Part shown: positions 1-64,000 of the stretch, in pieces
How the letters are laid out: the number at the start of each line of letters is the position of its first letter
How positions within the stretch are numbered: position 1 is the stretch's first letter
Origin: Azolla caroliniana
Lineage: Eukaryota; Plantae; Polypodiophyta
Direction of reading: 5' to 3'
Length of the DNA: 64,000 bases
Assembly: GCA_043228905.1 (NCBI GenBank)
Contig: JBHGNT010000013.1
Coordinates: 12,090,001 to 12,154,000, forward strand
Notes under the pieces: model-generated
The model's input: the letters and a program-made list of their open reading frames with translations, nothing else
The model's database searches: none
Told to the model about the DNA's origin: nothing
Made by a program: the position numbers and the translations under genes

Positions 1-50
1 CCATCGAAAGGACGATCGCCTCATGGGTAGCGATACCGTGGGAGAACGAG

Positions 51-485
51 ATGAGCCGAGAAGAGTTATTAGCGGCACGGATAAGGCAACTTGAAAGAAG
101 ACCTGAAGATTTAGAAAAAGCGCGAAAGATGATGAAGGCAGCCCGAGTAAAGAACAAGGTTCGGTTCGACAACACGCATCAACTTCGTCCCAAGAAGATT
201 GAAGAAGGGGATTGGGTTTTGGTTTACGACAACACTCTTGACAATCAACACAATACAACAAGGAAGTTCGCAAGAAGATGGTTTGGGCCGTATGTGGTGA
301 CAAGTGCCAACGATAATGCCACATACCACCTTGCGGAACTAGACGGATCAAGGTTAGCCGTACCCATTGCGGGAAAAAGAGTAAAGATTTTCAAGAAAAG
401 ACAAGACAAGGATCTTGACCCTGATTACCTCGACGATGAACATAACAGGGCGGATGAAAATGAAGACATGGAGGAATCTAATTGA
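51..485 (+). CDS. Ty3/Gypsy integrase C-terminus (GPY/F module, no chromodomain); element continues upstream of the window
   Basis: The ORF reads ...EGDWVLVYD...RKFARRWFGPYVV...ATYHLAELDG. It is followed by a PPT-like GGTGGGGGTGGA (~546-557) and an LTR. Confidence 0.85.
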   Translation: MSREELLAARIRQLERRPEDLEKARKMMKAARVKNKVRFDNTHQLRPKKIEEGDWVLVYDNTLDNQHNTTRKFARRWFGPYVVTSANDNATYHLAELDGSRLAVPIAGKRVKIFKKRQDKDLDPDYLDDEHNRADENEDMEESN

Positions 486-557
486 TCATCGTAGCCGAAA
501 TCTCACTTTCTCTCTTCTTGGCACGTACCGGAGGACGTGCGGTTTGGTGGGGGTGGA

Positions 558-1621
558 TGTCATGAAGATTTTCGGCAATAGTGTGAAAATCCCATAAAAC
601 GTACAAAATCGACTATAAATCACATAATACAATAATTGTGAAGATAACATTTTAAATAAATTTAATATCTAAGTACAAAATGATGGAGGTTTCGAATGCA
701 ATTTATTACACGAGAAACGGACAACTAAATGTCAAGATATGAGGGTATAAAGTTTGTGAAAGGAAAAGAGAAAATTGTGAGATATCCCACATAGGCACGA
801 CAAATACGGCTCTCATCATATATAAGGTGGAGCAAAAGATATTATCTTTATGTCTATGTGTGGAGCATAGAGAGTTCAAGGTAACTTGAACTAAGAGTGG
901 AGGTGGGCTAGCTACTCGTAAAGGGTTTTGGCCAACCAAAACCGGACCGGCGATGGAGCCGGTGATCCGGCGGCATCCGACGCTAGTGAGACACCAGCAT
1001 CCGACGGCAATCCGGCACCGGTAACCGACGACATCCGGCGACTAGATAAATAAATGTATAAATATATATACATATATACATATACAAGGAGGGCAAGTAA
1101 GGATTCAAACCTTGTACCTCCAAGTTAAAAATCAATTGGCTTACCATTAAGCCATGCTATTTAGTTGAAATTATATTTCTATCATTGTACTTTTACATGT
1201 AAATTCTCATACATGAGAGCTAAAATGAGTGACATGGTTATCATGCACCACATGTAATACATAAGCGCCAAATGGCAAACATGCAATTTATGCATGTCTT
1301 GTACCCTCACATGCATCATATGCATGAGAGTATCTATAAAAGAAGGAAGGGGGAGGAGAAAAAACACGTTTTTTTTTATGAAAATTAAGAGGAAGAAATT
1401 CGTTATGAAATTGATCGTGTAACTTGTTTCTTAAATCTAAAGTTAAAAGTTCAATCAATCTCTCTCAATCGTGTAATCTCAACTTCTCTCTTTCCCAATC
1501 TATCTTAAGTACTTTCTCGCTAAAGCTTGCGCCAAAGCTTGTACCGACTTTGAATCCTTCCGGTTCAGAACCCCGACGGTTCCGCCTCACGATCCGTGCG
1601 TAGTGACGGATCTTCACGACA
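558..1621 (+). mobile_element. 3' LTR of a Ty3/Gypsy element
   Basis: It starts TGTCATGAAGA directly after the PPT and ends TCTTCACGACA, a terminal inverted repeat. The right flank is ACGT, then Copia gag-pol sequence. Confidence 0.85.
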
Positions 1622-4016
1622 ACGTGCTCAATTCTTCAGTTGTAAGCAGGTCTTTTGATTTGCTTGAGTTCTCAATTGATAGTATATTTGGGTCGTTTGT
1701 CAATACTTTGGCCGAAGAACTGATGTAGTTGATCTCCTCTTGTCGGCCACTCTTCTGCTCGGCTCCCTAAGCCTTATCGTTTTTGGCCTTTAGTGCATGA
1801 CAATCGGCTTTTATGTGTCCGGGTTTCTTGTAGTAGTTGCAGACTTGATTATCCTGGGACTTGCTCTGACTTCGTTGATTATTCAACTACCATGAAGAAC
1901 TTCTTCCACGGTTGTTCGATCAGTCGATCGAACCTTGTACTACGTTGTCGTAGTGTAATTCGCACACTACGTGAAAATTTGCATTTTTGGTCTCTCCGGA
2001 TAGGACATGGAGTACTCGGTGAGAACTGGATGAAGAAGGCCGGTGAGAGTCTCTCACCGGATGAAGAGACATATTTGTAAATAGAAGAAAGTATAAATAT
2101 ATATATTACATGCATAAGGCAAAATTCGAACCTTGCACCTCCATGTTTATAATGTAAAGCCTTACCATACACTAACATATCATTAGTGTTAAAAAAAGTA
2201 AACGTCCCACATAGAAAGGTAAGTTCACGCTAGAATAAACTTTAGTTAGAAGAAAACGCATGATAAAAGAAAAAGCTACGCATGCACATGTAGCGTGCAT
2301 GAACACCATAATCGATAAAAACGCATCAAGTTAGAAAAGGTAGGATCACTTTAGAAAAAGCATGTTAGAGAAAGCATAGAGTCTATCTATAGAAAAAGCA
2401 TGGATTGTTAAGACTCTCTCATCACTATATAAGGATGAGGAGCACAATATAATAGGGGGGGGTGTGGAATATTTGGAAATTGGATATATTTCCTAAAACA
2501 CGAATTAATACAATATAATTGTGGGATTCACAAGTTTTTAATATCTCTCTTTTAATCCAATTTTTTATTCTTATCTTAATATTGAATAATCTAATACAAT
2601 AGACTCGTGGGATTCACGAGGTTTCTTTATCTCTTTCTTAAAATCTATTTATATTCTTATTAACCTTAAAACTCTCCTCCTCCTAGTTCAAAACCCCAGT
2701 GGTTCCCACCCAACTCACGCAACGATCCGGAGCTGAAAGGCATGACAACGTAAGAGTTGTTGGCTGAATCGTTAGCAAACGATTTTCTCCGAGCTGCTTC
2801 AGTTAGAATTGCACTTGTGACTGAGGAGTACTTAACGGCAACTGTCAATGCATTGCACACGGTTGTAACGAAAGTTTCCCACGAGGGAGGGAGACTACTC
2901 ATGAGTAGCATTGCTTTTAGTTCATCCTAGATAATTGTCTTTGGGCCAAATTTTGGGAGCTTAAGCTTTCGTACTCGTTCAGGTGTGCCTGGACCGAGTC
3001 AGACTCTTTCATCCAAAGGTTATAAAGGCGCCGAATAAGATATGTCTTGGTGGCGGGGACCTTCTTTTCGAAAGTGTCTGAAAGTGTCTTCCATAGTTGG
3101 AAGGCAGTCGAACACGATTACACCGTGAAGTACATAGACTCCGATAGGTGCATCCGAATGGTGGCTCGGACGATTCTGTCGAGCTTTTCCCATTTAAGCA
3201 ACTTGTATCCTTCTGGAGGGTCTACATTCTCAATGGGGTCAATTTGCCCCTTGACTACTAAATAGTCATGCATCTACTCCTTCCAGAAGTTGAACTTCGA
3301 TCCGTTGAACTTCCTTAGACTCATTTATGATGAGCCGGATGTTGAAGCCATCTGTGTTGGTATAATAGACTTTGTCCGGAGTTAGCTACGAACTGTGATG
3401 GAGTGCAGCAGCTTGGCTCACTCTATGCCGTTCTAGCCGAAGTTGAACACAACTCGTGTTGATTACGAATATCAATGAATCATGTTTGGAGTGACTACTG
3501 TCAACTGAATTAGTCGAGTTGAACCCGAATTTGATGATTCGATTTTTCTTGAAATTTCTCAACATGGATTATATGCAATACTCTAGGCCGATCCAATTTC
3601 AGTTAACTACAGAGATGAGAGGGACGGATCCGACCAGTCCTCCCGAATGTCGTTCAGTTGAATGAAACATAGATTGGGGTTGCCCCTGGAGTCGTGTTTG
3701 CTTCAAGTGACTACGACGAGTAGGAGAAAAGCGTCAGATGACCCATTCGATTTCCGCCTAGCCAAGTGAAGCAACGATTTGGCCTAGTCAACATAGAAGT
3801 CTCACTCCGAGCGGCTATGATCACATAACCAAGAGTGACCTAGAACAATAGAGAATGTGTAGACTTTGTCACGTTTCTCTTTGTGTAAACACTCTTGTTG
3901 TAGGTTGCCTGTCGAGATCAGCTAAGATCATCAGGATACACAAACGAGAGTTGTCTATGGAGACTAGATAGAGGGCGACAACAGAATCAAACAGACGACC
4001 AAGCTTTGATACTAGA
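1622..4016 (-). mobile_element. Degenerate Ty1/Copia internal region (gag, zinc knuckle, leader), interrupted by a solo LTR and cut by the Gypsy at 1621
   Basis: The minus strand gives FNGSNFNFWK, LLMSSLPPSWETFVTTV and CNYYKKPGHIKADC, with stops. A degenerate tRNA-iMet PBS complement GCTTTGATACTA lies at ~4003-4014, next to TGTTGGG at 4017. Confidence 0.8.
1946..2747. mobile_element. Solo LTR of the Gypsy family with a 4-bp TSD ACGT
   Basis: Termini are TGTCGTAG...CATGACA, with ACGT at 1942-1945 and 2748-2751. Removing it rejoins the Copia frame (NNSYV|VQGS). Confidence 0.85.
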
Positions 4017-4194
4017 TGTTGGGAACACCGCCATCTAAGGCGGAACAAGATCGACACTCTTGTTCTATAAGCTCGTATAAGATCGTCAATAGATATGGCG
4101 TGGTCACCATCCTTTTTTCAACAAATGTTTTTGTTGACATCCCCATTGATCACTTCGATTTCGTTACGTAACGAAATGCTCATAGCCACAATGA

Positions 4195-4519
4195 TGTTGA
4201 GAATGTAGGGCATGACCCACTATTGAATATGGGCTTCTAATGGACGTATTCACACTGTGTCCTTTTTGTACACACTAGGCTTAGGCTATTTATGTAAATA
4301 GTGAGAAGGGCAGTTGCCCTAAGTTAGTCAATATATATAAACTGACTTTGTAACCCAGTTAGGGGTTGTTTCTTTAAGTTGTAATATAGTCTTTACATTG
4401 GGCCTAACTCTCTCTCTCTCTTTGGTGTACTAGTTGTATTGTTTATCTTTGCTGCGATAGATGTTATGCACAAAAATCTGAGGACGGCCACCAAGATCCT
4501 CTCCCCGAAAAGGACAACA
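4195..4519 (+). mobile_element. Copia-type LTR fragment or solo LTR
   Basis: 4221-4390 is clearly homologous to the LTR piece at 45172-45338 and, inverted, to 42981-43318. It ends ...GACAACA. No clean TSD was found. Confidence 0.6.
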
Positions 4520-5757
4520 TTCGATATAGAAATCACATAATAACTAATATACACATATGTATATTTATCACATATATACAATCAATTACGTATACACATG
4601 ACGACATATGCATATATTAAAAAAATCGTAACATCAAATAGCTAATAATGATGTAAGTGAGATATGTAATCGAGGTATATAACCTCTACACACACGAAAC
4701 ATCCAAAAATAAAGGTTAATCGTAATACGCAATTGACCTCTTACGCATACAACACCAAACGCGTATCATTTACTTAGAAATCGAGGTATTGACCTCATAT
4801 GCAAACGTAACATATGTATGTGAACGTAATACGCAATTGAGGTATTAACCTCGTACGCATACGACACTAATCACATCTTAAATATATGTCAAATGAGGTA
4901 TTGACCTCATACACATATGTAAACGTTTTATACAACCAATTAATTACCACTACAACATCATTGAATCTATGCAAGATGATGAAATGAAGATAGTCAAAAG
5001 ATGATGAAATGAAGGTAGCCAGGCAAGTTCACACTTGGCCTAATGGGTTGTCTCAATCCCGAGGATTAAAAGTAATCCTCCCCTTCTTTACAATCTCGTT
5101 TAACCCTCACACTTATCCACGTGTATAGAATACTACGGTAAATTCTCACCACAGGATATTATATGGTCATGCTCGTAACATTATCAATGCAAAAACCATC
5201 GAGTGTCGGAGAGAGTGGACACCATTGCTTGGTCCCCATGTTGCTAATAAAAAAGCATCGGGAGGGATCACTATCGACTCTCAATTGGCACATAACTTGC
5301 TCATTCGGTCGCACTACAAGTGCTCTCTACTTTGATGGCATTCCGAACTCTATCCTTCTTTTCCAAAGCCCACTCCTTCATATAGTGTCAAAAGGTTTTC
5401 ATGAAGTCTACGAAACAACAATATAACATTCCCCTCCCCCCCCCCCCCCCCCCCCCCGTCTTAAAGCCGAATTTCTTCTATCGGAGGGAGGAGGGAGGGA
5501 CGCGTGTGACACATACAAGCTGAGTTAAAAGAAAACATGAGGGCATTTTTGGGAAATAAGAAAAACTACTCAGCCTCGCCCCCTTTGCCTCTCTCCGTCC
5601 TTCTCTCTGTATACATACATACATACATACATACATATACGTACATACATACTGATACAGCAGAACAATACTTCTGCTTCTGCACCCCTTCTCTGTCTCT
5701 GTCTCTGTCTCTCTCACCATTCACCATTCACCATCTCCCCAGGTGTTGTCGATTTGG

Positions 5758-5896
5758 ATGATGGTGGAGGAGCATTTCATCCTCCGTGTTCCACCCTCTG
5801 TTGCTGAGCGCCTGGAGCGGGTGTTGAACGAGGTTCCATGTTCCCCCCAAGATCTCGACATCGACCTCTCCTTCATCGGTCAGTACACCATTATCT

Positions 5897-5928
<32 letters not shown>

Positions 5929-8362
5929 TCTTTCTCAGAGCTTTCACAAGAAAAAAAGGGAAGAAATTATAAACCTTTATACACTGCAAGACTTCTGGTC
6001 GCATGCCATCTAATGATCACATTGAAACAATTTCTACCAAACCGAAGATCTCTTTCAAGAGTAAGTCCAATACAGTTGCGTCATCTTTCATTGTCTTTTG
6101 TTATGAGCTTGGAAAAGAAATGAAACGGAGTCAAAATATTCTATCAGAGAACTAGAATGCTTTATTATGCTAAAAGGTTTAAAGTATCCATTCATCTTTC
6201 CTGGATTCATGAAAAATCAAGATAGAATGGTATTCCTCTCTGAATCATATTCACATGTCGATGTCAAGAGGTTTTACGTGTGTAACATGGTGTCTTAACT
6301 GTTTAGGAAATTTAGATCCTTTGCTTTTGTCATTAAAATTTTGAATCCATTTATGATAAAACTTCTATTTTAGTAATCTATCGTAAGAATTGTAGGAAAG
6401 AGAGAAATATAATTCCAGTAAACTTGTAGGAAGACTGCGTGAAAGATGTATTTGAAATGGCAGTTACTGGACAGTCTTTCAGCATTTTGGTTTTGTTAGA
6501 TATTTGTATTTGATGGATTGGCAACATTGAATTTCTTCAGTTGTAGTCTTGTATGGTTTTGGATCTTTGGTCATAGTTTCTTTCATCCCTAATATCTTCT
6601 AGGAATTCTTCCTTATAATTGAGTATCAATGCCTCTACATAGGATCATGACCTTTGATTCCTTTTTCGTCAGGTGTGATTGAGGTTATTTTTAACATGCA
6701 TCATACGTAGAATTTATATGATTGAGATTTAGATGTCTATCAATACTTTGCAATATGATGAGATGTGTATTATTTGTTACTTCTCGAAGTCCTCTGATTC
6801 ATCTTCCTTGGATAGAACTTGGTATTGAAGCTTCAATCTTTACTTTGATATCTTTAGGTAATGGTAGTAATGCAATCTGCTGTGCCGGATATAAATATAG
6901 GTATAGATAGTACGGTGATCTATGCTGAAGCTCAGCGGAGCAGACAACAACAAACACCTTTTTCAAAAACATCAAAACGGTAGAGATAATATTTGAAAAT
7001 TAACAAGAACATACAGATAAGGAGCAAAGGAAAAAGAACAAAAAATATCAGGGCATGTTTTTACAGGGGAAAATGAAGTATTACATACTTGCTCACAACC
7101 TTTCTGCCTGCTTGCTTTGTACTAAAGTTATGTATATCTTGTAGCTTGTTAATAAATTTATTCTTAAGTGAGTATACTGCTCTTATTGCTACAACTGAAA
7201 CCATGTACAGTAAAGAATAAGTCTATTTTATTTTCTTTATTTGTTTTTTATTTTATATCAAGGATGCCAAGAGATTATGTCGAGTGCTCCATCATCCATT
7301 TATGAAGCTCCTATTTTGCTCCTCAAAAGCAAATGTATTTTGGGTTGCTTTTAGGTGACAAATGAATTTTCGTCTTTGTTTTTCAAAGAGTCATTCTAAC
7401 TATAAAAAGAATCATGCATTGGTACTTCTTAAGACTTAAAATGTTAGCAGGAGTATTTTTCAAAGTTGTGGCAATCATCTCAAATTTGACCTTGAGGGAA
7501 CAGAGACACAAATAGTTAAATTTGTATATATCATATCAAGTTTGTTAGGATTCTTATTAGATATTTATTATTGCAGAAGATGGAAGGTCAGGTTCATTTA
7601 AGATTGGCAATGATTCATTTCCAGCAGCTCTGTTGGATATGCCATGTGTATTAGAATCATATAAAACATACGATGATAATGTGCTGATAAAAACTGCAGA
7701 CATTGGTCAGGTATGGTGTTCTCAATGTGTATGACACCTTTGGTATAATCATACTAATGTGCTTGTTATGTATGTCATATTAATGTTCTCCTTATCTATG
7801 ACATCTAATATCTACAAAAATGGGATGCCACAGATGATCTTGGTTAGAGAGGAGAAAGATCCTGTTCCTGAAAACATTGAGTATAGGCATGGTCTCACAC
7901 CACCGATGCGTGATGCAAGGAAACGACGATTCCGAAGGGAGCCAGATCTGAATGTATTTTCTCTTTTGCTTTATAATTCAGCATTTATTTTTCTTATGTG
8001 TGTATTGCAAATCTTTTGGAAATCATGATACTCATACTATCAAGGCTATTATTGTTTTACAGCCTGAGGTTGTCCAGAAAGTGGAGCAAGATTTGATTAA
8101 TATCATGTCAGGAGGGACAGCACAAGATGTCGATATCCTTTCTATGACAGTATTTTATTATTATGGTGATGTTTTTCATGCAGTTTTTAAAGGTTGAGCG
8201 TTTCTCCTTGACATTCTTTTAGCACATGTTGAAGTTGTTGAGCAGGAAGAGGATGCTGATGATGAGGAGGAACCTATCCAGCCTTCTGCAAAGCCATCAT
8301 CCAGTTCTAAGAAGGGTGGCATTATTATGCATGAAAAGAGTGATTCAGATGACTATGACTAA
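5758..8362 (+). CDS. TAF7: Transcription initiation factor TFIID subunit 7; exons 5758-5878, 7577-7710, 7834-7953, 8063-8132, 8226-8362
   Basis: The spliced protein reads MMVEEHFILRVPPSVAERL...EDGRSGSFKIGNDSFPAALLDMPCVLESYKTYDD...KTADIGQMILVRE...YRHGLTPPMRDARKRRFRREPDLNPEVVQKVEQDL, matching plant TAF7. Splice phases are consistent and the last intron is AT-AC. Confidence 0.95.
8133..8225 (+). other. U12-type (minor spliceosome) AT-AC intron in TAF7
   Basis: The 5' site is ATATCCTTT, the branch site is TCCTTGAC at ~8205-8212, and the 3' end is ...GCAC. Splicing keeps the frame to TAA at 8360-8362. Confidence 0.9.
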
Positions 8363-8714
8363 GTTTACGATGTCGACTTATTAGAGCTCGCATTTCAGAT
8401 TGCATATACTTAACTAAATATGTACATATCAGTTGTAATGCTCTGAAGTAGAATCTGTGTATATTTTGTAAGTTTTGCTGCCATAAACATTGTTTTATGG
8501 GCTTACATCAATGACAACTCATCGAATGTGTGCCTTTTTATAACAAGGTGTACCTTGTTTTGAGCCGATGGTAGCAATACAAGATGGTTTGACATAGAAT
8601 TACTGTTTGCAATGAAGCATACGCAAGAATTCACAAAACAAGATTGATTGACAATATGATGTATCTGAATGAAATGTATTTGATTAGTGTTTGAGTAATA
8701 TATGATATAATTTA

Positions 8715-9027
8715 GGAAAAAGTACTAGGATACCCTTGGAAGTCCGTCTATTTACCAGAATGCCCTTGGAAGTTCCAATTTTACCAAACAAGCCCTATGT
8801 CCAAAAAATTACACTTTATAAAGTAGTTATACATTCAAATCTACAAGCCTTATTTACCAAAGATGGAAGAAATTGACCCGAACTAGCCCTATTTATCAAA
8901 GATTTGAGTGTATAATTACTTTATAAAGTATAATTTTTTGGACATAGAGGTAGTTTGGTAAATTTGGAACTTCCAGGGGCATTTTGGTAAATAGACGAAC
9001 TTCCAGGGGTATCTTGGTACTTTTCCC
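8715..9027. mobile_element. Mutator-like MITE (fold-back) with a 9-bp TSD TATAATTTA
   Basis: Imperfect inverted repeats of ~130 bp (GGAAAAAGTACTAGGATACCC... / ...GGGTATCTTGGTACTTTTCCC). TATAATTTA occurs at 8706-8714 and 9028-9036. Confidence 0.9.
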
Positions 9028-9664
9028 TATAATTTAACATTTACTTCATATAGATTAGCATACATGTATATTATGATGCTATGTGTTATGGAAATGAAAT
9101 GATTCTATTTTCAACTAAGAATGGAGAACATTTGTATATTTGATTAATATACAAGGCATTGTTGTCAGGTGTATGTTTAATCTGTGACTAAATTTCAAAA
9201 TCTGGATACCTATGTGTACAATAATTGTATTTCTAAGAATCTTCTAGGGTGTTAGATTAGGTGAGAACATAGGTTGATGAAATAAGGTAGGGAGTAGTGA
9301 TGGGTCTAGATTGACCAATGAAGAATTGTTTGCACAATTATATGATCAACCAGACATCTTGAACCAAGAATAGTGTGTTAAAAGGTTGGCTTCGGAAGCA
9401 CTTGACATAACAAGGTTGAACGTCACGGTGATTAGTGTGCAGATCCAATTTCGATAAATCCTTCATGCATGTGGTCTCTTTGGCATTAACATGAAAGTAT
9501 ATTTCACCATGTGAAATTAACAACTCACCTTCCATGTCAAAGAGGTCATATGGTATGGGTGACAAAAAGTCACCTCGTGAGGGAGGGTAAGAGTGTGTGC
9601 TTGAAACAATGAGGAGAGGAGTCAAGGATTGTCTTTATACATAATACACAAGGTGCCCCGGTCT

Positions 9665-9896
9665 CAAGGACACATTTGTCAAGTTCGACGTAACCATGTA
9701 AAAGGTCGATTCGGTAGTGTCTCTGGACATCCTGGGAAGTCTCTGGGAAGAAAGTATCAAGACATTCAATCTGTGGTAATCAAGGACGCATTTGTCAAGT
9801 TCGACGTAACCATGTAAAAGATCGATTAGGTAGTGTCAGTGGACATCCTGGGAAATCTCCGGGAAGAAAGTATCAAGACATTCAATCTGTGGTAAT
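9665..9896. repeat. Tandem duplication, 2 x 116 bp
   Basis: CAAGGAC(A/G)CATTTGTCAAGTTCGACG...CAATCTGTGGTAAT occurs at 9665 and 9781. Confidence 0.9.
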
Positions 9897-9986
9897 CAAT
9901 GTGGATGTGGACAGGGCAGGGCCTTCCTTGCTGGGAAGAGGTTGGTGGTATATGCTCTGTTCTCCTGACGACCTCTGCAAGACAAA

Positions 9987-10132
9987 ATGCTTCCAGTGGA
10001 GCTTTCCATGAAAACTTGTGTAGGCCTGACGATTAGTCCGGTAAGGACTGGAGCCTCGCAACCATGCCTTTGTATGCTCACTGAATCATCAGACTGTGTC
10101 GAAACAGTGAGGAACATTTCTTCTTCTTCTTC

Positions 10133-10167
<35 letters not shown>

Positions 10168-11909
10168 ATTATAAATGGAGACTGATCGTATCATATGACG
10201 GCACTAAATATGCAGGTGTTTTTTCTTTCCTTTATCTTGTCTTAAGATTGGAAACCCGTAAAGGATTGTATGAATGAGTCCTCTTCACTCATGTCTTGGG
10301 TATACAGTATACATCAGACCAAGGTCTTGGTATCTCTACTGAGTGGATAGGATGTTTTAAGGATAGGGGTCTTTTGCACGCAAATGACAACCACATCTGC
10401 AAAACAATGTTAATTGTGCATGAGTAAAATACTATTGCTCTAATTTCCGATATTTGAGCTGTGCTTAAGTTTCACATGTTCTCGAATCCATGGTAGTGGG
10501 CTGTGCTGGACTCCTGTCCATAGTTAGCTACGTTTTATGAGTATGATCACTACACGTGTAAACTACGAGGTGTTTGAAATTGTGAACTACATCAATTCAC
10601 TATTGGCTGCTAAATTTCAGATTTGAGCATGCTTATCACCATGACTTTGGTCTTACCCACATAGACTGCTAGGTCGCAATGCTCAAAAAAAGTGTGCATT
10701 GCATCTAAAAGCTTTTATAATCTCAGTGGAGAATATACCAGAAGTACAGAATCATCAGTATAAATCAGAAGTAATGCTATGAAACGTCCAATAGCTCGTT
10801 TCTCCGCAAGTTCTCCTAATGTTTATTGGCATCCTTGTTTCACTCCCATGGTACTCATGAATTCTCTAGAAAATTCTTTTTTTGTCTTCAAATTACAACT
10901 TACTTAACTGGTATAATGAACCACCCATTGCTTTCATGCATGTTTGTACTCCAATTTTTTGCATTCTATTCCATAGCTTTGCCCTTGGGATTATGTCAAA
11001 GGCGTTCATGAAACCTATAAAGAGACAATACAGTGTTTGTCGTTCAAGGTGACTGCCCTCCATTATGACCCACAGACAAACAAGATAATCAATGGTATTT
11101 TGTTTGGGCTGGAAACCTGTTTTCTTGCTTTTGTTGTTCAGCCCATTCTTTGAGTTAACATTCAGCACTGTTTCCTATAGGTTTATCTTTCTTGATTTTG
11201 TTGTTCAGCCCATTCTTTGAGTTGACGTTCAGCACTGTTTCCTATAGGTTTATCTATACAAGCTCCCACTGTAATCATGCAATAAATTATGAGCTGATTT
11301 TTATCAGCTGTTTTTTATAATGTTTTAATCCAGTTATGTCAAAGTTTTCCTTGAAATCTATTAAGTGACAATACAATGTTTGTCATTTAAGCTGATTATC
11401 CTCCATTATGACCTGTAGAGAAACAAGGCAATCAACAATATTTTGTTTGGGCTGGAAGCCTGCACCCTTGTTTGTGTTTTCAGCCCAATTCTTCGAGTTG
11501 ATGTTCAGAAGTTCTTCCTAGAAGTTTACCTAATCATGTGATAATTGGTGAGGTGATTGTTTATTAACTCTTTTTTATAGTGTTTTGATTCAGTTATTTC
11601 AAAGTTCTTTACCTATGTTTAGTTATATTTTTTTGGGTTTGTTGTTCTCAATGCCATGAAAACATTGTACGAGGAAATTTTGTGTTTGGTCTTATAGTCC
11701 ATTTTGGCCTCTTAAAAGAACTTAATGTAGCTGTCTTTCTTTTTGGGTTTTGGTGTGTCTCTATAATGAGAAGCATGTCTCTTCCCTCTTTAACCTCTTC
11801 CATTCTTGCCAATTGTGTCTAAAGTGCCTCATTACAGTTCCAAACAGCCTTCTTGCATGCTTGTATGATCAAGAAAAAGAAAGAAACCTTAAAAACACAA
11901 CAAAAGGAC

Positions 11910-11942
<33 letters not shown>

Positions 11943-14900
11943 AATCTTGCGGGATAAATATTATCCTCAAGTGGTGCATAATGATCCTTATGGTCGGTTT
12001 TTGGTTCTAGAAATCATGTTTTTTGGCGAGGTTGTGTGGGTGGTTGGGATTTATGCCCCTAACGAAGCCACTTAACGTATTGCATTATGGGGCTCACTCC
12101 TTCAAACCCTATGTGTGGGCTGTCCAGGATTACTTATGGGTGATTTTAACATGTGTGTTGATGTATCTCAATCTACTTCTGAACATTCAATCATGGATGA
12201 TCCTGAGCAACTTGTTTGGGATTCATTGGCTATGGAGGTTTTGAAGTTGGATGTTTGGACATGGTTGCATGGGAATGATCCAGGTTTTACTTTCCAATCT
12301 GCTTAACATAGACAAACATGGAGTCGGTTAGATAGAATGTATGTGATGCACGGTGATTCTTTTTTACCGACATCACTTCGTATGACAGTTCTACAAGATG
12401 TAGGAACTTCAGATCACTTTCCTATTTGTTTGGAGGTTTGTAGTCATGCATTTGACATGTAATCCTTACTTGGAAAGCCTCCATTACGCTTTAACTCTTC
12501 TCTTTTGCTTCAACCTCATTTTGATTCTCTCATGGAACAAATTTTGGTAAATTTTTCACAAGAAGTGAATATTAAAGGAGTTCAGCATGGGATATCACGT
12601 TACGAAACATTAAAATCATTCATCGTATGTATGGAGTAACTAATGCTCAACGAAGAAGAGGTCTTCTTCGACAATTCTTACAAGTTCTCTCCAGGTGTAA
12701 TGCATTATTGATACATGCACCATTAGATGAGGAGCTTTTGGATATCCAAAGTTAATTGCAGGTTATTATTTCTCAGTTGCAATGCCAAAGTTATAGTTAT
12801 GCGAAGATGCGTCAACTGAGGGATGAGCTCATAGATAATCAATGTCAATCTCATTTGTTTTTTCAAGCGTTACATCCTACCTATGCTCGATCTAATGTGG
12901 TACATGTGAAGCAAGGGGATGAATTGATAGTGGATTCTACTACAATAATTGACATATGTGTTCATTACTTTAAGGGGTTGATTGGCCGACAATTGTTAAT
13001 GACAAATGAAGTGAGTAGAGCACGTAATGAGTTTTATGATGTGGTTGGATGTATTGTGCATGACCTCATTAGTCAAGAATTGGATGCGGATTTCACTGAG
13101 GATGAGGTGGACACGGTTTTAAGGCATCTTCTTAGTGGTAAGAGCGTTGGTTCGGATGGCTTGACAAACGAAGTTTTTAAGCGATATTTGAACGTTTTAA
13201 AGGGGCCCGTAACTTTGATGTTTCAACATTCTTGGGATTCTGGTTGTATGCCTCAAGGTTGGAAGGTTGGTCTAATTAAATTAGTTCCAAAGGTGGCATC
13301 TCTCGAGTCATTTCATCAATGGAGACCTATTTCTTTGATGGGGGGGTTCTACAAGATATTTACAAAGGTCTTAGCAAATAGATTACAAAAGTATTTACCA
13401 AAGTTGATACATCCTGCCCAATATGGTTTTATTGCAGGTAGGAATATATTGCATAATGTGTTGAATGTTCAAATGGCCATGGATTATGATCGAAACACTC
13501 ATCAAGAATTGATTATGGTGCAATTAGATTTGGAAAAAGCTTATGATCATGTTAATTGGTCCTTTGTTTTTGGGTTAATGCATACAATGGGCTTTGGACC
13601 TCATATGTCTCGCCTCATATTTTTATAAGGACAAGATGCGGTATCTCAAGTAATGCTTAATGGGGGAGTTACATCAGATATTTCTCTCACAAGATTCGTT
13701 CGTCAAGGATGCACTCTTAGCCCATTGTTGTTTGTTATTGTTGATCATCCCTTGTTAGTGATGCTATCAAGGCTTGCAACAAATCGTGACATTGTGGGTC
13801 TACACCTTCTGTCTGGAGGGCAACTAGTAGCATAAGCTTTGGCTGATGATTCTTTCATGTTTCTACAAGCCTCATGAAAGAACTTGAGAAGGGGATGCTT
13901 TTATGGAACCAATTTGCATTGGCTTTCGGATTACATATTAATTGGAGGAAGTCTAGTCTTATATCATGTACTGAAAGGGATTTGGAATGTTTAGGATGAC
14001 ACTTGGGCTCTAGTTTTTGGCACTTGGGCTATCCATTAGGAATGAATGTTACAAATAGTCAATTGATTGAATGGATGTCTAGTAAGTTGAGGGATAAGTT
14101 CATGTATTGGAAGTCACAATCTTGGTCATTTCATGTACGCTTGAAGGTTGTACAATGTATTATGGAACCCATGATATTATATTACTTGCCATTGTTCCCA
14201 TGGACAAAGAAGGCTTTACATTATGTTTTGCAACCTCTTCAATATTTGTTGTGGAAAAAAAGGGATAAGATGGGAATCACTTGGGTTACGTGGAATCATC
14301 TAGCAACCCCTAAGCGCTTGGGGGGAGCTGGAATATTGAATTTATCTATGCATATGATGGCTCATAGATTTTTATTATTACAAGTCATGTGTTCAAACTC
14401 ACAACCATGGATATCTATTGTTTAATATTTCATTGAGAACAAGGGTTTAACACATGGGAGGACACCGATTAAGGCTTCGTGGTGGCAATTACTGAATGGA
14501 TGTATTTCACTTAGGATTCTAGGCTCTTCATGTGTTCAACACTTGGTTACTTCATGGAAAGAAGCACTCTTGTTATGTGTGTGAGAAAAGTTGTTAATAG
14601 CAATAGCGGAACAGTTGTTAGAACAAAATAGACATAGCCAAGCTATGAGAAGGCTGTTAGACAACAGTAAAAAAAAAAGGTTGCAAAGAGTAGAAACACA
14701 ACCAAAGAGTAGAGCTTGTTATTAGGTAGCAGCAAAAGTAAAAGTCTTTACAAAAGAGGCTGTTATAAAATTGGGAAAAGTGAGTGAAATGGTTGTTTAG
14801 TAGTTAAATGACTCTTGTACTACCAAACAGGTACAATAAACTTGGAATAAGAGTGAATATCTTGGAAAAAGTGGAAGAGAGAAGGCATTTAAAGCGGTGC

Positions 14901-17900
14901 AGATTCTAGAGAGAAAAGGATTTAAAGAGTTGCAGATTCTAGAGAGAGAAGAATCTAGGAAGAGAGAGAATGTACAATAGAGATAATAACGATGAAAGAG
15001 AGTGCAAGTCTAGAGCTGCCACCCTCCAACACCTCCTCTCAGCTCCAGAACGGCGGTCCAACATTGAGTCGACCAAGGAGCTGATCAATGGCATGCCTTG
15101 GAAGTGGGAAAAAACATAGAGATTGTTGTCAGCATAACAGTTCTGAAACCCAAGAGAGAGAAAGAAGGTGTCAATTTTTTCATGCCAAGCTTTGGGAGCT
15201 TGCTTTAAGCCATACAAGGCTTTGTGTAACCTGTAGACCATGTTTTTCTGCTCTAAAATCTCGAAACCTGGAGGCTGTTCAACATAAACCTCCTCTTTCC
15301 AATCACCATTAAGGAAGGTTGACTTGACATCCATTTGAAAGGTGGGCCATTTGTTGTGAGCAGCAAGTGCAAGCGCACCTGTTGGAGCAAAAGTTTCCTC
15401 GTAATCCACTCCTTCGACTTGTGAGTAGCCTTTTGCAACTAAATATGCCTTGTGCTTATCCGACGTATCATCAGCATGGTACGTGGGCTTGAAAATCCAT
15501 CTCAGTCCAATGACTTGTCGATGTTGAGGCTATGGAACCAGCTCCCATGTATGATTCCGCTCAATGGAATCAAGTTCAACTTCCATTGCTGCTTTCCACT
15601 TTGGAAGATCAAGGGCCTATTTTGCTGTTGTGGGTTCTTGTGATTGCACAATAAGGCAAAGTTGCATGATTGAAGAGGCCGTTGTGACCTACGTATTTTT
15701 TTCATGTTGGTCAGAGAACCGGATGTATACTCATGAAGTTCAGCATCGGAGAGATGAGAATCACGAATGATGCCTTGAAGCCACTTGGGAAGTGGTGGAA
15801 GTTGGTGTGTAGAGGGAGGGGAAACGAGTTGAGTTGACGGAGAGTTTTGAATTGTTGGCGAAGTTAGAGATTGAGTAGGAGGATATGGGGGGCTTGAAGG
15901 TGAGACATCTTCGTCTAAAATAGGAGATTCCGGAGCAACTAGGATTTCAACCGTGAACTCAGGTGAAATCCTAGAGTCATCCGGCTGAGACTCCACAAAA
16001 TGAACATCCCTAGAGATGACTAGGGACTTTGATTCTAAATCCCATAACCTGTAGGCTTTAGATTGTGTGTTGTAACCAAGAAATTTGCATTTCTTGGTTT
16101 TGGACTCAATTTAGTCCTTTTATGATCTGAAGTGTGAACATAAGTTGCAAGCATCACAACCAAAGACTTTAAAATGAGATACTGAGGACTTTACACCTGT
16201 AAATGCTTCTGCAGGGGTCATTGCAACAACTGCTTTTGTTGGGCAGCAGTTGATAATGTAGACTGCTGTGTTGACAGCTTCACCCCAAAACGAGAGAGGA
16301 AGATCAGATTAAGATAGCATTGTACGAGCCATCTCTTGGACTATCTGGTTCTTCCTTTCCACAACTCCATTTTGTTGAGGAGTATTGGGTGTAAAAATTG
16401 GCGAGCGATGCCTCGTTGAGAGCAGAAATGGTGGAATGCTTGGGAGATAAACTCGCCACCATTGTCGGACCTGATCATTTGAACTTTCTTTGAGGTCTCG
16501 TTCTCAACAAGAGCTACCCATTCTTGAAATTTGGTGAAGGGTTGAGATTTCTCTACAAGAAAATAAACTCAAACCTTATGAGAGAAATCATCAATTATAA
16601 GCATGAAGTAGCGTGCACCACCAAGAGTAGTGGTTTTCATGGGACCACAAAGATGCATGTGCACTAACTCCAAGATAGATGTTGCACGGTGAGTGGCTTC
16701 ATGAGGGAAAGGCTCTCGATGTTGCTTGCCATGAAGACAAGCAACACATGGGGTATTGGGAGTTTTGAAAATAGGCAAACCCTCAACTAGATGTGAAGAG
16801 GAGAGCTTTTGTAGAGAATCGTAGTTGAGGTGACCATAGTTGTTAAAAAACGCGTATTCTACGTTTAGAGTACATTTTAGAATATTCTGAAGTATTCTAC
16901 GTTTAGAGTACATTTTAGAATACTTTGAAGTATTCTACACGTATTTTACGTTTTAGAACTGCCGTTTTTAAAATTTTGACGTATTCTATGTATTCAACGT
17001 ATTTAACAAGTATTTATCATTTCAAAAAATATTTTCTTTTTTTTGAAAAAAAAAAACTTTAAATTTTAAAAAGTATTTAACGTATTTTACAAGTATTCTA
17101 CACGTATTCTAAGTATTCTAAACGTATTCTAAGTATTTAATGTATTTAACGTACTTTATCTATAAAATACGTATTCTAAGTATTTAAAAAAATAAAGTTA
17201 GAATACTTGTAGAATAAATAGAATACGTATTGTACGCGTATTTTATGCTACATATTTTACAACAACGGAGGTGACCGAACCTAGCATGCCACAATGTGGG
17301 ATCTTCTTGTGCCGCCACCAAGGCATGAGAACCTTGAAGAAGATGAGATTTGGATTTTTCCAAGGGGCTGTGGGAACTTTTCAGGCTGTATAAGCCCCCT
17401 TCTTGTGTGCCTCTAGCTACAATTTGTAGGCTGTTGGTGTCAATGACTTCCAAAACTGAGTTATCAAAGTAGACACCATAACCTTGCTTAGTGATTTGGT
17501 AGACCGAGAGTAGGTTGGCAAAGATTCGAGAGGCACGTGTAGCACATCTTGAAGAACGGCAGGTTCGTCATTTGAAGAAGCGTTAAGAAACACATTACCC
17601 ACACACAAAGCCTCAATGCTTCAGGCATCTCCTATGGAGATTTGGGAGGAGCTAGGCTTCAAAATCATGCAAAATGGATTTGTCATAAGTCATGTGTGCA
17701 GTGGCACCACTGTCTATCAACCACTCATCAATGGTTGAGGTAGTTGTTCCAGCCAAATAAGATGAATGTTCCACAATGCCAAGGAAAACTGTTTCTTTGG
17801 CTGAGTGGACCGAATTTGATTTTGGTGTAGGTTGACTTTCGGTAGAAGAAGATTTCTTGGCATTGTCCCTTTTCTTTTTTCGACAATTGGGCTGAACCTT

Positions 17901-20900
17901 TGTAGCCACAATAATTACATGTGAGCTCCTTGTAGGCTGGGTTGTTTGGTGGTCTTGGATTGGGTTTGTTGTAGGAGTTGCCATTTTGCTTCCACTTGCC
18001 TTTACTCTTCGCATGTAGAAGCATCTCATTGGAAGTTTGAGCACTTTTCTTCCTTTTTGCCCTGTCTTGTAGCATGCCAAGAAATGTATTAATATCAGGT
18101 GTGTTGGGAAGAAGAGAAATTGTGTCACAACAAGCTGAGAATGACTTGGGCAACTTTATCATTAGACGATGCACAAACTCAACTTCAGTTGACTTACTTC
18201 CCAAAGAAACTAGTTCCTTTTGGAGAGTAACAAATTGCGTTATTTGATCCATGATGTTGGGAGTGTCATGAATCTTGACATTTGCTAGTTGGCTCTCAAT
18301 AGCTATCATTTGAGCAGGATTAGCTCGATGATACCTCTTTTTTATGGCTGCCCATAGTTCATTGGCTGTCTCTTCATTTGTATCTTGAAATTGATGAGCG
18401 ATGCTTGGTTTAATATTAAACATGAGGAAAGCATGAGCACGCGAATCCTTATCTAGCCAAGGTTCAATCTCAGCGTTAGATGAGCCAGCAACTGATTTGG
18501 TTGAAAAGGATGAAGTTACCGGTGGTTTCTTGTCACTACCATTGACTATATTCCATAGACGATGGTATTGTAGCAAGGTCTTTATTTGCCGCTCCCAATC
18601 CAAGTAATTGTTCCCATCCAAGATGGACTCTTTGGGGGGTTGGGGAATGGTTGATGAAACAATGGTGGCATGTGAGGCCATGGATATCCTCTTGAGCTAC
18701 AATTGGACAATTTACAGCAGTTGTAAGTAGATGCTTAGGGTCGTTCTACTTCTCCCTAGATGCTAGGTGAGGCTCAAGTGAGGGGAAAAGAAAAAAGAAG
18801 AACCTCCTCTATAGGTTGGGAGGGTGGCTGCTAAGAGAACCTCCTCTATAGGGTTGGGAGGGAGGGATAAAAGAAGATAGGTCTGTGTGCTCTTTGGCAA
18901 AAAAATCAGGCTGAGGATATGGAGACCTCACTGCTCTAATACCATGTCAGAAAAGCTGTTAATAGCAGCAGCGGAACAGTTGTTAGAACAAAATAGACAC
19001 AGCCAAGCTATGAGAAGGCTGTTAGACAGCAGTAGAAAAAAATGGTTGCAAAGAGTAGAGACACAGCCAAAGAGTAGAGACACAACCAAAGAGTAGAGCT
19101 TGTTATTAAGTAGCAGCAAAAGTAAAAGTCTTTAAAAAAGAGGTTGGTATAGCCTATTTATATCAAATTGGGAAAAGTGTGTGAAATGGTTGTTTGGTAG
19201 TTAAATGACTCTTGTACTACCAAACAGGTACAATAAACTAGGAATAAGAGGGAATATCTTGGAAAAGGTGGAAGAGAGAAAAGGCATTTAAAGCAGCGTA
19301 GATTCTAGCGAGAGAAGGCATTTAAAGAGTTGTAGATTCTAGAGAGATAAGAATCTAGGAAGAGAGAATGTACAATAGAGATAATAAAGATGAAAGAGAG
19401 TGCAGGTCTGGAGCTGCAACCCTCTAACAATGTGTTTGGAAACCGTCATCTAGTAGAGAGCATTGTAATTCTTTGCAAAAAGAGTTACTTGTGTCTTCTC
19501 AGTTATTATGTTGGCCAGGAAAGGAGAGATTGCGCTCTCAATTTAATCATTTGTTTCGTTTGGGGGTCAAAGAGGTGGGAGATATAGTTGCGGTTCCATC
19601 TCAAAGAATTTTGGAGTTTGTTGAAGCACGACAATTATTACGCATCCCGCCTAATTATGGGTTTATTTGGCAACAACTACAAAATATTGCATTGATGCAA
19701 GGTTCCTTACCTCTACAAACAGGAGAACAAGCGTGGATTGATTGGTGTTTACAAGGTCAAACGTTGTTGTTACAAGTGACTACTAATCTTTTGTATCATT
19801 GCTCTGTTGAGTCCCTTGGATGGCTATCATCTAAGGCTGAAGAAAAATGAAAAATACATAAATCTGATCATGGGTGGTGGCAGATGTTACAACGTAGTTG
19901 GCATTCTAAATTGCGACTTGTAGCAAAGGTCTTCATTTGGAGAGTTTTAATTGGAGGATTGCCTTTGGGATTAGCTCTAAAGCGTCATGGACTAGCAACG
20001 GGTAATTGCTTTTTTGGCACTGTTCAAATGGAATATAGTACTCATCGATTTATACAATGTCCGATTGCTTGTCAGATTTGGAGTTACATTGCTCAAATTT
20101 GGCAAGTTTTATCACGGTGTTATTTGACACCTAGACAGTGGGTGTTTGCACAATTTACACAGGTTGACCCAAAATCAGAGATGGAGATCGTTTTTCTATT
20201 TCTGAGATATTGGGGATTGCGTTATAATTGGAACATGCGCAACGCTTTTGTATTCGCCGGTGTAGACATGGAGTGAAAGCATATCTACGAAAGTTGAAGG
20301 GAGTACTAATGTGGCAATTTCTTTATTGGAGTAAGTGGAAATTCTTTCCTCAGTGGAGTGTTCGTTTTGCCTATTGGCAATTCAACATGTTCCACTACCC
20401 ATGTAGTGTAGTTAGTGGGTGACCATACTTCATTGTCACCCATTGTAAGTAGTGTTTTTTACACACATTTATTAGTATAATTGTGTGTTTTCACCAAAAG
20501 AGAGAGAGAGAGAGAGAGAAAGAAAGAAAGATATATTAACGTCTTTTAAGAGGCCAAAATGGCCTATAAGACCGAATAAGAGATTACATCTTAAATGTTT
20601 TCTCGTCTTTGAGAACAAATCAAAATAAAGTAAATATTACACAGTAAATATAAAAGTAAATAAGATGAAAAGAAAAGAGACGAGAGAATCTGGTTTTTGG
20701 CACATGCGAGATTCTCAAGTTAGGTATATTGTAGCTTTTGTCTCTGAAAGATCTCTATCATAGGTCGATCCAGAATGGAAATGTCTCCGAAGCGAGGGAA
20801 GCACCTACGATGGCGGGAGATAATGGCTTTTATTTGTCGATGACAAGGGTGTCGAGGTCGTGGTCCATGGGGCCGGGGCCTATGTGCACGGCAAATTGCT

Positions 20901-23900
20901 ATTGCCCGATCAATCGTAACCCCTTTGTTATATCCTGGTCTGGATCCCATTTCTGTATCCTGGGGTTGACTTCTAGCATTAGGAGTGATCGAGCTAAAGA
21001 AAGTTGTGATTGTTCTTTGTGGATGAGCTTGTGTGGCTGTATTCTTCAACAACTTTTCCCGATGTCTCTTGAGCTCGAGCAAGAAAAGTCCTAGGCATCT
21101 TTGGTCCTCATATTCCATTACCTTGCGTAGTGGGCCAAAGCCTTGTTTAAAGCGGCAATGGTATCTCCCTCTAATTTCATAAAAGACACTACAATGACAA
21201 ACATAGTGTTCTTCAGATTCCACTCCTTGATGACACAATTGGCAAATTCTCTCTTCTAGAGGTAGTCGTGTATATCTGCCCACCTCAATCTGTAGCTGAT
21301 GTGGTGAGGTTCGCAGCTGCCCTATCACATTACGCAGCGCATAGGATAGATGTATGTCCATATAAGGTGGCCTTATGACAAATCCATCCTCCGATGTATG
21401 TAAGAAGTATGTCTTATAGTGGGCCATCTTTGTACCAAGTGGTATTTTGGGGCTGATCCATATTATCTTGTTTTCTAAGTTAATAATATCAGTTCGGATC
21501 ACTCTATTCTTTTCCACTTTGGTCATATTGAGATGGGGACAGTCCAAGCTATATTGGAACGGGGGTAGTGCATTTATACTCATGCCATGTGACTCGAACC
21601 ATTGCTGCATTTCAGCATACCAACAATGAGTGTCTCCATTTTCAGCCAGTTGTCTTGATGACATAAGTTCCAACCTTGGGTACCTTCGTTTAGGGAGCTC
21701 CCAAAGACGTTGGATAAATGTCACTGATCGGAACAATGCCTCGGTTATTATAGGTGCTGCTCCCATCTCTGCCCGGATTATATCGTGGGGCACCGATGCT
21801 TTGCTCCTTATCATGCGAGCAATCATTGACACTAAAAGTCTCTCTAAATCTTTCCAATGATTTGCCTTGTTAAGACTCGGTCCCCATGTCTCTACTCCAT
21901 AGAGAAGAGTTGGTGTGACAAGTGTATCAAATAACCATAGCTTAGTCCGTGGCTCTTGGAACTGCAAATGTGCACATTGTCTTTCGAGAGCACCAAGGGC
22001 TGCATATCCACGAGAAAGTTGGGCACAAGCGGCCTCCTGTAAGGAGAACCTAGGTCCTGTAAATGTTACTCCTAGGTATGTGTAGGAGCGTGTGTATTCC
22101 ACCTTTTCCTCTCCCAAGAAGAATTCTGGTTCTGATCTTGTTACCCATGCTTGGGTGGTGTTAAACACCATCACTTTAGTTTTATTCATGTTGATTGACA
22201 AACCTTTGTCCGTACAAAATAGCTTTAAGGCATTTAGATGTCTTTGTAGTCCCTCCGGAGAGTCAGAAATCAGCACAATATCATCAGCATATAGTAATAT
22301 CTGTATAGCTATACTTGCTAGGTGTGCTAGAGAGAGAGAGAGAGAGAGATTAACTTCTTTTAAAGGCCAAACAAGAGACTACATCTTAACTGTTGTCTCA
22401 TCTTTGAGAACAACAAATCAACATAAAATAAATATTACTAAGTAAATATAAAGATAAATAAGATAAAAAGAGACTAAAGAATCTGGTTTTCAGCACATGC
22501 GAGATTCTCAAGTTAAATATATTATAACTTTTGTCTTCAAAAGATCTCTAGCATAGGTCAATCGAGAATGGAGAGGCCTCTGAAGCAAGGGAAGCACCTG
22601 TGATGGCGGGAGATAAAGGGTGTTGAGGTCATGATCCATGGGGCCGGGGCCTATGTGCACAACAAATTGCTATTGCCCGATCTATTGTCACCCCTTGGTT
22701 TGGAGCCCATTTGTGTATTCCTTGATTGACTTGTAGCATTAGTAGGAGTGATGGGGCTAATGAAAGTTGTGATTGTTCTTTGTGGATGAGCTTGTGTGGC
22801 TGTACTATTGTTCTTCAACAACTTTTCCCAATGTCGCTTGAGTTCTAGCAAGAAAAGTCCTAACGCCGTTGGTCCTCATATTCCATTACCTTGCATAGTG
22901 GGCAATGTTATCTCCTTATTTCATAAAACACACTACAGTGACAAACATAGTGTTCTTCGGCTTCCACTCCTTGATGACACAATTGGATATTTGTATTTGT
23001 GTATATCTGCTTACCTAAATCTCTAACTGATGTGATGAAGTTCCTAACTGCTCTATCACACCACACAACGCATAGGATAGATACATCTCCATATAAGGTG
23101 GTCTGATGATGAATCCATCCTCCGATATGTGTAAAAATAGACATGTAGTGGGCCATCTTTGTACCAAGTGATATTTTGGGGCTGATCCATGTTATGTTGT
23201 TTTCCATGTTAATAATATCAGTGCGGATCACTCTATTCTTTTTCACTTTGGTCATGTGTAGATGGGGACGGTCCAAGCTTATTGGAACGGGGGCAGTGCA
23301 TTTATGCTTATGCCATGTGACTTGAACCATCGCTGTATTTCAGTATACCAACAACGAATGTCTCCATTTTCAGCCAGTTATCTTGATGACATAAGTGCCA
23401 ACCTTGGGTACCTTTGTTTAGGGAGCTCCCAAAGACATTGGATACAAGTCTCTGATAGGAACAATGCCTTGGTGATATAGGGGCTTCTCCGATGTCTGCC
23501 AGGATTATATCATGGGGCACCGATGCTTTACTCCTTATCACGCGTGCAATCATTGACACTAAAAGTCTTTGTAAATCTTTCCAATGATTTGTCTTATTAA
23601 GACGGGGTCGCCACGTTTCTACTCCAGTTGGTGTGACAAGTGTATCAAATAGCCACAGCTTAGTTCGTGGCTTTTGGAACTGCAAATGTGCACCAAGGGC
23701 TTCATATCCACGAGAAAGTTGGGCACAAGCAGCCTCCTGTAAGGAGAACCTAGACCTTGTAAATGTTACTCTCAGGTATGTGTAGGAGCGTATATACCAC
23801 CTTTTCATCTCCCAAGAAGAATTCTGGTTCTGATCCATGTTTGAATGGTGTTAAGCACCATCACTTTAGTTTCATCCATGTTTATCGACAAACCTTTGTC

Positions 23901-24527
23901 AATACAAAATAGTTTTTAAGGCATTTAGATGTCTTTGTAGTCCCTCTAGAGAGTCACAAATCAGCACAATATCATCAGCATATAATAATATTTGTATAGC
24001 TATACTTGCTAAACATGCTTCTGAACCCCCGAATCTCTCTATATAATGTGATACCTCATCTATATAGAAACAGAAGAGAGTGGGGATAGTGGGCATCCTT
24101 GCTTCACTCTGATTGTGCAAGCCACCGCCGCTGACAAACCTTTGAAAAACTGCACTTTTCCTGACACAGATTCATAGAGTGCATAGATTACCCATTGCAT
24201 ATCTGTAGAAACACCACGGGCTTCTAGCCGCTGCATAAGCTGAGCACGTGGAATAGTGTCAAATGCTTTGTGGAAATCCACAAGGCAGCAATAAATCCTC
24301 TTATTATGGATCCCTTCTTTTGATTCGTATCCACATGTAACGTGCATCTATGTCCTTATGCACAACATGCACTCTATCATGGAGCTCCTTTTGGTATAAC
24401 ACAGCCACTCCTCCCAAATCTCTAGGGCTTTCCGTTGTCCAAGGTTGGGCATGACATATTGACTCCCATCTATATCCTTGTACACACAGAGAGAATTAGA
24501 ATTAGAATTAGAATTTTTATCGTCCAT

Positions 24528-24576
<49 letters not shown>

Positions 24577-26036
24577 GGATTCAGGATGGCAGCTGCAACA
24601 GAAGCCTGCAACTGTGCACCTAATGCTTGAGGATGCACTGGTAAGGGTCACAAAACAGCCAAGAGAACTAATATCTCTTGTGGGAGCAAGCCGTACTGAT
24701 GCTGGCGTTCATGCATTGGGTCAGGCAAGCACAAATTTCTGTGTTTTATTTGTTAACACTCTCTACATTCTTTTCTAATTGCTTAAAAATCTGTATTCAA
24801 TTCCATTTGCTGCTTCAATTCCACGTAATTAAAGACGTGAAAGGGTTCATGTCATGGGAAGCTTATATTTTGAAGAGATCTCAAGTATGTAGTAGTCCAT
24901 AAGGTTCAACATCAGCCACCAGATATAGTACCCAAAACATGGGAGCCCACATAATAGTTGTTTTAACACTGACATTAGTTTTTCACACTCAATTGAGCTG
25001 AAGAAACAAATTGAGGTGATAAACTTGTGGTTTTTGTTAGGTGGCCCAATTCTGCACACCTTTTCCGATGGAGGAGCTACAAACCTTGCACTCTTCACTT
25101 AATGGAGTGCTTCCAAGTGACATAAAAATAAAGGAAATTTCTGCTGCACCACCACAATTTCATCCACGTTATTCTGCGAAGAAAAAGTTGTATCACTATA
25201 AAGCTCACTGCAGTCCAATCATGGATCCATTTCAACTACGCTACTCCCTTCATGTTCGACAAGGTTTAAATATCCATGCCATGAGAGAGGCGGCAAACTA
25301 TTTTGTAGGAGAGCATAACTTCACAGCGTTTGCGAATGTCTCCAAACAGTTCTTCAGGGATGGCTCCCCAAGGGAAATATATAAATTCAACATTATTGAA
25401 AAGGTATATTGTTTCTTTACCAAGCATTTGAAATGTGTTTGTTGGGTCAAGATTGTGATGGTTTTGTACTGCACTGTAAGAATTGAATGAACATTGGGGT
25501 CCTCTTTCAGGAAGGTTCAGTTCTCTTTGAAGTGGAAGGAAATGGTTTCTTCTATAAACAAGTGCGCAATATGGTCAGAGACTACAAAATCCGCTTCTTA
25601 TCAATTTCTTTAGTAAATAACTTATATTACATGTGGGGAAAACCTCAAAATGATAACCTCTTGGACTGTATGCTGCTGAAAAGCCCTAAAAAGAAAAAAA
25701 TTGTTAAGTTCTCTTGTGCATTCATTCGTAAAAGAAGGGTACTACAATTGGACAAGACTTTGAGAGCTGTATGATACATTTTTCAATGAGCAGGTTGGTT
25801 TACTACTGGAGGTTGGAAAAGAGTTGGCACCTCCAACAGCTGCACGTGTGATATTAGCTTCTCGAAATCGTACACTACTTGCTGATCTTGCACCAACTGC
25901 GCCACCTCATGGCCTTTATCTGATGCATATAAGCTATGATGATGCAGATCTAGAACCTCCGCCAGGGTCTCCATCCAAAAGCTGTGGAATTATGCAAACT
26001 TACACCAAATGCAAACTGTTACAGCTGTCAAAGTGA
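9987..26036 (+). CDS. truA: tRNA pseudouridine(38-40) synthase, TruA family, probably organelle-targeted; exons 9987-10215, 24585-24724, 25041-25403, 25511-25573, 25794-26036
   Basis: Motifs are [14 protein letters not shown]|[18 protein letters not shown] (catalytic Asp), [30 protein letters not shown] and TAPPHGLYL. There is a Ser-rich N-terminal extension. The start codon is less certain than the rest. Confidence 0.92.
10820..11730. mobile_element. Degraded LINE remnants (RT fragment on the minus strand, locally duplicated; a short 3'-end copy on the plus strand at ~11620-11727)
   Basis: The minus strand gives [13 protein letters not shown]...[21 protein letters not shown]. 11620-11727 is the reverse complement of the LINE 3' end at ~20536-20640. 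Confidence 0.6.
14580..19429 (-). mobile_element. Ty1/Copia element, internally deleted (RT C-terminus and RNase H missing); LTRs 14580-15031 and 18945-19429; TSD ATGTG
   Basis: It has two similar LTRs, with ATGTG at 14575-14579 and 19430-19434. The PBS complement GCTCTAATACCA is at 18933-18944. Coding motifs are gag (17728-18681), WLIDSGAT protease, integrase and [14 protein letters not shown]. Confidence 0.92.
16835..17267. mobile_element. hAT-like MITE inside the Copia GAG-pre-integrase region; TSD GAGGTGAC
   Basis: GAGGTGAC(C) is at 16827 and 17268. The short imperfect TIR is CATAGTTGTTAAAA / TTTTACAACAACG, with many (C/A)GTATT subterminal motifs. Removal restores WHARFGHL|NYDSL. Confidence 0.8.
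20536..22328 (-). mobile_element. 5'-truncated LINE (RTE-X-like), young copy with an open 518-aa ORF remnant (20720-22276)
   Basis: It contains [32 protein letters not shown] and CQLC..HYVCHC. It is flanked by (GA)n tracts on both sides. Confidence 0.85.
22350..24528 (-). mobile_element. Second, older copy of the same RTE-X-like LINE
   Basis: It is collinear with 20536-22328 but frameshifted. It extends further 5' ([21 protein letters not shown]). The 5' boundary is approximate. Confidence 0.8.
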
Positions 26037-27955
26037 CTGGTATCTTGCTGTCCCTTTGGGCAACTTTGTCCCCCAGAGAATACAGAAACAGAGATTTAAC
26101 ATGATTATATGAGAAACGAGCAGCAGAGAAGCTATAGCAACATCCTATGAACTCTCGAGTCTCGAGCTGTTGTCGTTTTGTCAAGCATTGCAAAACTACC
26201 ACTTGTTGACGTTTCTGTTCGCAGTCCGGCAAAATGGCCCATTTTCTTGTTGGAATTGATTATACATCATACAAGAACATGCTCTTTTTTATTCATGAAT
26301 TGGTGGTCACAGAAGCATTTTTATAATTGTATAGATAATGGCTGACAATTTTCACCATTTTCAAAGCTAAATTTGCTTACAAATTTCCAGTCTTCAGTTG
26401 AAGAATACAGTCGTGGAATTGTTTGTAATTTTATTTTCCAATGCTCAGTTAAAGGATGCAGCCTTGGAATTCGTTATTATTTTTTCTTTCTTGCAACAAA
26501 ACATTGGCTCTGTGAAAGCTGCTGGATGTGAACATTTTTCAGAATCAGTGCAAATGTGAGTCTTTCATTTCATCAAAAAAGATTATACAGATCAGTCTCT
26601 CTTGTGTAGGCTCATATAGTTGAGTTTATCAAAGGTCCAATAAATTCAATGTTTGATTGTGTAATTACTTAGAGCTATAGCATGTAACAGCTTATGGATG
26701 TAATATAGTAATCTGAGTGAAGCTGTCTATTTGGATGAAATGCAGAATTGAAGTTGTCTTCGATGGATCATAGTTGTTGACATTAGTTATTATCAGTCTT
26801 CAATGAATTGTTAGATGGATTAGATTTCACATTGTTTAATATTTTCCCACTAAGCCACTCTCTTACTAGAAATCCACTTTACCTAATAGATTTTCACCAC
26901 CTCAAACAATACAGTTTCATGTACTTTTTTGTGAACCTAGTCTAAGATACAAAACTGGTATAAGGAACTATTGAAGGCGTGCATAACTTTATAATAAACT
27001 ATTATTGAAGACTTGCAAAGCTAATATAAGAAACTATTAATGAAGGCTTGCCTTGACTAGGTACAAAACAACGTATTAGCAAAAATACTAAAATATTGGA
27101 TTATTATACAACCCTTATATGTTGTAATTTCATGATTATAGTCATTTATGGTTCAAGCCTATATGTTGAACCATATGTTGCATTCATCTAGTCCTCGAAC
27201 GTAAAATGTCATACCACTTTGCTTGACTAGATTTTTGCCAACTCAATAACCCAAAGTTTTACCAATGCATCAATAGCAAAAGACAAGTAAATTCAGATAT
27301 TTTGTCATAATTTAATGTATAGATCATTGTACTTTCATCAGTACTCAACGTCACTCAAATATTCTGGGCATTCATAATATAGTTTTTGGGCAAGTAAAAC
27401 TTGATATACCAACCTACAAATTTCACACCCATGTGCAACATTATTTTAACAATGGATGCCTTCATCATCAGATGATATATGGGGAACATCAAAATAGACA
27501 AACGATCATAGAAAGTTGGTTTCCCAACTTTCCGAATAAGCTAAAAAGATTAAGCCATCTTCTTTGTATTCGTCATATAGCCTAACGTGAACTAGGTCAT
27601 TATTTTGCAGTGTATTAGATTATTTGTTACCAGGTGAAACAAGGAAAATAGACAAAATTCCACGATAAAGAAGATAAAAGGGAGACAAATGTACAAATCA
27701 TTATCTGATTGAAATCATTTACACATGGATATTTCAAACAAGGAAAACATAAGTTCTTCGGATATTCCAACTTGAAATCATTACATGGATATTCAGTACA
27801 GACGTTAACTACACCTAATGTCACCGCCCAAAGGGTTTGCCTTATTGATTAGCCATTTCCCTGTCTTGAGACAGAAAGGGAATTCTTGGGGGAGTCAAAG
27901 CATTTAGGGAACAAAATTGTATTGGATAGCTCTAACTGGTTTCCATAAAAACAAT

Positions 27956-30900
27956 TTACTTCTTCTTCATTGGCTTGGATTTTCCAAGTGGAATTATCTG
28001 TGCTTGCGCCTCATTAATGGTTTTGTTCTGGTTCTCCCAAGTTGGGCTACCATTTCTGGGACTGTCATGATCCCCTTCCTTCTGCATTTCAAAAGAACCC
28101 CATAATACATTAGGCTCCATGAAAACAAAAGCATGCATAGTTGAAATATGAGTGTGTTTAATGAATTAGTAAGAGTGTATTGATTGGCATATCATTACAT
28201 GATACAATCGTTCTGCCGCATGCATCGGAAGAACCTGCCGCCGCATACAATTTGTAGGCAAGAAATTTGCTCTGTTTGGGTTGAGCTTCTCAAGCCGATG
28301 TGCACAAGACCTAGACATATAGCAATCAATTAATCAATTAAAAAGAAAAGTTGAATATATCTATCTATCTATCTCTATCAATCTATCTATATGCATACAT
28401 GCACTTGAACCCAGGAAGCCCTCTGCCGCTGAGCATTGCAGTTTCTGCAAAGTCAAGTCGTTTCTTCATGTAGCTCTTCATTTTCTGTTTAAATTCATAG
28501 CTCACATGAGCATCCATTCATAAGCACAGCATCGACAACCTATTGACACATGATTGTTAGCAGTCCTACTTGGAGCTCATCTTTCTCAGCTGTATTATCT
28601 TTCAAACAGCGAATTGTAACATCAAGCTCATTCATTTTCACAGAGAGAGGTACAATGTCTTCCGCTAGCTTATTCACAACTTCAGCATCCCCTTTAGGTT
28701 TAATCAGATTCTCATGCAAGGCTCCCTGCCGAAAAGCAAACCGTTATTTTTAAGGATAATGATAATCCAAGTTCTGAGAAATAGAGACTATTTTATTAAG
28801 TACGGCTTATCTTATTCACGTTTTAGCTTCATACCTGAAGCTCTGAGAGTGCACCATAATCATCACCATGTCTCTCACCCTCAGATCCAGAAATGGGATG
28901 GTTTTCTATGGGCCCCACACTTGGCTGTATAACTGTCACACTGTCATTTATCTCAACGTGCACAATACCATCCCCACTACTAGATTCAGCTGAGCCTCCA
29001 GTACAATGATCTTTCACTTCCATTGTTTCTGTCTGCTTCTCATGCAACCGGGCCTTGTCATGTCCTGATAATGTCAGGATGCCTGCTCCAAGTAGCTCCA
29101 TATCTTTAATGAGCTGCAGGGATTTATATTACCATATAAGCAGCTATATGAATTTTTTGCTAAAAGACAATTTTATGCAGACATCCTATTTGTGTGTAAA
29201 ATGATTTCCAACATAACTTCAAAGCAGAATCACCTTGTTCAACATCATCTCATGCTTGTTGAACTTCTCATCTTCTGACCAAGCACGGACCACTCCTTCA
29301 CCCTGTAAGTGAGCTGCACTATGGAAAACAGCATCGCCCTGAAAAACAGAGGCACCCTGAATCACGTGAACCACCCTGAATAACAGTCCTTTGCTATTAG
29401 GAAAAACAGAACCTTGCCTAACTCTGTTAAGTATGAACATATATATCTAACAATCTACCACCAAGCCTAAGACATCTTGAATAACCCCTTATGGATAGAA
29501 GAAATCCTTATTGGTAAATATTTGTGCATGATAGTGATAGGGTTCCCTCTCCAATCTTTTGACGCAACTGAATGAATGCGATAAACTCCTTTTAAGTAAC
29601 CTCTCTCCCATAATTACAAGATTTTTTAAGCACAAGAGGTCAGTAAACTTGGACGTTAATAATTTCCACAATTATGCAAAACATCAGTGTGCAAGGTTAT
29701 GAATTGATTACATCCGCAAATAAAATAGCTAGAAAGATGCTCTCATTAGAAATGAATTTCTCAAAGAGTTTGAATCCAACACAAAACCTCCTTAGAGGAC
29801 TCTCTCGAAGAAGGGTGGAACCCAGCTTGGAGCTCTTTATTCCTCTTCTTCAGCTCCAAGATTGAAGCTTTTAGAGCTTGTAAACCAGCTGCATCTGCCT
29901 TGGAAGCTAGCATAGCCTACAAAGTAACAAAATAATTCAAAAGAAAGAAAATAATGAAAAGAATTCTATAACGAAGGTTAGGCAAGGTAGTTTCAGACCT
30001 CCATTTGCAAAAGAGTGTCAGCATACCCCATCATACGGCTCGCATGTTCATTAATAGCATCTTTCATTACATCCAATCCTGGGGATGTCTCCTGAATGGT
30101 TGCAGCAGGCTGAGAAAAGTTTTCTAGCCTTTTTGATACCAGCACATTCAGATCGCTTCTTTCTTCCTGCACCAATTGATAAAGCTGTTATTGCAAACCC
30201 TCTTATTTAACCATGATGCTAATAGAAAAACTGTGGTGAACGCATAGATTCCCTTAGAATATTAGAACTATTTGTATCAGGTAGTGAAAGTTCTACCAAT
30301 TTTTCAATCTTATCGTTGATATTATCAAGCTCCAGCATCAAACTTTTGTACTTCTGCTCAAAGATTTAGATATTGGAAGGTCAAAATAATTTTTACTTGT
30401 AAATTGAATAACTTTCTAAATGGCTAAGGTACATGCATATTGGAAAATAAGTGAATACCTCATTGTCAAAGCTTGCAGGCAACTGACCACATCTACCATC
30501 TAAGCTCTGGTATGCAAATACATGTAATATGCTAAGTATGGATATTCTTTTCATTTGTGCACATTGTAGAACCATTTCAGATTATTATTCATATGTTACT
30601 TGTTATGTAAAAATCATGTCATACAATGACACAACTTTCACATTCTTAAAGCTAAAGCCAAAGGAAAACCAAACAGAAAGCATGCACTACCTGCTGTTTC
30701 ATACTCTCGTGTACCTGTAGCACTTCATCTCGATCTGCTTTCGTAGATATCATATCCTATTTCATCACAACCGTAGTGTCAAATAAGCAACTACACCTAA
30801 CAGGTCTCAATTACAAACAAACTTCCTGGTACTGGCCCTATGTAGAAGCTAAACGTATTCTTATAAATTTCCAACCTAAATAAAAGATACCAACTGTATC

Positions 30901-33900
30901 ACCTATGGCAGTAAAATAACATCAAGCATGCAGTCAAATCACAAATTGTGCCTATTAGTGAAGCTAATGAAGTGGCTATCCTTTAAGTTTGCCTTCATTG
31001 TGAGCCATTACACCTGATTGGTATCCAAAACAAAGAACCATGGAGCAAGAATAAGAATATCTAACTTTGCTAAACATTTAGAGAAATAAGTTCTAGCAAA
31101 ACCCTGACAAAATTCTTAACGGCAATTCTGCAAATTTCAGAGTGCAATTTGGTAGCAAATTCTTAGGGCAACTCTCTATATTCTAGTATAAGCTCTTAAG
31201 AAGTTTTAGCAACAGGAATATAGCAATCAAGAATAAACACTATAACCAACAGCGTAATGTACATGTAAATTTATCAAAAAGGGAGTAACCCTTCATACCT
31301 GAAGTTTCTGAAGTGTGACTTGAAATCTGATATAGCTTGATTTTATTTTTGCAAATTCAGTAGGCGATACAGTATCAGGTGTTTGTTCTTTCTGTGCTGG
31401 TACTTGTTCAGATCCTTGATCATTTGCTACACTTGGAATCACTTGGTTGACCTTTTCAGTCTCTATAGAAACTCCATCCGAAGAAAATATTCTCGGTGAT
31501 AAGATGTCGTGTTGTGTCTCTCCCAGGAGAGACACCTGTATTTGTAGTCCATCCACACATTTACGATCAGCTTTACTTCTTAACTGAGAAGCCTGGAAAA
31601 AGTTTTAAAAAATTGTCAGAATTTTCATCAAGAAAGACTGATTATTCAAACTAAGTCAGAATGTATAGTCTTAAACCATGATAAACTCACCATACTTCTA
31701 ATTTCTTCTTCTAAATATTTTAGGCGCCCATCAAAATGATCGTCATCAACTGACTTTGGAGGCTGTTCAATGAAAGCAAGGAATGTAAGTATATGCATTC
31801 CTGTGGACAAGAGTGAAGAAACGGAAATTCAAAAACAGACATCCATGGTCACGTTAAAAGACTTTCCCTGATTGTTTAACCTAAAATGTTATAAACCATG
31901 CACATCAAAATCAGCTCACCTCAACGGTGAATTCAGCTACAAAGGAGCTCAAAGTGATTTTTCTATAAATTAAAACCCTAAACCATTTTCATCCCCAAAC
32001 ATTCTGTAGGGCTTCATAAATTGTTTATTTGAAACAAGCATTCTCAAAAAACATAGTCTACTGCTCTTTGTGGTTGAATAAATGCCAAATAGCAAAATTA
32101 AAAGAACTCTAGTATGCAACATAATAATTACAAACTGTGTCATTTGAAAATAATATTGTACGATAAAGTATCAATTGTTCTGACAATTACAAATTATAAA
32201 CTCAATGCAGCATTATCCTGAAGACAAAAGTCTAATAGAAGCATGATCAAGATTTTTTTTAGTAGGTTCACAGAATCTGAAAGGTTAGTTCCATCAAAGA
32301 AAAAGTGACAAACCTTTTCTTCTGTTGTGATGTCAAACTTTAAGTCTCCATCTCGGATGTTGCTGTCTGCTGAAGACGTCCTCCTTGACGGAGGCATCCT
32401 CATTGACCGCATCTGCTTCCTAAGTTCATCATACGCAGTTTTCATTTTTTCAAGACCCTGCATATGTAAAAGCGTGAATTATATGCACAATTATATACAG
32501 CAATTACAACAAAAGTAAATCATAAAGCATTCAAAATGCAACCTTGAGAGTATGCATTTCTTTCCAAAATTCTCTGACTAAAAACCTGAAATCAAAATTA
32601 CAAAATCTCAAACCTCTTTGGCATGGGTTGTACTCCGGACAAGTTGATCCACAGTCTCACTATCTGCTTTTCGTTGAAGTCTGTTCTGAATCTCGTTCAC
32701 AGCGACCATAATGTCTGGGCAGACTGTGGTTGTGATACTTCCCCGTGTTACATCAAGGATTGGCTGCATCTCAATGTCTGATCGCAAATTCTGATAATGT
32801 TTAAAATTGAGATCAGCAACTAAACATACCAGTACTTATTTCAGGAAGTTAGATTGGAATTATGTGTCTTCATATACACAGGAAGAAAGCATTCTCTTTC
32901 TGACTGTATATACATGGTGATGTTGCTTTTTATTACTGTATATGACTTTCAAGGTTAAATCTTATGTTGCTTTAACATTATTAACAAGTTTGCAAACATT
33001 ATAAAGAACCTGCATTTAACTTGCATTACAGGGTAAAAAAAATTCAGATGCTTTATCTGCCACATTAATAAATAATTGAAAGGAAGAGACCAGATTACCA
33101 AATTGAAAATAAAACCATTTTTCCAAAATGATAGTCTGAATAATCATGTGATATTTATCTACATAACCTACTGGTTGCGTGTTTAAGCTACCATGAATCA
33201 CGTGATATCTATCTAGTATGTTTGAAGGGTTCCATTAACGCTCTGCTGAACCCTCCTGGAATGTGAGGTAGTTCAAGGACAAGTTACAATCAATGCTCGA
33301 CCATTTTTAGCTCAAGCACATCTTTTATTTAGAATGTTGAAGTTTGTCAACCAATCAATCTGGGAAGGACATGGCACATCAAAATGTGTCTAAAGTGGAA
33401 CATCTCTGTCCTTGTAGTCATTGATAAGTTTGAAGGGAAGGATCCAAAACCCCCAGCCAAGAAAAGCTATTTCTCTATTAGATCTCCATCATAAGCATCT
33501 CTCTAGCCGGTATATATCCTCTATATACAAATAAAGCTTACAATATGCACATAAACGCTAATATTTTTGTGGAAGAATTCTGATTTTATGTTCTTGTTTC
33601 CTTTCCTTCCATCTATCGTTTAATGATGCTACTGTGATTTGCATCGCCTCATTGATGCACTTGTCCATCCCCTTAAAAAGTTGATAGTAACAAATACTCA
33701 CCCTGCAGATCTTTTGAAGGGATTCGATATCAGAAGAATAAGCCTTGGCTGCACCTTGCACTGACGACTTCAACTCCTTAATCTGCAGATTCAGCCAACA
33801 TTGTGTTTGCATTTGTATTGTAAACTAAGAAAGGATAACAGATCGTTTCTCCATTTCAACACATTGAAATATATTTGTGCACATATTGTGAATGTAATCA

Positions 33901-36533
33901 GCCATTAAATGCTTGTTGTTTTCCACCCTCCTTATTCATTCAATAAAATATAACAGTTTTGGAGTCTTGAATTCACAGGCAGACCATCACATTCAAACAA
34001 AAGATAATCTACCTGATCTTCCAGTCTACTCATCCTTTCATTTTGGTCATCAAAACTTGCTTGTAAAGATTCCATTCTCTCATTCATTGGAACTTTAGAC
34101 TGTCGACTACTAGAATCCTTAGATTCGGATAGATTTTTCCCTTCATTGAAACCTTGGGTATTCTCCTCTATTGCAGACAGACGAGCTGGTAGTGACTGAA
34201 GGATGGAAAGATCAACACCTTGTAATCCTGCCATCACATCGCCATAGTTCTTTGCAATATCATCTAATCTACATGTCCAAATCATGAAAATATGGCTTTA
34301 GAAGGTATTATCCATGATCCATCAGAATGCCATTTGCACCCTCTGTGAATTATGATAACAATAATATTTTATGTGATGCCATTTTGGCTTATAACATTAC
34401 CCTTTCAATCTATCCTCGATCAGTTTTGACCACTTATTTTGCTCAGCTTCCTTCTCTGCTTTTAATGCGGCAGCTTTGCTGTATGGGTGCACCAAATACG
34501 AGTTAAGCATTGGATAATATCTGACAATGTGGCTTTCCCTTGAGTTAAGAGCATTTGAGCAAATTAGATGCTTCTAAGATAACAAAAGCTGCGCTTTATA
34601 CTGATCCTTCTCAACTTTTATATATTGTCGAGAAGGAGAGGCTACACCCATTCCATCTTCTTGTTACATAGCCCAACTGTTCCTTTAGATACAGTTTGGT
34701 GTTCTAGGTCTCTTGACCATTTGCTGCTGATCTAGGTCTAATTGGCATAGCCATCTCTCTTTCCATATAACAGAAAGGTGTTGAAATGTGAATAAACCGA
34801 ACAATTTGACAAGATAGTTGCATTCCAAGAATGCACAGATTGATATTGATTAAAATGTAGCTCTAGGTTGCTTCTGGACAATCATAACCGCCTGCAAATA
34901 TGATGGTAATCTTTTCCCAAATATCCTCGGTTTATCTTATTTTCTTCAATCAGCTTCCAATTCAGATCCAACATGCGTGTTCTTTGTATCAGAATGGGCT
35001 CCATGTAATTTCTCCGATAAAGATTGACCATGTATAGATAGGTGGAACTCCCTATGGGTGTCATAGATGAACCAACCTAGAGATACTGGTGAGGAATAAC
35101 TTTCCCATCCAACTTCATGCGTTGTATGGCCAAAATATCTTATGATCCCTATTATCTCTTATATAAATTCAGTCTACGCAAATAATATCATATCGAGATA
35201 ATAATAAAAAGGTTGTTAATCTTGTATGTTTTCTGAAATGGATCAATTTTGAGTGTTGAAATACCGAGCAGCCTTAGTAAATCTAACTTGGAGCCTCATT
35301 CCATTCTTCTTACAGAAATACGTTCATACATATTTCTTAATGGAAGAACCAAACAGCATTAGAAAGGCCAATTTGAAACGCCATTCCAGGGTCCTTTATA
35401 AAGCCATATATTTCAAGACTTGTAAGGTCAAAATGAGATGAAGTTACTAAGAAACAAAACCATATAAAGACAGCCACATAGTGACAGTGAGTTCTACAGA
35501 GCACAATGACATGGTTGAAATTATGAACCTGCATTTGCAAGGGGATATTGCTTCTTCTGATTCGAATTTCAGCATCCATCGATACATAGAGGATAGAAAA
35601 GAAGACCAAGTAAAGACCACAATTGATAATGTTGTCCCATGAAAGCCAGCATGATGAGGAAAAAGATACATTCGTATGTTATTTGTGGTTTTCATTTTAT
35701 AACACATCCATGGTTCACATAAACCACGCAGCCTTGACAGCCATTGGAGAACAGAAGACATAAAAAGAAGTAGGAAGGTCTAATCAAATATTAAACGTGC
35801 TGATGATGTCTCATGAAGCCAGCAATAAAGAGAAAAAAAATATGAACTTTATGTTCTATAATTTGTGATCTCCTCTTTCTATCACAACAAATATATTAGC
35901 TTTTCACAACCGCCAGTCATGAGCGGGCTCAGCATACATGGAAGCACAAAAAAGAAGGATTACAAAGAAAGAAAGAACTTGATGTTTTCAACGTACTCAT
36001 CCGCCTTTGATAGTGCATGCTTGGCATCCATTGAAGCATAGAAGACAGAAGAAGAAGGAAAGGAAAGAACCTGAGGTTTTCAAGCTCGTCTTTAAGCAAT
36101 GCAGCCATTCGTCCTTGTTCCTCGGCTTTGTCGAGTTTAGATCCCTGGATTGAAGAAACGTTCATAGATGGCCAATAGAATTCAAGACAAGACAAATAAA
36201 AGAATACGCCAACAGGAAGAAAAATAAATAAATTCAGAAAGCAAGAAGAAATCAAGAGGAGCAAGAATAAGAAGATCCAAAGAAGCTTTCGCCATGATCC
36301 ACCGTTATAACTCAAAAACCAAACAAAGAAACAGTGCACGAACAGGAGAGCTCCAACAGAAACCAAGAGGAGGAGGAGGAATGGGGAGGGAATCGGACCT
36401 GCAGAGAGAGGCGGGTGCAGATGGAGCGAAGCAGGACCTGCAATTTGGTCATGACAGGCATTTGCTGAAGAGTCACCAGGTCCTGGATGATGTCTTCGTC
36501 GGCGTCAGAGACGAGTGGCGGGGTGGACGCCAT
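27956..36533 (-). CDS. Large multi-exon (~19 exons) coiled-coil protein with recurring KAD motifs and a C-terminal CxxC; QRICH2/DUF4795-like (tentative)
   Basis: Short GT-AG exons have consistent phases where checked (36399-36533, 36071-36144, 34401-34478, the exon starting 34268, the 28399/28310 junction, and the last exon ending 27956). Peptides include LQRKADSETVDQL, LRSKADRKCVD, LRKADRDEV, LASKADAAGL and AMLSGRGLPGFKCMSCAHRL. Confidence 0.75.
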
Positions 36534-36865
36534 AGCTGCACAGGAGGCCAAGGGGAAGGAAGGAAGGATGGATGGATGGATGGAATCTTCCCTTCTTCTG
36601 CTTCTGCTTCTTCCTCTTTGTCTTCTTCCTTCTGTCTGCACTGCACAGAAGACAGAAGACAGAAGACAGAAGAGGAGGAAGTGGTGTTCTGTTGTGGAGG
36701 AGATATGGCGAAACCTTCCTTCGTCGAGAGTCGCGACCCTTTCTGCTCCGCCTTGCCCATCATCATCAAATCATATGCAATTTTCTCTCTCACAGTAAAA
36801 ATCGATCGCATAATTTCGTAAATAAATCAATAGATCAATAGATCAATAAATAAATGAAGAAGAAA

Positions 36866-37126
36866 AAGAATAGCGATTGTTAATAATCATATGTATGTAT
36901 GTAAAAAGAACTGTGTAATCGGGGAAGAATAGCGATAGTTAATAATCTAATCATTTGTATGTAAAAAGAACAGTGTAATCGGGGAAGAATAACGATAGTT
37001 AATAATCTAATCATATGTATGTAAAAAGAACAGTGTAATCGGGGAAGAATAACGATAGTTAATAATCTAATCATATGTATGTAAAAAGAACAGTGTAATC
37101 GGGGAAGAATAGCGATAGTTAATAAA
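36866..37126. repeat. Minisatellite, ~4.3 x 60 bp
   Basis: The unit GTAAAAAGAACAGTGTAATCGGGGAAGAATA(A/G)CGATAGTTAATAATCTAATCATATGTAT starts at 36901, 36961, 37021 and 37081. Confidence 0.95.
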
Positions 37127-39887
37127 TATATGTAAAAGAATAGCACGTACTCGGAAACTAAATCATTGTATTTCGCCCAAACCTCATACATAATTAACTG
37201 TGTTCGTGATTTCTCATATTTTCCCTCTTTGTAGAGTGAGTGCTTGAATTGTGGTCAAGCTCATATACGTAGTTAAGTAATCATTTATATTTTGTATTGA
37301 ATATTTATTAAGTACGAGAGTTTGCTCTCGTAATTCATTTATCGAGAGTGGTTGATACCCACTCTCACCCGTCTCCACTAACCAAAGGGTAGACTATGGA
37401 CCCTTCCCACACACGACCTCAAGGTGGTTGGTTCTCAAGGAATAACACTCAAGTGAGAAAGTGGTTTCTGAAAAGAATGCATAGAAAACCATATATATAT
37501 GATGTTGTTGCTAGGGATTAGAACCATCACTCAAAGCTTACGATTAACTTTTCATTTTCCTGATGTGGACATTGTAGATGAGGAAACATGTCAAACAAGA
37601 TACATATAGAAGTTTGAAGGATAGGGTAAAGGTACGATAAGAAGGAGGCATAGCTCAACTGGCAAGAGCTTTTTCCAAGAACGGTCATGTTTATAGACTA
37701 TAGAAGATCAAGTGCACGATTGTGGGATGGATGAAGAGAAATGCAAATAGATGGATGAGGATACCATCATTTTTCTTGCACTAAGAGCTCAACGAAAAGG
37801 AGTGTGTGCAAAGGTGAAAAAGTGAGGTGCATGCTAAAAAAGAGAGTCGTTATTTTTATTCGCATGAAGTGCCCCTAAGGCTTATAAAAGGAAGAGGCAA
37901 GCTTATTGCAAGGGATCAAAATTTGGATCAATGTGGAAGCACTCCCAAAATTTTGGATGAGTAGTGAATCAAGAGGGATTTCAAGAACACCGACGACAGA
38001 GGTAACAAAGTCGTCTCGTTGGTCCACTAAACCAAAACTCGAGGAAATCCTCTATGTTCTACCCTGAAATTTTATGTCTCTATTTCATGATCTATTTCCC
38101 TTTCAATTCACTCCATGTAATGGAGTTGAGATAATCTCACTTGTATCCACTCAATTTGTGAAATTTATATTTTTATATCAATATTTAGTTATTTCTTGTG
38201 ATTCTTTTTTCCGAAACTAATCATGATTAAATGAGGAAAACATGAGACATTTGGGCTCAAAATTCTGAGCTTAATTGACAAAAGGTGAAACTTAGATTGC
38301 CATCTTGAAAACCTCATCGTGTGAACACGAAGATTTTGTCTCAAGGGTCACAATGGAATTTTCAGATTGTGATTTCGACCACTGCGTGAGAAGTTGGAGC
38401 CTTCTCCTCACTCGAACCTTCTTCTCCTCATCTTTGAACCTTCTCCATCTTAAATGTTCTCCGCTTCCAATGTAAGAACCTCTTCTCTTCCAACATCCGG
38501 ATAGAGAATTCTAAATAATAATGTAAGTATATAGGCCTAATGTGCTACATAGATGTAATCATGTAATGCAAGATTCAAACCTTGCACATATAGAGCTAGA
38601 AGATTTGTACATATTTATCAATAAGGTCACTATTATTTAATGTTAAATTTCTCATAGATAAAATTTACGTATGAATATTTACTTAAAAAGCATTAAGACA
38701 AACCTTATGGGCACTAAACCAAATATCAATGGGAGGCCGAAAACCAACAAAACAATTCGATTTTGCAACCCATCCTCTATAGTTCAAGTCCCCAATGGTC
38801 CCACTCACATTTCACATGCACGCGTGTAACTTCGTGATACTGTAAGTTCTCGTGGCTATGTTAACCTAAGAATGACACAAGATATTGGTGACTAATTCTC
38901 GGCTAACGAGAGAATACTTGTGTTAAGCATTTGGCATGCAAAATGCAACATGCACCAATCACGAAGAAGAGCGCATCAACAAAGGACACCGAGCAACGAA
39001 GAAGACATACAAAAAGGGAGTAGAAGCATCCAATAGGGGGAAGGGTAACCCAATGGGCAACCTAGTGAGAAATGACCACTCACATAATGGAAAAGCTATA
39101 AAAGACACCTTGTGATGACTTTTTTGCTTCTTTTTCATTCTAAAAAAATCTCCTATTGGTTCGAACTTTAAGCCTCTTCTCCTTCTTGTAATAAAAAACT
39201 CAAGAGAGATCAGTGATAGTGTTTAGTAAATAAACACTAACTTCTCCTCCTTGTTGGTGCTAGACCTCTTAGTAAGAGGGTGAAATAAAACATATTCTTG
39301 GTCTTCTTCACTTTGTCTAAGTGAGTAAGCGAGAGATATTAGTACTAATTGTTTATCATAAAGTGAGTTAGCGGCTCAAAGGTATTTGACAACTACCTCT
39401 GCCCAGTTCACCACCAATAGGGTAAACGCCGGTCCGATCCCCAAGCAAACGACATTGATAGGATGCAAAACTCCATCAATATATAGAGGTGTTTCCGTGA
39501 GGCGCACGGATCCTACACATCTATTTGGCATTGATGCTAGGTATACGATCAACGCTTGAAGCTAGCGATGAGCTTTGCTTAGGTTCATAAGGCAAACCAC
39601 TTAGCTAGGAAGATATTCAGAAAAGAAGCATTCTATTTTTTAGTTAAAACCCTTTTTACCCACTTTGACATTTTATTTTCATTCTTATTTTCTATTAATC
39701 TCTTATTAATTACCTTGACATTAGCACTCTAATCATCCAGTTATCACTAATTATTTGTTGAGAATCGAGATTTAGTCGTTACATATCACAAGAGGATTAG
39801 CGTGATTCATGTTGAGAAGCATTCAAAGCAATCGAAATCTATTCGTTGGCGCCAGAATCGAATGTGGCACCATTAAAAAAAAAAAAC

Positions 39888-40080
39888 AGTCGAGTAAAAA
39901 CTCCTCAAGTGAAAGGTCGACAAGTGAAAAGTCGTCGAGCAGAAAAGTTAACAAGTGAATGGTCGACGAGTGAAAACTCATCGAGTGAATGGCCAATGAG
40001 TGAAACCTCGTCGAGTGAAATATTGACGAGAAAAACTCATCGAGTGAAAGGGTCAATGAGTCAAAAGTTATCGGGTAAAT
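39888..40080. repeat. Degenerate ~15-bp periodic repeat with a CGAGTGAAA core
   Basis: About a dozen variants of (T/A)CGAGTGAA(A/T) occur at ~15-bp spacing. Confidence 0.7.
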
Positions 40081-40852
40081 AACAAAATATAATTAAAAAA
40101 CTAAAATTTTTGACAAAGGAACATGGCTACTTCTACATGGCTGGTCTCTTCAAATCAAAGCTCACACCACCATTTGAGGTGGCCCAAATAGAGACCAATC
40201 AAGAGGCCACCACATCCAACCCCACTCGGTACTATGGAGGATGGTTAACCCCTGGGGCATTACCAATTATAAACATTCCCCCTAGCCCCTTCGCCAACGC
40301 ATCACTCGCCACGCCCTCGCACCATGAAAGTCCGATTAAAGACTCACAAAGCTTAGAACAACACCACAAAGATACAACGCAAGAAAATTGAACGATTCAA
40401 CAAGAAATCACTCTATGGATGGCCCAACTTACGAAAGGAGGATGGTCAGAAGTGCTCACTCAAGACATTGAGGCAGCATTGGCTAGGAGGAAGGAAGCGT
40501 ACGTGCTAACACAAGAAAAACTGTGGAAGCTACACTACGTTACCAACATAATCAACACAAATATGAATCGAACCCTCACTTGAGTACAATGTGTCAAATA
40601 CGGTCATATAATGGTCGTATTTGTTGGGATAACTAGTCCCTTTGGATGGGATGAGTTAAAGAGCCGGATCGGTCGGGAGTTGATTGGTTAGGGAGCCGAC
40701 TATTAGCCGGCTTGACATGAGAGCCGATTGGTCGGCTGAGGGACGACTAAGAGCTGGAAGCCAATTTAGCCAAAGCAGGCTACATTTGTAAATACATATC
40801 TATATGTTATGTACATATATACATATACATATACATATACATACATACATAC

Positions 40853-40897
<45 letters not shown>

Positions 40898-41064
40898 AAA
40901 CTAGGGCAACATGATATTGATGATGAATACATTATTAGAGTTGGATAATCAAAGTGTTGCATTGTAGTCTTGTGTTGATCACTCTGTGTGTGTATACATC
41001 TATCAAGACGAAGATTATCTCAAGGTTGTGGCTTTGAATCTTGTACAAACTCATACATAGTGAT

Positions 41065-41588
41065 TAGCAATGGGCATGGTTCTGTTCAGTTTCAAGGCAA
41101 AGAAATCAAACCAAACCGTTTATATAAAACAAAAACCAAACCAAACCATTTATGAATTCTTAAGTATTTAAACCAAACCATTTAAACCCAAACCGTTTAG
41201 GGAAAAGTTTAACTATTTAATAAAAAAGTTAAACCTAACCATTTAAGTCAAACTAATTGAACATTTAAATAAACAAAAATACATTAAATTAAATAAGCAT
41301 TTAAGTTAAATTTATTAAATGAATAAAAGAAACTTTAATTTAACCATTAAATTAATTAAATCAATAAAAAACAATTAAATTAATAAACTATTGAGGTAAA
41401 AAGAACAGTTAACCAAAAACCTTTAAGCCTTTAAACCAAACCTATAAACCCAAGTTTAGAACCGAAACCAAACCATTTATCAAAAATCTAAACCAAACCA
41501 AACCATTAAATTTTTTGGGAACCAATAAACCGTTAAACCATGGCTTAACGGTTCAATTCGGTTTGAGCCGAAACTGTGCCCATTGTTA
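41065..41588. mobile_element. hAT-like MITE with an 8-bp TSD ATAGTGAT
   Basis: The TIR is TAGCAATGGGCA / TGCCCATTGTTA. ATAGTGAT is at 41057-41064 and 41589-41596, and there are many AAACC subterminal repeats. Confidence 0.9.
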
Positions 41589-41985
41589 ATAGTGATTTTG
41601 TTTGGAGTCTGTGGGCTCCTAGTTTTTCCCATTCAGGGTTTTTCCACGTTAAAATCTATGTGTCTTTGTTTTGTGTTCATCTTTTCTTGCTATTTTTCAT
41701 TTCCACTTGTTTGTCGGTTGTGGCCGGCACTATATATACAACAAACTGGTATCAGAGCTTGGTTCATAACCTCCCCAAAGCGGCAGGAAGATGGATGAGT
41801 CCCTTGGAGGGATGTTGAAGTTGACCAACTCAAACTATTTAGTTTGGAAGTCGAAGATGAGGGATATGCTGGTGTGTAAAGACTCGTGGTTACTAAAACA
41901 ATATGGCAAAGACAAACCTGACAAGATTGATGCATTGACTTGGGAAGTCATGCATCTGAAGACACAAACATACATAAGATGTTTT

Positions 41986-42689
41986 TGTTGTGAATGAGGC
42001 CTCCCACAACCAGTTCACAAGGACAAATGAGAGAAGACAATAGCCAAAACAACAACAAAAAACAAATAGACAAGGCACATACAACGAGACAAGATGTTAT
42101 CGTGGAAGGCCCAGAAAGGGAAAAACCATGGGAACCCACAAACTCCAAACAGAATCACTATATGAAGAGAGTACAAGAAACTCTACTTAGGCAACACCCT
42201 TGAGCTTGACTTCATCTTACAAACGGCTACAACACTCACACACTTATCAACTTTGTACATACATATATTTACCCACTGATATTCTCAATACTTTTTATTA
42301 TCACTTTTTTCCCTAGATATATTTATACCCATATACATATATGACTATTTACAAATAAAGCCCACAATAGGCACATTAAGATTATTTACAAATATAGCCC
42401 CAAGTTAGCTTTGGCCGATTTGGCTATTAGCCGAGTCGGTTATCAATCGATTGTCGGCCTCGACCGAATTAGTAATTAGTCGATTTTCGGCCTCAACTGA
42501 GTTTGCTATTGATTGATTCGACTTATCTTTCCCTAGTCAATGCTTAGTTGGCTCCTGATGGTCTGACTCCTTGCACAATATTCGAATTCCGATTCGGACA
42601 AGCCGGCTATCATCCAGCTCTTTAGTCGATCATCTTCAGGCCGACCTAGCTAGCTCTCCATCCCATTCGAAGGGACTGGATTCTCAATA
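41986..42689 (-). mobile_element. Copia solo LTR with TSD GTTTT
   Basis: GTTTT is at 41981-41985 and 42690-42694. Its reverse complement resembles the LTR starting at 40622, and gag resumes after it. Confidence 0.8.
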
Positions 42690-42980
42690 GTTTTATAGAT
42701 ATGAGTCTATACAACAACTTCACTGAAGAGACAAAAGTTGATGTCCTTTGGAAGAAGATAGGGAGTGTGATCGAGACCAAGAATGCCCTAAATAGGGTCT
42801 TCGTCTTCAGGAAGATAGTTAGGCTAAGATATTAGGATGGGTCAAGCTTGGCTGAGCACCTGAATGCCTTCCAATGACTCATAAATCAAACCACCTCTTA
42901 GAAGTACTTCTAGCTGATGAGGTGCTAGCATTGTTGTTGCTAGGATCCCTTCTGGTCAGTGTTGACCTTGGGTAATTCGG

Positions 42981-43361
42981 TGTTGAGAACTAAGGCCGTT
43001 AGTGCTGAAAACATCAACACCACCTTAAGATGACGATCACTAAGTGCACAAGTGAAGGCAAGATCAAGGAACAATATGAGAGAGAGAGAGACACACACAC
43101 ACACACACACAATGTAACACTTTATTCAGAATCGTTAGAATACAATGGAGGCAACAACTCTCTAACAATAACAACAACCTTACAAACTAGGTTACAACGC
43201 CCATTATATACTAATTGGGCTAGGGCAACTGCCCTTTGGCATATTTACAGAATTTTCCTATATATAGTTTGTTCAAGGGGACAATGTGAATACGGCCATT
43301 ATATACCCATATTCGACACTCCCCTGTAATGGGCGTATACAACAAGAAACTATAAAAAGAA
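42981..43361 (-). mobile_element. 3' LTR (42981-43318) and PPT of a minus-strand LTR retrotransposon
   Basis: TGTTGAG...TTCGACA is followed by CTCCCCT (PPT complement). It is homologous to the LTR pieces at 4221 and 45172. Confidence 0.7.
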
Positions 43362-45171
43362 TGTTGAGAAGCAAACTCAACTTCTTGTGTGTGGGAACAC
43401 ACTTTAGGATACTCAAGTGTGTGAACATCACACCTCCTTGTATAATAACTAGTGTGTCATAGAAGTTAATGTTCTATGACACATATTCCTTAGGTAGTTA
43501 AGACACGACCTCTTTCCCAAGAGGCGGTACTAGTAAGAGAACTTAGAGAGAAGGAGACTACATAAGCACCTCCTCCTTCTCTTTGTAAGAGTTGGCTATT
43601 CTTGTTTTCCTTGTGAATATAGTTTTCTATTTTTCGGCAATCGCGAGCTCTCTCTCCACACACACCATTCTTCCGCTGCACAGAATCATCATTGATTCTC
43701 TACATGGTATCAAAGTGCATGGTAGCTTGATCGAAGGCCATCACTTTTGCGTGTGTTGTGTCCGATTTTGTGTTCGGATAGAACCGGTTGATTGTTGTAG
43801 CAGCAATCTGCACAGTTCACATCAAAGAAGAAGAAGAAGCTCGATCTGAACACATAGATGGGAAGTGCTCTTCCTATTAAAAAGCTTGACAGAAACAACT
43901 TTGCATCTTGGGAGTACAAGATGCACCAATACCTTGTCAGCCAAGGCTATTGGAGTTATGTCGAAGGGGCAAACGAGAATCAACCCAACCCAATACATGC
44001 CAACTACCCAGCTTGGGAGCAAGCGGAGAGTCGTGTGTTGTATTGCCTTGCATCATGCGTCCATGATCACATGCTTGGCTACATCAGGGAGGCCAAAATA
44101 CTGAAGGAGGTGTGGGGGGACCTTGAGAAGATTTTCGTGGCCAACATGACTGCAAGAAAGCTTCAACTTTGTCAAGAGTTGAACGGTATAAAATAGAGGG
44201 ACATGTCAATCAGCAACTACACCTTGAAGATCAAGGAGTTGTGTGATACCCTCGGGTCTATCAATGTTAACATTGACAACGATGAAATGGTGCAGATTTG
44301 TCTCAGAGGCTTAGCACCTCGGTTCAGAGCTATTCGATTGGTAGTCCTCGCGAGGGAGAATCCTCCCTCCTTCTTCGATCTCCTGTCGATATTGTTGGTC
44401 GAGGAGAATCACATTCGAATAAGAAGCAATGCGCAAGAAGGAAAAATGCTCTATTTGAACTTCAATGGAGGAAGAAGACAAGGTCAGGGAAGAAGAGGCT
44501 AATTCGGCCAAGGCCGACACAATCAAGAGCAACCCCAAGAACATAACTTCTATTATTGACAAGACGTGTCAAACGCACGAGGCAGAGTGTCCGGAAGAAG
44601 GGGGAGCAATCAGGCCGGACCCAGCCGCCGACAAAACAATCCCACTCAATGCGGATTGTGGTAAATTCGGCCACTATGAGGCAGAGTGTTAGAAAAAGAA
44701 GAGTGAGCCAACCTCCACAAGCCGACAACTCACAAACTACACCTCCAACTCCGAGTACGACAATTGTGGCAGAATGTTTGTGATGAGGCACAGAGCAAAC
44801 TCCATGACAGCCTCCAACCTGACCAATACTTCCAAACCAGAAGATGTATGGTTTGTCGACTCGGGTGCATCCAACCACATGACATCCCACAAGGATTAGT
44901 TTAAGGAGCTACGAAAGCCCGAACGACCCAATTGTGTGGAAACTGGGGATGACACAATTCACCCCATTCAACATGTCGGCAACGTCCCATTTGGGGAAGA
45001 AAGCAACCAAACCCTCATCAAGAACGTTCTGCATGTTCCTACAATAACAAAGAACTTGGTCTCAATTGGCTAGATAGTCAAACAAGGCATGTAAGTCCGC
45101 TTCAACGATGGAAGATGCTTCATACAAAAAGAAGGCCACTCATTGCTTGCGGTCGGAGAGAAGGTCGAATG
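43362..45171 (+). mobile_element. Ty1/Copia 5' part (LTR 43362-43704, PBS, decayed gag-protease); relative of the element at 57710
   Basis: The PBS TGGTATCAAAG is at 43705. Peptides include LDRNNFASWEYKMHQYL and WFVDSGASNHMT. Confidence 0.85.
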
Positions 45172-45338
45172 TGTTGAATAAAAGCTTCTAATGGATGTAT
45201 TCACACCGTCTCCTTTTGTACACACTAGGCTTAAGCTATTTATGTAAATAGTGAGAAGGGCAATTGCCCCAAGTTAGTCAGTATATAAACTGACTTTGTA
45301 ACCTAGTTAGTGGTGGTTGTGTTTTTTAAGTTGCAATA
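45172..45338 (+). mobile_element. Start of another LTR, interrupted by the next Copia
   Basis: TGTTGAATA... matches 4221-4387. Confidence 0.7.
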
Positions 45339-45514
45339 TGTTGGGAGACAGGTCCCTGAACCGGAAGAGAGACATATCTATAAATTTGTTTCGAGTAAGC
45401 CTATTGAGGCTATATTTGTAAATAACCCTAAGTTCATATAAGTATAAATATGACTTAGGCCAATCATTTAATGTGATTTTGTCATATTGTTGTATGTGCA
45501 TAACTACTATACAG

Positions 45515-45555
<41 letters not shown>

Positions 45556-48133
45556 CTACGAGCACTCTCTGTTGTAACCGTCGTCTGGTGAAGATCACGA
45601 GCACGAGGTCATTGCCTCTATGCCTCCACTTTGTATTTTCTCTCATAAAGTGATAGTTGGAGTCTGTGGGCTCCCATGGTTTTTTCCCTATTAGGGTTTT
45701 CCACATAAACATCCAGTGTCATTTCTATGTACTCTCTCGTTCATTCCTATTTTTGTGATTCAAGACTCGATTGTGGCCGAGCGATATTCCGCACTATTCT
45801 TCACAAATTGGTATCAGAGCGAACAACACAGAAAATGGAAGAATCGTTTGACAACATGTTCAAGCTCACCGGCTCCAACTACTCAGTGTGGAAGTCGAAG
45901 ATGAGGGACATGTTGGTGGTTAAAGATCTTTGGTTGCCGGTTTAGTTCAAGGACAAGAGACCGGATAAGATCGACACCATAGTGTGGGAGGTGATGCACA
46001 TGAAGACGATGACATACATCCGGTGTTTCATCGACATGAGCCTATACAACAACTTCAATGAAGAGAGCAAGGCTCATGAACTCTGGGAGAAGATCGACAT
46101 CATGTTCCAGAACAAGAATGTTGTTAACCGGGTTTCGGTATTCTGGAAGCTAGTGAGGCTCTAGTACCAAAACGACTCCAATATGGCAGAGCACATGAAT
46201 GCCTTCCAGGGGCTGATACATCAAGCAACCTCGTTGGAAGTACCTCTCGCCGATGAGGTACTCGCATTGCCCTTGCTTGGTTCCCTCCCGGATAGCTGGG
46301 AGATGCTAGTTGTCACGTTGGGCAACACCGGGCCGGAAGGAAAACAGTTGTCCCTAGCAAGGGTAAAATCAAGCTTGCTAGATGAAGAAGCTCGCCGGAA
46401 GGACCGGGAGTCCGGAACCGATCCGAAGGCCTTGGTCACGGAAGATGACCACAATCGGGGAAGAGGCTGGTATTAGAGTCCCCAAAACCGGGACAAATCG
46501 AGAACGAGGTCGAAGTCAAGGGGGAGGCCTACTTGCTTCTACTGTGGGAAGCCGGGGCACTTCCAGAAGAACTGTTGGCATTTCCAGAAAGAGAAGGAAA
46601 CTGGCACCACCGATTCGAAGAAGAGTTCGGACCGGAGAGGCCCGGATCGGAAAGGAACGTCGGCGATCACGACAAGTGAAGAAGAACTTATGCTCATTAC
46701 CGAATAGAATGAGTTAAACCTTGTCGGCGACGAAACAACGTGGGTTGTCGATTCCGGAGCGTCGTTCCACCTAACACCGGACCGGAGATGCTTCTCATCC
46801 TACACAATCAATGATCATGGTTGTGTCTGGATGGGGAATGAAGGTACATGCCGAATTATTGGCATAGGAGATGTGTTGTTGAAGGATGTCTGACACGTTC
46901 CGGAGGTTCGACTAAACCTGATATCAACTCGTTGGCTAGATGATGAAGGCTACACGGGTAGCATCCGGAACGGTGTTATGAAGTTCAGCGAGGGAAGCTT
47001 GATAGTGCCTCAAGCCCGAAAGATCAACACACTGTACTTGATGAATGCCCGGATATGCTGGGAAGAAGTGAATGTAGCATCCGATGCTACCGGTGAGCTA
47101 TGGCACAAAAGACTGTGTCACATGAGTGAGAAGAGGATGAAGAGGCTAGCCGAAGACAACCTCATTCCGGTGAAGGACGTGCAACTTGAGAAGTGCATCG
47201 ATTGCTTGGCCGGGAAGCAAAACCGAACCTCCTTCCGGTCAAGACCACCGATGAGATGGAATGCACTACTGGAGCTGGTGCATACCGATGTGTGTCAAGT
47301 GGACACGAAGTCACATGCCGGATCACAGTACTTCGTGACGTTCATAGATGACCACAGCCGGAAGTTGTGGGTCTCAACATTGAAGACGAAGGATCATGTG
47401 ATATCCGTCTTCAAGGAGCTCCACGCGAGAGTGGAAAGAGAAACCGACTGGAAGTTGAAAGCGGTTCGAGCTGATAACGGAAGAGAATATCAAGGGCAGT
47501 TCGAGGAGTACTGTCGGTTGAAGGGAATCCAACTCGAATTTACCGTTCCGAAGACGCCGGAATTGAACGGGTTGGCCAAAAGGATGAACCAGACCATAAT
47601 GGAGAGAGTTCGAAGCATGCTAGCACATGCCAAGTTACCCAAGATGTTTTGGGCTGAGACATTGATGACGGCGACCTATGTGATAAACAGATCACCCTTA
47701 GTACCCTTGGATGGAGACTCACCTCAGAAAGTATGGACCGGTAAGGATGTGGCTTACCGGCATCTGAAGGTGTTCGGATGTCTCGCATATGTGCATGTGG
47801 CGAAGGACAAGAGAGCAAAGCTAGATCCAAAGTCGCGCCCATGCATATTCCTTGGATACGGCGATGATGAGTTTGGTTACCGGGTGTGGGACCTGGTGGA
47901 CAAGAAGGTGTTCCGGAGACAGGACATAGTCTTCATGGAATACATGACCATTGCCGACTGGGAGTCGGAGAAGAAGATGATCAATTTTGGATCATCCAAT
48001 GAAAACCGGCCTGAGGAAACAAGGACCTACCCGGTTGAAAAGCAAATGTTAGCCGGTAACCGGATGACACTCGACGAATTGGCTGGATACGGATAGGAAC
48101 CGCACTGGCCGAAGAAGAAGACACCGGAACCGG
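45339..48133 (+). mobile_element. Ty1/Copia 5' part (LTR 45339-45805, PBS 45809-45820, gag, protease, integrase ORF 46978-48096)
   Basis: It has TGGTATCAGAGC, CFYCGKPGHFQKNC, WVVDSGAS, LWHKRLCHMS, FVTFIDDHSRK and RADNGREY. It is interrupted by the Gypsy at 48134. Confidence 0.9.
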
Positions 48134-51100
48134 TGTCGTGAAGAAAACCGTCCCCAGGCGCAAACCGTGTATAGCGTGTGTGAACCGGCCCTTACACGTG
48201 GGCACGCCCCTTGTTGTATAGTAGATAGGTAGGCACAAAAGTCGAATCCTAGGTAGCAAGATTCTATAGGGAGAATCGAGGAGTATCTCTGTCCGAAAGG
48301 ACAGAGAATTAATGCGATGTAAACGGGTGAAACGGCCTCCCTCCTTGAGCTATAAAAGAGAGGGAGACGGGGAGAGAAGGTATCGCGCGCTAGAGGGGAC
48401 GAAGTTTTGTCGGACTGGGACCGAGCTCTTCTTCTCTGTCGTTCTCCATAGCTTTCTTTTGCGCAGGTTCTCAGGAGGCTGATTCTGCTCCGTGGAACGC
48501 CCGTGTGCTTCCGGCAGAATCTCCATCTTGCTCCCCTGTGTGCATAGGTGGGTGATCAGGCGTCGGCATCCATCTCGCCGACCTGATCGGCTGTAACCGT
48601 TCGAGTCGTCCGCATACATACAAATACATACATATTTTTATATACATACGCTAGTGTTCTCAACTCGTGTCTCCTGTGTTGATTGGGCCGCGTCCCCGTG
48701 CGCTTCTTTGTCTATACGTGTGTGAGCGTCTCTCTCTTTCTCCCTCTTTTCTCACCTATTCCTCAGTCCAAGACCCTAGTGGTCCCGCCTTGTTCTCCAC
48801 ACACGCGCGTAGCAACTCGACATCTTTTGGTGAACCCGACGTGAATAGGCAGCAGAGGAGTAGAAGATGAGGGGGTCGGATCTCGCAGAAGCCATGGCTT
48901 CGGCTGTGGACCGTATAGTGAGTGCGCACGAAGGCACCGGCGCCCTTGATAGGACTATCGAGGCGGTTGTCGGTACGATCGGCCGATTTAGTGGGAAGGA
49001 TGCCACGAGCTACTTGGCGTCCTACCGGGCTGAGATGGTAATGAAGGACATTCCGGAAGAGAGGCACCTAGCCGGATTCCCTCAAGTGGCGATGTCGGGC
49101 ATCCATACGGAGGTGCTCGAGGTACGGGCCGAGAGCCGGACCTGGGAGGAGTTCGAAGGTCGACTCCTCGAAAAATACGGGCTTGAAGATGTGCTTCGAC
49201 TTTCGAAGCGGGACTTCATGGAGTGGGTGGAGACCCCCGACAAAGGAAGGAACGCGTCGGTGCTCCTCTGGGAGTTTGAGGAACGCATCGCGCGCCTCTC
49301 GGTGCTTGACCGGACCATTCTGGACACAAGTCGTGTCCTATTGTTTGTTAAGTCAGTTGACGAGTGGGATCGGGAGCAAGTAGGCCTCCTATTGGAGACT
49401 GATGACGGGCTGACGGCCGACTGGGCCGTGGTGAAGAGGGTTTGTGGCCGTTTCGACAAATGACGGGAATGGGTTGACAAAGGATCGGCAGGGGCGGGCT
49501 CTGTCGCAGCAAGGAAGCTCGAGCCAACACCACCAACGCGAAGGGAAGAGACCCGAGATTGGCTCGAGACCGGATCGGCTTCGACCGGCATGGTCAAGGG
49601 CTCGCCCGGGGAAGCAGCTCTGGAGGAACTGACGCGGATGGTAAAGGATCTCCAGATCGCCCAAGCACGGAGGGACAGTGGCGAACAGGCCCGTGACCGA
49701 CGACCTTTGGCTGGAAACAGGTGCATGTGGTGTGATGCGGTTGGCCACATTTGGAAGGACTGTGGGGACTTCGCCGAGGCGATGAGAAGCAACGTGATGT
49801 ACCTGTGGAACGGTCGGGTGCACGCCAGCTAGACCCAAAGGCCCCTGGACCTGAACGTCGGGCGAGGAGGTATGAAAAGGCTGATGGAGGAGGCGGCGGC
49901 TCGTCACGCGGAGACCGTCCACTACTCGGCGTCAGCTGATATTCGGGTCAGAGGTGGCGAGGCCCTGAAGACGAACAAAGCCGGGTTCTGGCCGACAATG
50001 CTAGAAGGCCTCGCCGGCGCATGACTAAGGAAAGAAGAGGCGGACCGTGCGGAAAAACGGGTTCGGGAGGTAACCGGGTGGAGTGACCCGATGGAAGAAA
50101 AGACGGGCTTCGTCGAAGCCGCTTGTCAAAACTACGAGGCTCTGGTGGAGGACAAGCGGGTAGGAAAAACCGGAGGGGCCGGGCCCTCGCAACGATATGA
50201 AACTCGATTCGGGCAAAGGCGGAATGAGGCCGATGTAACCGGCGCCCAGGATAATCCCAAGAAGGGCGGGTACCGGCTGGGCACAGAAATCGAAAGATCC
50301 ACGGACCTGCGAAAGGTCCTGGAAGAACGAATCCTCGACAGCAAGGTGGAACTATCGCTGAGGGAAGTGCTCGGGATCGCCAAGAAGGAGTTCCACGACT
50401 CCATCGTAGACTTGGTGAAGAGGAAGAGGCTGTCGACGGAGACAGAACCGGAGAAGCCGGTGGAGGTGCGAACGACGCACATAGAGGACATGGCGTTGGA
50501 AGACGTCTTGGCGGAGAGCCACTATTCAAGGCCGCATTGGGCCAGAGCGACCACGGAGACCCCCGTGAAGATCGGAGATGTTCATGAACCGGTGGTGGCG
50601 TTGGTGGACCACGGTTCAGAAATCAATTTGATGTCCATGGACTTCTACAAGAAAGGGAAATGGCCGATCAACACCAAGCACGGGTGGAAAATACGGGCAG
50701 CGACGCGTTGTCGTGAAGATTTTCGTCCATAGGCGGAAAACCGAGCGAAGCAAGCAAACCCGCGATGTGCAACGTTGCACATCACCATGTTGTATTTCTA
50801 TTTATCGATAGTGATAAGTATGGTGCTAGAAATGCACCTTAGGATTTGTAAAGTGTAGAGGTGATGTGCTTTTGCGCGCACATCCACGTGAGAGAGAGAG
50901 ATAGGTACATAGTAGTTCGTGTAGAGGTGGGAGTTAAGACCCATCCTTCCCACCTCCCCTAAAATCAAGGGAAATATCCCCATTGATTGAAAGGGGATAT
51001 TTTGTAGCACCCTTTTATGTAACGGTCTTCCCTCCTTGTGCTATAAAGGGAGAGGAAGAGCACCATTGTGGGGGTTGCCTTATTTTGGAGTGAGAGTAAG

Positions 51101-51393
51101 GTATACCATTTCGTTTAGGGTTCATTAGTTAGGGTTTCTTTTCTTCTTCGTCGGATTAGGGTTTCGGGTTTTTCATAGTCGTTCGGTGCGGCCTACGCGG
51201 CCGCCATTTTGTAATCGGTTTTCGGTTCTAATATAACTTGTTGAGCATTTGGCCTCCATCTTCCTCTTGTTCATTCTTTCTCTTCTTGTGCTAAGCTCCA
51301 TTCCGAAGTCCTATTCCTTCTCCCCTTCTCCTTAGTCCAAGACCCCCGTGGTTCCGCCCTTCTCCACGCACGCGCGTAACAACGCGACATCTT

Positions 51394-51410
51394 TGGTGAA
51401 CCCGACGTGA
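51394..51410 (+). promoter_or_regulatory. Primer-binding site complementary to the tRNA-Trp 3' end
   Basis: TGGTGAACCCGACGTGA is complementary to ...UCACGUCGGGUUCACCA. The same sequence follows the LTR ending at 48822. Confidence 0.85.
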
Positions 51411-51431
51411 AGGGCGGCAAGGGAGAAAGAG

Positions 51432-54400
51432 ATGGAGGAAGGCTTCGACTTCGAGGAGATGATGACAAAGATCTTGACGGACGCCGGACGGAAGAGGGCG
51501 AGGCGAGAGGCGGCTCAACAAGCGGTCGAAAGGGTGGTCCGTCTAGTCGGCCGGTTCGATGGGAAGGAGGTCCCAAAATTTTTGAGAGCCTACGATGCGG
51601 AAATGACGGGGATGGGCGTGGACGAAGCGACGAGGCTAGAGTTCTTTCGTCGAGCGGCGGCCGCATCAAAGTACGAGGAGGTCAAGGAGCTCCAAGAAGC
51701 TCACGAATCGTGGGAGTCCTTTGAAGGGGCTCTAATGGAGGCATACGGGTGCGCGGAATCGGAGGTAAGAGGTCGGCGAGAGTTCGATCGGTGGATGGCG
51801 TCGGCGAGGCGCCATCGGAGCGCAATAGAGGCATTCCGAGAGTTCGAGCGTCGTTTCTCTCAACTCTCGGAGTGGGAACGAAGATCGGTGGGGGCGGACA
51901 AAGTCCTCCTATTTTTGAAGACGGTCCATCATGAGGAGAGGATGGACATCATGATCGAGCTTCAAGACGATTATGGGGCGCATGGTCTCACCGAGGAGTG
52001 GCCCGAAGTAGAACGGGTGTGCCGACAACATGATAAGAGGTGGTCGGCCACAACACGACCCGCGAGCGGGGGAGAAGAGAGAGCTACGACCGACTACGCC
52101 GTGCCGTCGGACGAGAGCTCATCGCGAACCGGTTTGGAGGGGCTCGACCTACAAGCGCTAATACGGGAGGCGTGCGGGCTCGTAACGGCGAAAATCGAAG
52201 CCGAAGAATGGCTTATTGCGGGGTCGGGCCCGAGCGGATCGGAGGACGCGGAGGAAGGAGCTTCCTCACACATGGAGGACGGGGCCTATGCGGAGGCCGA
52301 AAGAGAATGGTACATCGGTACCACGGGAGAGGGTGCGGAGCGAACCGCCCTCTCGACATGGGGAAAAAGAACGGCCATGGACGAGGCCGATATCTACGAA
52401 GCGATGGACGCCACTTCGAGAGTGGGCGGAAGTTTCGGGACGCGGTTGCCCGAAACGTTCTACGAGGATTTCGCGAGCTTACTCGAGGCTTGCGAAATGG
52501 AGGAGGAAGACGAAACGAGCGATGGTGTCGCGACCTTCCACACACCGGCCCTAGAGGCTTCGGCGGTCGGCCCGAGTGCCGGCACGAGACCGAGAGCTAC
52601 GGATGGTGGCGGCGGCAAGGCGGACAACCGAGATGAGGACGAAAACGGCGAAGAAGAGGCGGCGGCAAGCATACTCGATGCTTGCGAAACCAAAGACGGG
52701 GTAGCCACGGACGACGATGTCCGAATGGAGGTGGCTACGGACGAGAGGAGTGGTGGTGTCGCGACCTTCCACACACCGGTCCTAGAGACTCCGGCACCCG
52801 GCCCGAGAGCCGGCGAGAGGCCTAGAGTGACGGACGGTGGCGGCGGCAAGGCGGGCAACCGAAACGACGACGACATGGGAGAGGGTGCGGAGCGAGCAAC
52901 CCTCTCGTCTTGCGGCGAATGGACGGCCAAGGATGAGGCCGGTGACCACAAAGCGGAGAGCGCCACTTCGAAAGTGGGCGGAAGATTCGGGGCACGGCGG
53001 CCCAAAACATCGAGCGGAGGGGAGGCGAGCGGTGGTGCCGCGACCTTCCACACACCGGCCCTAGAGGCTTCGGCGGTCGGCCCGAGTGCCGGCACGAGAC
53101 CTAGAACGACGGGCGGTGGCGGCGGCAAGGCGGGCAAACAAAATGATGCGGAGAACGGCGAAGAAGAGGTGGTGGCAAGCATACTAGAGGCTTACGGAAT
53201 CGGAGATGGGGGAGCCGCGGACAACGACGTCCGAACGAAAGCGGCTACGGAGACAACAAGCGGCGGTACCGGGTCCTTACCCACACCAATCCTAGAGGCT
53301 CCAATGGCCGGCCCGAGTGCCGGCATGAGGCTTAGTGCGACGGGAGATGACGACGGCAAGGCGGGCAACGGATACGAGAAGGAAGATCGGAGCGGACGGA
53401 GGCAAGACCCCTTGACACCGGAGCCGGAGACTTCGGCGGTTGTGCTCGGATGCCAACGTGAGACCGGAGAGATGGGCGGTGACCGTGAGGAGGTGAGGCC
53501 CGGAGAGAGCGCATACGAAGACGAGTATGCGGGGCCCGGAATGGGCGTATACGGTGGGTCCGACGGAGAGGACCGGAGCGGAAACGAGGAGAGAGTCGGG
53601 AACCGACCCGACCGGAATACGGCACGGAAGAAGAAGAGAGTAAGGGCCGGCGAACCGGGCCCAAACCGAAGGAAGCCGGCAAGACCGATTGTACGGTTAC
53701 GGTTACGGTTACGATGGGAGCCGGTAAGCGCGAGATGGAGGCTAACCGGGCACGACGACCATGGTTCGGGGGAAAAACGGAGACAAACGAGACCCTCCAT
53801 ACCCACTCTAGAGACTACGGCGGTTGCGGATCAACATAAGACCGGAGAAACGGCGGGTGGCGGCGAGGAGTCGGAGGCCGGAGCGTACGAGGTTACCGGA
53901 ACGGATATCCGGTACGAGATGGTGGACGGGTGGGTCCAAGACGGCGAGCCCGTGTCGGAACGGGCTACGGCGACAAAGGAGGAGAAGACCGACACGGAGG
54001 TCGGGTCTACGGCGGGAGAGCGAGACGAGATGCATGCAATACGGCCGAGGGAGGGCCAAGACACAAGCATGCCTACGAAGGAGCCACATCGAGCGACCGA
54101 AGATGACGGTCGGATCACGCCTTCGAGAGGCGAATACGAGGAAGAAGGCGGCGACGACGAGACCTGGCACGATGCTAGGGAAGATTGGTGGGAAAAGGTG
54201 GCCTACGGAGAGGCTAAGACCGGCGGCCACGAAGATAAGGCCCGAGAGGGATCCTCCACACCGGCTATAGAGACTCCGGCGGTCGGCGCGAGTGCCGACG
54301 TGAGACCAAGAGTGGCGGACGGTGGCGGCGAGGGGACGAAGGCCACAACGGATGAAGGCACCGAGAGAGGCATACGGGAGGTCGCGGGGAACGAAGACGT

Positions 54401-55181
54401 ATGCGCCCAAAAGAACGAACACGACATCACGAAGGATGTGTGCGGTCGAGCGGGCCAAGAGGGCCAAGAAGGTGTTCCTCCGAGCGAAACGGAGATCGGG
54501 GAAGAAAGGTACCTTTCCGAAAGGGTACGCGAAGAGGAGCGGAATGCGAAACGTGCAATGCGGCCGCATGAGGGCCAAGCAACGAGCACGGGAATGATGG
54601 TATGCTCTACGGCGAAAGAGCACGGAAGGCGAAGGGAAGGCGGAAGATGCGCGATGGGGTCGTCGAAGGACCGAAGCACGAGCACGCATTCGGGGGAGAG
54701 CATCGACATACGGGGAAAGCCCACGGAAGGCAATCACGGAGCGGAGAGAGTCGGCACGGCGAGGTGTGCGGCACGGGAAAGGCGGACAAAAGAAGAGCAA
54801 CCGGGTCGGCAACGGCGTTCGGGAGGACCGATCGGGGAAGAAAGCTCGGGCATCGGAAACGGCGGTCCGGATGTAGACGGTGGTTCGAGGAATCACGGTG
54901 GACGTGGCGGATCGGGTGGAGGCAACGACTCGGCGAGCATCGTCGAGTGTGGCGGATCGGATGGGGCCGACGGTTCGAGACCATTCGACGAAGATGGTGG
55001 GCCGGAAGGCGACGGTGGTTCGTGTGGACGGGGTGGACTTGCTCGAAGTGGAAGACGAAGCGGGGCAAGCCCACGAGGTTGTCAAGGGCTCGGTTGGCCG
55101 CCTTGGCCGAAAATCTCGCGTTTTGTTCCCCTTTTGGCACATACCGGTGGATGTGCGGTTAGGTGGGGGCGGATGTCGTGA
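51432..55181 (+). CDS. 1249-aa Gag-like protein: N-terminal capsid-like domain plus ~1000 aa of acidic, Gly-rich repetitive tail; no pol domains
   Basis: The first ~200 aa align with the host gag at 48867 (GRFDGKE/GRFSGKD, WESFEGAL/WEEFEGRL, VLLFLKTV/VLLFVKSV, GLTEEW/GLTADW). The ORF is uninterrupted and its stop lies inside the 3' LTR. Confidence 0.85.
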   Translation: MEEGFDFEEMMTKILTDAGRKRARREAAQQAVERVVRLVGRFDGKEVPKFLRAYDAEMTGMGVDEATRLEFFRRAAAASKYEEVKELQEAHESWESFEGALMEAYGCAESEVRGRREFDRWMASARRHRSAIEAFREFERRFSQLSEWERRSVGADKVLLFLKTVHHEERMDIMIELQDDYGAHGLTEEWPEVERVCRQHDKRWSATTRPASGGEERATTDYAVPSDESSSRTGLEGLDLQALIREACGLVTAKIEAEEWLIAGSGPSGSEDAEEGASSHMEDGAYAEAEREWYIGTTGEGAERTALSTWGKRTAMDEADIYEAMDATSRVGGSFGTRLPETFYEDFASLLEACEMEEEDETSDGVATFHTPALEASAVGPSAGTRPRATDGGGGKADNRDEDENGEEEAAASILDACETKDGVATDDDVRMEVATDERSGGVATFHTPVLETPAPGPRAGERPRVTDGGGGKAGNRNDDDMGEGAERATLSSCGEWTAKDEAGDHKAESATSKVGGRFGARRPKTSSGGEASGGAATFHTPALEASAVGPSAGTRPRTTGGGGGKAGKQNDAENGEEEVVASILEAYGIGDGGAADNDVRTKAATETTSGGTGSLPTPILEAPMAGPSAGMRLSATGDDDGKAGNGYEKEDRSGRRQDPLTPEPETSAVVLGCQRETGEMGGDREEVRPGESAYEDEYAGPGMGVYGGSDGEDRSGNEERVGNRPDRNTARKKKRVRAGEPGPNRRKPARPIVRLRLRLRWEPVSARWRLTGHDDHGSGEKRRQTRPSIPTLETTAVADQHKTGETAGGGEESEAGAYEVTGTDIRYEMVDGWVQDGEPVSERATATKEEKTDTEVGSTAGERDEMHAIRPREGQDTSMPTKEPHRATEDDGRITPSRGEYEEEGGDDETWHDAREDWWEKVAYGEAKTGGHEDKAREGSSTPAIETPAVGASADVRPRVADGGGEGTKATTDEGTERGIREVAGNEDVCAQKNEHDITKDVCGRAGQEGQEGVPPSETEIGEERYLSERVREEERNAKRAMRPHEGQATSTGMMVCSTAKEHGRRREGGRCAMGSSKDRSTSTHSGESIDIRGKPTEGNHGAERVGTARCAARERRTKEEQPGRQRRSGGPIGEESSGIGNGGPDVDGGSRNHGGRGGSGGGNDSASIVECGGSDGADGSRPFDEDGGPEGDGGSCGRGGLARSGRRSGASPRGCQGLGWPPWPKISRFVPLLAHTGGCAVRWGRMS

Positions 55182-57709
55182 AGATTTTCGTCCATAGGCG
55201 GAAAACCGAGCGAAGCAAGCAAACCCGCGATGTGCAACGTTGCACATCACCATGTTGTATTTCTATTTATCGATAGTGATAAGTATGGTGCTAGAAATGC
55301 ACCTTAGGATTTGTAAAGTGTAGAGGTGATGTGCTTTTGCGCGCACATCCACGTGAGAGAGAGAGATAGGTACATAGTAGTTCGTGTAGAGGTGGGAGTT
55401 AAGACCCATCCTTCCCACCTCCCCTAAAATCAAGGGAAATATCCCCATTGATTGAAAGGGGATATTTTGTAGCACCCTTTTATGTAACGGTCTTCCCTCC
55501 TTGTGCTATAAAGGGAGAGGAAGAGCACCATTGTGGGGGTTGCCTTATTTTGGAGTGAGAGTAAGGTATACCATTTCGTTTAGGGTTCATTAGTTAGGGT
55601 TTCTTTTCTTCTTCGTCGGATTAGGGTTTCGGGTTTTTCATAGTCGTTCGGTGCGGCCTACGCGGCCGCCATTTTGTAATCGGTTTTCGGTTCTAATATA
55701 ACTTGTTGAGCATTTGGCCTCCATCTTCCTCTTGTTCATTCTTTCTCTTCTTGTGCTAAGCTCCATTCCGAAGTCCTATTCCTTCTCCCCTTCTCCTTAG
55801 TCCAAGACCCCCGTGGTTCCGCCCTTCTCCACGCACGCGCGTAACAACGCGACAGCGTGCCACCGAAGAACTGCATGGAGCCTGCCCGAATGTACGAGTA
55901 AAGATCGGCGATGTCGAGATTGACCAACACTTCTTCGTGCAGGAGATGTCCTCACATCCGGTTATACTAGGAGAACCGTACATCACGACAGCACGGATGG
56001 AGACCAAGGTGCTGGACAACGGCTCAACCTATGCAAGGGTCAAGAGCCAGGATGGGCGTCACTCGGTCCAGTTCCTGACGGTGAGACCGAACCATGAGCG
56101 GAACCGCGAGACCCTCGGGGGCGAAAGCCGAGAGGATTTTTAGAGAGGGCTATCAAGGCGTGGGGTCGCGGTAGTCCAGACACTTCGGGAAAACCCCACA
56201 AGTGTACGATAGCGAAGAAGACCTGTACTATAAGTAGGAAATTTTGGTTCTCCGACAACGGAGGGTGTACGATAGTCGACGTCGTTGGCCGGAAGAAGAA
56301 AAGGCCTTCGCCGAAAGGTCGATTTACTCGGTCGGTGATCTGTACTCGGGGTACGATCAGTTCCAGCTAGCCATAGAGAGTAGAGACATCACGACAATGC
56401 GAACTCCTCTCGGCCTAGTACGGATGTGTACCCTACCGCAAGGAGGGACGAACTCGGTGGCTCACATGGTGAACGCAATGAACAAGGTGCTGAGGGATTG
56501 TATCCCGAACATCAACATGCCGTTTTTGGACGACGTGCTGATCAAGGGATGCCCGGTGGAGGAAAAGGACGAGACGATCGGACCGGACGGGTGCCAGAAA
56601 TTCGTGGCGTTGCACATCAATGACTGCGAGAAGGTGCTGTAGAGGTTAGAGGGCGCGAGGCTCACCTTCTCCGGGGGAAAATCGGCCTTCGGCCAATCAG
56701 AGATCATGGTCGTCGGACACCTATGCAGGTCGTACGGCCGGAAACCGTCTCCGGCTAAGGTAGAAGCCATCTCCGCAATGAAGCACGACTGTAGCTCGGT
56801 CACGGAGGTTCGGAGGTTCTTGGGAGCATGCGCGTTCTACCACATATGGATCCTGCATTACGCCCATGTCGCGGAGCCGTTATACGGGTTGCTGAAAAAA
56901 AGGTGAAAATTCGAGTGGAGAGACGAGCATACGGAGTCTGTCCGAAAGATGAAGGAAGCACTTGCCGCAACTCCGACGCTCCGAAAGGCTGTCTACGAAA
57001 AAAACACTCCAATTTACGTAACGGTAGACACAAGTCCGACCGGGATCGGATGGGTCGTCAACCAAGAGGACGAGGACGGCATGCGTTTCCCGATCCGGTT
57101 CGGCGCGAAGGTCCTCAGTGAGTGACAACGAGGATACGCCCAGGTTAAAGGTGAGCTCTGGGGTATCGTTTCGGCGGTAAAGGCCGATAAAGACTACCTG
57201 ATTGGGACAGAGGTAATTATCGAGATGGACTGCCTGCCAATTCTTGGCATGGTTTCCGGATGCGCGACGCCAGACCTAGCAATGCTCAGGTGGATAGCGT
57301 ACATCAAGTCCCTGAATCCGGAAATACGACACATTTCCGGGAAAGACAATGCCATGGCCGACATGCTTTCAAGGGCAAGGTTCGAAAACGCGGGCGGCAT
57401 GGTTTCGGAGGACGAGGAAGTCGGCGTGGACTTCTTCGAGGCGGCTTACGTAACAACTGGTAGGGAATGCACTCCAACGCTTAACGATTTCGACGAGAGC
57501 AAGTACAACGGGGAGTGGCTGTAGATCGGCGGGTTCCTGAAAACAATGACACCGGACGCGGCATGGACAAAGGATGAGGCCAACCGGATTCGGAAGAAAG
57601 CGTACCGATTCTTTCTCCGGGACGGGTACATATGGAAGCACCCGAAGAAGAGGAACGACATCCCGCTCCGAGTGGTGGCGAAGGAGGAACAAGAGGATTT
57701 GTTGGCGGC

Positions 57710-58038
57710 TGTTGAGCGGCAAGCTCAACCGGAGCCGGATCGGCTGAATAAGTTGGAGCCGATAAGCGAGACGGATCGGGCGAAACGGATCGGTATGACG
57801 GTGAGCAACCGAACCGGCAAGCAGTGGAGGCTGAGTGCAATCCGTAACCAGAAGTCCAATCGGAAGCCTAGTATAGGATAGACTACTAGGTAGCTACAGT
57901 CTCGTAGCAAGTGTCAGATGCTCGTGTGAGCATTGAAGTACATGGTACTTCTGTCAGTCCCAAGAGGACTTGTATAAATAGTGCTACTTAGCACAGTGTG
58001 TGTACAGAGTTTTGATATAATTTTGAAATTGTGTTCTG

Positions 58039-58072
<34 letters not shown>

Positions 58073-61000
58073 GTGTGTTGTTCTCTGTTTTACGCTTCCG
58101 CAAACACTTACGTTTACATGGTATCAGAGCGCGAGGGTTGAGAACCTCTGCTGCAGACATTTACTCTTGAAAAGAAAACCCTAACAGGTCAAAAACAGAC
58201 ACAGTAGAAGACATGGATAGAGGCATGGCTACGTCACTCCCGGTGGAAAAGCTCGACAGGAGCAACTACGCATCCTGGTCTTACAAGATGCACCAGTACC
58301 TGCTTGGACATGGGTACTGGAGTTATGTCGAAGGAGCGAATGATGCGGCGCCAGACTCGGCACACAAGGACTTCCCGGTATGGGAACAGGCGGCAAGCAG
58401 TGTGATGTACTGCTTCGCATCCAGTGTCGGCGATCAGCTGCTCAGCCACATCCGTGACGCCAAGACACCGAAGGATACTTGGGGGAACCTGAAAAAGGTT
58501 TTCGCCGCAAGCACCACTGCCCGGAAGCTGCAACTCAGACAGGAGTTGAGCAATGTTCGACAAAAGAACATGTCCGTGGCAGACTACACGGGCCGGATAA
58601 AGGAGATTTGCGACTCACTCGCCTCTATCAATGTTACCATAGAGGAAGACGAGATGGTGCAGGCATGTCTCGGAGGCTTGGCGTCCAGGTTCGGAGCCTT
58701 CCGGACTGCGGTGTGTACAAGGGAGAATACCCCCTCATTCTTCGACTTACAGTCGATGCTCCTTGTAGAGGAGAACCACGTCGGTGCATCTACCAGTGCA
58801 TCCCCGGACAGCCGAATGTTGTACACGGGAACGGATTGGCACTGTGGGCGTGGTGGAAGAGGTGGGTCGGCACGCAATGGAGGCGGCCGGCAAGAGCAGG
58901 AACGGAGGCACTATGAGTGTGCCGACAGCAGTTCTGGGACTTCCACAAGCAGGGGGAGTCAAGGCAGTGCCGGAGGCCGGCAAGACAAATCCGCTATGGA
59001 ATGCTGGTACTGTGGCAAAAAAGGCCACAGGGAAAGCGAGTGCTGGAGAAAGCGTGCTGATTCGGACAAATCCGGATCCAGCAAGACCGGTAAGGATGGT
59101 CGGCAAAACTCGCACTACGCAAACGGATCAGGAGGATCCGGAACCGGAAAGGTCGGTAAGGGGCCAGCCTTGGTGATGAATCACAAGGCAAACTCAATGA
59201 AGAAGACCACTTCCAAAACAGAGGAAGTGTGGTATGTTGATTCCGGCACGTCAAACCACATGACGATCCACAAAGAGTGGTTCTCCTTTCTAGAAAAACC
59301 GGATCAACCAGGAGTAGTCGAAACTAGAGACGACACTCCACACCCAATCGTGCACGTCGGAGAAGTCCCTCTAAGCCACGTTGCACAAAAAGGGAAGCTG
59401 ATGAACGTATTACACGTTCCGACGATCACGAAGAACCTGGTGTCCGTCGGTCAGATTGTCGACCAGGGAATGCAGGTGCGGTTTACGCACCTCGGGTGCC
59501 TCATTGAGGATGAGAGCGAAGTCATTGCGCAAGGGCGCAGAGACGGGAGGATGTTTATCCTCAACACCAATGACATTGGCACTGCTCTGTTCGCAAAACG
59601 ACAGAAGGTCGAGTCGGACATCGACCTATGGCACAAGCGGATAGGCCACGTCAACTACCGGAGGCTTCAAGACCTGCAAACGAAACAAGTCGTTTTCGGT
59701 TTGCCAAAGTTCAGCAGCCGGAGAGCCGAAATTTGTGAAGCCTGCCAACTTAGGAAGCAACACCGGCTTCCATTCCCCACCGAACGGAACCGGAGCCGTA
59801 ACAAGCTCGATCTCATCCATTCGGATGTGTGGGGACCGGCACAAAGTGTAAGCCTTGGCGGGAGCTGGTACTTCGTCTCCTTCATCGACGACTATACTCG
59901 ACATACTTGGATCTACCTCATTGAGCGGAAGAGCGAAGTCTTCGATTGTTTCCGGAGCCTCCAGAAGATGGTGGAACGGGAATCAGAGAGGAAGATCAAA
60001 TGCCTTCGGTCGGATGGCGGAAAGGAATATTTTTCCGGCCAATTCACTAGTTATCTGCAGTAGAAGGGAATTCGGCGAGAGTTCAGCTGCAGATACACAC
60101 CGGAGCAAAATGGTGTGGCCGAAAGGAAGAACCGGACACTCGTCAAAGCGGCAAGGACAATGCTGGAGGAGAAGAGCATGCCCCGGTTCTACTGGGCGGA
60201 GGCGGTCCGGACGACCGTCTACATACAAAACCGCATTGGTGACAAGGTGTCAGCTCATGAGCTGTATTTCGGGCGCAAGCCGAACTTAAGACACCTTCGG
60301 ATATTCGGCAGCATAGCGTATGTGCATGTGCCGGATCAGAAGCGGAGGAAGTTGGATGCAAAATCGGAAAAATGCATCCTAGTCGGCTATGCTCAAGAGC
60401 AAAAGGGGTATAAGTGCTATAACCCCCGGACGAAGGAAGTCCGAGTTAGCCGGGATGTCGAGTTCGATGAATCAGCATCCTGGTACTCCGTACAGACTCC
60501 GACTTCCGATCCCAACCGAATGCCGGAAGATCAGGCCAGTGAGCCTGAATCAGCCTTGGAAGAGGATGATGAAGCCGGGACTCAAGATGAGAGTCCGGAA
60601 TCGTTGCGGTTGAGTGGACCGAACGAGCGACTGAGTCGGTTGGAACAGTCAGATGAAGAGACGGCAAGTGGTGGAGACTCTGCCATGCTCTCCCCGTGCA
60701 AGGAACCAAGGAAACGGTTCACGCGCAAAGAGAAGGGGAAGAGGAAGATGCTGGAATTCGAAACCGGCAACGATGAGTCAGATCGGTGCGTATCCGACTC
60801 CGGAAAGGAGAAAGGCAGATCTTCGGCAACGAAGACCGAACTGGCCAAGAAGGGCCTCAAATCAAGTGACGGTGCGTTGCGCAGATCAACCCGGTAGAAG
60901 GATCCCGTCATGTGGTACGGGTACAATGAATACATGGCGCATCATTATGCGTACATTTCTAAGGTAACAGAAGTGCGTGAGCCGGAGAGCTACGTAGAAG

Positions 61001-63639
61001 CGGCAAAGGACGCAAATTGGCGTGCCGCTATGGACGAAGAAATGCGGGCACTCGATGCCAACGAAACTTGGGACCTAGTTGATCCTCCCCGTCACTGTAA
61101 ACCGATCGGATGCAAGTGGGTGTACAAGGTCAAGTACAACGCCGACGGTTCTGTTAACCGGTACAAAGCCCGGTTAGTGGCGAAGGGATACGCGCAGACC
61201 CACGGAATCGACTACGACGAGACCTTCGCTCCTGTGGGGAAGATGACGTCGGTTCGTGTGGTACTGGCGGTTGCTGTGGCAAGGGGGTGGCATCTTCACC
61301 AGATGGATGTGAAGAACGCCTTCCTTCAAGGAGAGCTTGAAGAAGAAGTCTTTATGACTCAGCCCCCCGGATTTCAATCGGAGATGAACAAATCAGCGGT
61401 ATGCCGACTGAAGAAGTCTCTTTACGGCTTGAAGCAAGCCCCCCAAGCTTGGAACGCGAAGATCACGCACCGGTTGCGTAAGCTAGGGTTTGCGGTCTCT
61501 AAGTCGGACTCTTCGTTGTTCATCCGGCAAGGCTCTGACGGTCCGGTATGTATACTCTTGTATGTGGATGATTTAGTCATCACCGGACCAGGTCTTCCCG
61601 AAATCAACCGCGTCAAGTCCCAGTTGTCGGACGCATTCGAAATGAAGGACCTAGGGGACCTTCATTATTTTCTTGGGATCGAAGTGATCCGGACCCCCGA
61701 CGGCATATTGCTCTCACAACGAGATTACGTGTTGAATATGTTGTATAAGTTCGGCATGACGGATTGCCGACCTGTCTCCACACCCCTGGACCGGAACCAG
61801 AAGCTCCGTCCCAACTCCGGACCGGCCTGCAATGAGAAACGGTTCCAACAGGTTGTCGGAAGCCTGATCTACTTAACCATCACCCGACCCGACATCAGCT
61901 ATCCGGTCGGCATGGTAAGCCAGTTCATGCAGAAGCCGACCATGGAGCACCTTCACTGCGCACAACGAATATTACGGTATGTCAGCGGCACTAAGGACCG
62001 GGGACTGCTATACCGGCGAGGTATACCCGAAGAGCTTGTCGGTTACACAGATGCTGACTGGGCCGGCGATGCGTCTAATCGCTGCTCCACTTCCGGATAC
62101 ATGTTCTCCATAGGTAGCGCGGCCGTTGCGTGGAGCAGCAAGAAGCAGCCCACAGTGGCTTTGTCAAGCACTGAGGCTGAGTACCGGGCCGCTACTGTTG
62201 CCACTTGTGAAGCCATCTGGCTTCGGCGACTGCTGCGAGACTTGCGGATCGAGGTACCGACCCCGATCTCGATTTACTGCGATAACATGAGCGTACAGCT
62301 CGCCAGGAACCCTGTGTTCCATGCTCGCACAAAGCACATCGAGATGCACTACCACTTCGTGCGTGAGCAGGTCCTGAACAGTGAAGTTGACCTACGGTAT
62401 GTTCATACGGATCGGCAAGTTGCCGACATCTTCACCAAGCCGCTCGGATCGGACAAGTTGCAGTACTTTACCGACATGCTTGGTATTCAGCATCTCGACG
62501 TGCCGCACATGAGGGGGAGAAGCAAGGGCAAAGTCTCTACCGAAACAGGCAAAGGCCAAAAACCTGTTGAACCCGTTGGTAAGAGGAGAGCCAGAAGAAG
62601 AGGAGACAAGAAGATGAAGGAAGCCGAGTCGACGAAGGAAGTCGACACATCCGAACAGGTCGGAGCAAGCGGCTGTGAAGAAGAGTTGTGCACTCAGGAA
62701 GAGAAGCGCATGCTGTGCGAAGGTCATCACGACGGTACTGACCATGATACAGAGTCGAATGAAGAATTCGATTTCGGTTCGCCGGCTGAAGAAGCCGAGG
62801 GAAGCATGGAGAAGGCCAAGACTCGGAAGTGGTCCGATGTGGTGAGAGGCCTGACGCCGGAAGTCGAATCGGAGTGTACCGATTCGGACAAGAGCTGGAA
62901 CGAGTCGGAGACAGCTGACTCGGATCAACAGATGGATCCGGATGAGACGGATCGACTGAAGGCCAAGGGGACACGGACACAGCAGAAGTCGATGCCATCG
63001 TGGGAGAACCGACGGATCGGCAAGCGCCGGAGTCACAGCAACGTGAGTGCTGAGATGGGCCTATTGAGCATACATGCCGATCGAGAGGGTCGAGGCGCGC
63101 AGAACCAAAGGGGTCGCGGCAAACGGGACCGGACCGGACGAGGAGCGCGAGCAAGGCGGAGTGACACCAGGAGAAGTCGGTTGGAAGAACCGACTGCCAC
63201 AGAGGTCGACACTGCGACCCCACCTCAGGTTGAGCTTGAGGGGGAGTGTTGAGCGGCAAGCTCAACTGGAGCCGGATCGGCTAAATAAGCTAGAGCCGGT
63301 AAGCAAGACGGATCGGGCGAAACGGATCGGTATGACGGTGAGCAACCGAACCGACAAGCAGTGGAGGCTGAGTGCAATCCGTAACCGGAAGTCCAATCGG
63401 AAGCCTAGTATAGGATAGACTACTAGGTAGCTACAGTCTCGTAGCAAGTGTCAGATGCTCGTGTGAGCATTGAAGTACATGGTACTTCTGTCAGTCCCAA
63501 GAGGACTTGTATAAATAGTGCTACTTAGCACAGTGTGTGTACAGAGTTTTGATATAATTTTGAAATTGTGTTCTGCTCTCTCTCTCTCTCTCTCTCTGTT
63601 GTTCTCTGTTTTATGCTTCCGCAAACACTTACGTTTACA
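57710..63639 (+). mobile_element. Full-length Ty1/Copia element; LTRs 57710-58118 and 63247-63639; TSD GCGGC
   Basis: GCGGC is at 57705-57709 and 63640-63644. The PBS TGGTATCAGAGC is at 58119-58130 and the PPT TTGAGGGGGAG at 63236-63246. The host integrase rejoins as DLLAA|YHDSPWAGH. Confidence 0.97.
58213..63252 (+). pseudogene. Copia gag-pol polyprotein (gag, CCHC, PR, IN, RT, RNase H, plus a C-terminal extension) in one frame with two premature TAG stops
   Basis: ORFs at 58213, 60115 and 60910 share a frame, with stops at 60061-60063 and 60895-60897. Motifs are CWYCGKKGHRESEC, YVDSGTS, RSDGGKEY, QMDVKNAFL, LYVDDL, YTDADWAG and RTKHIE. Confidence 0.92.
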
Positions 63640-64000
63640 GCGGCGTACCACGATAGTCCTTGGGCGGGACACCGTGGAACATGGGCCACGTTCGAAAAGC
63701 TAAAGGGGAAGTACTGGTGGCCGGGACTATATCGGGACGTGCATCGGTTCGTGACGACTTGCGAAAGCTGTCAGGCGCGCTCCATGATCCAACACCAGGA
63801 CGAGCTTCACCCGACCTACCCTCCGACCGTCCACTTCAAGTGGATGGTGGATTTGGTGATGATGCCAATGGGGGTAGGACAGATGCGGTATCTGGTGCTG
63901 GCTCGGGAGGATCTAATGAACCAGGTTGAAGTCTGAGCCCTGCAGAACAAGACGACTGCAGTCGTGTGCCGGTTTTTGATTGAGGACGTGGTATGTCGAT

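What the first reader, a model, noticed from the sequence alone, without database searches (positions are those of the whole stretch)
558..55858. Gypsy family inserts at 4-bp targets centred on CpG
All four visible insertion junctions of LTRs beginning TGTC(G/A)T have an NCGN flank. These are ACGT (1622-1625, one flank only), ACGT/ACGT (1942, 2748), CCGG (48130-48133, one flank only) and GCGT/GCGT (50705, 55855). The Copia elements here have ordinary 5-bp TSDs. All four targets lie inside other retroelements, and the visible integrase C-terminus has no chromodomain. Inference: a CpG (possibly methyl-CpG) target preference that would steer insertions into TE-rich DNA. The sample is only four junctions and two lie in GC-rich hosts.
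Basis: partly seen in the sequence, partly recalled or inferred. Interest (0 to 1): 0.7.

Follow-up and report, generated by a model that had tools for sequence, protein, structure and literature searches.

The report
CpG-targeting Phygy-like plant retrotransposons
These plant jumping genes almost always insert at a four-letter site centred on CG, a habit already published for the moss Phygy lineage to which they likely belong, and the choice is likely made by their integrase reading the DNA letters rather than methylation marks.

Summary
All four window sites are NCGN; two have a complete 4-bp duplication, and two Copia elements have 5-bp ones. In 25 further junctions of the same LTR group from public metagenome contigs, 23 are NCGN and 2 are NTGN, against 4.1% CpG in the flanks. 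It is not new: Neumann et al. 2019 list Phygy with 4-bp TSDs (100%, NCGN), a tRNA-Trp PBS and no chromodomain. These elements match on TSD, missing chromodomain, missing aRH and, by recall, PBS type. No named Phygy sequence was available, so clade membership is likely, not shown. The host is likely a fern, outside the moss where the motif was described. The site is narrower than NCGN (VCGB, 26 of 27), the same outer-base rule as 4-bp-TSD retroviruses. The methyl-CpG idea is untested and not needed: no methyl-reader domain was found, several targets lie in CpG-poor DNA, and young TEs are simply 2-6 times richer in CpG.

The parts
3..485 (+). Integrase C-terminus of a Gypsy element that runs off the window start; SH3-like fold with WFGPY, short acidic tail, no chromodomain
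   Evidence: ORF; Pfam SH3_Tf2-1 E 0.0037 only; 94% identical to P0002, a RT-RH-INT protein
546..557 (+). Polypurine tract abutting the 3' LTR
   Evidence: sequence; the same tract precedes LTR starts in metagenome loci
558..1621 (+). 3' LTR (1064 bp, TGTCAT...CGACA)
   Evidence: start homologous to L002 and L066
1622..1625 (.). Target flank ACGT (one side only), in a minus-strand Copia gag-pol
1942..2751 (+). Solo LTR 1946-2747 (802 bp) with 4-bp TSD ACGT/ACGT, inside Copia gag
   Evidence: similar LTR ends are followed by the PBS and gag in L003 and L099; start shared with L011
1626..4200 (-). Host Copia element (degenerate gag with zinc knuckle), hit twice; limits approximate
   Evidence: separate translations of the pieces
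14575..19434 (-). Control: Copia 14580-19429 with 5-bp TSD ATGTG, LTRs 93.8% identical
45809..48129 (+). Host Copia element (PBS 45809, gag, integrase ORF 46894-48096), cut by the Gypsy insertion
48130..48133 (.). Target flank CCGG (one side only)
48134..48822 (+). 5' LTR (689 bp) of a degenerate, pol-bearing Phygy-like element
   Evidence: start shared with 9 matches in other loci
48828..48844 (+). Primer-binding site after a 5-nt spacer; read as tRNA-Trp type from recall
   Evidence: tRNA identity not confirmed by a tool
48864..64000 (+). gag, DUF4100, protease, RT, RNase H, integrase in Gypsy order, with stops, interrupted by two insertions, running off the window end
   Evidence: Pfam DUF4100, RVT_1, RT_RNaseH, Integrase_H2C2; 73% to P0002
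50705..55858 (+). Young non-autonomous element 50709-55854 with 4-bp TSD GCGT/GCGT; LTRs 50709-51389 and 55174-55854 identical; PBS 51394-51410; PPT 55162-55173; one 1256-codon frame with a gag N-terminus and a long low-complexity tail; no pol
   Evidence: uninterrupted host site in contigs
57705..63644 (+). Control: Copia 57710-63639 with 5-bp TSD GCGGC, LTRs 97.7% identical, inserted between RNase H and integrase of the Gypsy host

Best explanation
These are chromodomain-less Ty3/Gypsy LTR retrotransposons, likely of the Phygy lineage, that insert at CG-centred sites with a 4-bp duplication, likely because their integrase cuts with a 4-bp stagger and recognises the short palindromic sequence VCGB itself. 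Shown: Gypsy domain order, 4-bp TSD, CG centre, avoidance of T at the first and A at the last base, shared LTR termini, PBS and PPT, and a pol-less partner with the same ends and target. Inferred: the integrase bends the target at the central pyrimidine-purine step, as 4-bp-stagger intasomes do, and narrows the choice to CG by base contacts, perhaps through the conserved loop before WFGPY in its C-terminal domain. The solo LTR would have arisen by LTR-LTR recombination, which keeps the TSD, and the non-autonomous element would borrow Pol in trans. Nesting in other retroelements would follow passively, because young TEs are the CpG-richest DNA here.
For: Window: 4 of 4 sites NCGN. Outside: 23 of 25 junctions NCGN, 2 of 25 NTGN, flank CpG 0.041, binomial 3e-30; 20 of 22 after dropping three doubtful ones, p 2e-18 even at 10% CpG. 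Majority lines of unrelated flanks before the LTR start end in NCGN in 3 of 4 runs, including one built from 29 contigs. VCGB in 26 of 27 intact sites against 42-49% among background CpGs, p 3e-9 to 1e-7. Phygy row of Neumann's Additional file 5: 186 elements, 4 bp (100%) NCGN, tRNA-Trp 81%, no extra domain. No chromodomain or MBD/SRA/CXXC-type Pfam hit and no second RNase H in 7 of 7 relatives at E up to 1, bar a weak RVT_3 overlapping the one RNase H in P0045. 4-bp-TSD retroviruses select a central YR step and disfavour T and A at the outer TSD bases, largely independent of chromatin (PMC4422553, abstract and section 6). Five of 25 flanks have CpG at or below 1.3%. CpG is 0.017 in the gene-rich middle and in the old Copia, 0.038-0.100 in younger TEs.
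Against: No named Phygy sequence was found, so the tree (quick method) has no labelled reference. The PBS-tRNA match is recalled; a prokaryotic scan found no tRNA-Trp and five bacterial tRNA-Arg genes with a similar stretch. Estimated lengths (about 6.3 kb for the 48134 element; about 7.3 kb for L015/L016) are below the P. patens range 7656-9968. The 25 outside junctions show one flank each, so TSD length is not seen there. One run's majority line ends ACAT; L054 is TCGC; a low-scoring candidate in L055 (flank AGGA, E 47) was left out. The loop's conservation is partly by construction of the search, and two distant rows lack it. Phygy is reported as centromere-enriched in a liverwort, which sequence preference alone may not explain.
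Confidence: 0.8

Rival explanations
1. The integrase prefers methylated CpG, a chromodomain-free way to reach silent, TE-rich chromatin.
For: All four window targets lie in TEs; 12 of 25 outside flanks match a TE or repeat. Two targets read NTGN and family variants are mostly C>T and G>A, so these CpGs are likely methylated at least after insertion. Phygy nests in Tcn1 in P. patens (PMC6911290 passages) and is centromere-enriched in Apopellia (PMC12885004 passages). A 1992 title on CpG methylation affecting retroviral integration in vitro was seen in a reference list only.
Against: No methyl-reader domain in 7 relatives. Drosophila ZAM-subgroup elements target CGCG (PMC5408687 passages) in a host that, from recalled knowledge, lacks CpG methylation machinery. 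CpG density alone can give the nesting. No methylation data were available.
Confidence: 0.13
2. The elements are a separate CG-targeting lineage that only resembles Phygy (for example TatI-like, Selgy-like, or an unnamed fern-liverwort clade).
For: No P. patens name among 83 and 120 listed homologues or 10 cluster look-ups. Lengths are shorter than P. patens Phygy. TatI also has a 4-bp TSD and tRNA-Trp PBS.
Against: TatI always has aRH, absent here; Selgy uses tRNA-Ala. NCGN is stated to be unique to Phygy among the plant lineages surveyed. Relatives at 60-70% occur in the liverwort Riccia, and Phygy is reported in a liverwort.
Confidence: 0.12
3. The CG flank is chance or an artefact: GC-rich hosts, small sample, or CG being part of the element's end.
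For: Only four window sites, two in hosts with 5-9% CpG; a Copia TSD here (GCGGC) also contains CG.
Against: 23 of 25 independent flanks that are otherwise unrelated. 3' LTRs are preceded by the PPT and 5' LTRs followed by the PBS spacer, not by NCGN. Uninterrupted host copies carry the site once.
Confidence: 0.01

Closest known systems
Phygy clade (non-chromovirus Ty3/gypsy of Physcomitrium patens; Neumann et al. 2019, PMC6317226: passages, section 9 and Additional file 5 read)
   Same: 4-bp TSD with NCGN motif, no chromodomain, no aRH, compact internal region, PBS read as tRNA-Trp type
   Different: Host is likely a fern, not the moss; estimated lengths 6.3-7.3 kb against 7.7-10.0 kb; motif here resolves to VCGB; a gag-only non-autonomous partner is present. 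Additional files 1 and 3 (per-element TSDs, sequences) were too large to read, so VCGB may also hold in the moss set.
TatI and Selgy clades (same paper, Additional file 5)
   Same: Non-chromoviruses with 4-bp TSDs; TatI also primes with tRNA-Trp
   Different: TatI has aRH (100%), absent here; Selgy uses tRNA-Ala; no NCGN motif is listed for either
Drosophila ZAM-subgroup errantiviruses (PMC5408687, passages)
   Same: Ty3/Gypsy integrases with a short palindromic CG-containing target (CGCG)
   Different: Animal lineage with AGT termini and, in ZAM and Tirant, three ORFs; here TG...CA ends and no env seen. Likely convergent; relationship not tested.
4-bp-TSD retroviral intasomes PFV, MoMLV, PERV, XMRV (PMC4422553, abstract and section 6)
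   Same: 4-bp stagger, central pyrimidine-purine step, T and A disfavoured at the first and last TSD base; PFV and Ty3 integrases are the nearest solved structures
   Different: Their YR enrichment is modest (63% above random); here the centre is almost strictly CG
TR-GAG non-autonomous retrotransposons (search listing only; definition recalled)
   Same: LTRs, PBS, PPT and a gag-derived ORF without pol (50709-55854)
   Different: The ORF carries about 1000 extra low-complexity residues with internal repeats

Membership tests
Ty3/Gypsy superfamily | Domain order gag-PR-RT-RH-INT between LTRs | tested here: met
   DUF4100, RVT_1, RT_RNaseH, Integrase_H2C2 in that order along 50025-63933; same in P0002
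Phygy | RT/RH/INT cluster with P. patens Phygy references | not testable with these tools
   REXdb file too large; no P. patens name among homologues. The quick tree groups the window RT piece with Adiantum and Riccia proteins, apart from 26 of 28 distant rows, but has no labelled reference
Phygy | 4-bp TSD | tested here: met
   2 of 2 sites with both flanks; uninterrupted host site
Phygy | NCGN target motif | tested here: met
   4 of 4 window sites; 23 of 25 outside junctions, other 2 NTGN
Phygy | PBS mostly tRNA-Trp | tested here: inconclusive
   A 17-nt PBS ending in the CCA complement follows both 5' LTRs and 104 of 119 loci selected for it have a GACA LTR end before it. Its reading as tRNA-Trp is recalled; no eukaryotic tRNA was at hand
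Phygy | No chromodomain, no aRH | tested here: met
   Window tail; 7 of 7 relatives at E up to 1; 74 of 77 tails end within 127 residues of the GPY motif, most within 60-75
Phygy | Length 7656-9968 bp (descriptive; the authors call size relatively insignificant for classification) | tested here: not met
   Estimate about 6.3 kb for the degenerate 48134 element; about 7.3 kb for the collapsed unit of L015/L016 (from coordinates). Hence filed as Phygy-like
Tat clade TatI | Additional archaeal-type RNase H (aRH) | tested here: not met
   No separate RNase_H or RVT_3 domain in P0002, P0003, P0005 or the Riccia relatives
Chromoviruses (Galadriel, Tcn1, Tekay, Reina, CRM) | Chromodomain at the integrase C-terminus | tested here: not met
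Methyl-CpG-targeted integrase (hypothetical) | Preference for 5mCpG over CpG | not testable with these tools
   No methylation data or biochemistry; no reader domain in Pfam scans

The most novel reading that the evidence does not exclude
The Phygy-type integrase reads methylated CpG directly at its active-site bend, giving a bryophyte-to-fern retrotransposon lineage a chromodomain-free, DNA-mark-based route into silenced chromatin.
Probability: 0.13. Interest if true: 0.72.

Novelty: new member of a known kind. Interest (0 to 1): 0.25.

Why it matters
The motif itself has been in print since 2019, as one sentence and one table cell for moss elements. What this adds is modest: the same near-strict CG targeting in several high-copy LTR families of a likely fern, the narrower VCGB form, and a very young gag-only partner. 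Sequence-specific LTR integrases are rare in plants, so the lineage is a handy system for asking how an integrase reads bases and whether 5mC changes that. A CG-seeking element in a genome where CpGs decay would also tend to pile into young TEs and spare old, CpG-poor DNA. That would shape nesting in large fern genomes, but it is inferred, not shown.

Tried and rejected
No whole genome is held, so no genome-wide logo. Viral-contig scans for the U5 motif and a tRNA-like motif found nothing; the first prokaryotic scan found nothing and the second gave 120 loci with 6 tRNA genes (5 Arg, 1 Leu), none Trp, so the PBS type stays recalled. The protein atlas did not answer. Rfam: no family in 48000-56000. 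ARAGORN: no tRNA in the window. Searches for a named moss reference failed. The careful tree did not finish; the quick tree is used, with 5 of 33 distant rows dropped for short alignment. Rows left out of the 25-junction count: LTR starts preceded by the PPT (L005, L015, L016, L025, L032, L041 at 745, L045, L047, L066, and profile hits in L012, L013, L035, L052, L063, L065); false internal starts where homology continues upstream or lies in a microsatellite (L022, L027, L072, L111, L081); two LTR ends followed by a spacer and a decayed PBS-like stretch (L014, L066); low-scoring profile hits not at a plausible LTR start (L045, L049, L051, L055 at 232, L067); reverse-strand reads of LTR ends. 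Kept but doubtful: L049 (flank is a relative's 3' UTR), L016 right end (collapsed contig), L029 (weak profile hit accepted with the flank in view). VCGB as a novelty was lowered after one search showed the same outer-base rule in retroviruses. A split-LTR layout noted elsewhere in this scan does not apply: 50709-55854 has two whole LTRs. Literature: whole-word searches for Phygy or NCGN, Phygy+LTR (18 papers listed), Phygy+fern and Phygy+Marchantia showed no title on the mechanism of Phygy targeting or on Phygy targets in ferns; only four of these papers were opened. A search for fern CG methylation gave nothing usable.
Full report
Observation. The coordinates are right. An integrase tail (3-485), a polypurine tract and a 1064-bp LTR (558-1621) are followed by ACGT. 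A solo LTR (1946-2747) has ACGT on both sides. A 689-bp LTR at 48134 follows CCGG. A 5146-bp element (50709-55854) with identical 681-bp LTRs has GCGT on both sides. In both two-sided cases the fifth bases differ, so the duplication is 4 bp, and contigs of uninterrupted copies of the host run on at 50707 with the site once. The two Copia elements whose ends were both checked have 5-bp TSDs, ATGTG and GCGGC. The hosts are Copia gag-pol (two sites), a Copia integrase end, and the protease region of a Gypsy relative. With local CpG at 0.04-0.07, four CG centres have probability 7.6e-6, and any shared central dinucleotide 2.4e-4. The four LTRs are different families that share TGTC...GACA ends and a U5 motif.

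Anatomy. The element starting at 48134 has a PBS after a 5-nt spacer, then gag, DUF4100, protease, RT, RNase H and integrase in Gypsy order, with stops, cut by the 50709 element and by a Copia. The 50709 element has the same PBS and PPT and one 1256-codon frame whose first 200 residues are gag-like (35% over 173 aa to the host gag); no pol match was found. It is a young non-autonomous partner. A near-identical homologue of the integrase tail (P0002, 94%) and six other relatives have no chromodomain, no methyl-reader domain and no separate second RNase H at E up to 1.

More junctions. No genome is held. Many carry the same LTR ends and gag as the window, including ends like the solo LTR. LTR starts and ends were called by homology between loci or by a flank-free profile. 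After removing starts preceded by the PPT and internal false starts (listed under Tried and rejected), 25 genomic junctions remained, 23 left and 2 right. Of these 23 are NCGN and 2 NTGN (L011, L055), as CpG deamination would give; flank CpG is 0.041, binomial 3e-30. Dropping three doubtful rows leaves 20 of 22, p 2e-18 at an assumed 10% CpG. Most loci come from one series of assemblies of the same or a close host, so they are independent insertions, not independent taxa, and each shows one flank only. Separately, contigs laid on PPT plus LTR start give majority lines of unrelated flanks ending CGCGT (5 contigs), CACGT (29), AACGG (2) and CACAT (6): 3 of 4 runs NCGN.

Finer motif. Among 27 intact sites (23 outside, 4 window), 26 have no T first and no A last (VCGB), against 42% of flank CpGs and 44-49% of window CpGs, p 3e-9 to 1e-7. 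The exception is L054 (TCGC). Serrao et al. 2015 (PMC4422553; abstract and section 6 read) report that 4-bp-TSD retroviruses select a central YR step and disfavour T and A at these same outer positions, largely independent of chromatin. VCGB is therefore the general 4-bp pattern with the centre fixed to CG.

What is known. Neumann et al. 2019 (PMC6317226; passages, section 9 and Additional file 5 read) state that Phygy elements have an insertion preference for NCGN, the one exception among the plant lineages surveyed. Their table gives 186 elements, 4-bp TSD in 100%, tRNA-Trp PBS in 81% and no extra domain. Jedlicka et al. 2019 (PMC6911290; passages) found 4-bp TSDs with GC-rich centres, 4 bp most common in Phygy, and Phygy nested in Tcn1 in P. 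patens. Phygy is reported, and centromere-enriched, in the liverwort Apopellia (PMC12885004; passages). Drosophila ZAM-subgroup elements target CGCG (PMC5408687; passages). PMC8282616 and PMC7466625 (passages) added nothing on targets. Neumann's Additional files 1 and 3, with per-element TSDs and sequences, could not be read and bear on both membership and VCGB.

Membership. TSD length, motif, and absence of chromodomain and aRH match Phygy and exclude TatI and chromoviruses. The PBS reading as tRNA-Trp is recalled and was not confirmed. The defining test, clustering with P. patens references, could not be run: named homologues were Riccia (42-68%), Adiantum (68%) and Chara (42%), none from the moss. 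A quick tree of 66 rows puts the window RT piece with the Adiantum and Riccia proteins, apart from 26 of 28 distant rows, without a labelled reference. Estimated lengths (6.3 and about 7.3 kb) are below the moss range. I file the elements as Phygy-like, membership likely.

Host. A tRNA pseudouridine synthase exon (25041-25403) is 63% identical to an Adiantum protein, 59% to a Pteridium protein and 45-50% to named angiosperm proteins (14 hits among 82 candidates). No named bryophyte or lycophyte protein was among the hits, so 'fern' is likely, not shown. Neumann's text does not contain the word fern.

Mechanism. Shown: the target rule and the element anatomy. Inferred: the integrase, whose nearest solved relatives are Ty3 and PFV integrases, bends the target at the central step and reads CG. 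A loop just before WFGPY is highly conserved in 84 aligned rows (Q 81, H 76, K 83, R 80) and missing in the two most distant. By recall, the corresponding loop of PFV integrase contacts target DNA, so it is the first place to test; its conservation is partly an effect of how the rows were found.

Methylation and steering. Nothing here shows methyl-CpG reading. Flank CpG runs from 0.3% to 10%, and 5 of 25 flanks are at or below 1.3%, so no CpG-dense neighbourhood is needed. Twelve of 25 flanks match a TE or repeat in a small library and 13 do not, some being short; there is no background, and assembly favours unique flanks. In the window CpG is 0.017 in the gene-rich middle and the old Copia, and 0.038-0.100 in younger TEs, so a sequence-only rule gives a 2-6-fold pull toward young TEs. 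All four sites falling outside the middle has a hand-estimated probability of 0.09-0.28 under CpG-proportional choice. For the rival: two NTGN flanks and C>T/G>A-dominated variants suggest these CpGs become methylated, and the liverwort centromere enrichment hints at regional bias.

Earlier notes of this scan held nothing on this lineage; notes on split-LTR Gypsy elements with 4-bp TSDs describe a different layout.

Verdict. A real and sharp target preference, confirmed well beyond the four sites, but already described for Phygy. New member of a known kind in a likely fern; interest 0.25. The methyl-CpG reading stays open at about 0.13.

Noticed in passing
window 51411-55181: The youngest insertion (identical LTRs) keeps one uninterrupted 1256-codon frame: a gag N-terminus plus about 1000 acidic, Gly/Ala-rich residues built from 230-550-bp internal repeats, no Pfam hit, no pol. 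A relative lies in L016 (75-89% DNA identity). Why the long frame stays open is unexplained.
   Followed up: partly
L001-L119, PBS junctions; window 48823-48827 and 51390-51393: The spacer between LTR end and PBS varies from 2 to 7 nt (62 of 106 are 4 nt, mostly TCTT or TATT), while the PPT abuts the LTR directly; the scan pattern limited the range seen.
   Followed up: partly
all junction flanks: The base just outside the 4-bp site is C in 15 of 31 flanks and G in only 2, a hint that the palindrome extends to six bases.
   Followed up: no
L010, L030, L040, L041, L049; window 50705: Several insertions lie inside other members of the same lineage (gag, pol, LTR or 3' UTR), which are the most CpG-rich DNA seen.
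   Followed up: partly
L009, L018, L021, L043, L050, L058, L070: AT-rich loci with the same PBS behind different LTR-like ends (mostly ...TAAACA), no gag match to the window; likely other Gypsy elements of other organisms.
   Followed up: no
window 5656-8194 and about 10170-26033: Host genes: TAF7-like exons (Pfam TAFII55_N) and a tRNA pseudouridine synthase whose long intron holds LINE pieces and a whole Copia.
   Followed up: partly
window 20568-24011: A LINE RT fragment present as two tandem copies about 1.7 kb apart, 82% identical.
   Followed up: no
window 8699-9043: A 345-bp self-complementary stretch (78%), possibly a MITE.
   Followed up: no
window 4223-4387 and 45174-45339: Two 87% identical LTR-like fragments 41 kb apart.
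   Followed up: no
window 28500-37300, minus strand: Short exon-like frames of a further unannotated coiled-coil-like gene, and a 60-bp tandem repeat at 36866-37125.
   Followed up: no

Follow-up and report, generated by a model that had tools for sequence, protein, structure and literature searches.

Gag-only LTR elements of plants are assumed to keep their open reading frame (ORF) through a need for the capsid. The most closely comparable described elements are TR-GAGs, in which LTRs, a primer-binding site (PBS) and a polypurine tract (PPT) surround a single Gag ORF without reverse transcriptase (RT), RNase H or integrase (PMC4350172). In the accessible text of that description, TR-GAGs are <4 kb long with 5-bp target site duplications (TSDs), recently active and presumed to be mobilised in trans; TR-GAG1 has an ORF of 433 aa that includes a zinc finger and lacks internal duplications, and neither a helper trace nor selection for an open frame was found there (Chaparro et al. 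2015, PMC4350172). Non-autonomous LTR families of sugar beet, as far as the available part of their description goes, include GAG/PROT-only families above TR-GAG size, with chimeric and tandem copies, template switching and patchy domain remnants that are treated as history; selection for a sequence-indifferent frame was not found in that part (PMC13570524). Among autonomous elements, Phygy is a non-chromovirus Ty3/gypsy lineage defined in Physcomitrella, 7.7–10.0 kb long, whose coding region fills the internal part, with a 4-bp NCGN TSD in 100% and a tRNA-Trp PBS in 81% of elements in the text available (Neumann et al. 2019, PMC6317226). The accessible open-access literature yielded no description of the satellite family presented here, or of an open-frame signature in an LTR element.

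We analyzed a window of 64,000 nucleotides of the Azolla caroliniana genome (contig JBHGNT010000013.1 of assembly GCA_043228905.1; coordinates count from the first letter of the window, and all features lie on the forward strand). It contains an element of 5146 bp that, like TR-GAG, has LTRs, a PBS and a PPT around one capsid ORF and no protease, RT, RNase H or integrase. Its 681-bp LTRs (50709..51389 and 55174..55854), with TG..CA ends, match at 681/681 positions, and the flanks carry the TSD GCGT, of NCGN type, at 50705..50708 and 55855..55858. A TATA-like box at 51042 in the 5' LTR is a consensus match only. The PBS (51394..51411) comprises 18 nt complementary to the 3' end of tRNA-Trp(CCA), confirmed against genomic tRNA-Trp(CCA) genes at all four loci examined. 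A single ORF of 1249 aa without internal stops (51432..55181) ends within the first 8 nt of the 3' LTR and encodes a Gag capsid, with an N-terminal domain (aa 38–106; 51543..51749) and a C-terminal domain (aa 112–209; 51765..52058), and a tail of ~1040 residues (52059..55178) rich in G, E, A, T, D and R. The tail contains internal direct repeats (52322..53409) at spacings of 231, 279, 510 and 552 nt, each divisible by 3, with a further 74-nt copy at 54257–54330, and its C-terminal segment (54780..55181) is in a derived Gly-rich frame that follows a deletion at 54779/54780. A predicted 6-bp hairpin with a CCGG-containing loop (55137..55156) lies immediately before the G-rich PPT (55161..55173), which abuts the 3' LTR. 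The preliminary description, made from the letters alone, had thus been right about the identical LTRs, the perfect 4-bp TSD, the single open ORF and the tRNA-Trp PBS, and equally about what is missing, as we detected no DHGS or YxDD-type motif, no pol, and no CCHC or CxxC motif in the ORF. A Pfam search of the ORF returned no family at E<=0.1 and missed the Gag capsid itself; six-frame blastx against intact autonomous gag-PR and pol matched the capsid only (35.5%, E 1e-29).

The element is inserted in a decayed autonomous-type Ty3/gypsy element. The 5' part of this host (48134..50708; LTR 48134–48822) shows the order LTR, gag, CCHC knuckle, DUF4100 region and protease start, the protease being split by the insertion; the remainder of the protease, RT, RNase H and the start of integrase follow with several stops at 55855..57709, and integrase resumes at 63640, past a nested copia. 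Other genomic copies match the host RT at up to 94% identity. The supposition that the insertion lies in a member of the probable helper family was borne out as regards the autonomous type of the host, but this host copy is dead, with many stops. The shared cis signals that had been proposed are real: the first 11 bp of the LTR and its last 74 bp (82%, against 48749–48822) are shared with the host LTR, and the block preceding the 3' LTR matches 518–589 at 85% over 72 bp, although the block originally quoted is 38 bp rather than ~60 bp. Satellite copies are nested in helper-type elements in 16/61 cases; insertion targets NCGN and helper DNA is rich in CpG (100 CpG/kb vs 20 for flanking DNA), so nesting says little about partnership. 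The acidic tail that follows RNase H in the nested copia family was considered as a control for the satellite tail, but was uninformative because post-insertion decay dominates (RT/RNase H dN/dS 0.85).

The element belongs to a gag-only, pol-less lineage with Phygy-like signals, represented by at least 66 young copies and referred to here as the satellite; its leaders in the genome number at least 338. Matched 4-bp TSDs were found in 55/63 copies, all 55 of them NCGN and most commonly ACGT (20/55), and 5-bp TSDs in 0/63. Young two-LTR copies measure 4.3–5.9 kb, and LTR pairs differ by 0–4 mismatches in the first 33 of them. ORFs of 984–1489 aa ending <=24 nt from the start of the 3' LTR are present in 45/62 copies, in three different frames. 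Repeat-unit gains and losses in other copies stay in frame; indels of 6, 12 and 18 nt at a (TACGGT)n tract were excluded from the evidence because they are in frame simply by unit length. The satellite thus differs from TR-GAG in size and TSD, in its longer ORF without zinc finger, in a repeat-built neutral tail and in direct traces of a helper. A metagenome scan recovered four loci, including one intact 1419-aa copy at 96%, which may come from the same species. The element is also covered by contigs from four runs; none of these runs is on record as RNA, and they are silent on transcription.

Young intact autonomous copies of a related family are present in the same genome. They are 7.0–7.3 kb long, gag-PR and pol fill the internal part in two overlapping frames, and they carry NCGN in their matched TSDs as well as the tRNA-Trp PBS. 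By TSD and PBS this family would be Phygy-like; its organisation fits, its size is just below the Phygy range in the text available, and the satellite differs from Phygy in having no pol (PMC6317226). The PPT is the same in satellite and helper, and the predicted hairpin before it is common to both, with compensatory changes at two pairs. Five satellite copies carry the last 18 nt of one helper subfamily (the U5 end) in both LTRs, switching to the helper end at a shared 7-nt word, and two further copies carry shorter helper ends. A 27-mer at this helper end occurs 32 times, and the 30 occurrences examined belong to 25 autonomous elements and the five satellites. The proposed satellite/helper pairing is thereby supported, and intact autonomous relatives that share LTR ends with the satellite have been found. 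Helper U5 ends in both satellite LTRs are likely a mark of co-packaging, and such 18-nt swaps may identify the helper subfamily. One copy (L007) combines a helper-type 5' LTR with a satellite 3' LTR between matched ACGT TSDs, which says little by itself because ACGT is the commonest target. Chimeras and tandem copies recall the sugar beet families (PMC13570524, in the part available), as do gag-bearing elements above TR-GAG size. Overall, the particles in which the satellite travels are likely those of an intact Ty3/gypsy family of Phygy-like type in the same genome.

The sequence of the tail appears free to drift. Across codons 211–1240 we counted 269 synonymous and 610 non-synonymous variants (dN/dS 1.03), excluding L036 and L037; this pair had been considered as a diverged subfamily, a reading rejected since they are recombinants with a near-identical tail. 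Substitutions are not biased by residue class (29 from acid to basic vs 34 expected), and against older subfamilies at ~25% divergence changes are spread evenly over the three codon positions (105/111/112, 140/138/128 and 123/139/124). The last ~130–170 codons are read in three different frames across copies: among 45 intact copies, 24 use an Arg/Trp-rich frame (net charge +24 per 100 aa), 16 a Gly-rich frame and 2 a third frame, with 3 unclassified, and the Gly-rich ~130 aa of the window copy belong to a derived frame not used by most copies. These patterns suggest that the tail evolves neutrally at the amino-acid level, although a dN/dS near 1 could also reflect a mix of positive and purifying selection. 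By composition the tail is likely disordered, with 16% order-promoting residues vs 30% in the capsid; the charge-hydropathy proxy is uninformative here because it calls the capsid disordered too. No Pfam family and no usable Atlas hit was obtained for the tail, neither of which shows novelty. An origin from decayed pol was rejected: tblastn against autonomous elements gave no match, blastn only the ~42-nt pre-LTR block, and what tblastx added was limited to short, dispersed stretches linked to the same block.

In contrast to the encoded sequence, the frame itself is defended. The ORF frame of the window element has no internal stops vs 33 and 23 in the other forward frames, so that its openness is not a by-product of base composition. 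Across copies, only 4 nonsense variants were seen in the tail vs 17.0 expected (6 vs 17 when two private stops from masked blocks are added, P=0.002), and stops in the two untranslated frames were close to expectation (38/35.9 and 35/42.3, seen/expected). All 17 early-stop lesions are private to one copy vs 105/315 silent variants that are shared (P=0.001), an early stop 408 nt before the LTR in both units of the tandem L017/L018 being counted once. Neutral simulation produced 8.6 stops at 12.5% divergence and 15.5 at 25%, and 0/300 runs remained stop-free, yet older subfamilies at ~25% divergence are nearly all in register, with 3–8 stops vs 36–47 in other frames. Since stops are purged, lesions are private and register is kept, selection probably acts in cis on translation up to the 3' LTR; mutants with stops or frameshifts fail to spread while the encoded sequence is free, a signature that is population-genetic in kind. 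The preliminary description had expected a multi-copy element with few stops or frameshifts and a tail that is neither decayed pol nor neutral; all of this was found except the last, as tail dN/dS is ~1. The lineage likely needs end-to-end translation more than it needs the encoded protein.

The capsid piece, by comparison, is under constraint that seems weak and relaxing. Its AlphaFold2 model (pLDDT 93) is predicted to adopt a two-lobed helical CA fold of Ty3/gypsy type (Arc/Ty3-like): VIA aligned the N-terminal domain with the Arc N-lobe (Z 10.5, rmsd 1.6, 65 aligned) and the C-terminal domain with the PEG10 CA-like domain (Z 9.2, rmsd 2.3, 85 aligned), and the best 10 rows were all Arc, dArc or PEG10 at Z 9.1–10.5, in a range (below ~13) that is weak alone for helical folds. 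The capsid matched Retrotrans_gag clusters in the Atlas at 0.93–0.94, with no Foldseek hit at E<=0.001 and no hit of the capsid profile in a PDB sequence search at E<1. Capsid dN/dS is 0.44–0.75 in the satellite vs 0.12–0.20 in the helper, and 0.36–0.67 per domain against distant subfamilies. The N-terminal domain is missing from 64 copies at >=92% identity, which form one sister subfamily, and the C-terminal domain from other sister subfamilies (14/30 leaders sampled by position); frames of these subfamilies still reach the 3' LTR. A lone C-terminal domain has a dN/dS of 0.54–0.66, and for a lone N-terminal domain (0.62, p=0.11) constraint is not significant. One domain is kept in every classified leader (28 of the 30 sampled), and no subfamily lacking both was seen among the sampled leaders. 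The earlier idea that the element supplies its own modified capsid is thus unsupported as a requirement, as subfamilies have amplified after losing either domain and constraint is relaxed relative to the helper.

That the frame is open only through extreme youth and T poverty, with no selection, is highly improbable. The 0–4 LTR mismatches, the 12% T of the tail and the 12% of neutral runs that stay stop-free at 2.5% divergence would fit, but the other frames of the same strand are full of stops, stop-creating changes are depleted in the ORF frame only and the register has survived ~25% divergence and numerous indels; stop depletion, register and simulation contradict this reading, which is largely refuted. 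A capsid of the element's own, with an acidic disordered tail working as a protein (in particle size, spacing, or RNA binding via a basic patch), is a better but still improbable explanation. The youngest subfamily retains both domains, intact and with good structural models, the capsid has a dN/dS below 1, and disordered regions tolerate many substitutions. However, the tail lacks charge or class bias at a dN/dS of 1.03, its last 130–170 residues switch between Arg/Trp-rich and Gly-rich frames, a deletion of 44 capsid residues is common to two young copies, and entire subfamilies are without one of the domains. With a protein acting in trans, moreover, stop mutants could spread by free-riding, yet no such mutant has spread.

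We somewhat favour the explanation that this pol-less, helper-riding lineage keeps a frame open to the 3' LTR whatever it encodes, since RNA with an early stop would be destroyed by long-3'UTR nonsense-mediated decay. The LTR would drive a full-length RNA, translated from an AUG 42 nt past the LTR. The shared PBS, hairpin/PPT block and LTR ends would let this RNA enter particles together with helper RNA, and protease, RT and integrase would come from the helper. The frame would matter in cis, the tail being translated filler that keeps the stop beside the 3' LTR; early-stopping RNA would be lost before packaging, and the capsid piece would at most join helper particles. In tobacco leaves, an angiosperm system unlike the present host, long 3'UTRs trigger length-dependent RNA decay (PMC1693880, in the text available). 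Against the decay explanation, intact young copies keep 3.0–4.5 kb of filler rather than shrinking to the capsid, none of 30 leaders has a PPT within 1.5 kb, and the shortest seen is 2.3 kb. Decay avoidance alone fails to explain this filler length, the capsid dN/dS of 0.44–0.75 or the lack of double-domain loss. The helper must escape the same decay, since ~3.5 kb separates its own gag stop from its 3' LTR; frameshifting ribosomes could protect helper RNA. A tentative alternative, which we regard as rather unlikely, is a nascent-chain tether in which the capsid piece folds on emerging from the ribosome and docks onto helper Gag where particles assemble; the tail, a timer or leash whose length and openness matter but whose sequence does not, would keep it attached to its own RNA. 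Packaging would then be cis-preferential without a nucleocapsid domain, half a capsid and a sequence-free leash of ~1000 codons tying RNA still untranslated to its end to the helper shell in that domain's place, a proposal we hold equally doubtful. It would explain the kept length, the in-frame repeat gains, the lost CCHC knuckle and the weak purifying selection on the capsid, and it fits the domain kept in every classified leader. The tether is weakened because either capsid domain can go, so that no single interface with the helper is required, and by the non-significant constraint on the lone N-terminal domain. Late stops (codons 1060–1202) should be near-harmless under it, yet they are also private, albeit in few cases. 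Ty1 Gag is without cis preference in the text available (PMC3945221). A co-translational route to cis-packaging, which the tether would represent, was not found for LTR elements in the open-access literature searched.

By functional analogy rather than kinship, selection in cis on being translated may be likened to that on defective-interfering (DI) RNAs of mouse hepatitis coronavirus (de Groot 1992; van der Most 1995; cited in PMC8255065, as far as its available text goes). Those are cytoplasmic RNA-virus replicons studied by mutagenesis, whereas here the signature comes from natural copies of a nuclear LTR retrotransposon. Mini-Ty1/Ty3 donor-helper systems are comparable in that elements reduced to terminal cis signals are moved by helper proteins, but mini-Ty elements tolerate near-total internal loss whereas the satellite lineage keeps a long open frame (PMC4974528, in the part available). 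In Ty1 p22/p18, a lone capsid C-terminal domain can interact with full Gag, although p22 restricts transposition and derives from an autonomous element (PMC8458377, in the part available).

Partners of non-autonomous elements are often untraceable, according to the accessible part of PMC13570524; here the helper subfamily is named through LTR-end swaps. The lineage separates frame from protein, the former defended and the latter largely not, and offers a naturally occurring example of a transposon in which translation as such is under selection, with a counterpart in DI virus RNAs. It also cautions against taking a long, intact ORF in a young repeat as proof that the protein is functional. Both the decay and the tether model can be tested directly, given the natural copies with early stops and the subfamilies with half a capsid.

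The element at 50709-55854 was borne out as first described: its LTRs agree at 681/681 positions in an exact alignment, direct comparison of the flanks gives a GCGT target duplication, and a single 1249-aa ORF (51432-55181) occupies the internal region, with its stop within the first 8 nt of the 3' LTR. The primer site agrees with the tRNA-Trp genes found in the genome. A Pfam search of the ORF returned no family, and similarity to intact autonomous relatives is confined to its first ~210 residues (35.5% to their Gag). AlphaFold2 modelled these residues with a pLDDT of 93; the closest structures were the capsid lobes of Arc, PEG10 and Ty3 (Z 9-10.5), and a Foldseek search with the model gave none at E<=0.001.

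In the genome searched (523 Mb, 22 large contigs), a protein search (150 scored of 10650 candidates) found at least 66 full-length satellite capsids at >=94% identity, and exact patterns, which set lower bounds, located at least 338 satellite-type and at least 871 autonomous-type leader sites. For the young family and its near relatives 75 stretches were fetched and 62 copies retained for counts, leaving out the tandem twin (L018) of L017, the duplicate (L111) of L090, L027, which has lost its start and capsid, the pol-bearing chimera L098, the older L112-L115, the recombinants L036/L037 and copies with unparsed ends (L032, L077, L080, L082, L088, L097). Paired LTRs differed at 0-4 positions in the first 33 two-LTR copies. 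A matched 4-bp duplication was present in 55 of the 63 satellite copies with flanks, in every case NCGN (55/55), and none of the 63 had a 5-bp duplication. PMC6317226 gives an NCGN target and a Trp primer site as hallmarks of the Phygy clade, and on these two characters the satellite lineage is called Phygy-like. In copy L027 the LTRs are identical and the TSD matches, yet PBS fragments are repeated and the start codon is missing along with most of the capsid, probably through a reverse-transcription accident. The tRNA-Trp 3'-end pattern had 61 matches in the whole genome; clusters spaced ~0.9-1.2 kb apart (G000:C8:17796786-17823371, C16:4989495-5105637, C5:10105608-10112201) are likely tandem tRNA arrays.

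At the protein level the tail evolves neutrally. Across 62 copies, codons 211-1240 (numbered on reference copy L016) had 269 synonymous and 610 non-synonymous variants, a dN/dS of 1.03 with context-specific rates, and changes reached every residue class. Against three older copies, ~25% diverged, changes were even across codon positions (dN/dS 1.2-1.3). The last 130-170 codons of 45 intact copies are read in an Arg/Trp-rich frame (24), a Gly-rich frame (16) or the third frame (2), with 3 unclassified; the window copy has the derived Gly-rich frame. ORF length ranges from 984 to 1489 aa, and the internal repeats of the tail are all spaced by multiples of three. Decayed pol was ruled out as the source of the tail by comparison with autonomous elements. 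The tests proposed in the preliminary description thus gave a divided outcome: the tail is not decayed pol, the element is multi-copy, and stops and frameshifts are purged, but dN/dS is near 1.

Selection nevertheless keeps the frame open. Nonsense variants in the tail frame numbered 4 against 17.0 expected, compared with 38 against 35.9 and 35 against 42.3 in the other two same-strand frames; two extra private stops in masked blocks raise the count to 6 against 17 expected (P=0.002). The ORF terminates within 24 nt of the 3' LTR start in 45/62 copies. Early-stop lesions number 17 (nonsense in 9, frameshift in 8), each private to a single copy, whereas one third of silent variants are common to several copies (P=0.001); the lesions of L017 and L090 recur in their excluded twins, L018 and L111. 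Frameshifts common to several copies are confined to the late part of the ORF, in which the resulting frame stays open to the LTR. In older copies the register is kept almost throughout, with 3-8 stops compared with 36-47 in other frames, and neutral simulation gave 8.6 stops at 12.5% divergence and 15.5 at 25%, with 0/300 runs free of stops. Mutants served by protein in trans would spread and early-stop copies do not; the requirement therefore acts in cis.

The satellite capsid is under weak constraint, and loss of either domain is tolerated. Capsid dN/dS was 0.12-0.20 in the helper (8 pairs) compared with 0.44-0.75 in the satellite (20 pairs), and 0.72 inside the young family (p=0.08). Through a database relative, P0005, a subfamily was found from which the entire N-terminal domain (~83 residues) is absent; 64 of the 150 matches scored belong to it at >=92%. 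LTR pairs, mostly 97-98% identical, were recovered from 11 of 20 fetched copies, 9 of these 11 having in common a terminal stop 11 nt upstream of the LTR; four copies without frameshift had 2-4 stops compared with 31-38. Internal reference positions common to copies of this subfamily were 653 (two copies) and 663 (three), the latter in a segment that those three read in another register. Among satellite leaders taken in order of position, the first 30 comprised 10 with full capsid, 4 without the N-terminal domain, 14 without the C-terminal domain (three scored by eye, reading through a frameshift) and 2 unclassifiable. LTR pairs were obtained from 10/20 stretches of the type lacking the C-terminal domain, six of the 10 being frameshifted by decay; three complete copies had 2-5 stops compared with 33-40.

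An RT search found many helper copies whose pol frames span 1164-1175 aa; of the 20 autonomous copies fetched, most had LTRs 99-100% identical and a gag-protease frame of 708 aa that includes a CCHC knuckle and is overlapped by the pol frame. In L056-L073 (for example at element positions ~2850-2900 of L064) this gag-protease frame terminates at a five-T run before the stop; the overlapping pol frame is shifted by -1, which likely reflects programmed frameshifting, with protease encoded in ORF1. Similarity between helper and satellite is limited to the opening 11 bp of the LTR, its U5 end together with the PBS, the pre-LTR block and part of gag. In five young satellites the last 18 nt of the LTR deviate from the family norm: the deviant U5 end with PBS start occurs 32 times, the 30 examined comprising 25 autonomous elements (L057/L061 type) and these five, which change over to the helper end at a common 7-nt word and have it in both LTRs. 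Two further satellite copies have shorter helper ends. The simplest reading would be a template switch right after priming, in a particle with both RNAs; conversion at the DNA level with subsequent retrotransposition is a less likely route. Larger chimeras were also seen: L098 has helper LTRs and pol with satellite gag, in L007 and L037 the 5' LTR is of helper and the 3' LTR of satellite type, L037 is in addition joined to an autonomous element in tail-to-tail orientation, and L172 begins with a helper-type U3. A predicted hairpin precedes the PPT, at window positions 55137-55156 and 520-540 and in helper loci L056-L074, in three stem versions, pairing being preserved by changes on both sides, with an 8-nt loop including CCGG; all 6 pairs are intact in 24/28 distinct variants, and it could be a dimerisation signal common to both families.

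The window element interrupts the protease of a dead Ty3/gypsy copy beginning at 48134, but this is not in itself a sign of partnership: the 16/61 satellite copies nested in helper-type DNA are explained by NCGN targeting and the high CpG density there (100 compared with 20 per kb). Four of 61 copies (window 50705-50708, L079, L020, L103) lie at one homologous helper protease site, two per orientation, in host copies that are all different, which marks this site as a hot spot of insertion.

The analysis documents the element's structure and family, its target sites, the traces of its helper, a neutrally evolving tail, the purging of stops and the dispensability of either capsid half. Beyond these observations, we infer that satellite RNA would need translation to its end for propagation. 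The most likely cause would be nonsense-mediated decay, as an early stop would leave up to 4 kb untranslated; in plants, long 3'UTRs trigger this decay more strongly with length, according to PMC1693880. Silencing by siRNA would have the same effect, poorly translated transposon RNA being reported to feed it (bioRxiv 2020.04.08.032953). Escape from decay is the reading we lean towards, by a modest degree. A nascent chain whose long tail links its own RNA to assembling helper particles would account for the retained length and residual capsid constraint, which decay does not, and is a weaker but serious contender. Function of the tail as protein, set against its neutral substitutions, is improbable, and a frame open by chance, set against the missing stops, is very improbable indeed.

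Elsewhere in the window, a nested copia at 57710-63639 (LTRs 93% alike, several stops) has a pol frame extending ~255 acidic-then-basic codons beyond RNase H and reaching the 3' LTR. The corresponding tail of another copy holds 1 in-frame stop, against 7 and 13 when read in the alternative frames, and may be under the same pressure for a stop near the LTR. A decayed copia (gag, integrase; 45800-48130) is truncated by the host Ty3/gypsy LTR at 48134, and positions 1-600 comprise the last part of an integrase, a pre-LTR block and an LTR start nearer to the satellite's, together the 3' end of another Phygy-like autonomous element that is richer in AT. An LTR pair at 14580-19429 encloses a minus-strand copia gag, a 1.75-kb tandem duplication (82%) at 20568-24011 carries a minus-strand RT fragment, and a 345-bp imperfect inverted repeat lies at 8699-9043.

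Searches of the open-access literature listed no account of the satellite family and none of selection for an open frame only in any LTR element. The satellite works in the manner of TR-GAG, but fits neither the length below 4 kb nor the 5-bp TSD given in PMC4350172. It is therefore classed as a new variant among gag-retaining non-autonomous LTR elements.
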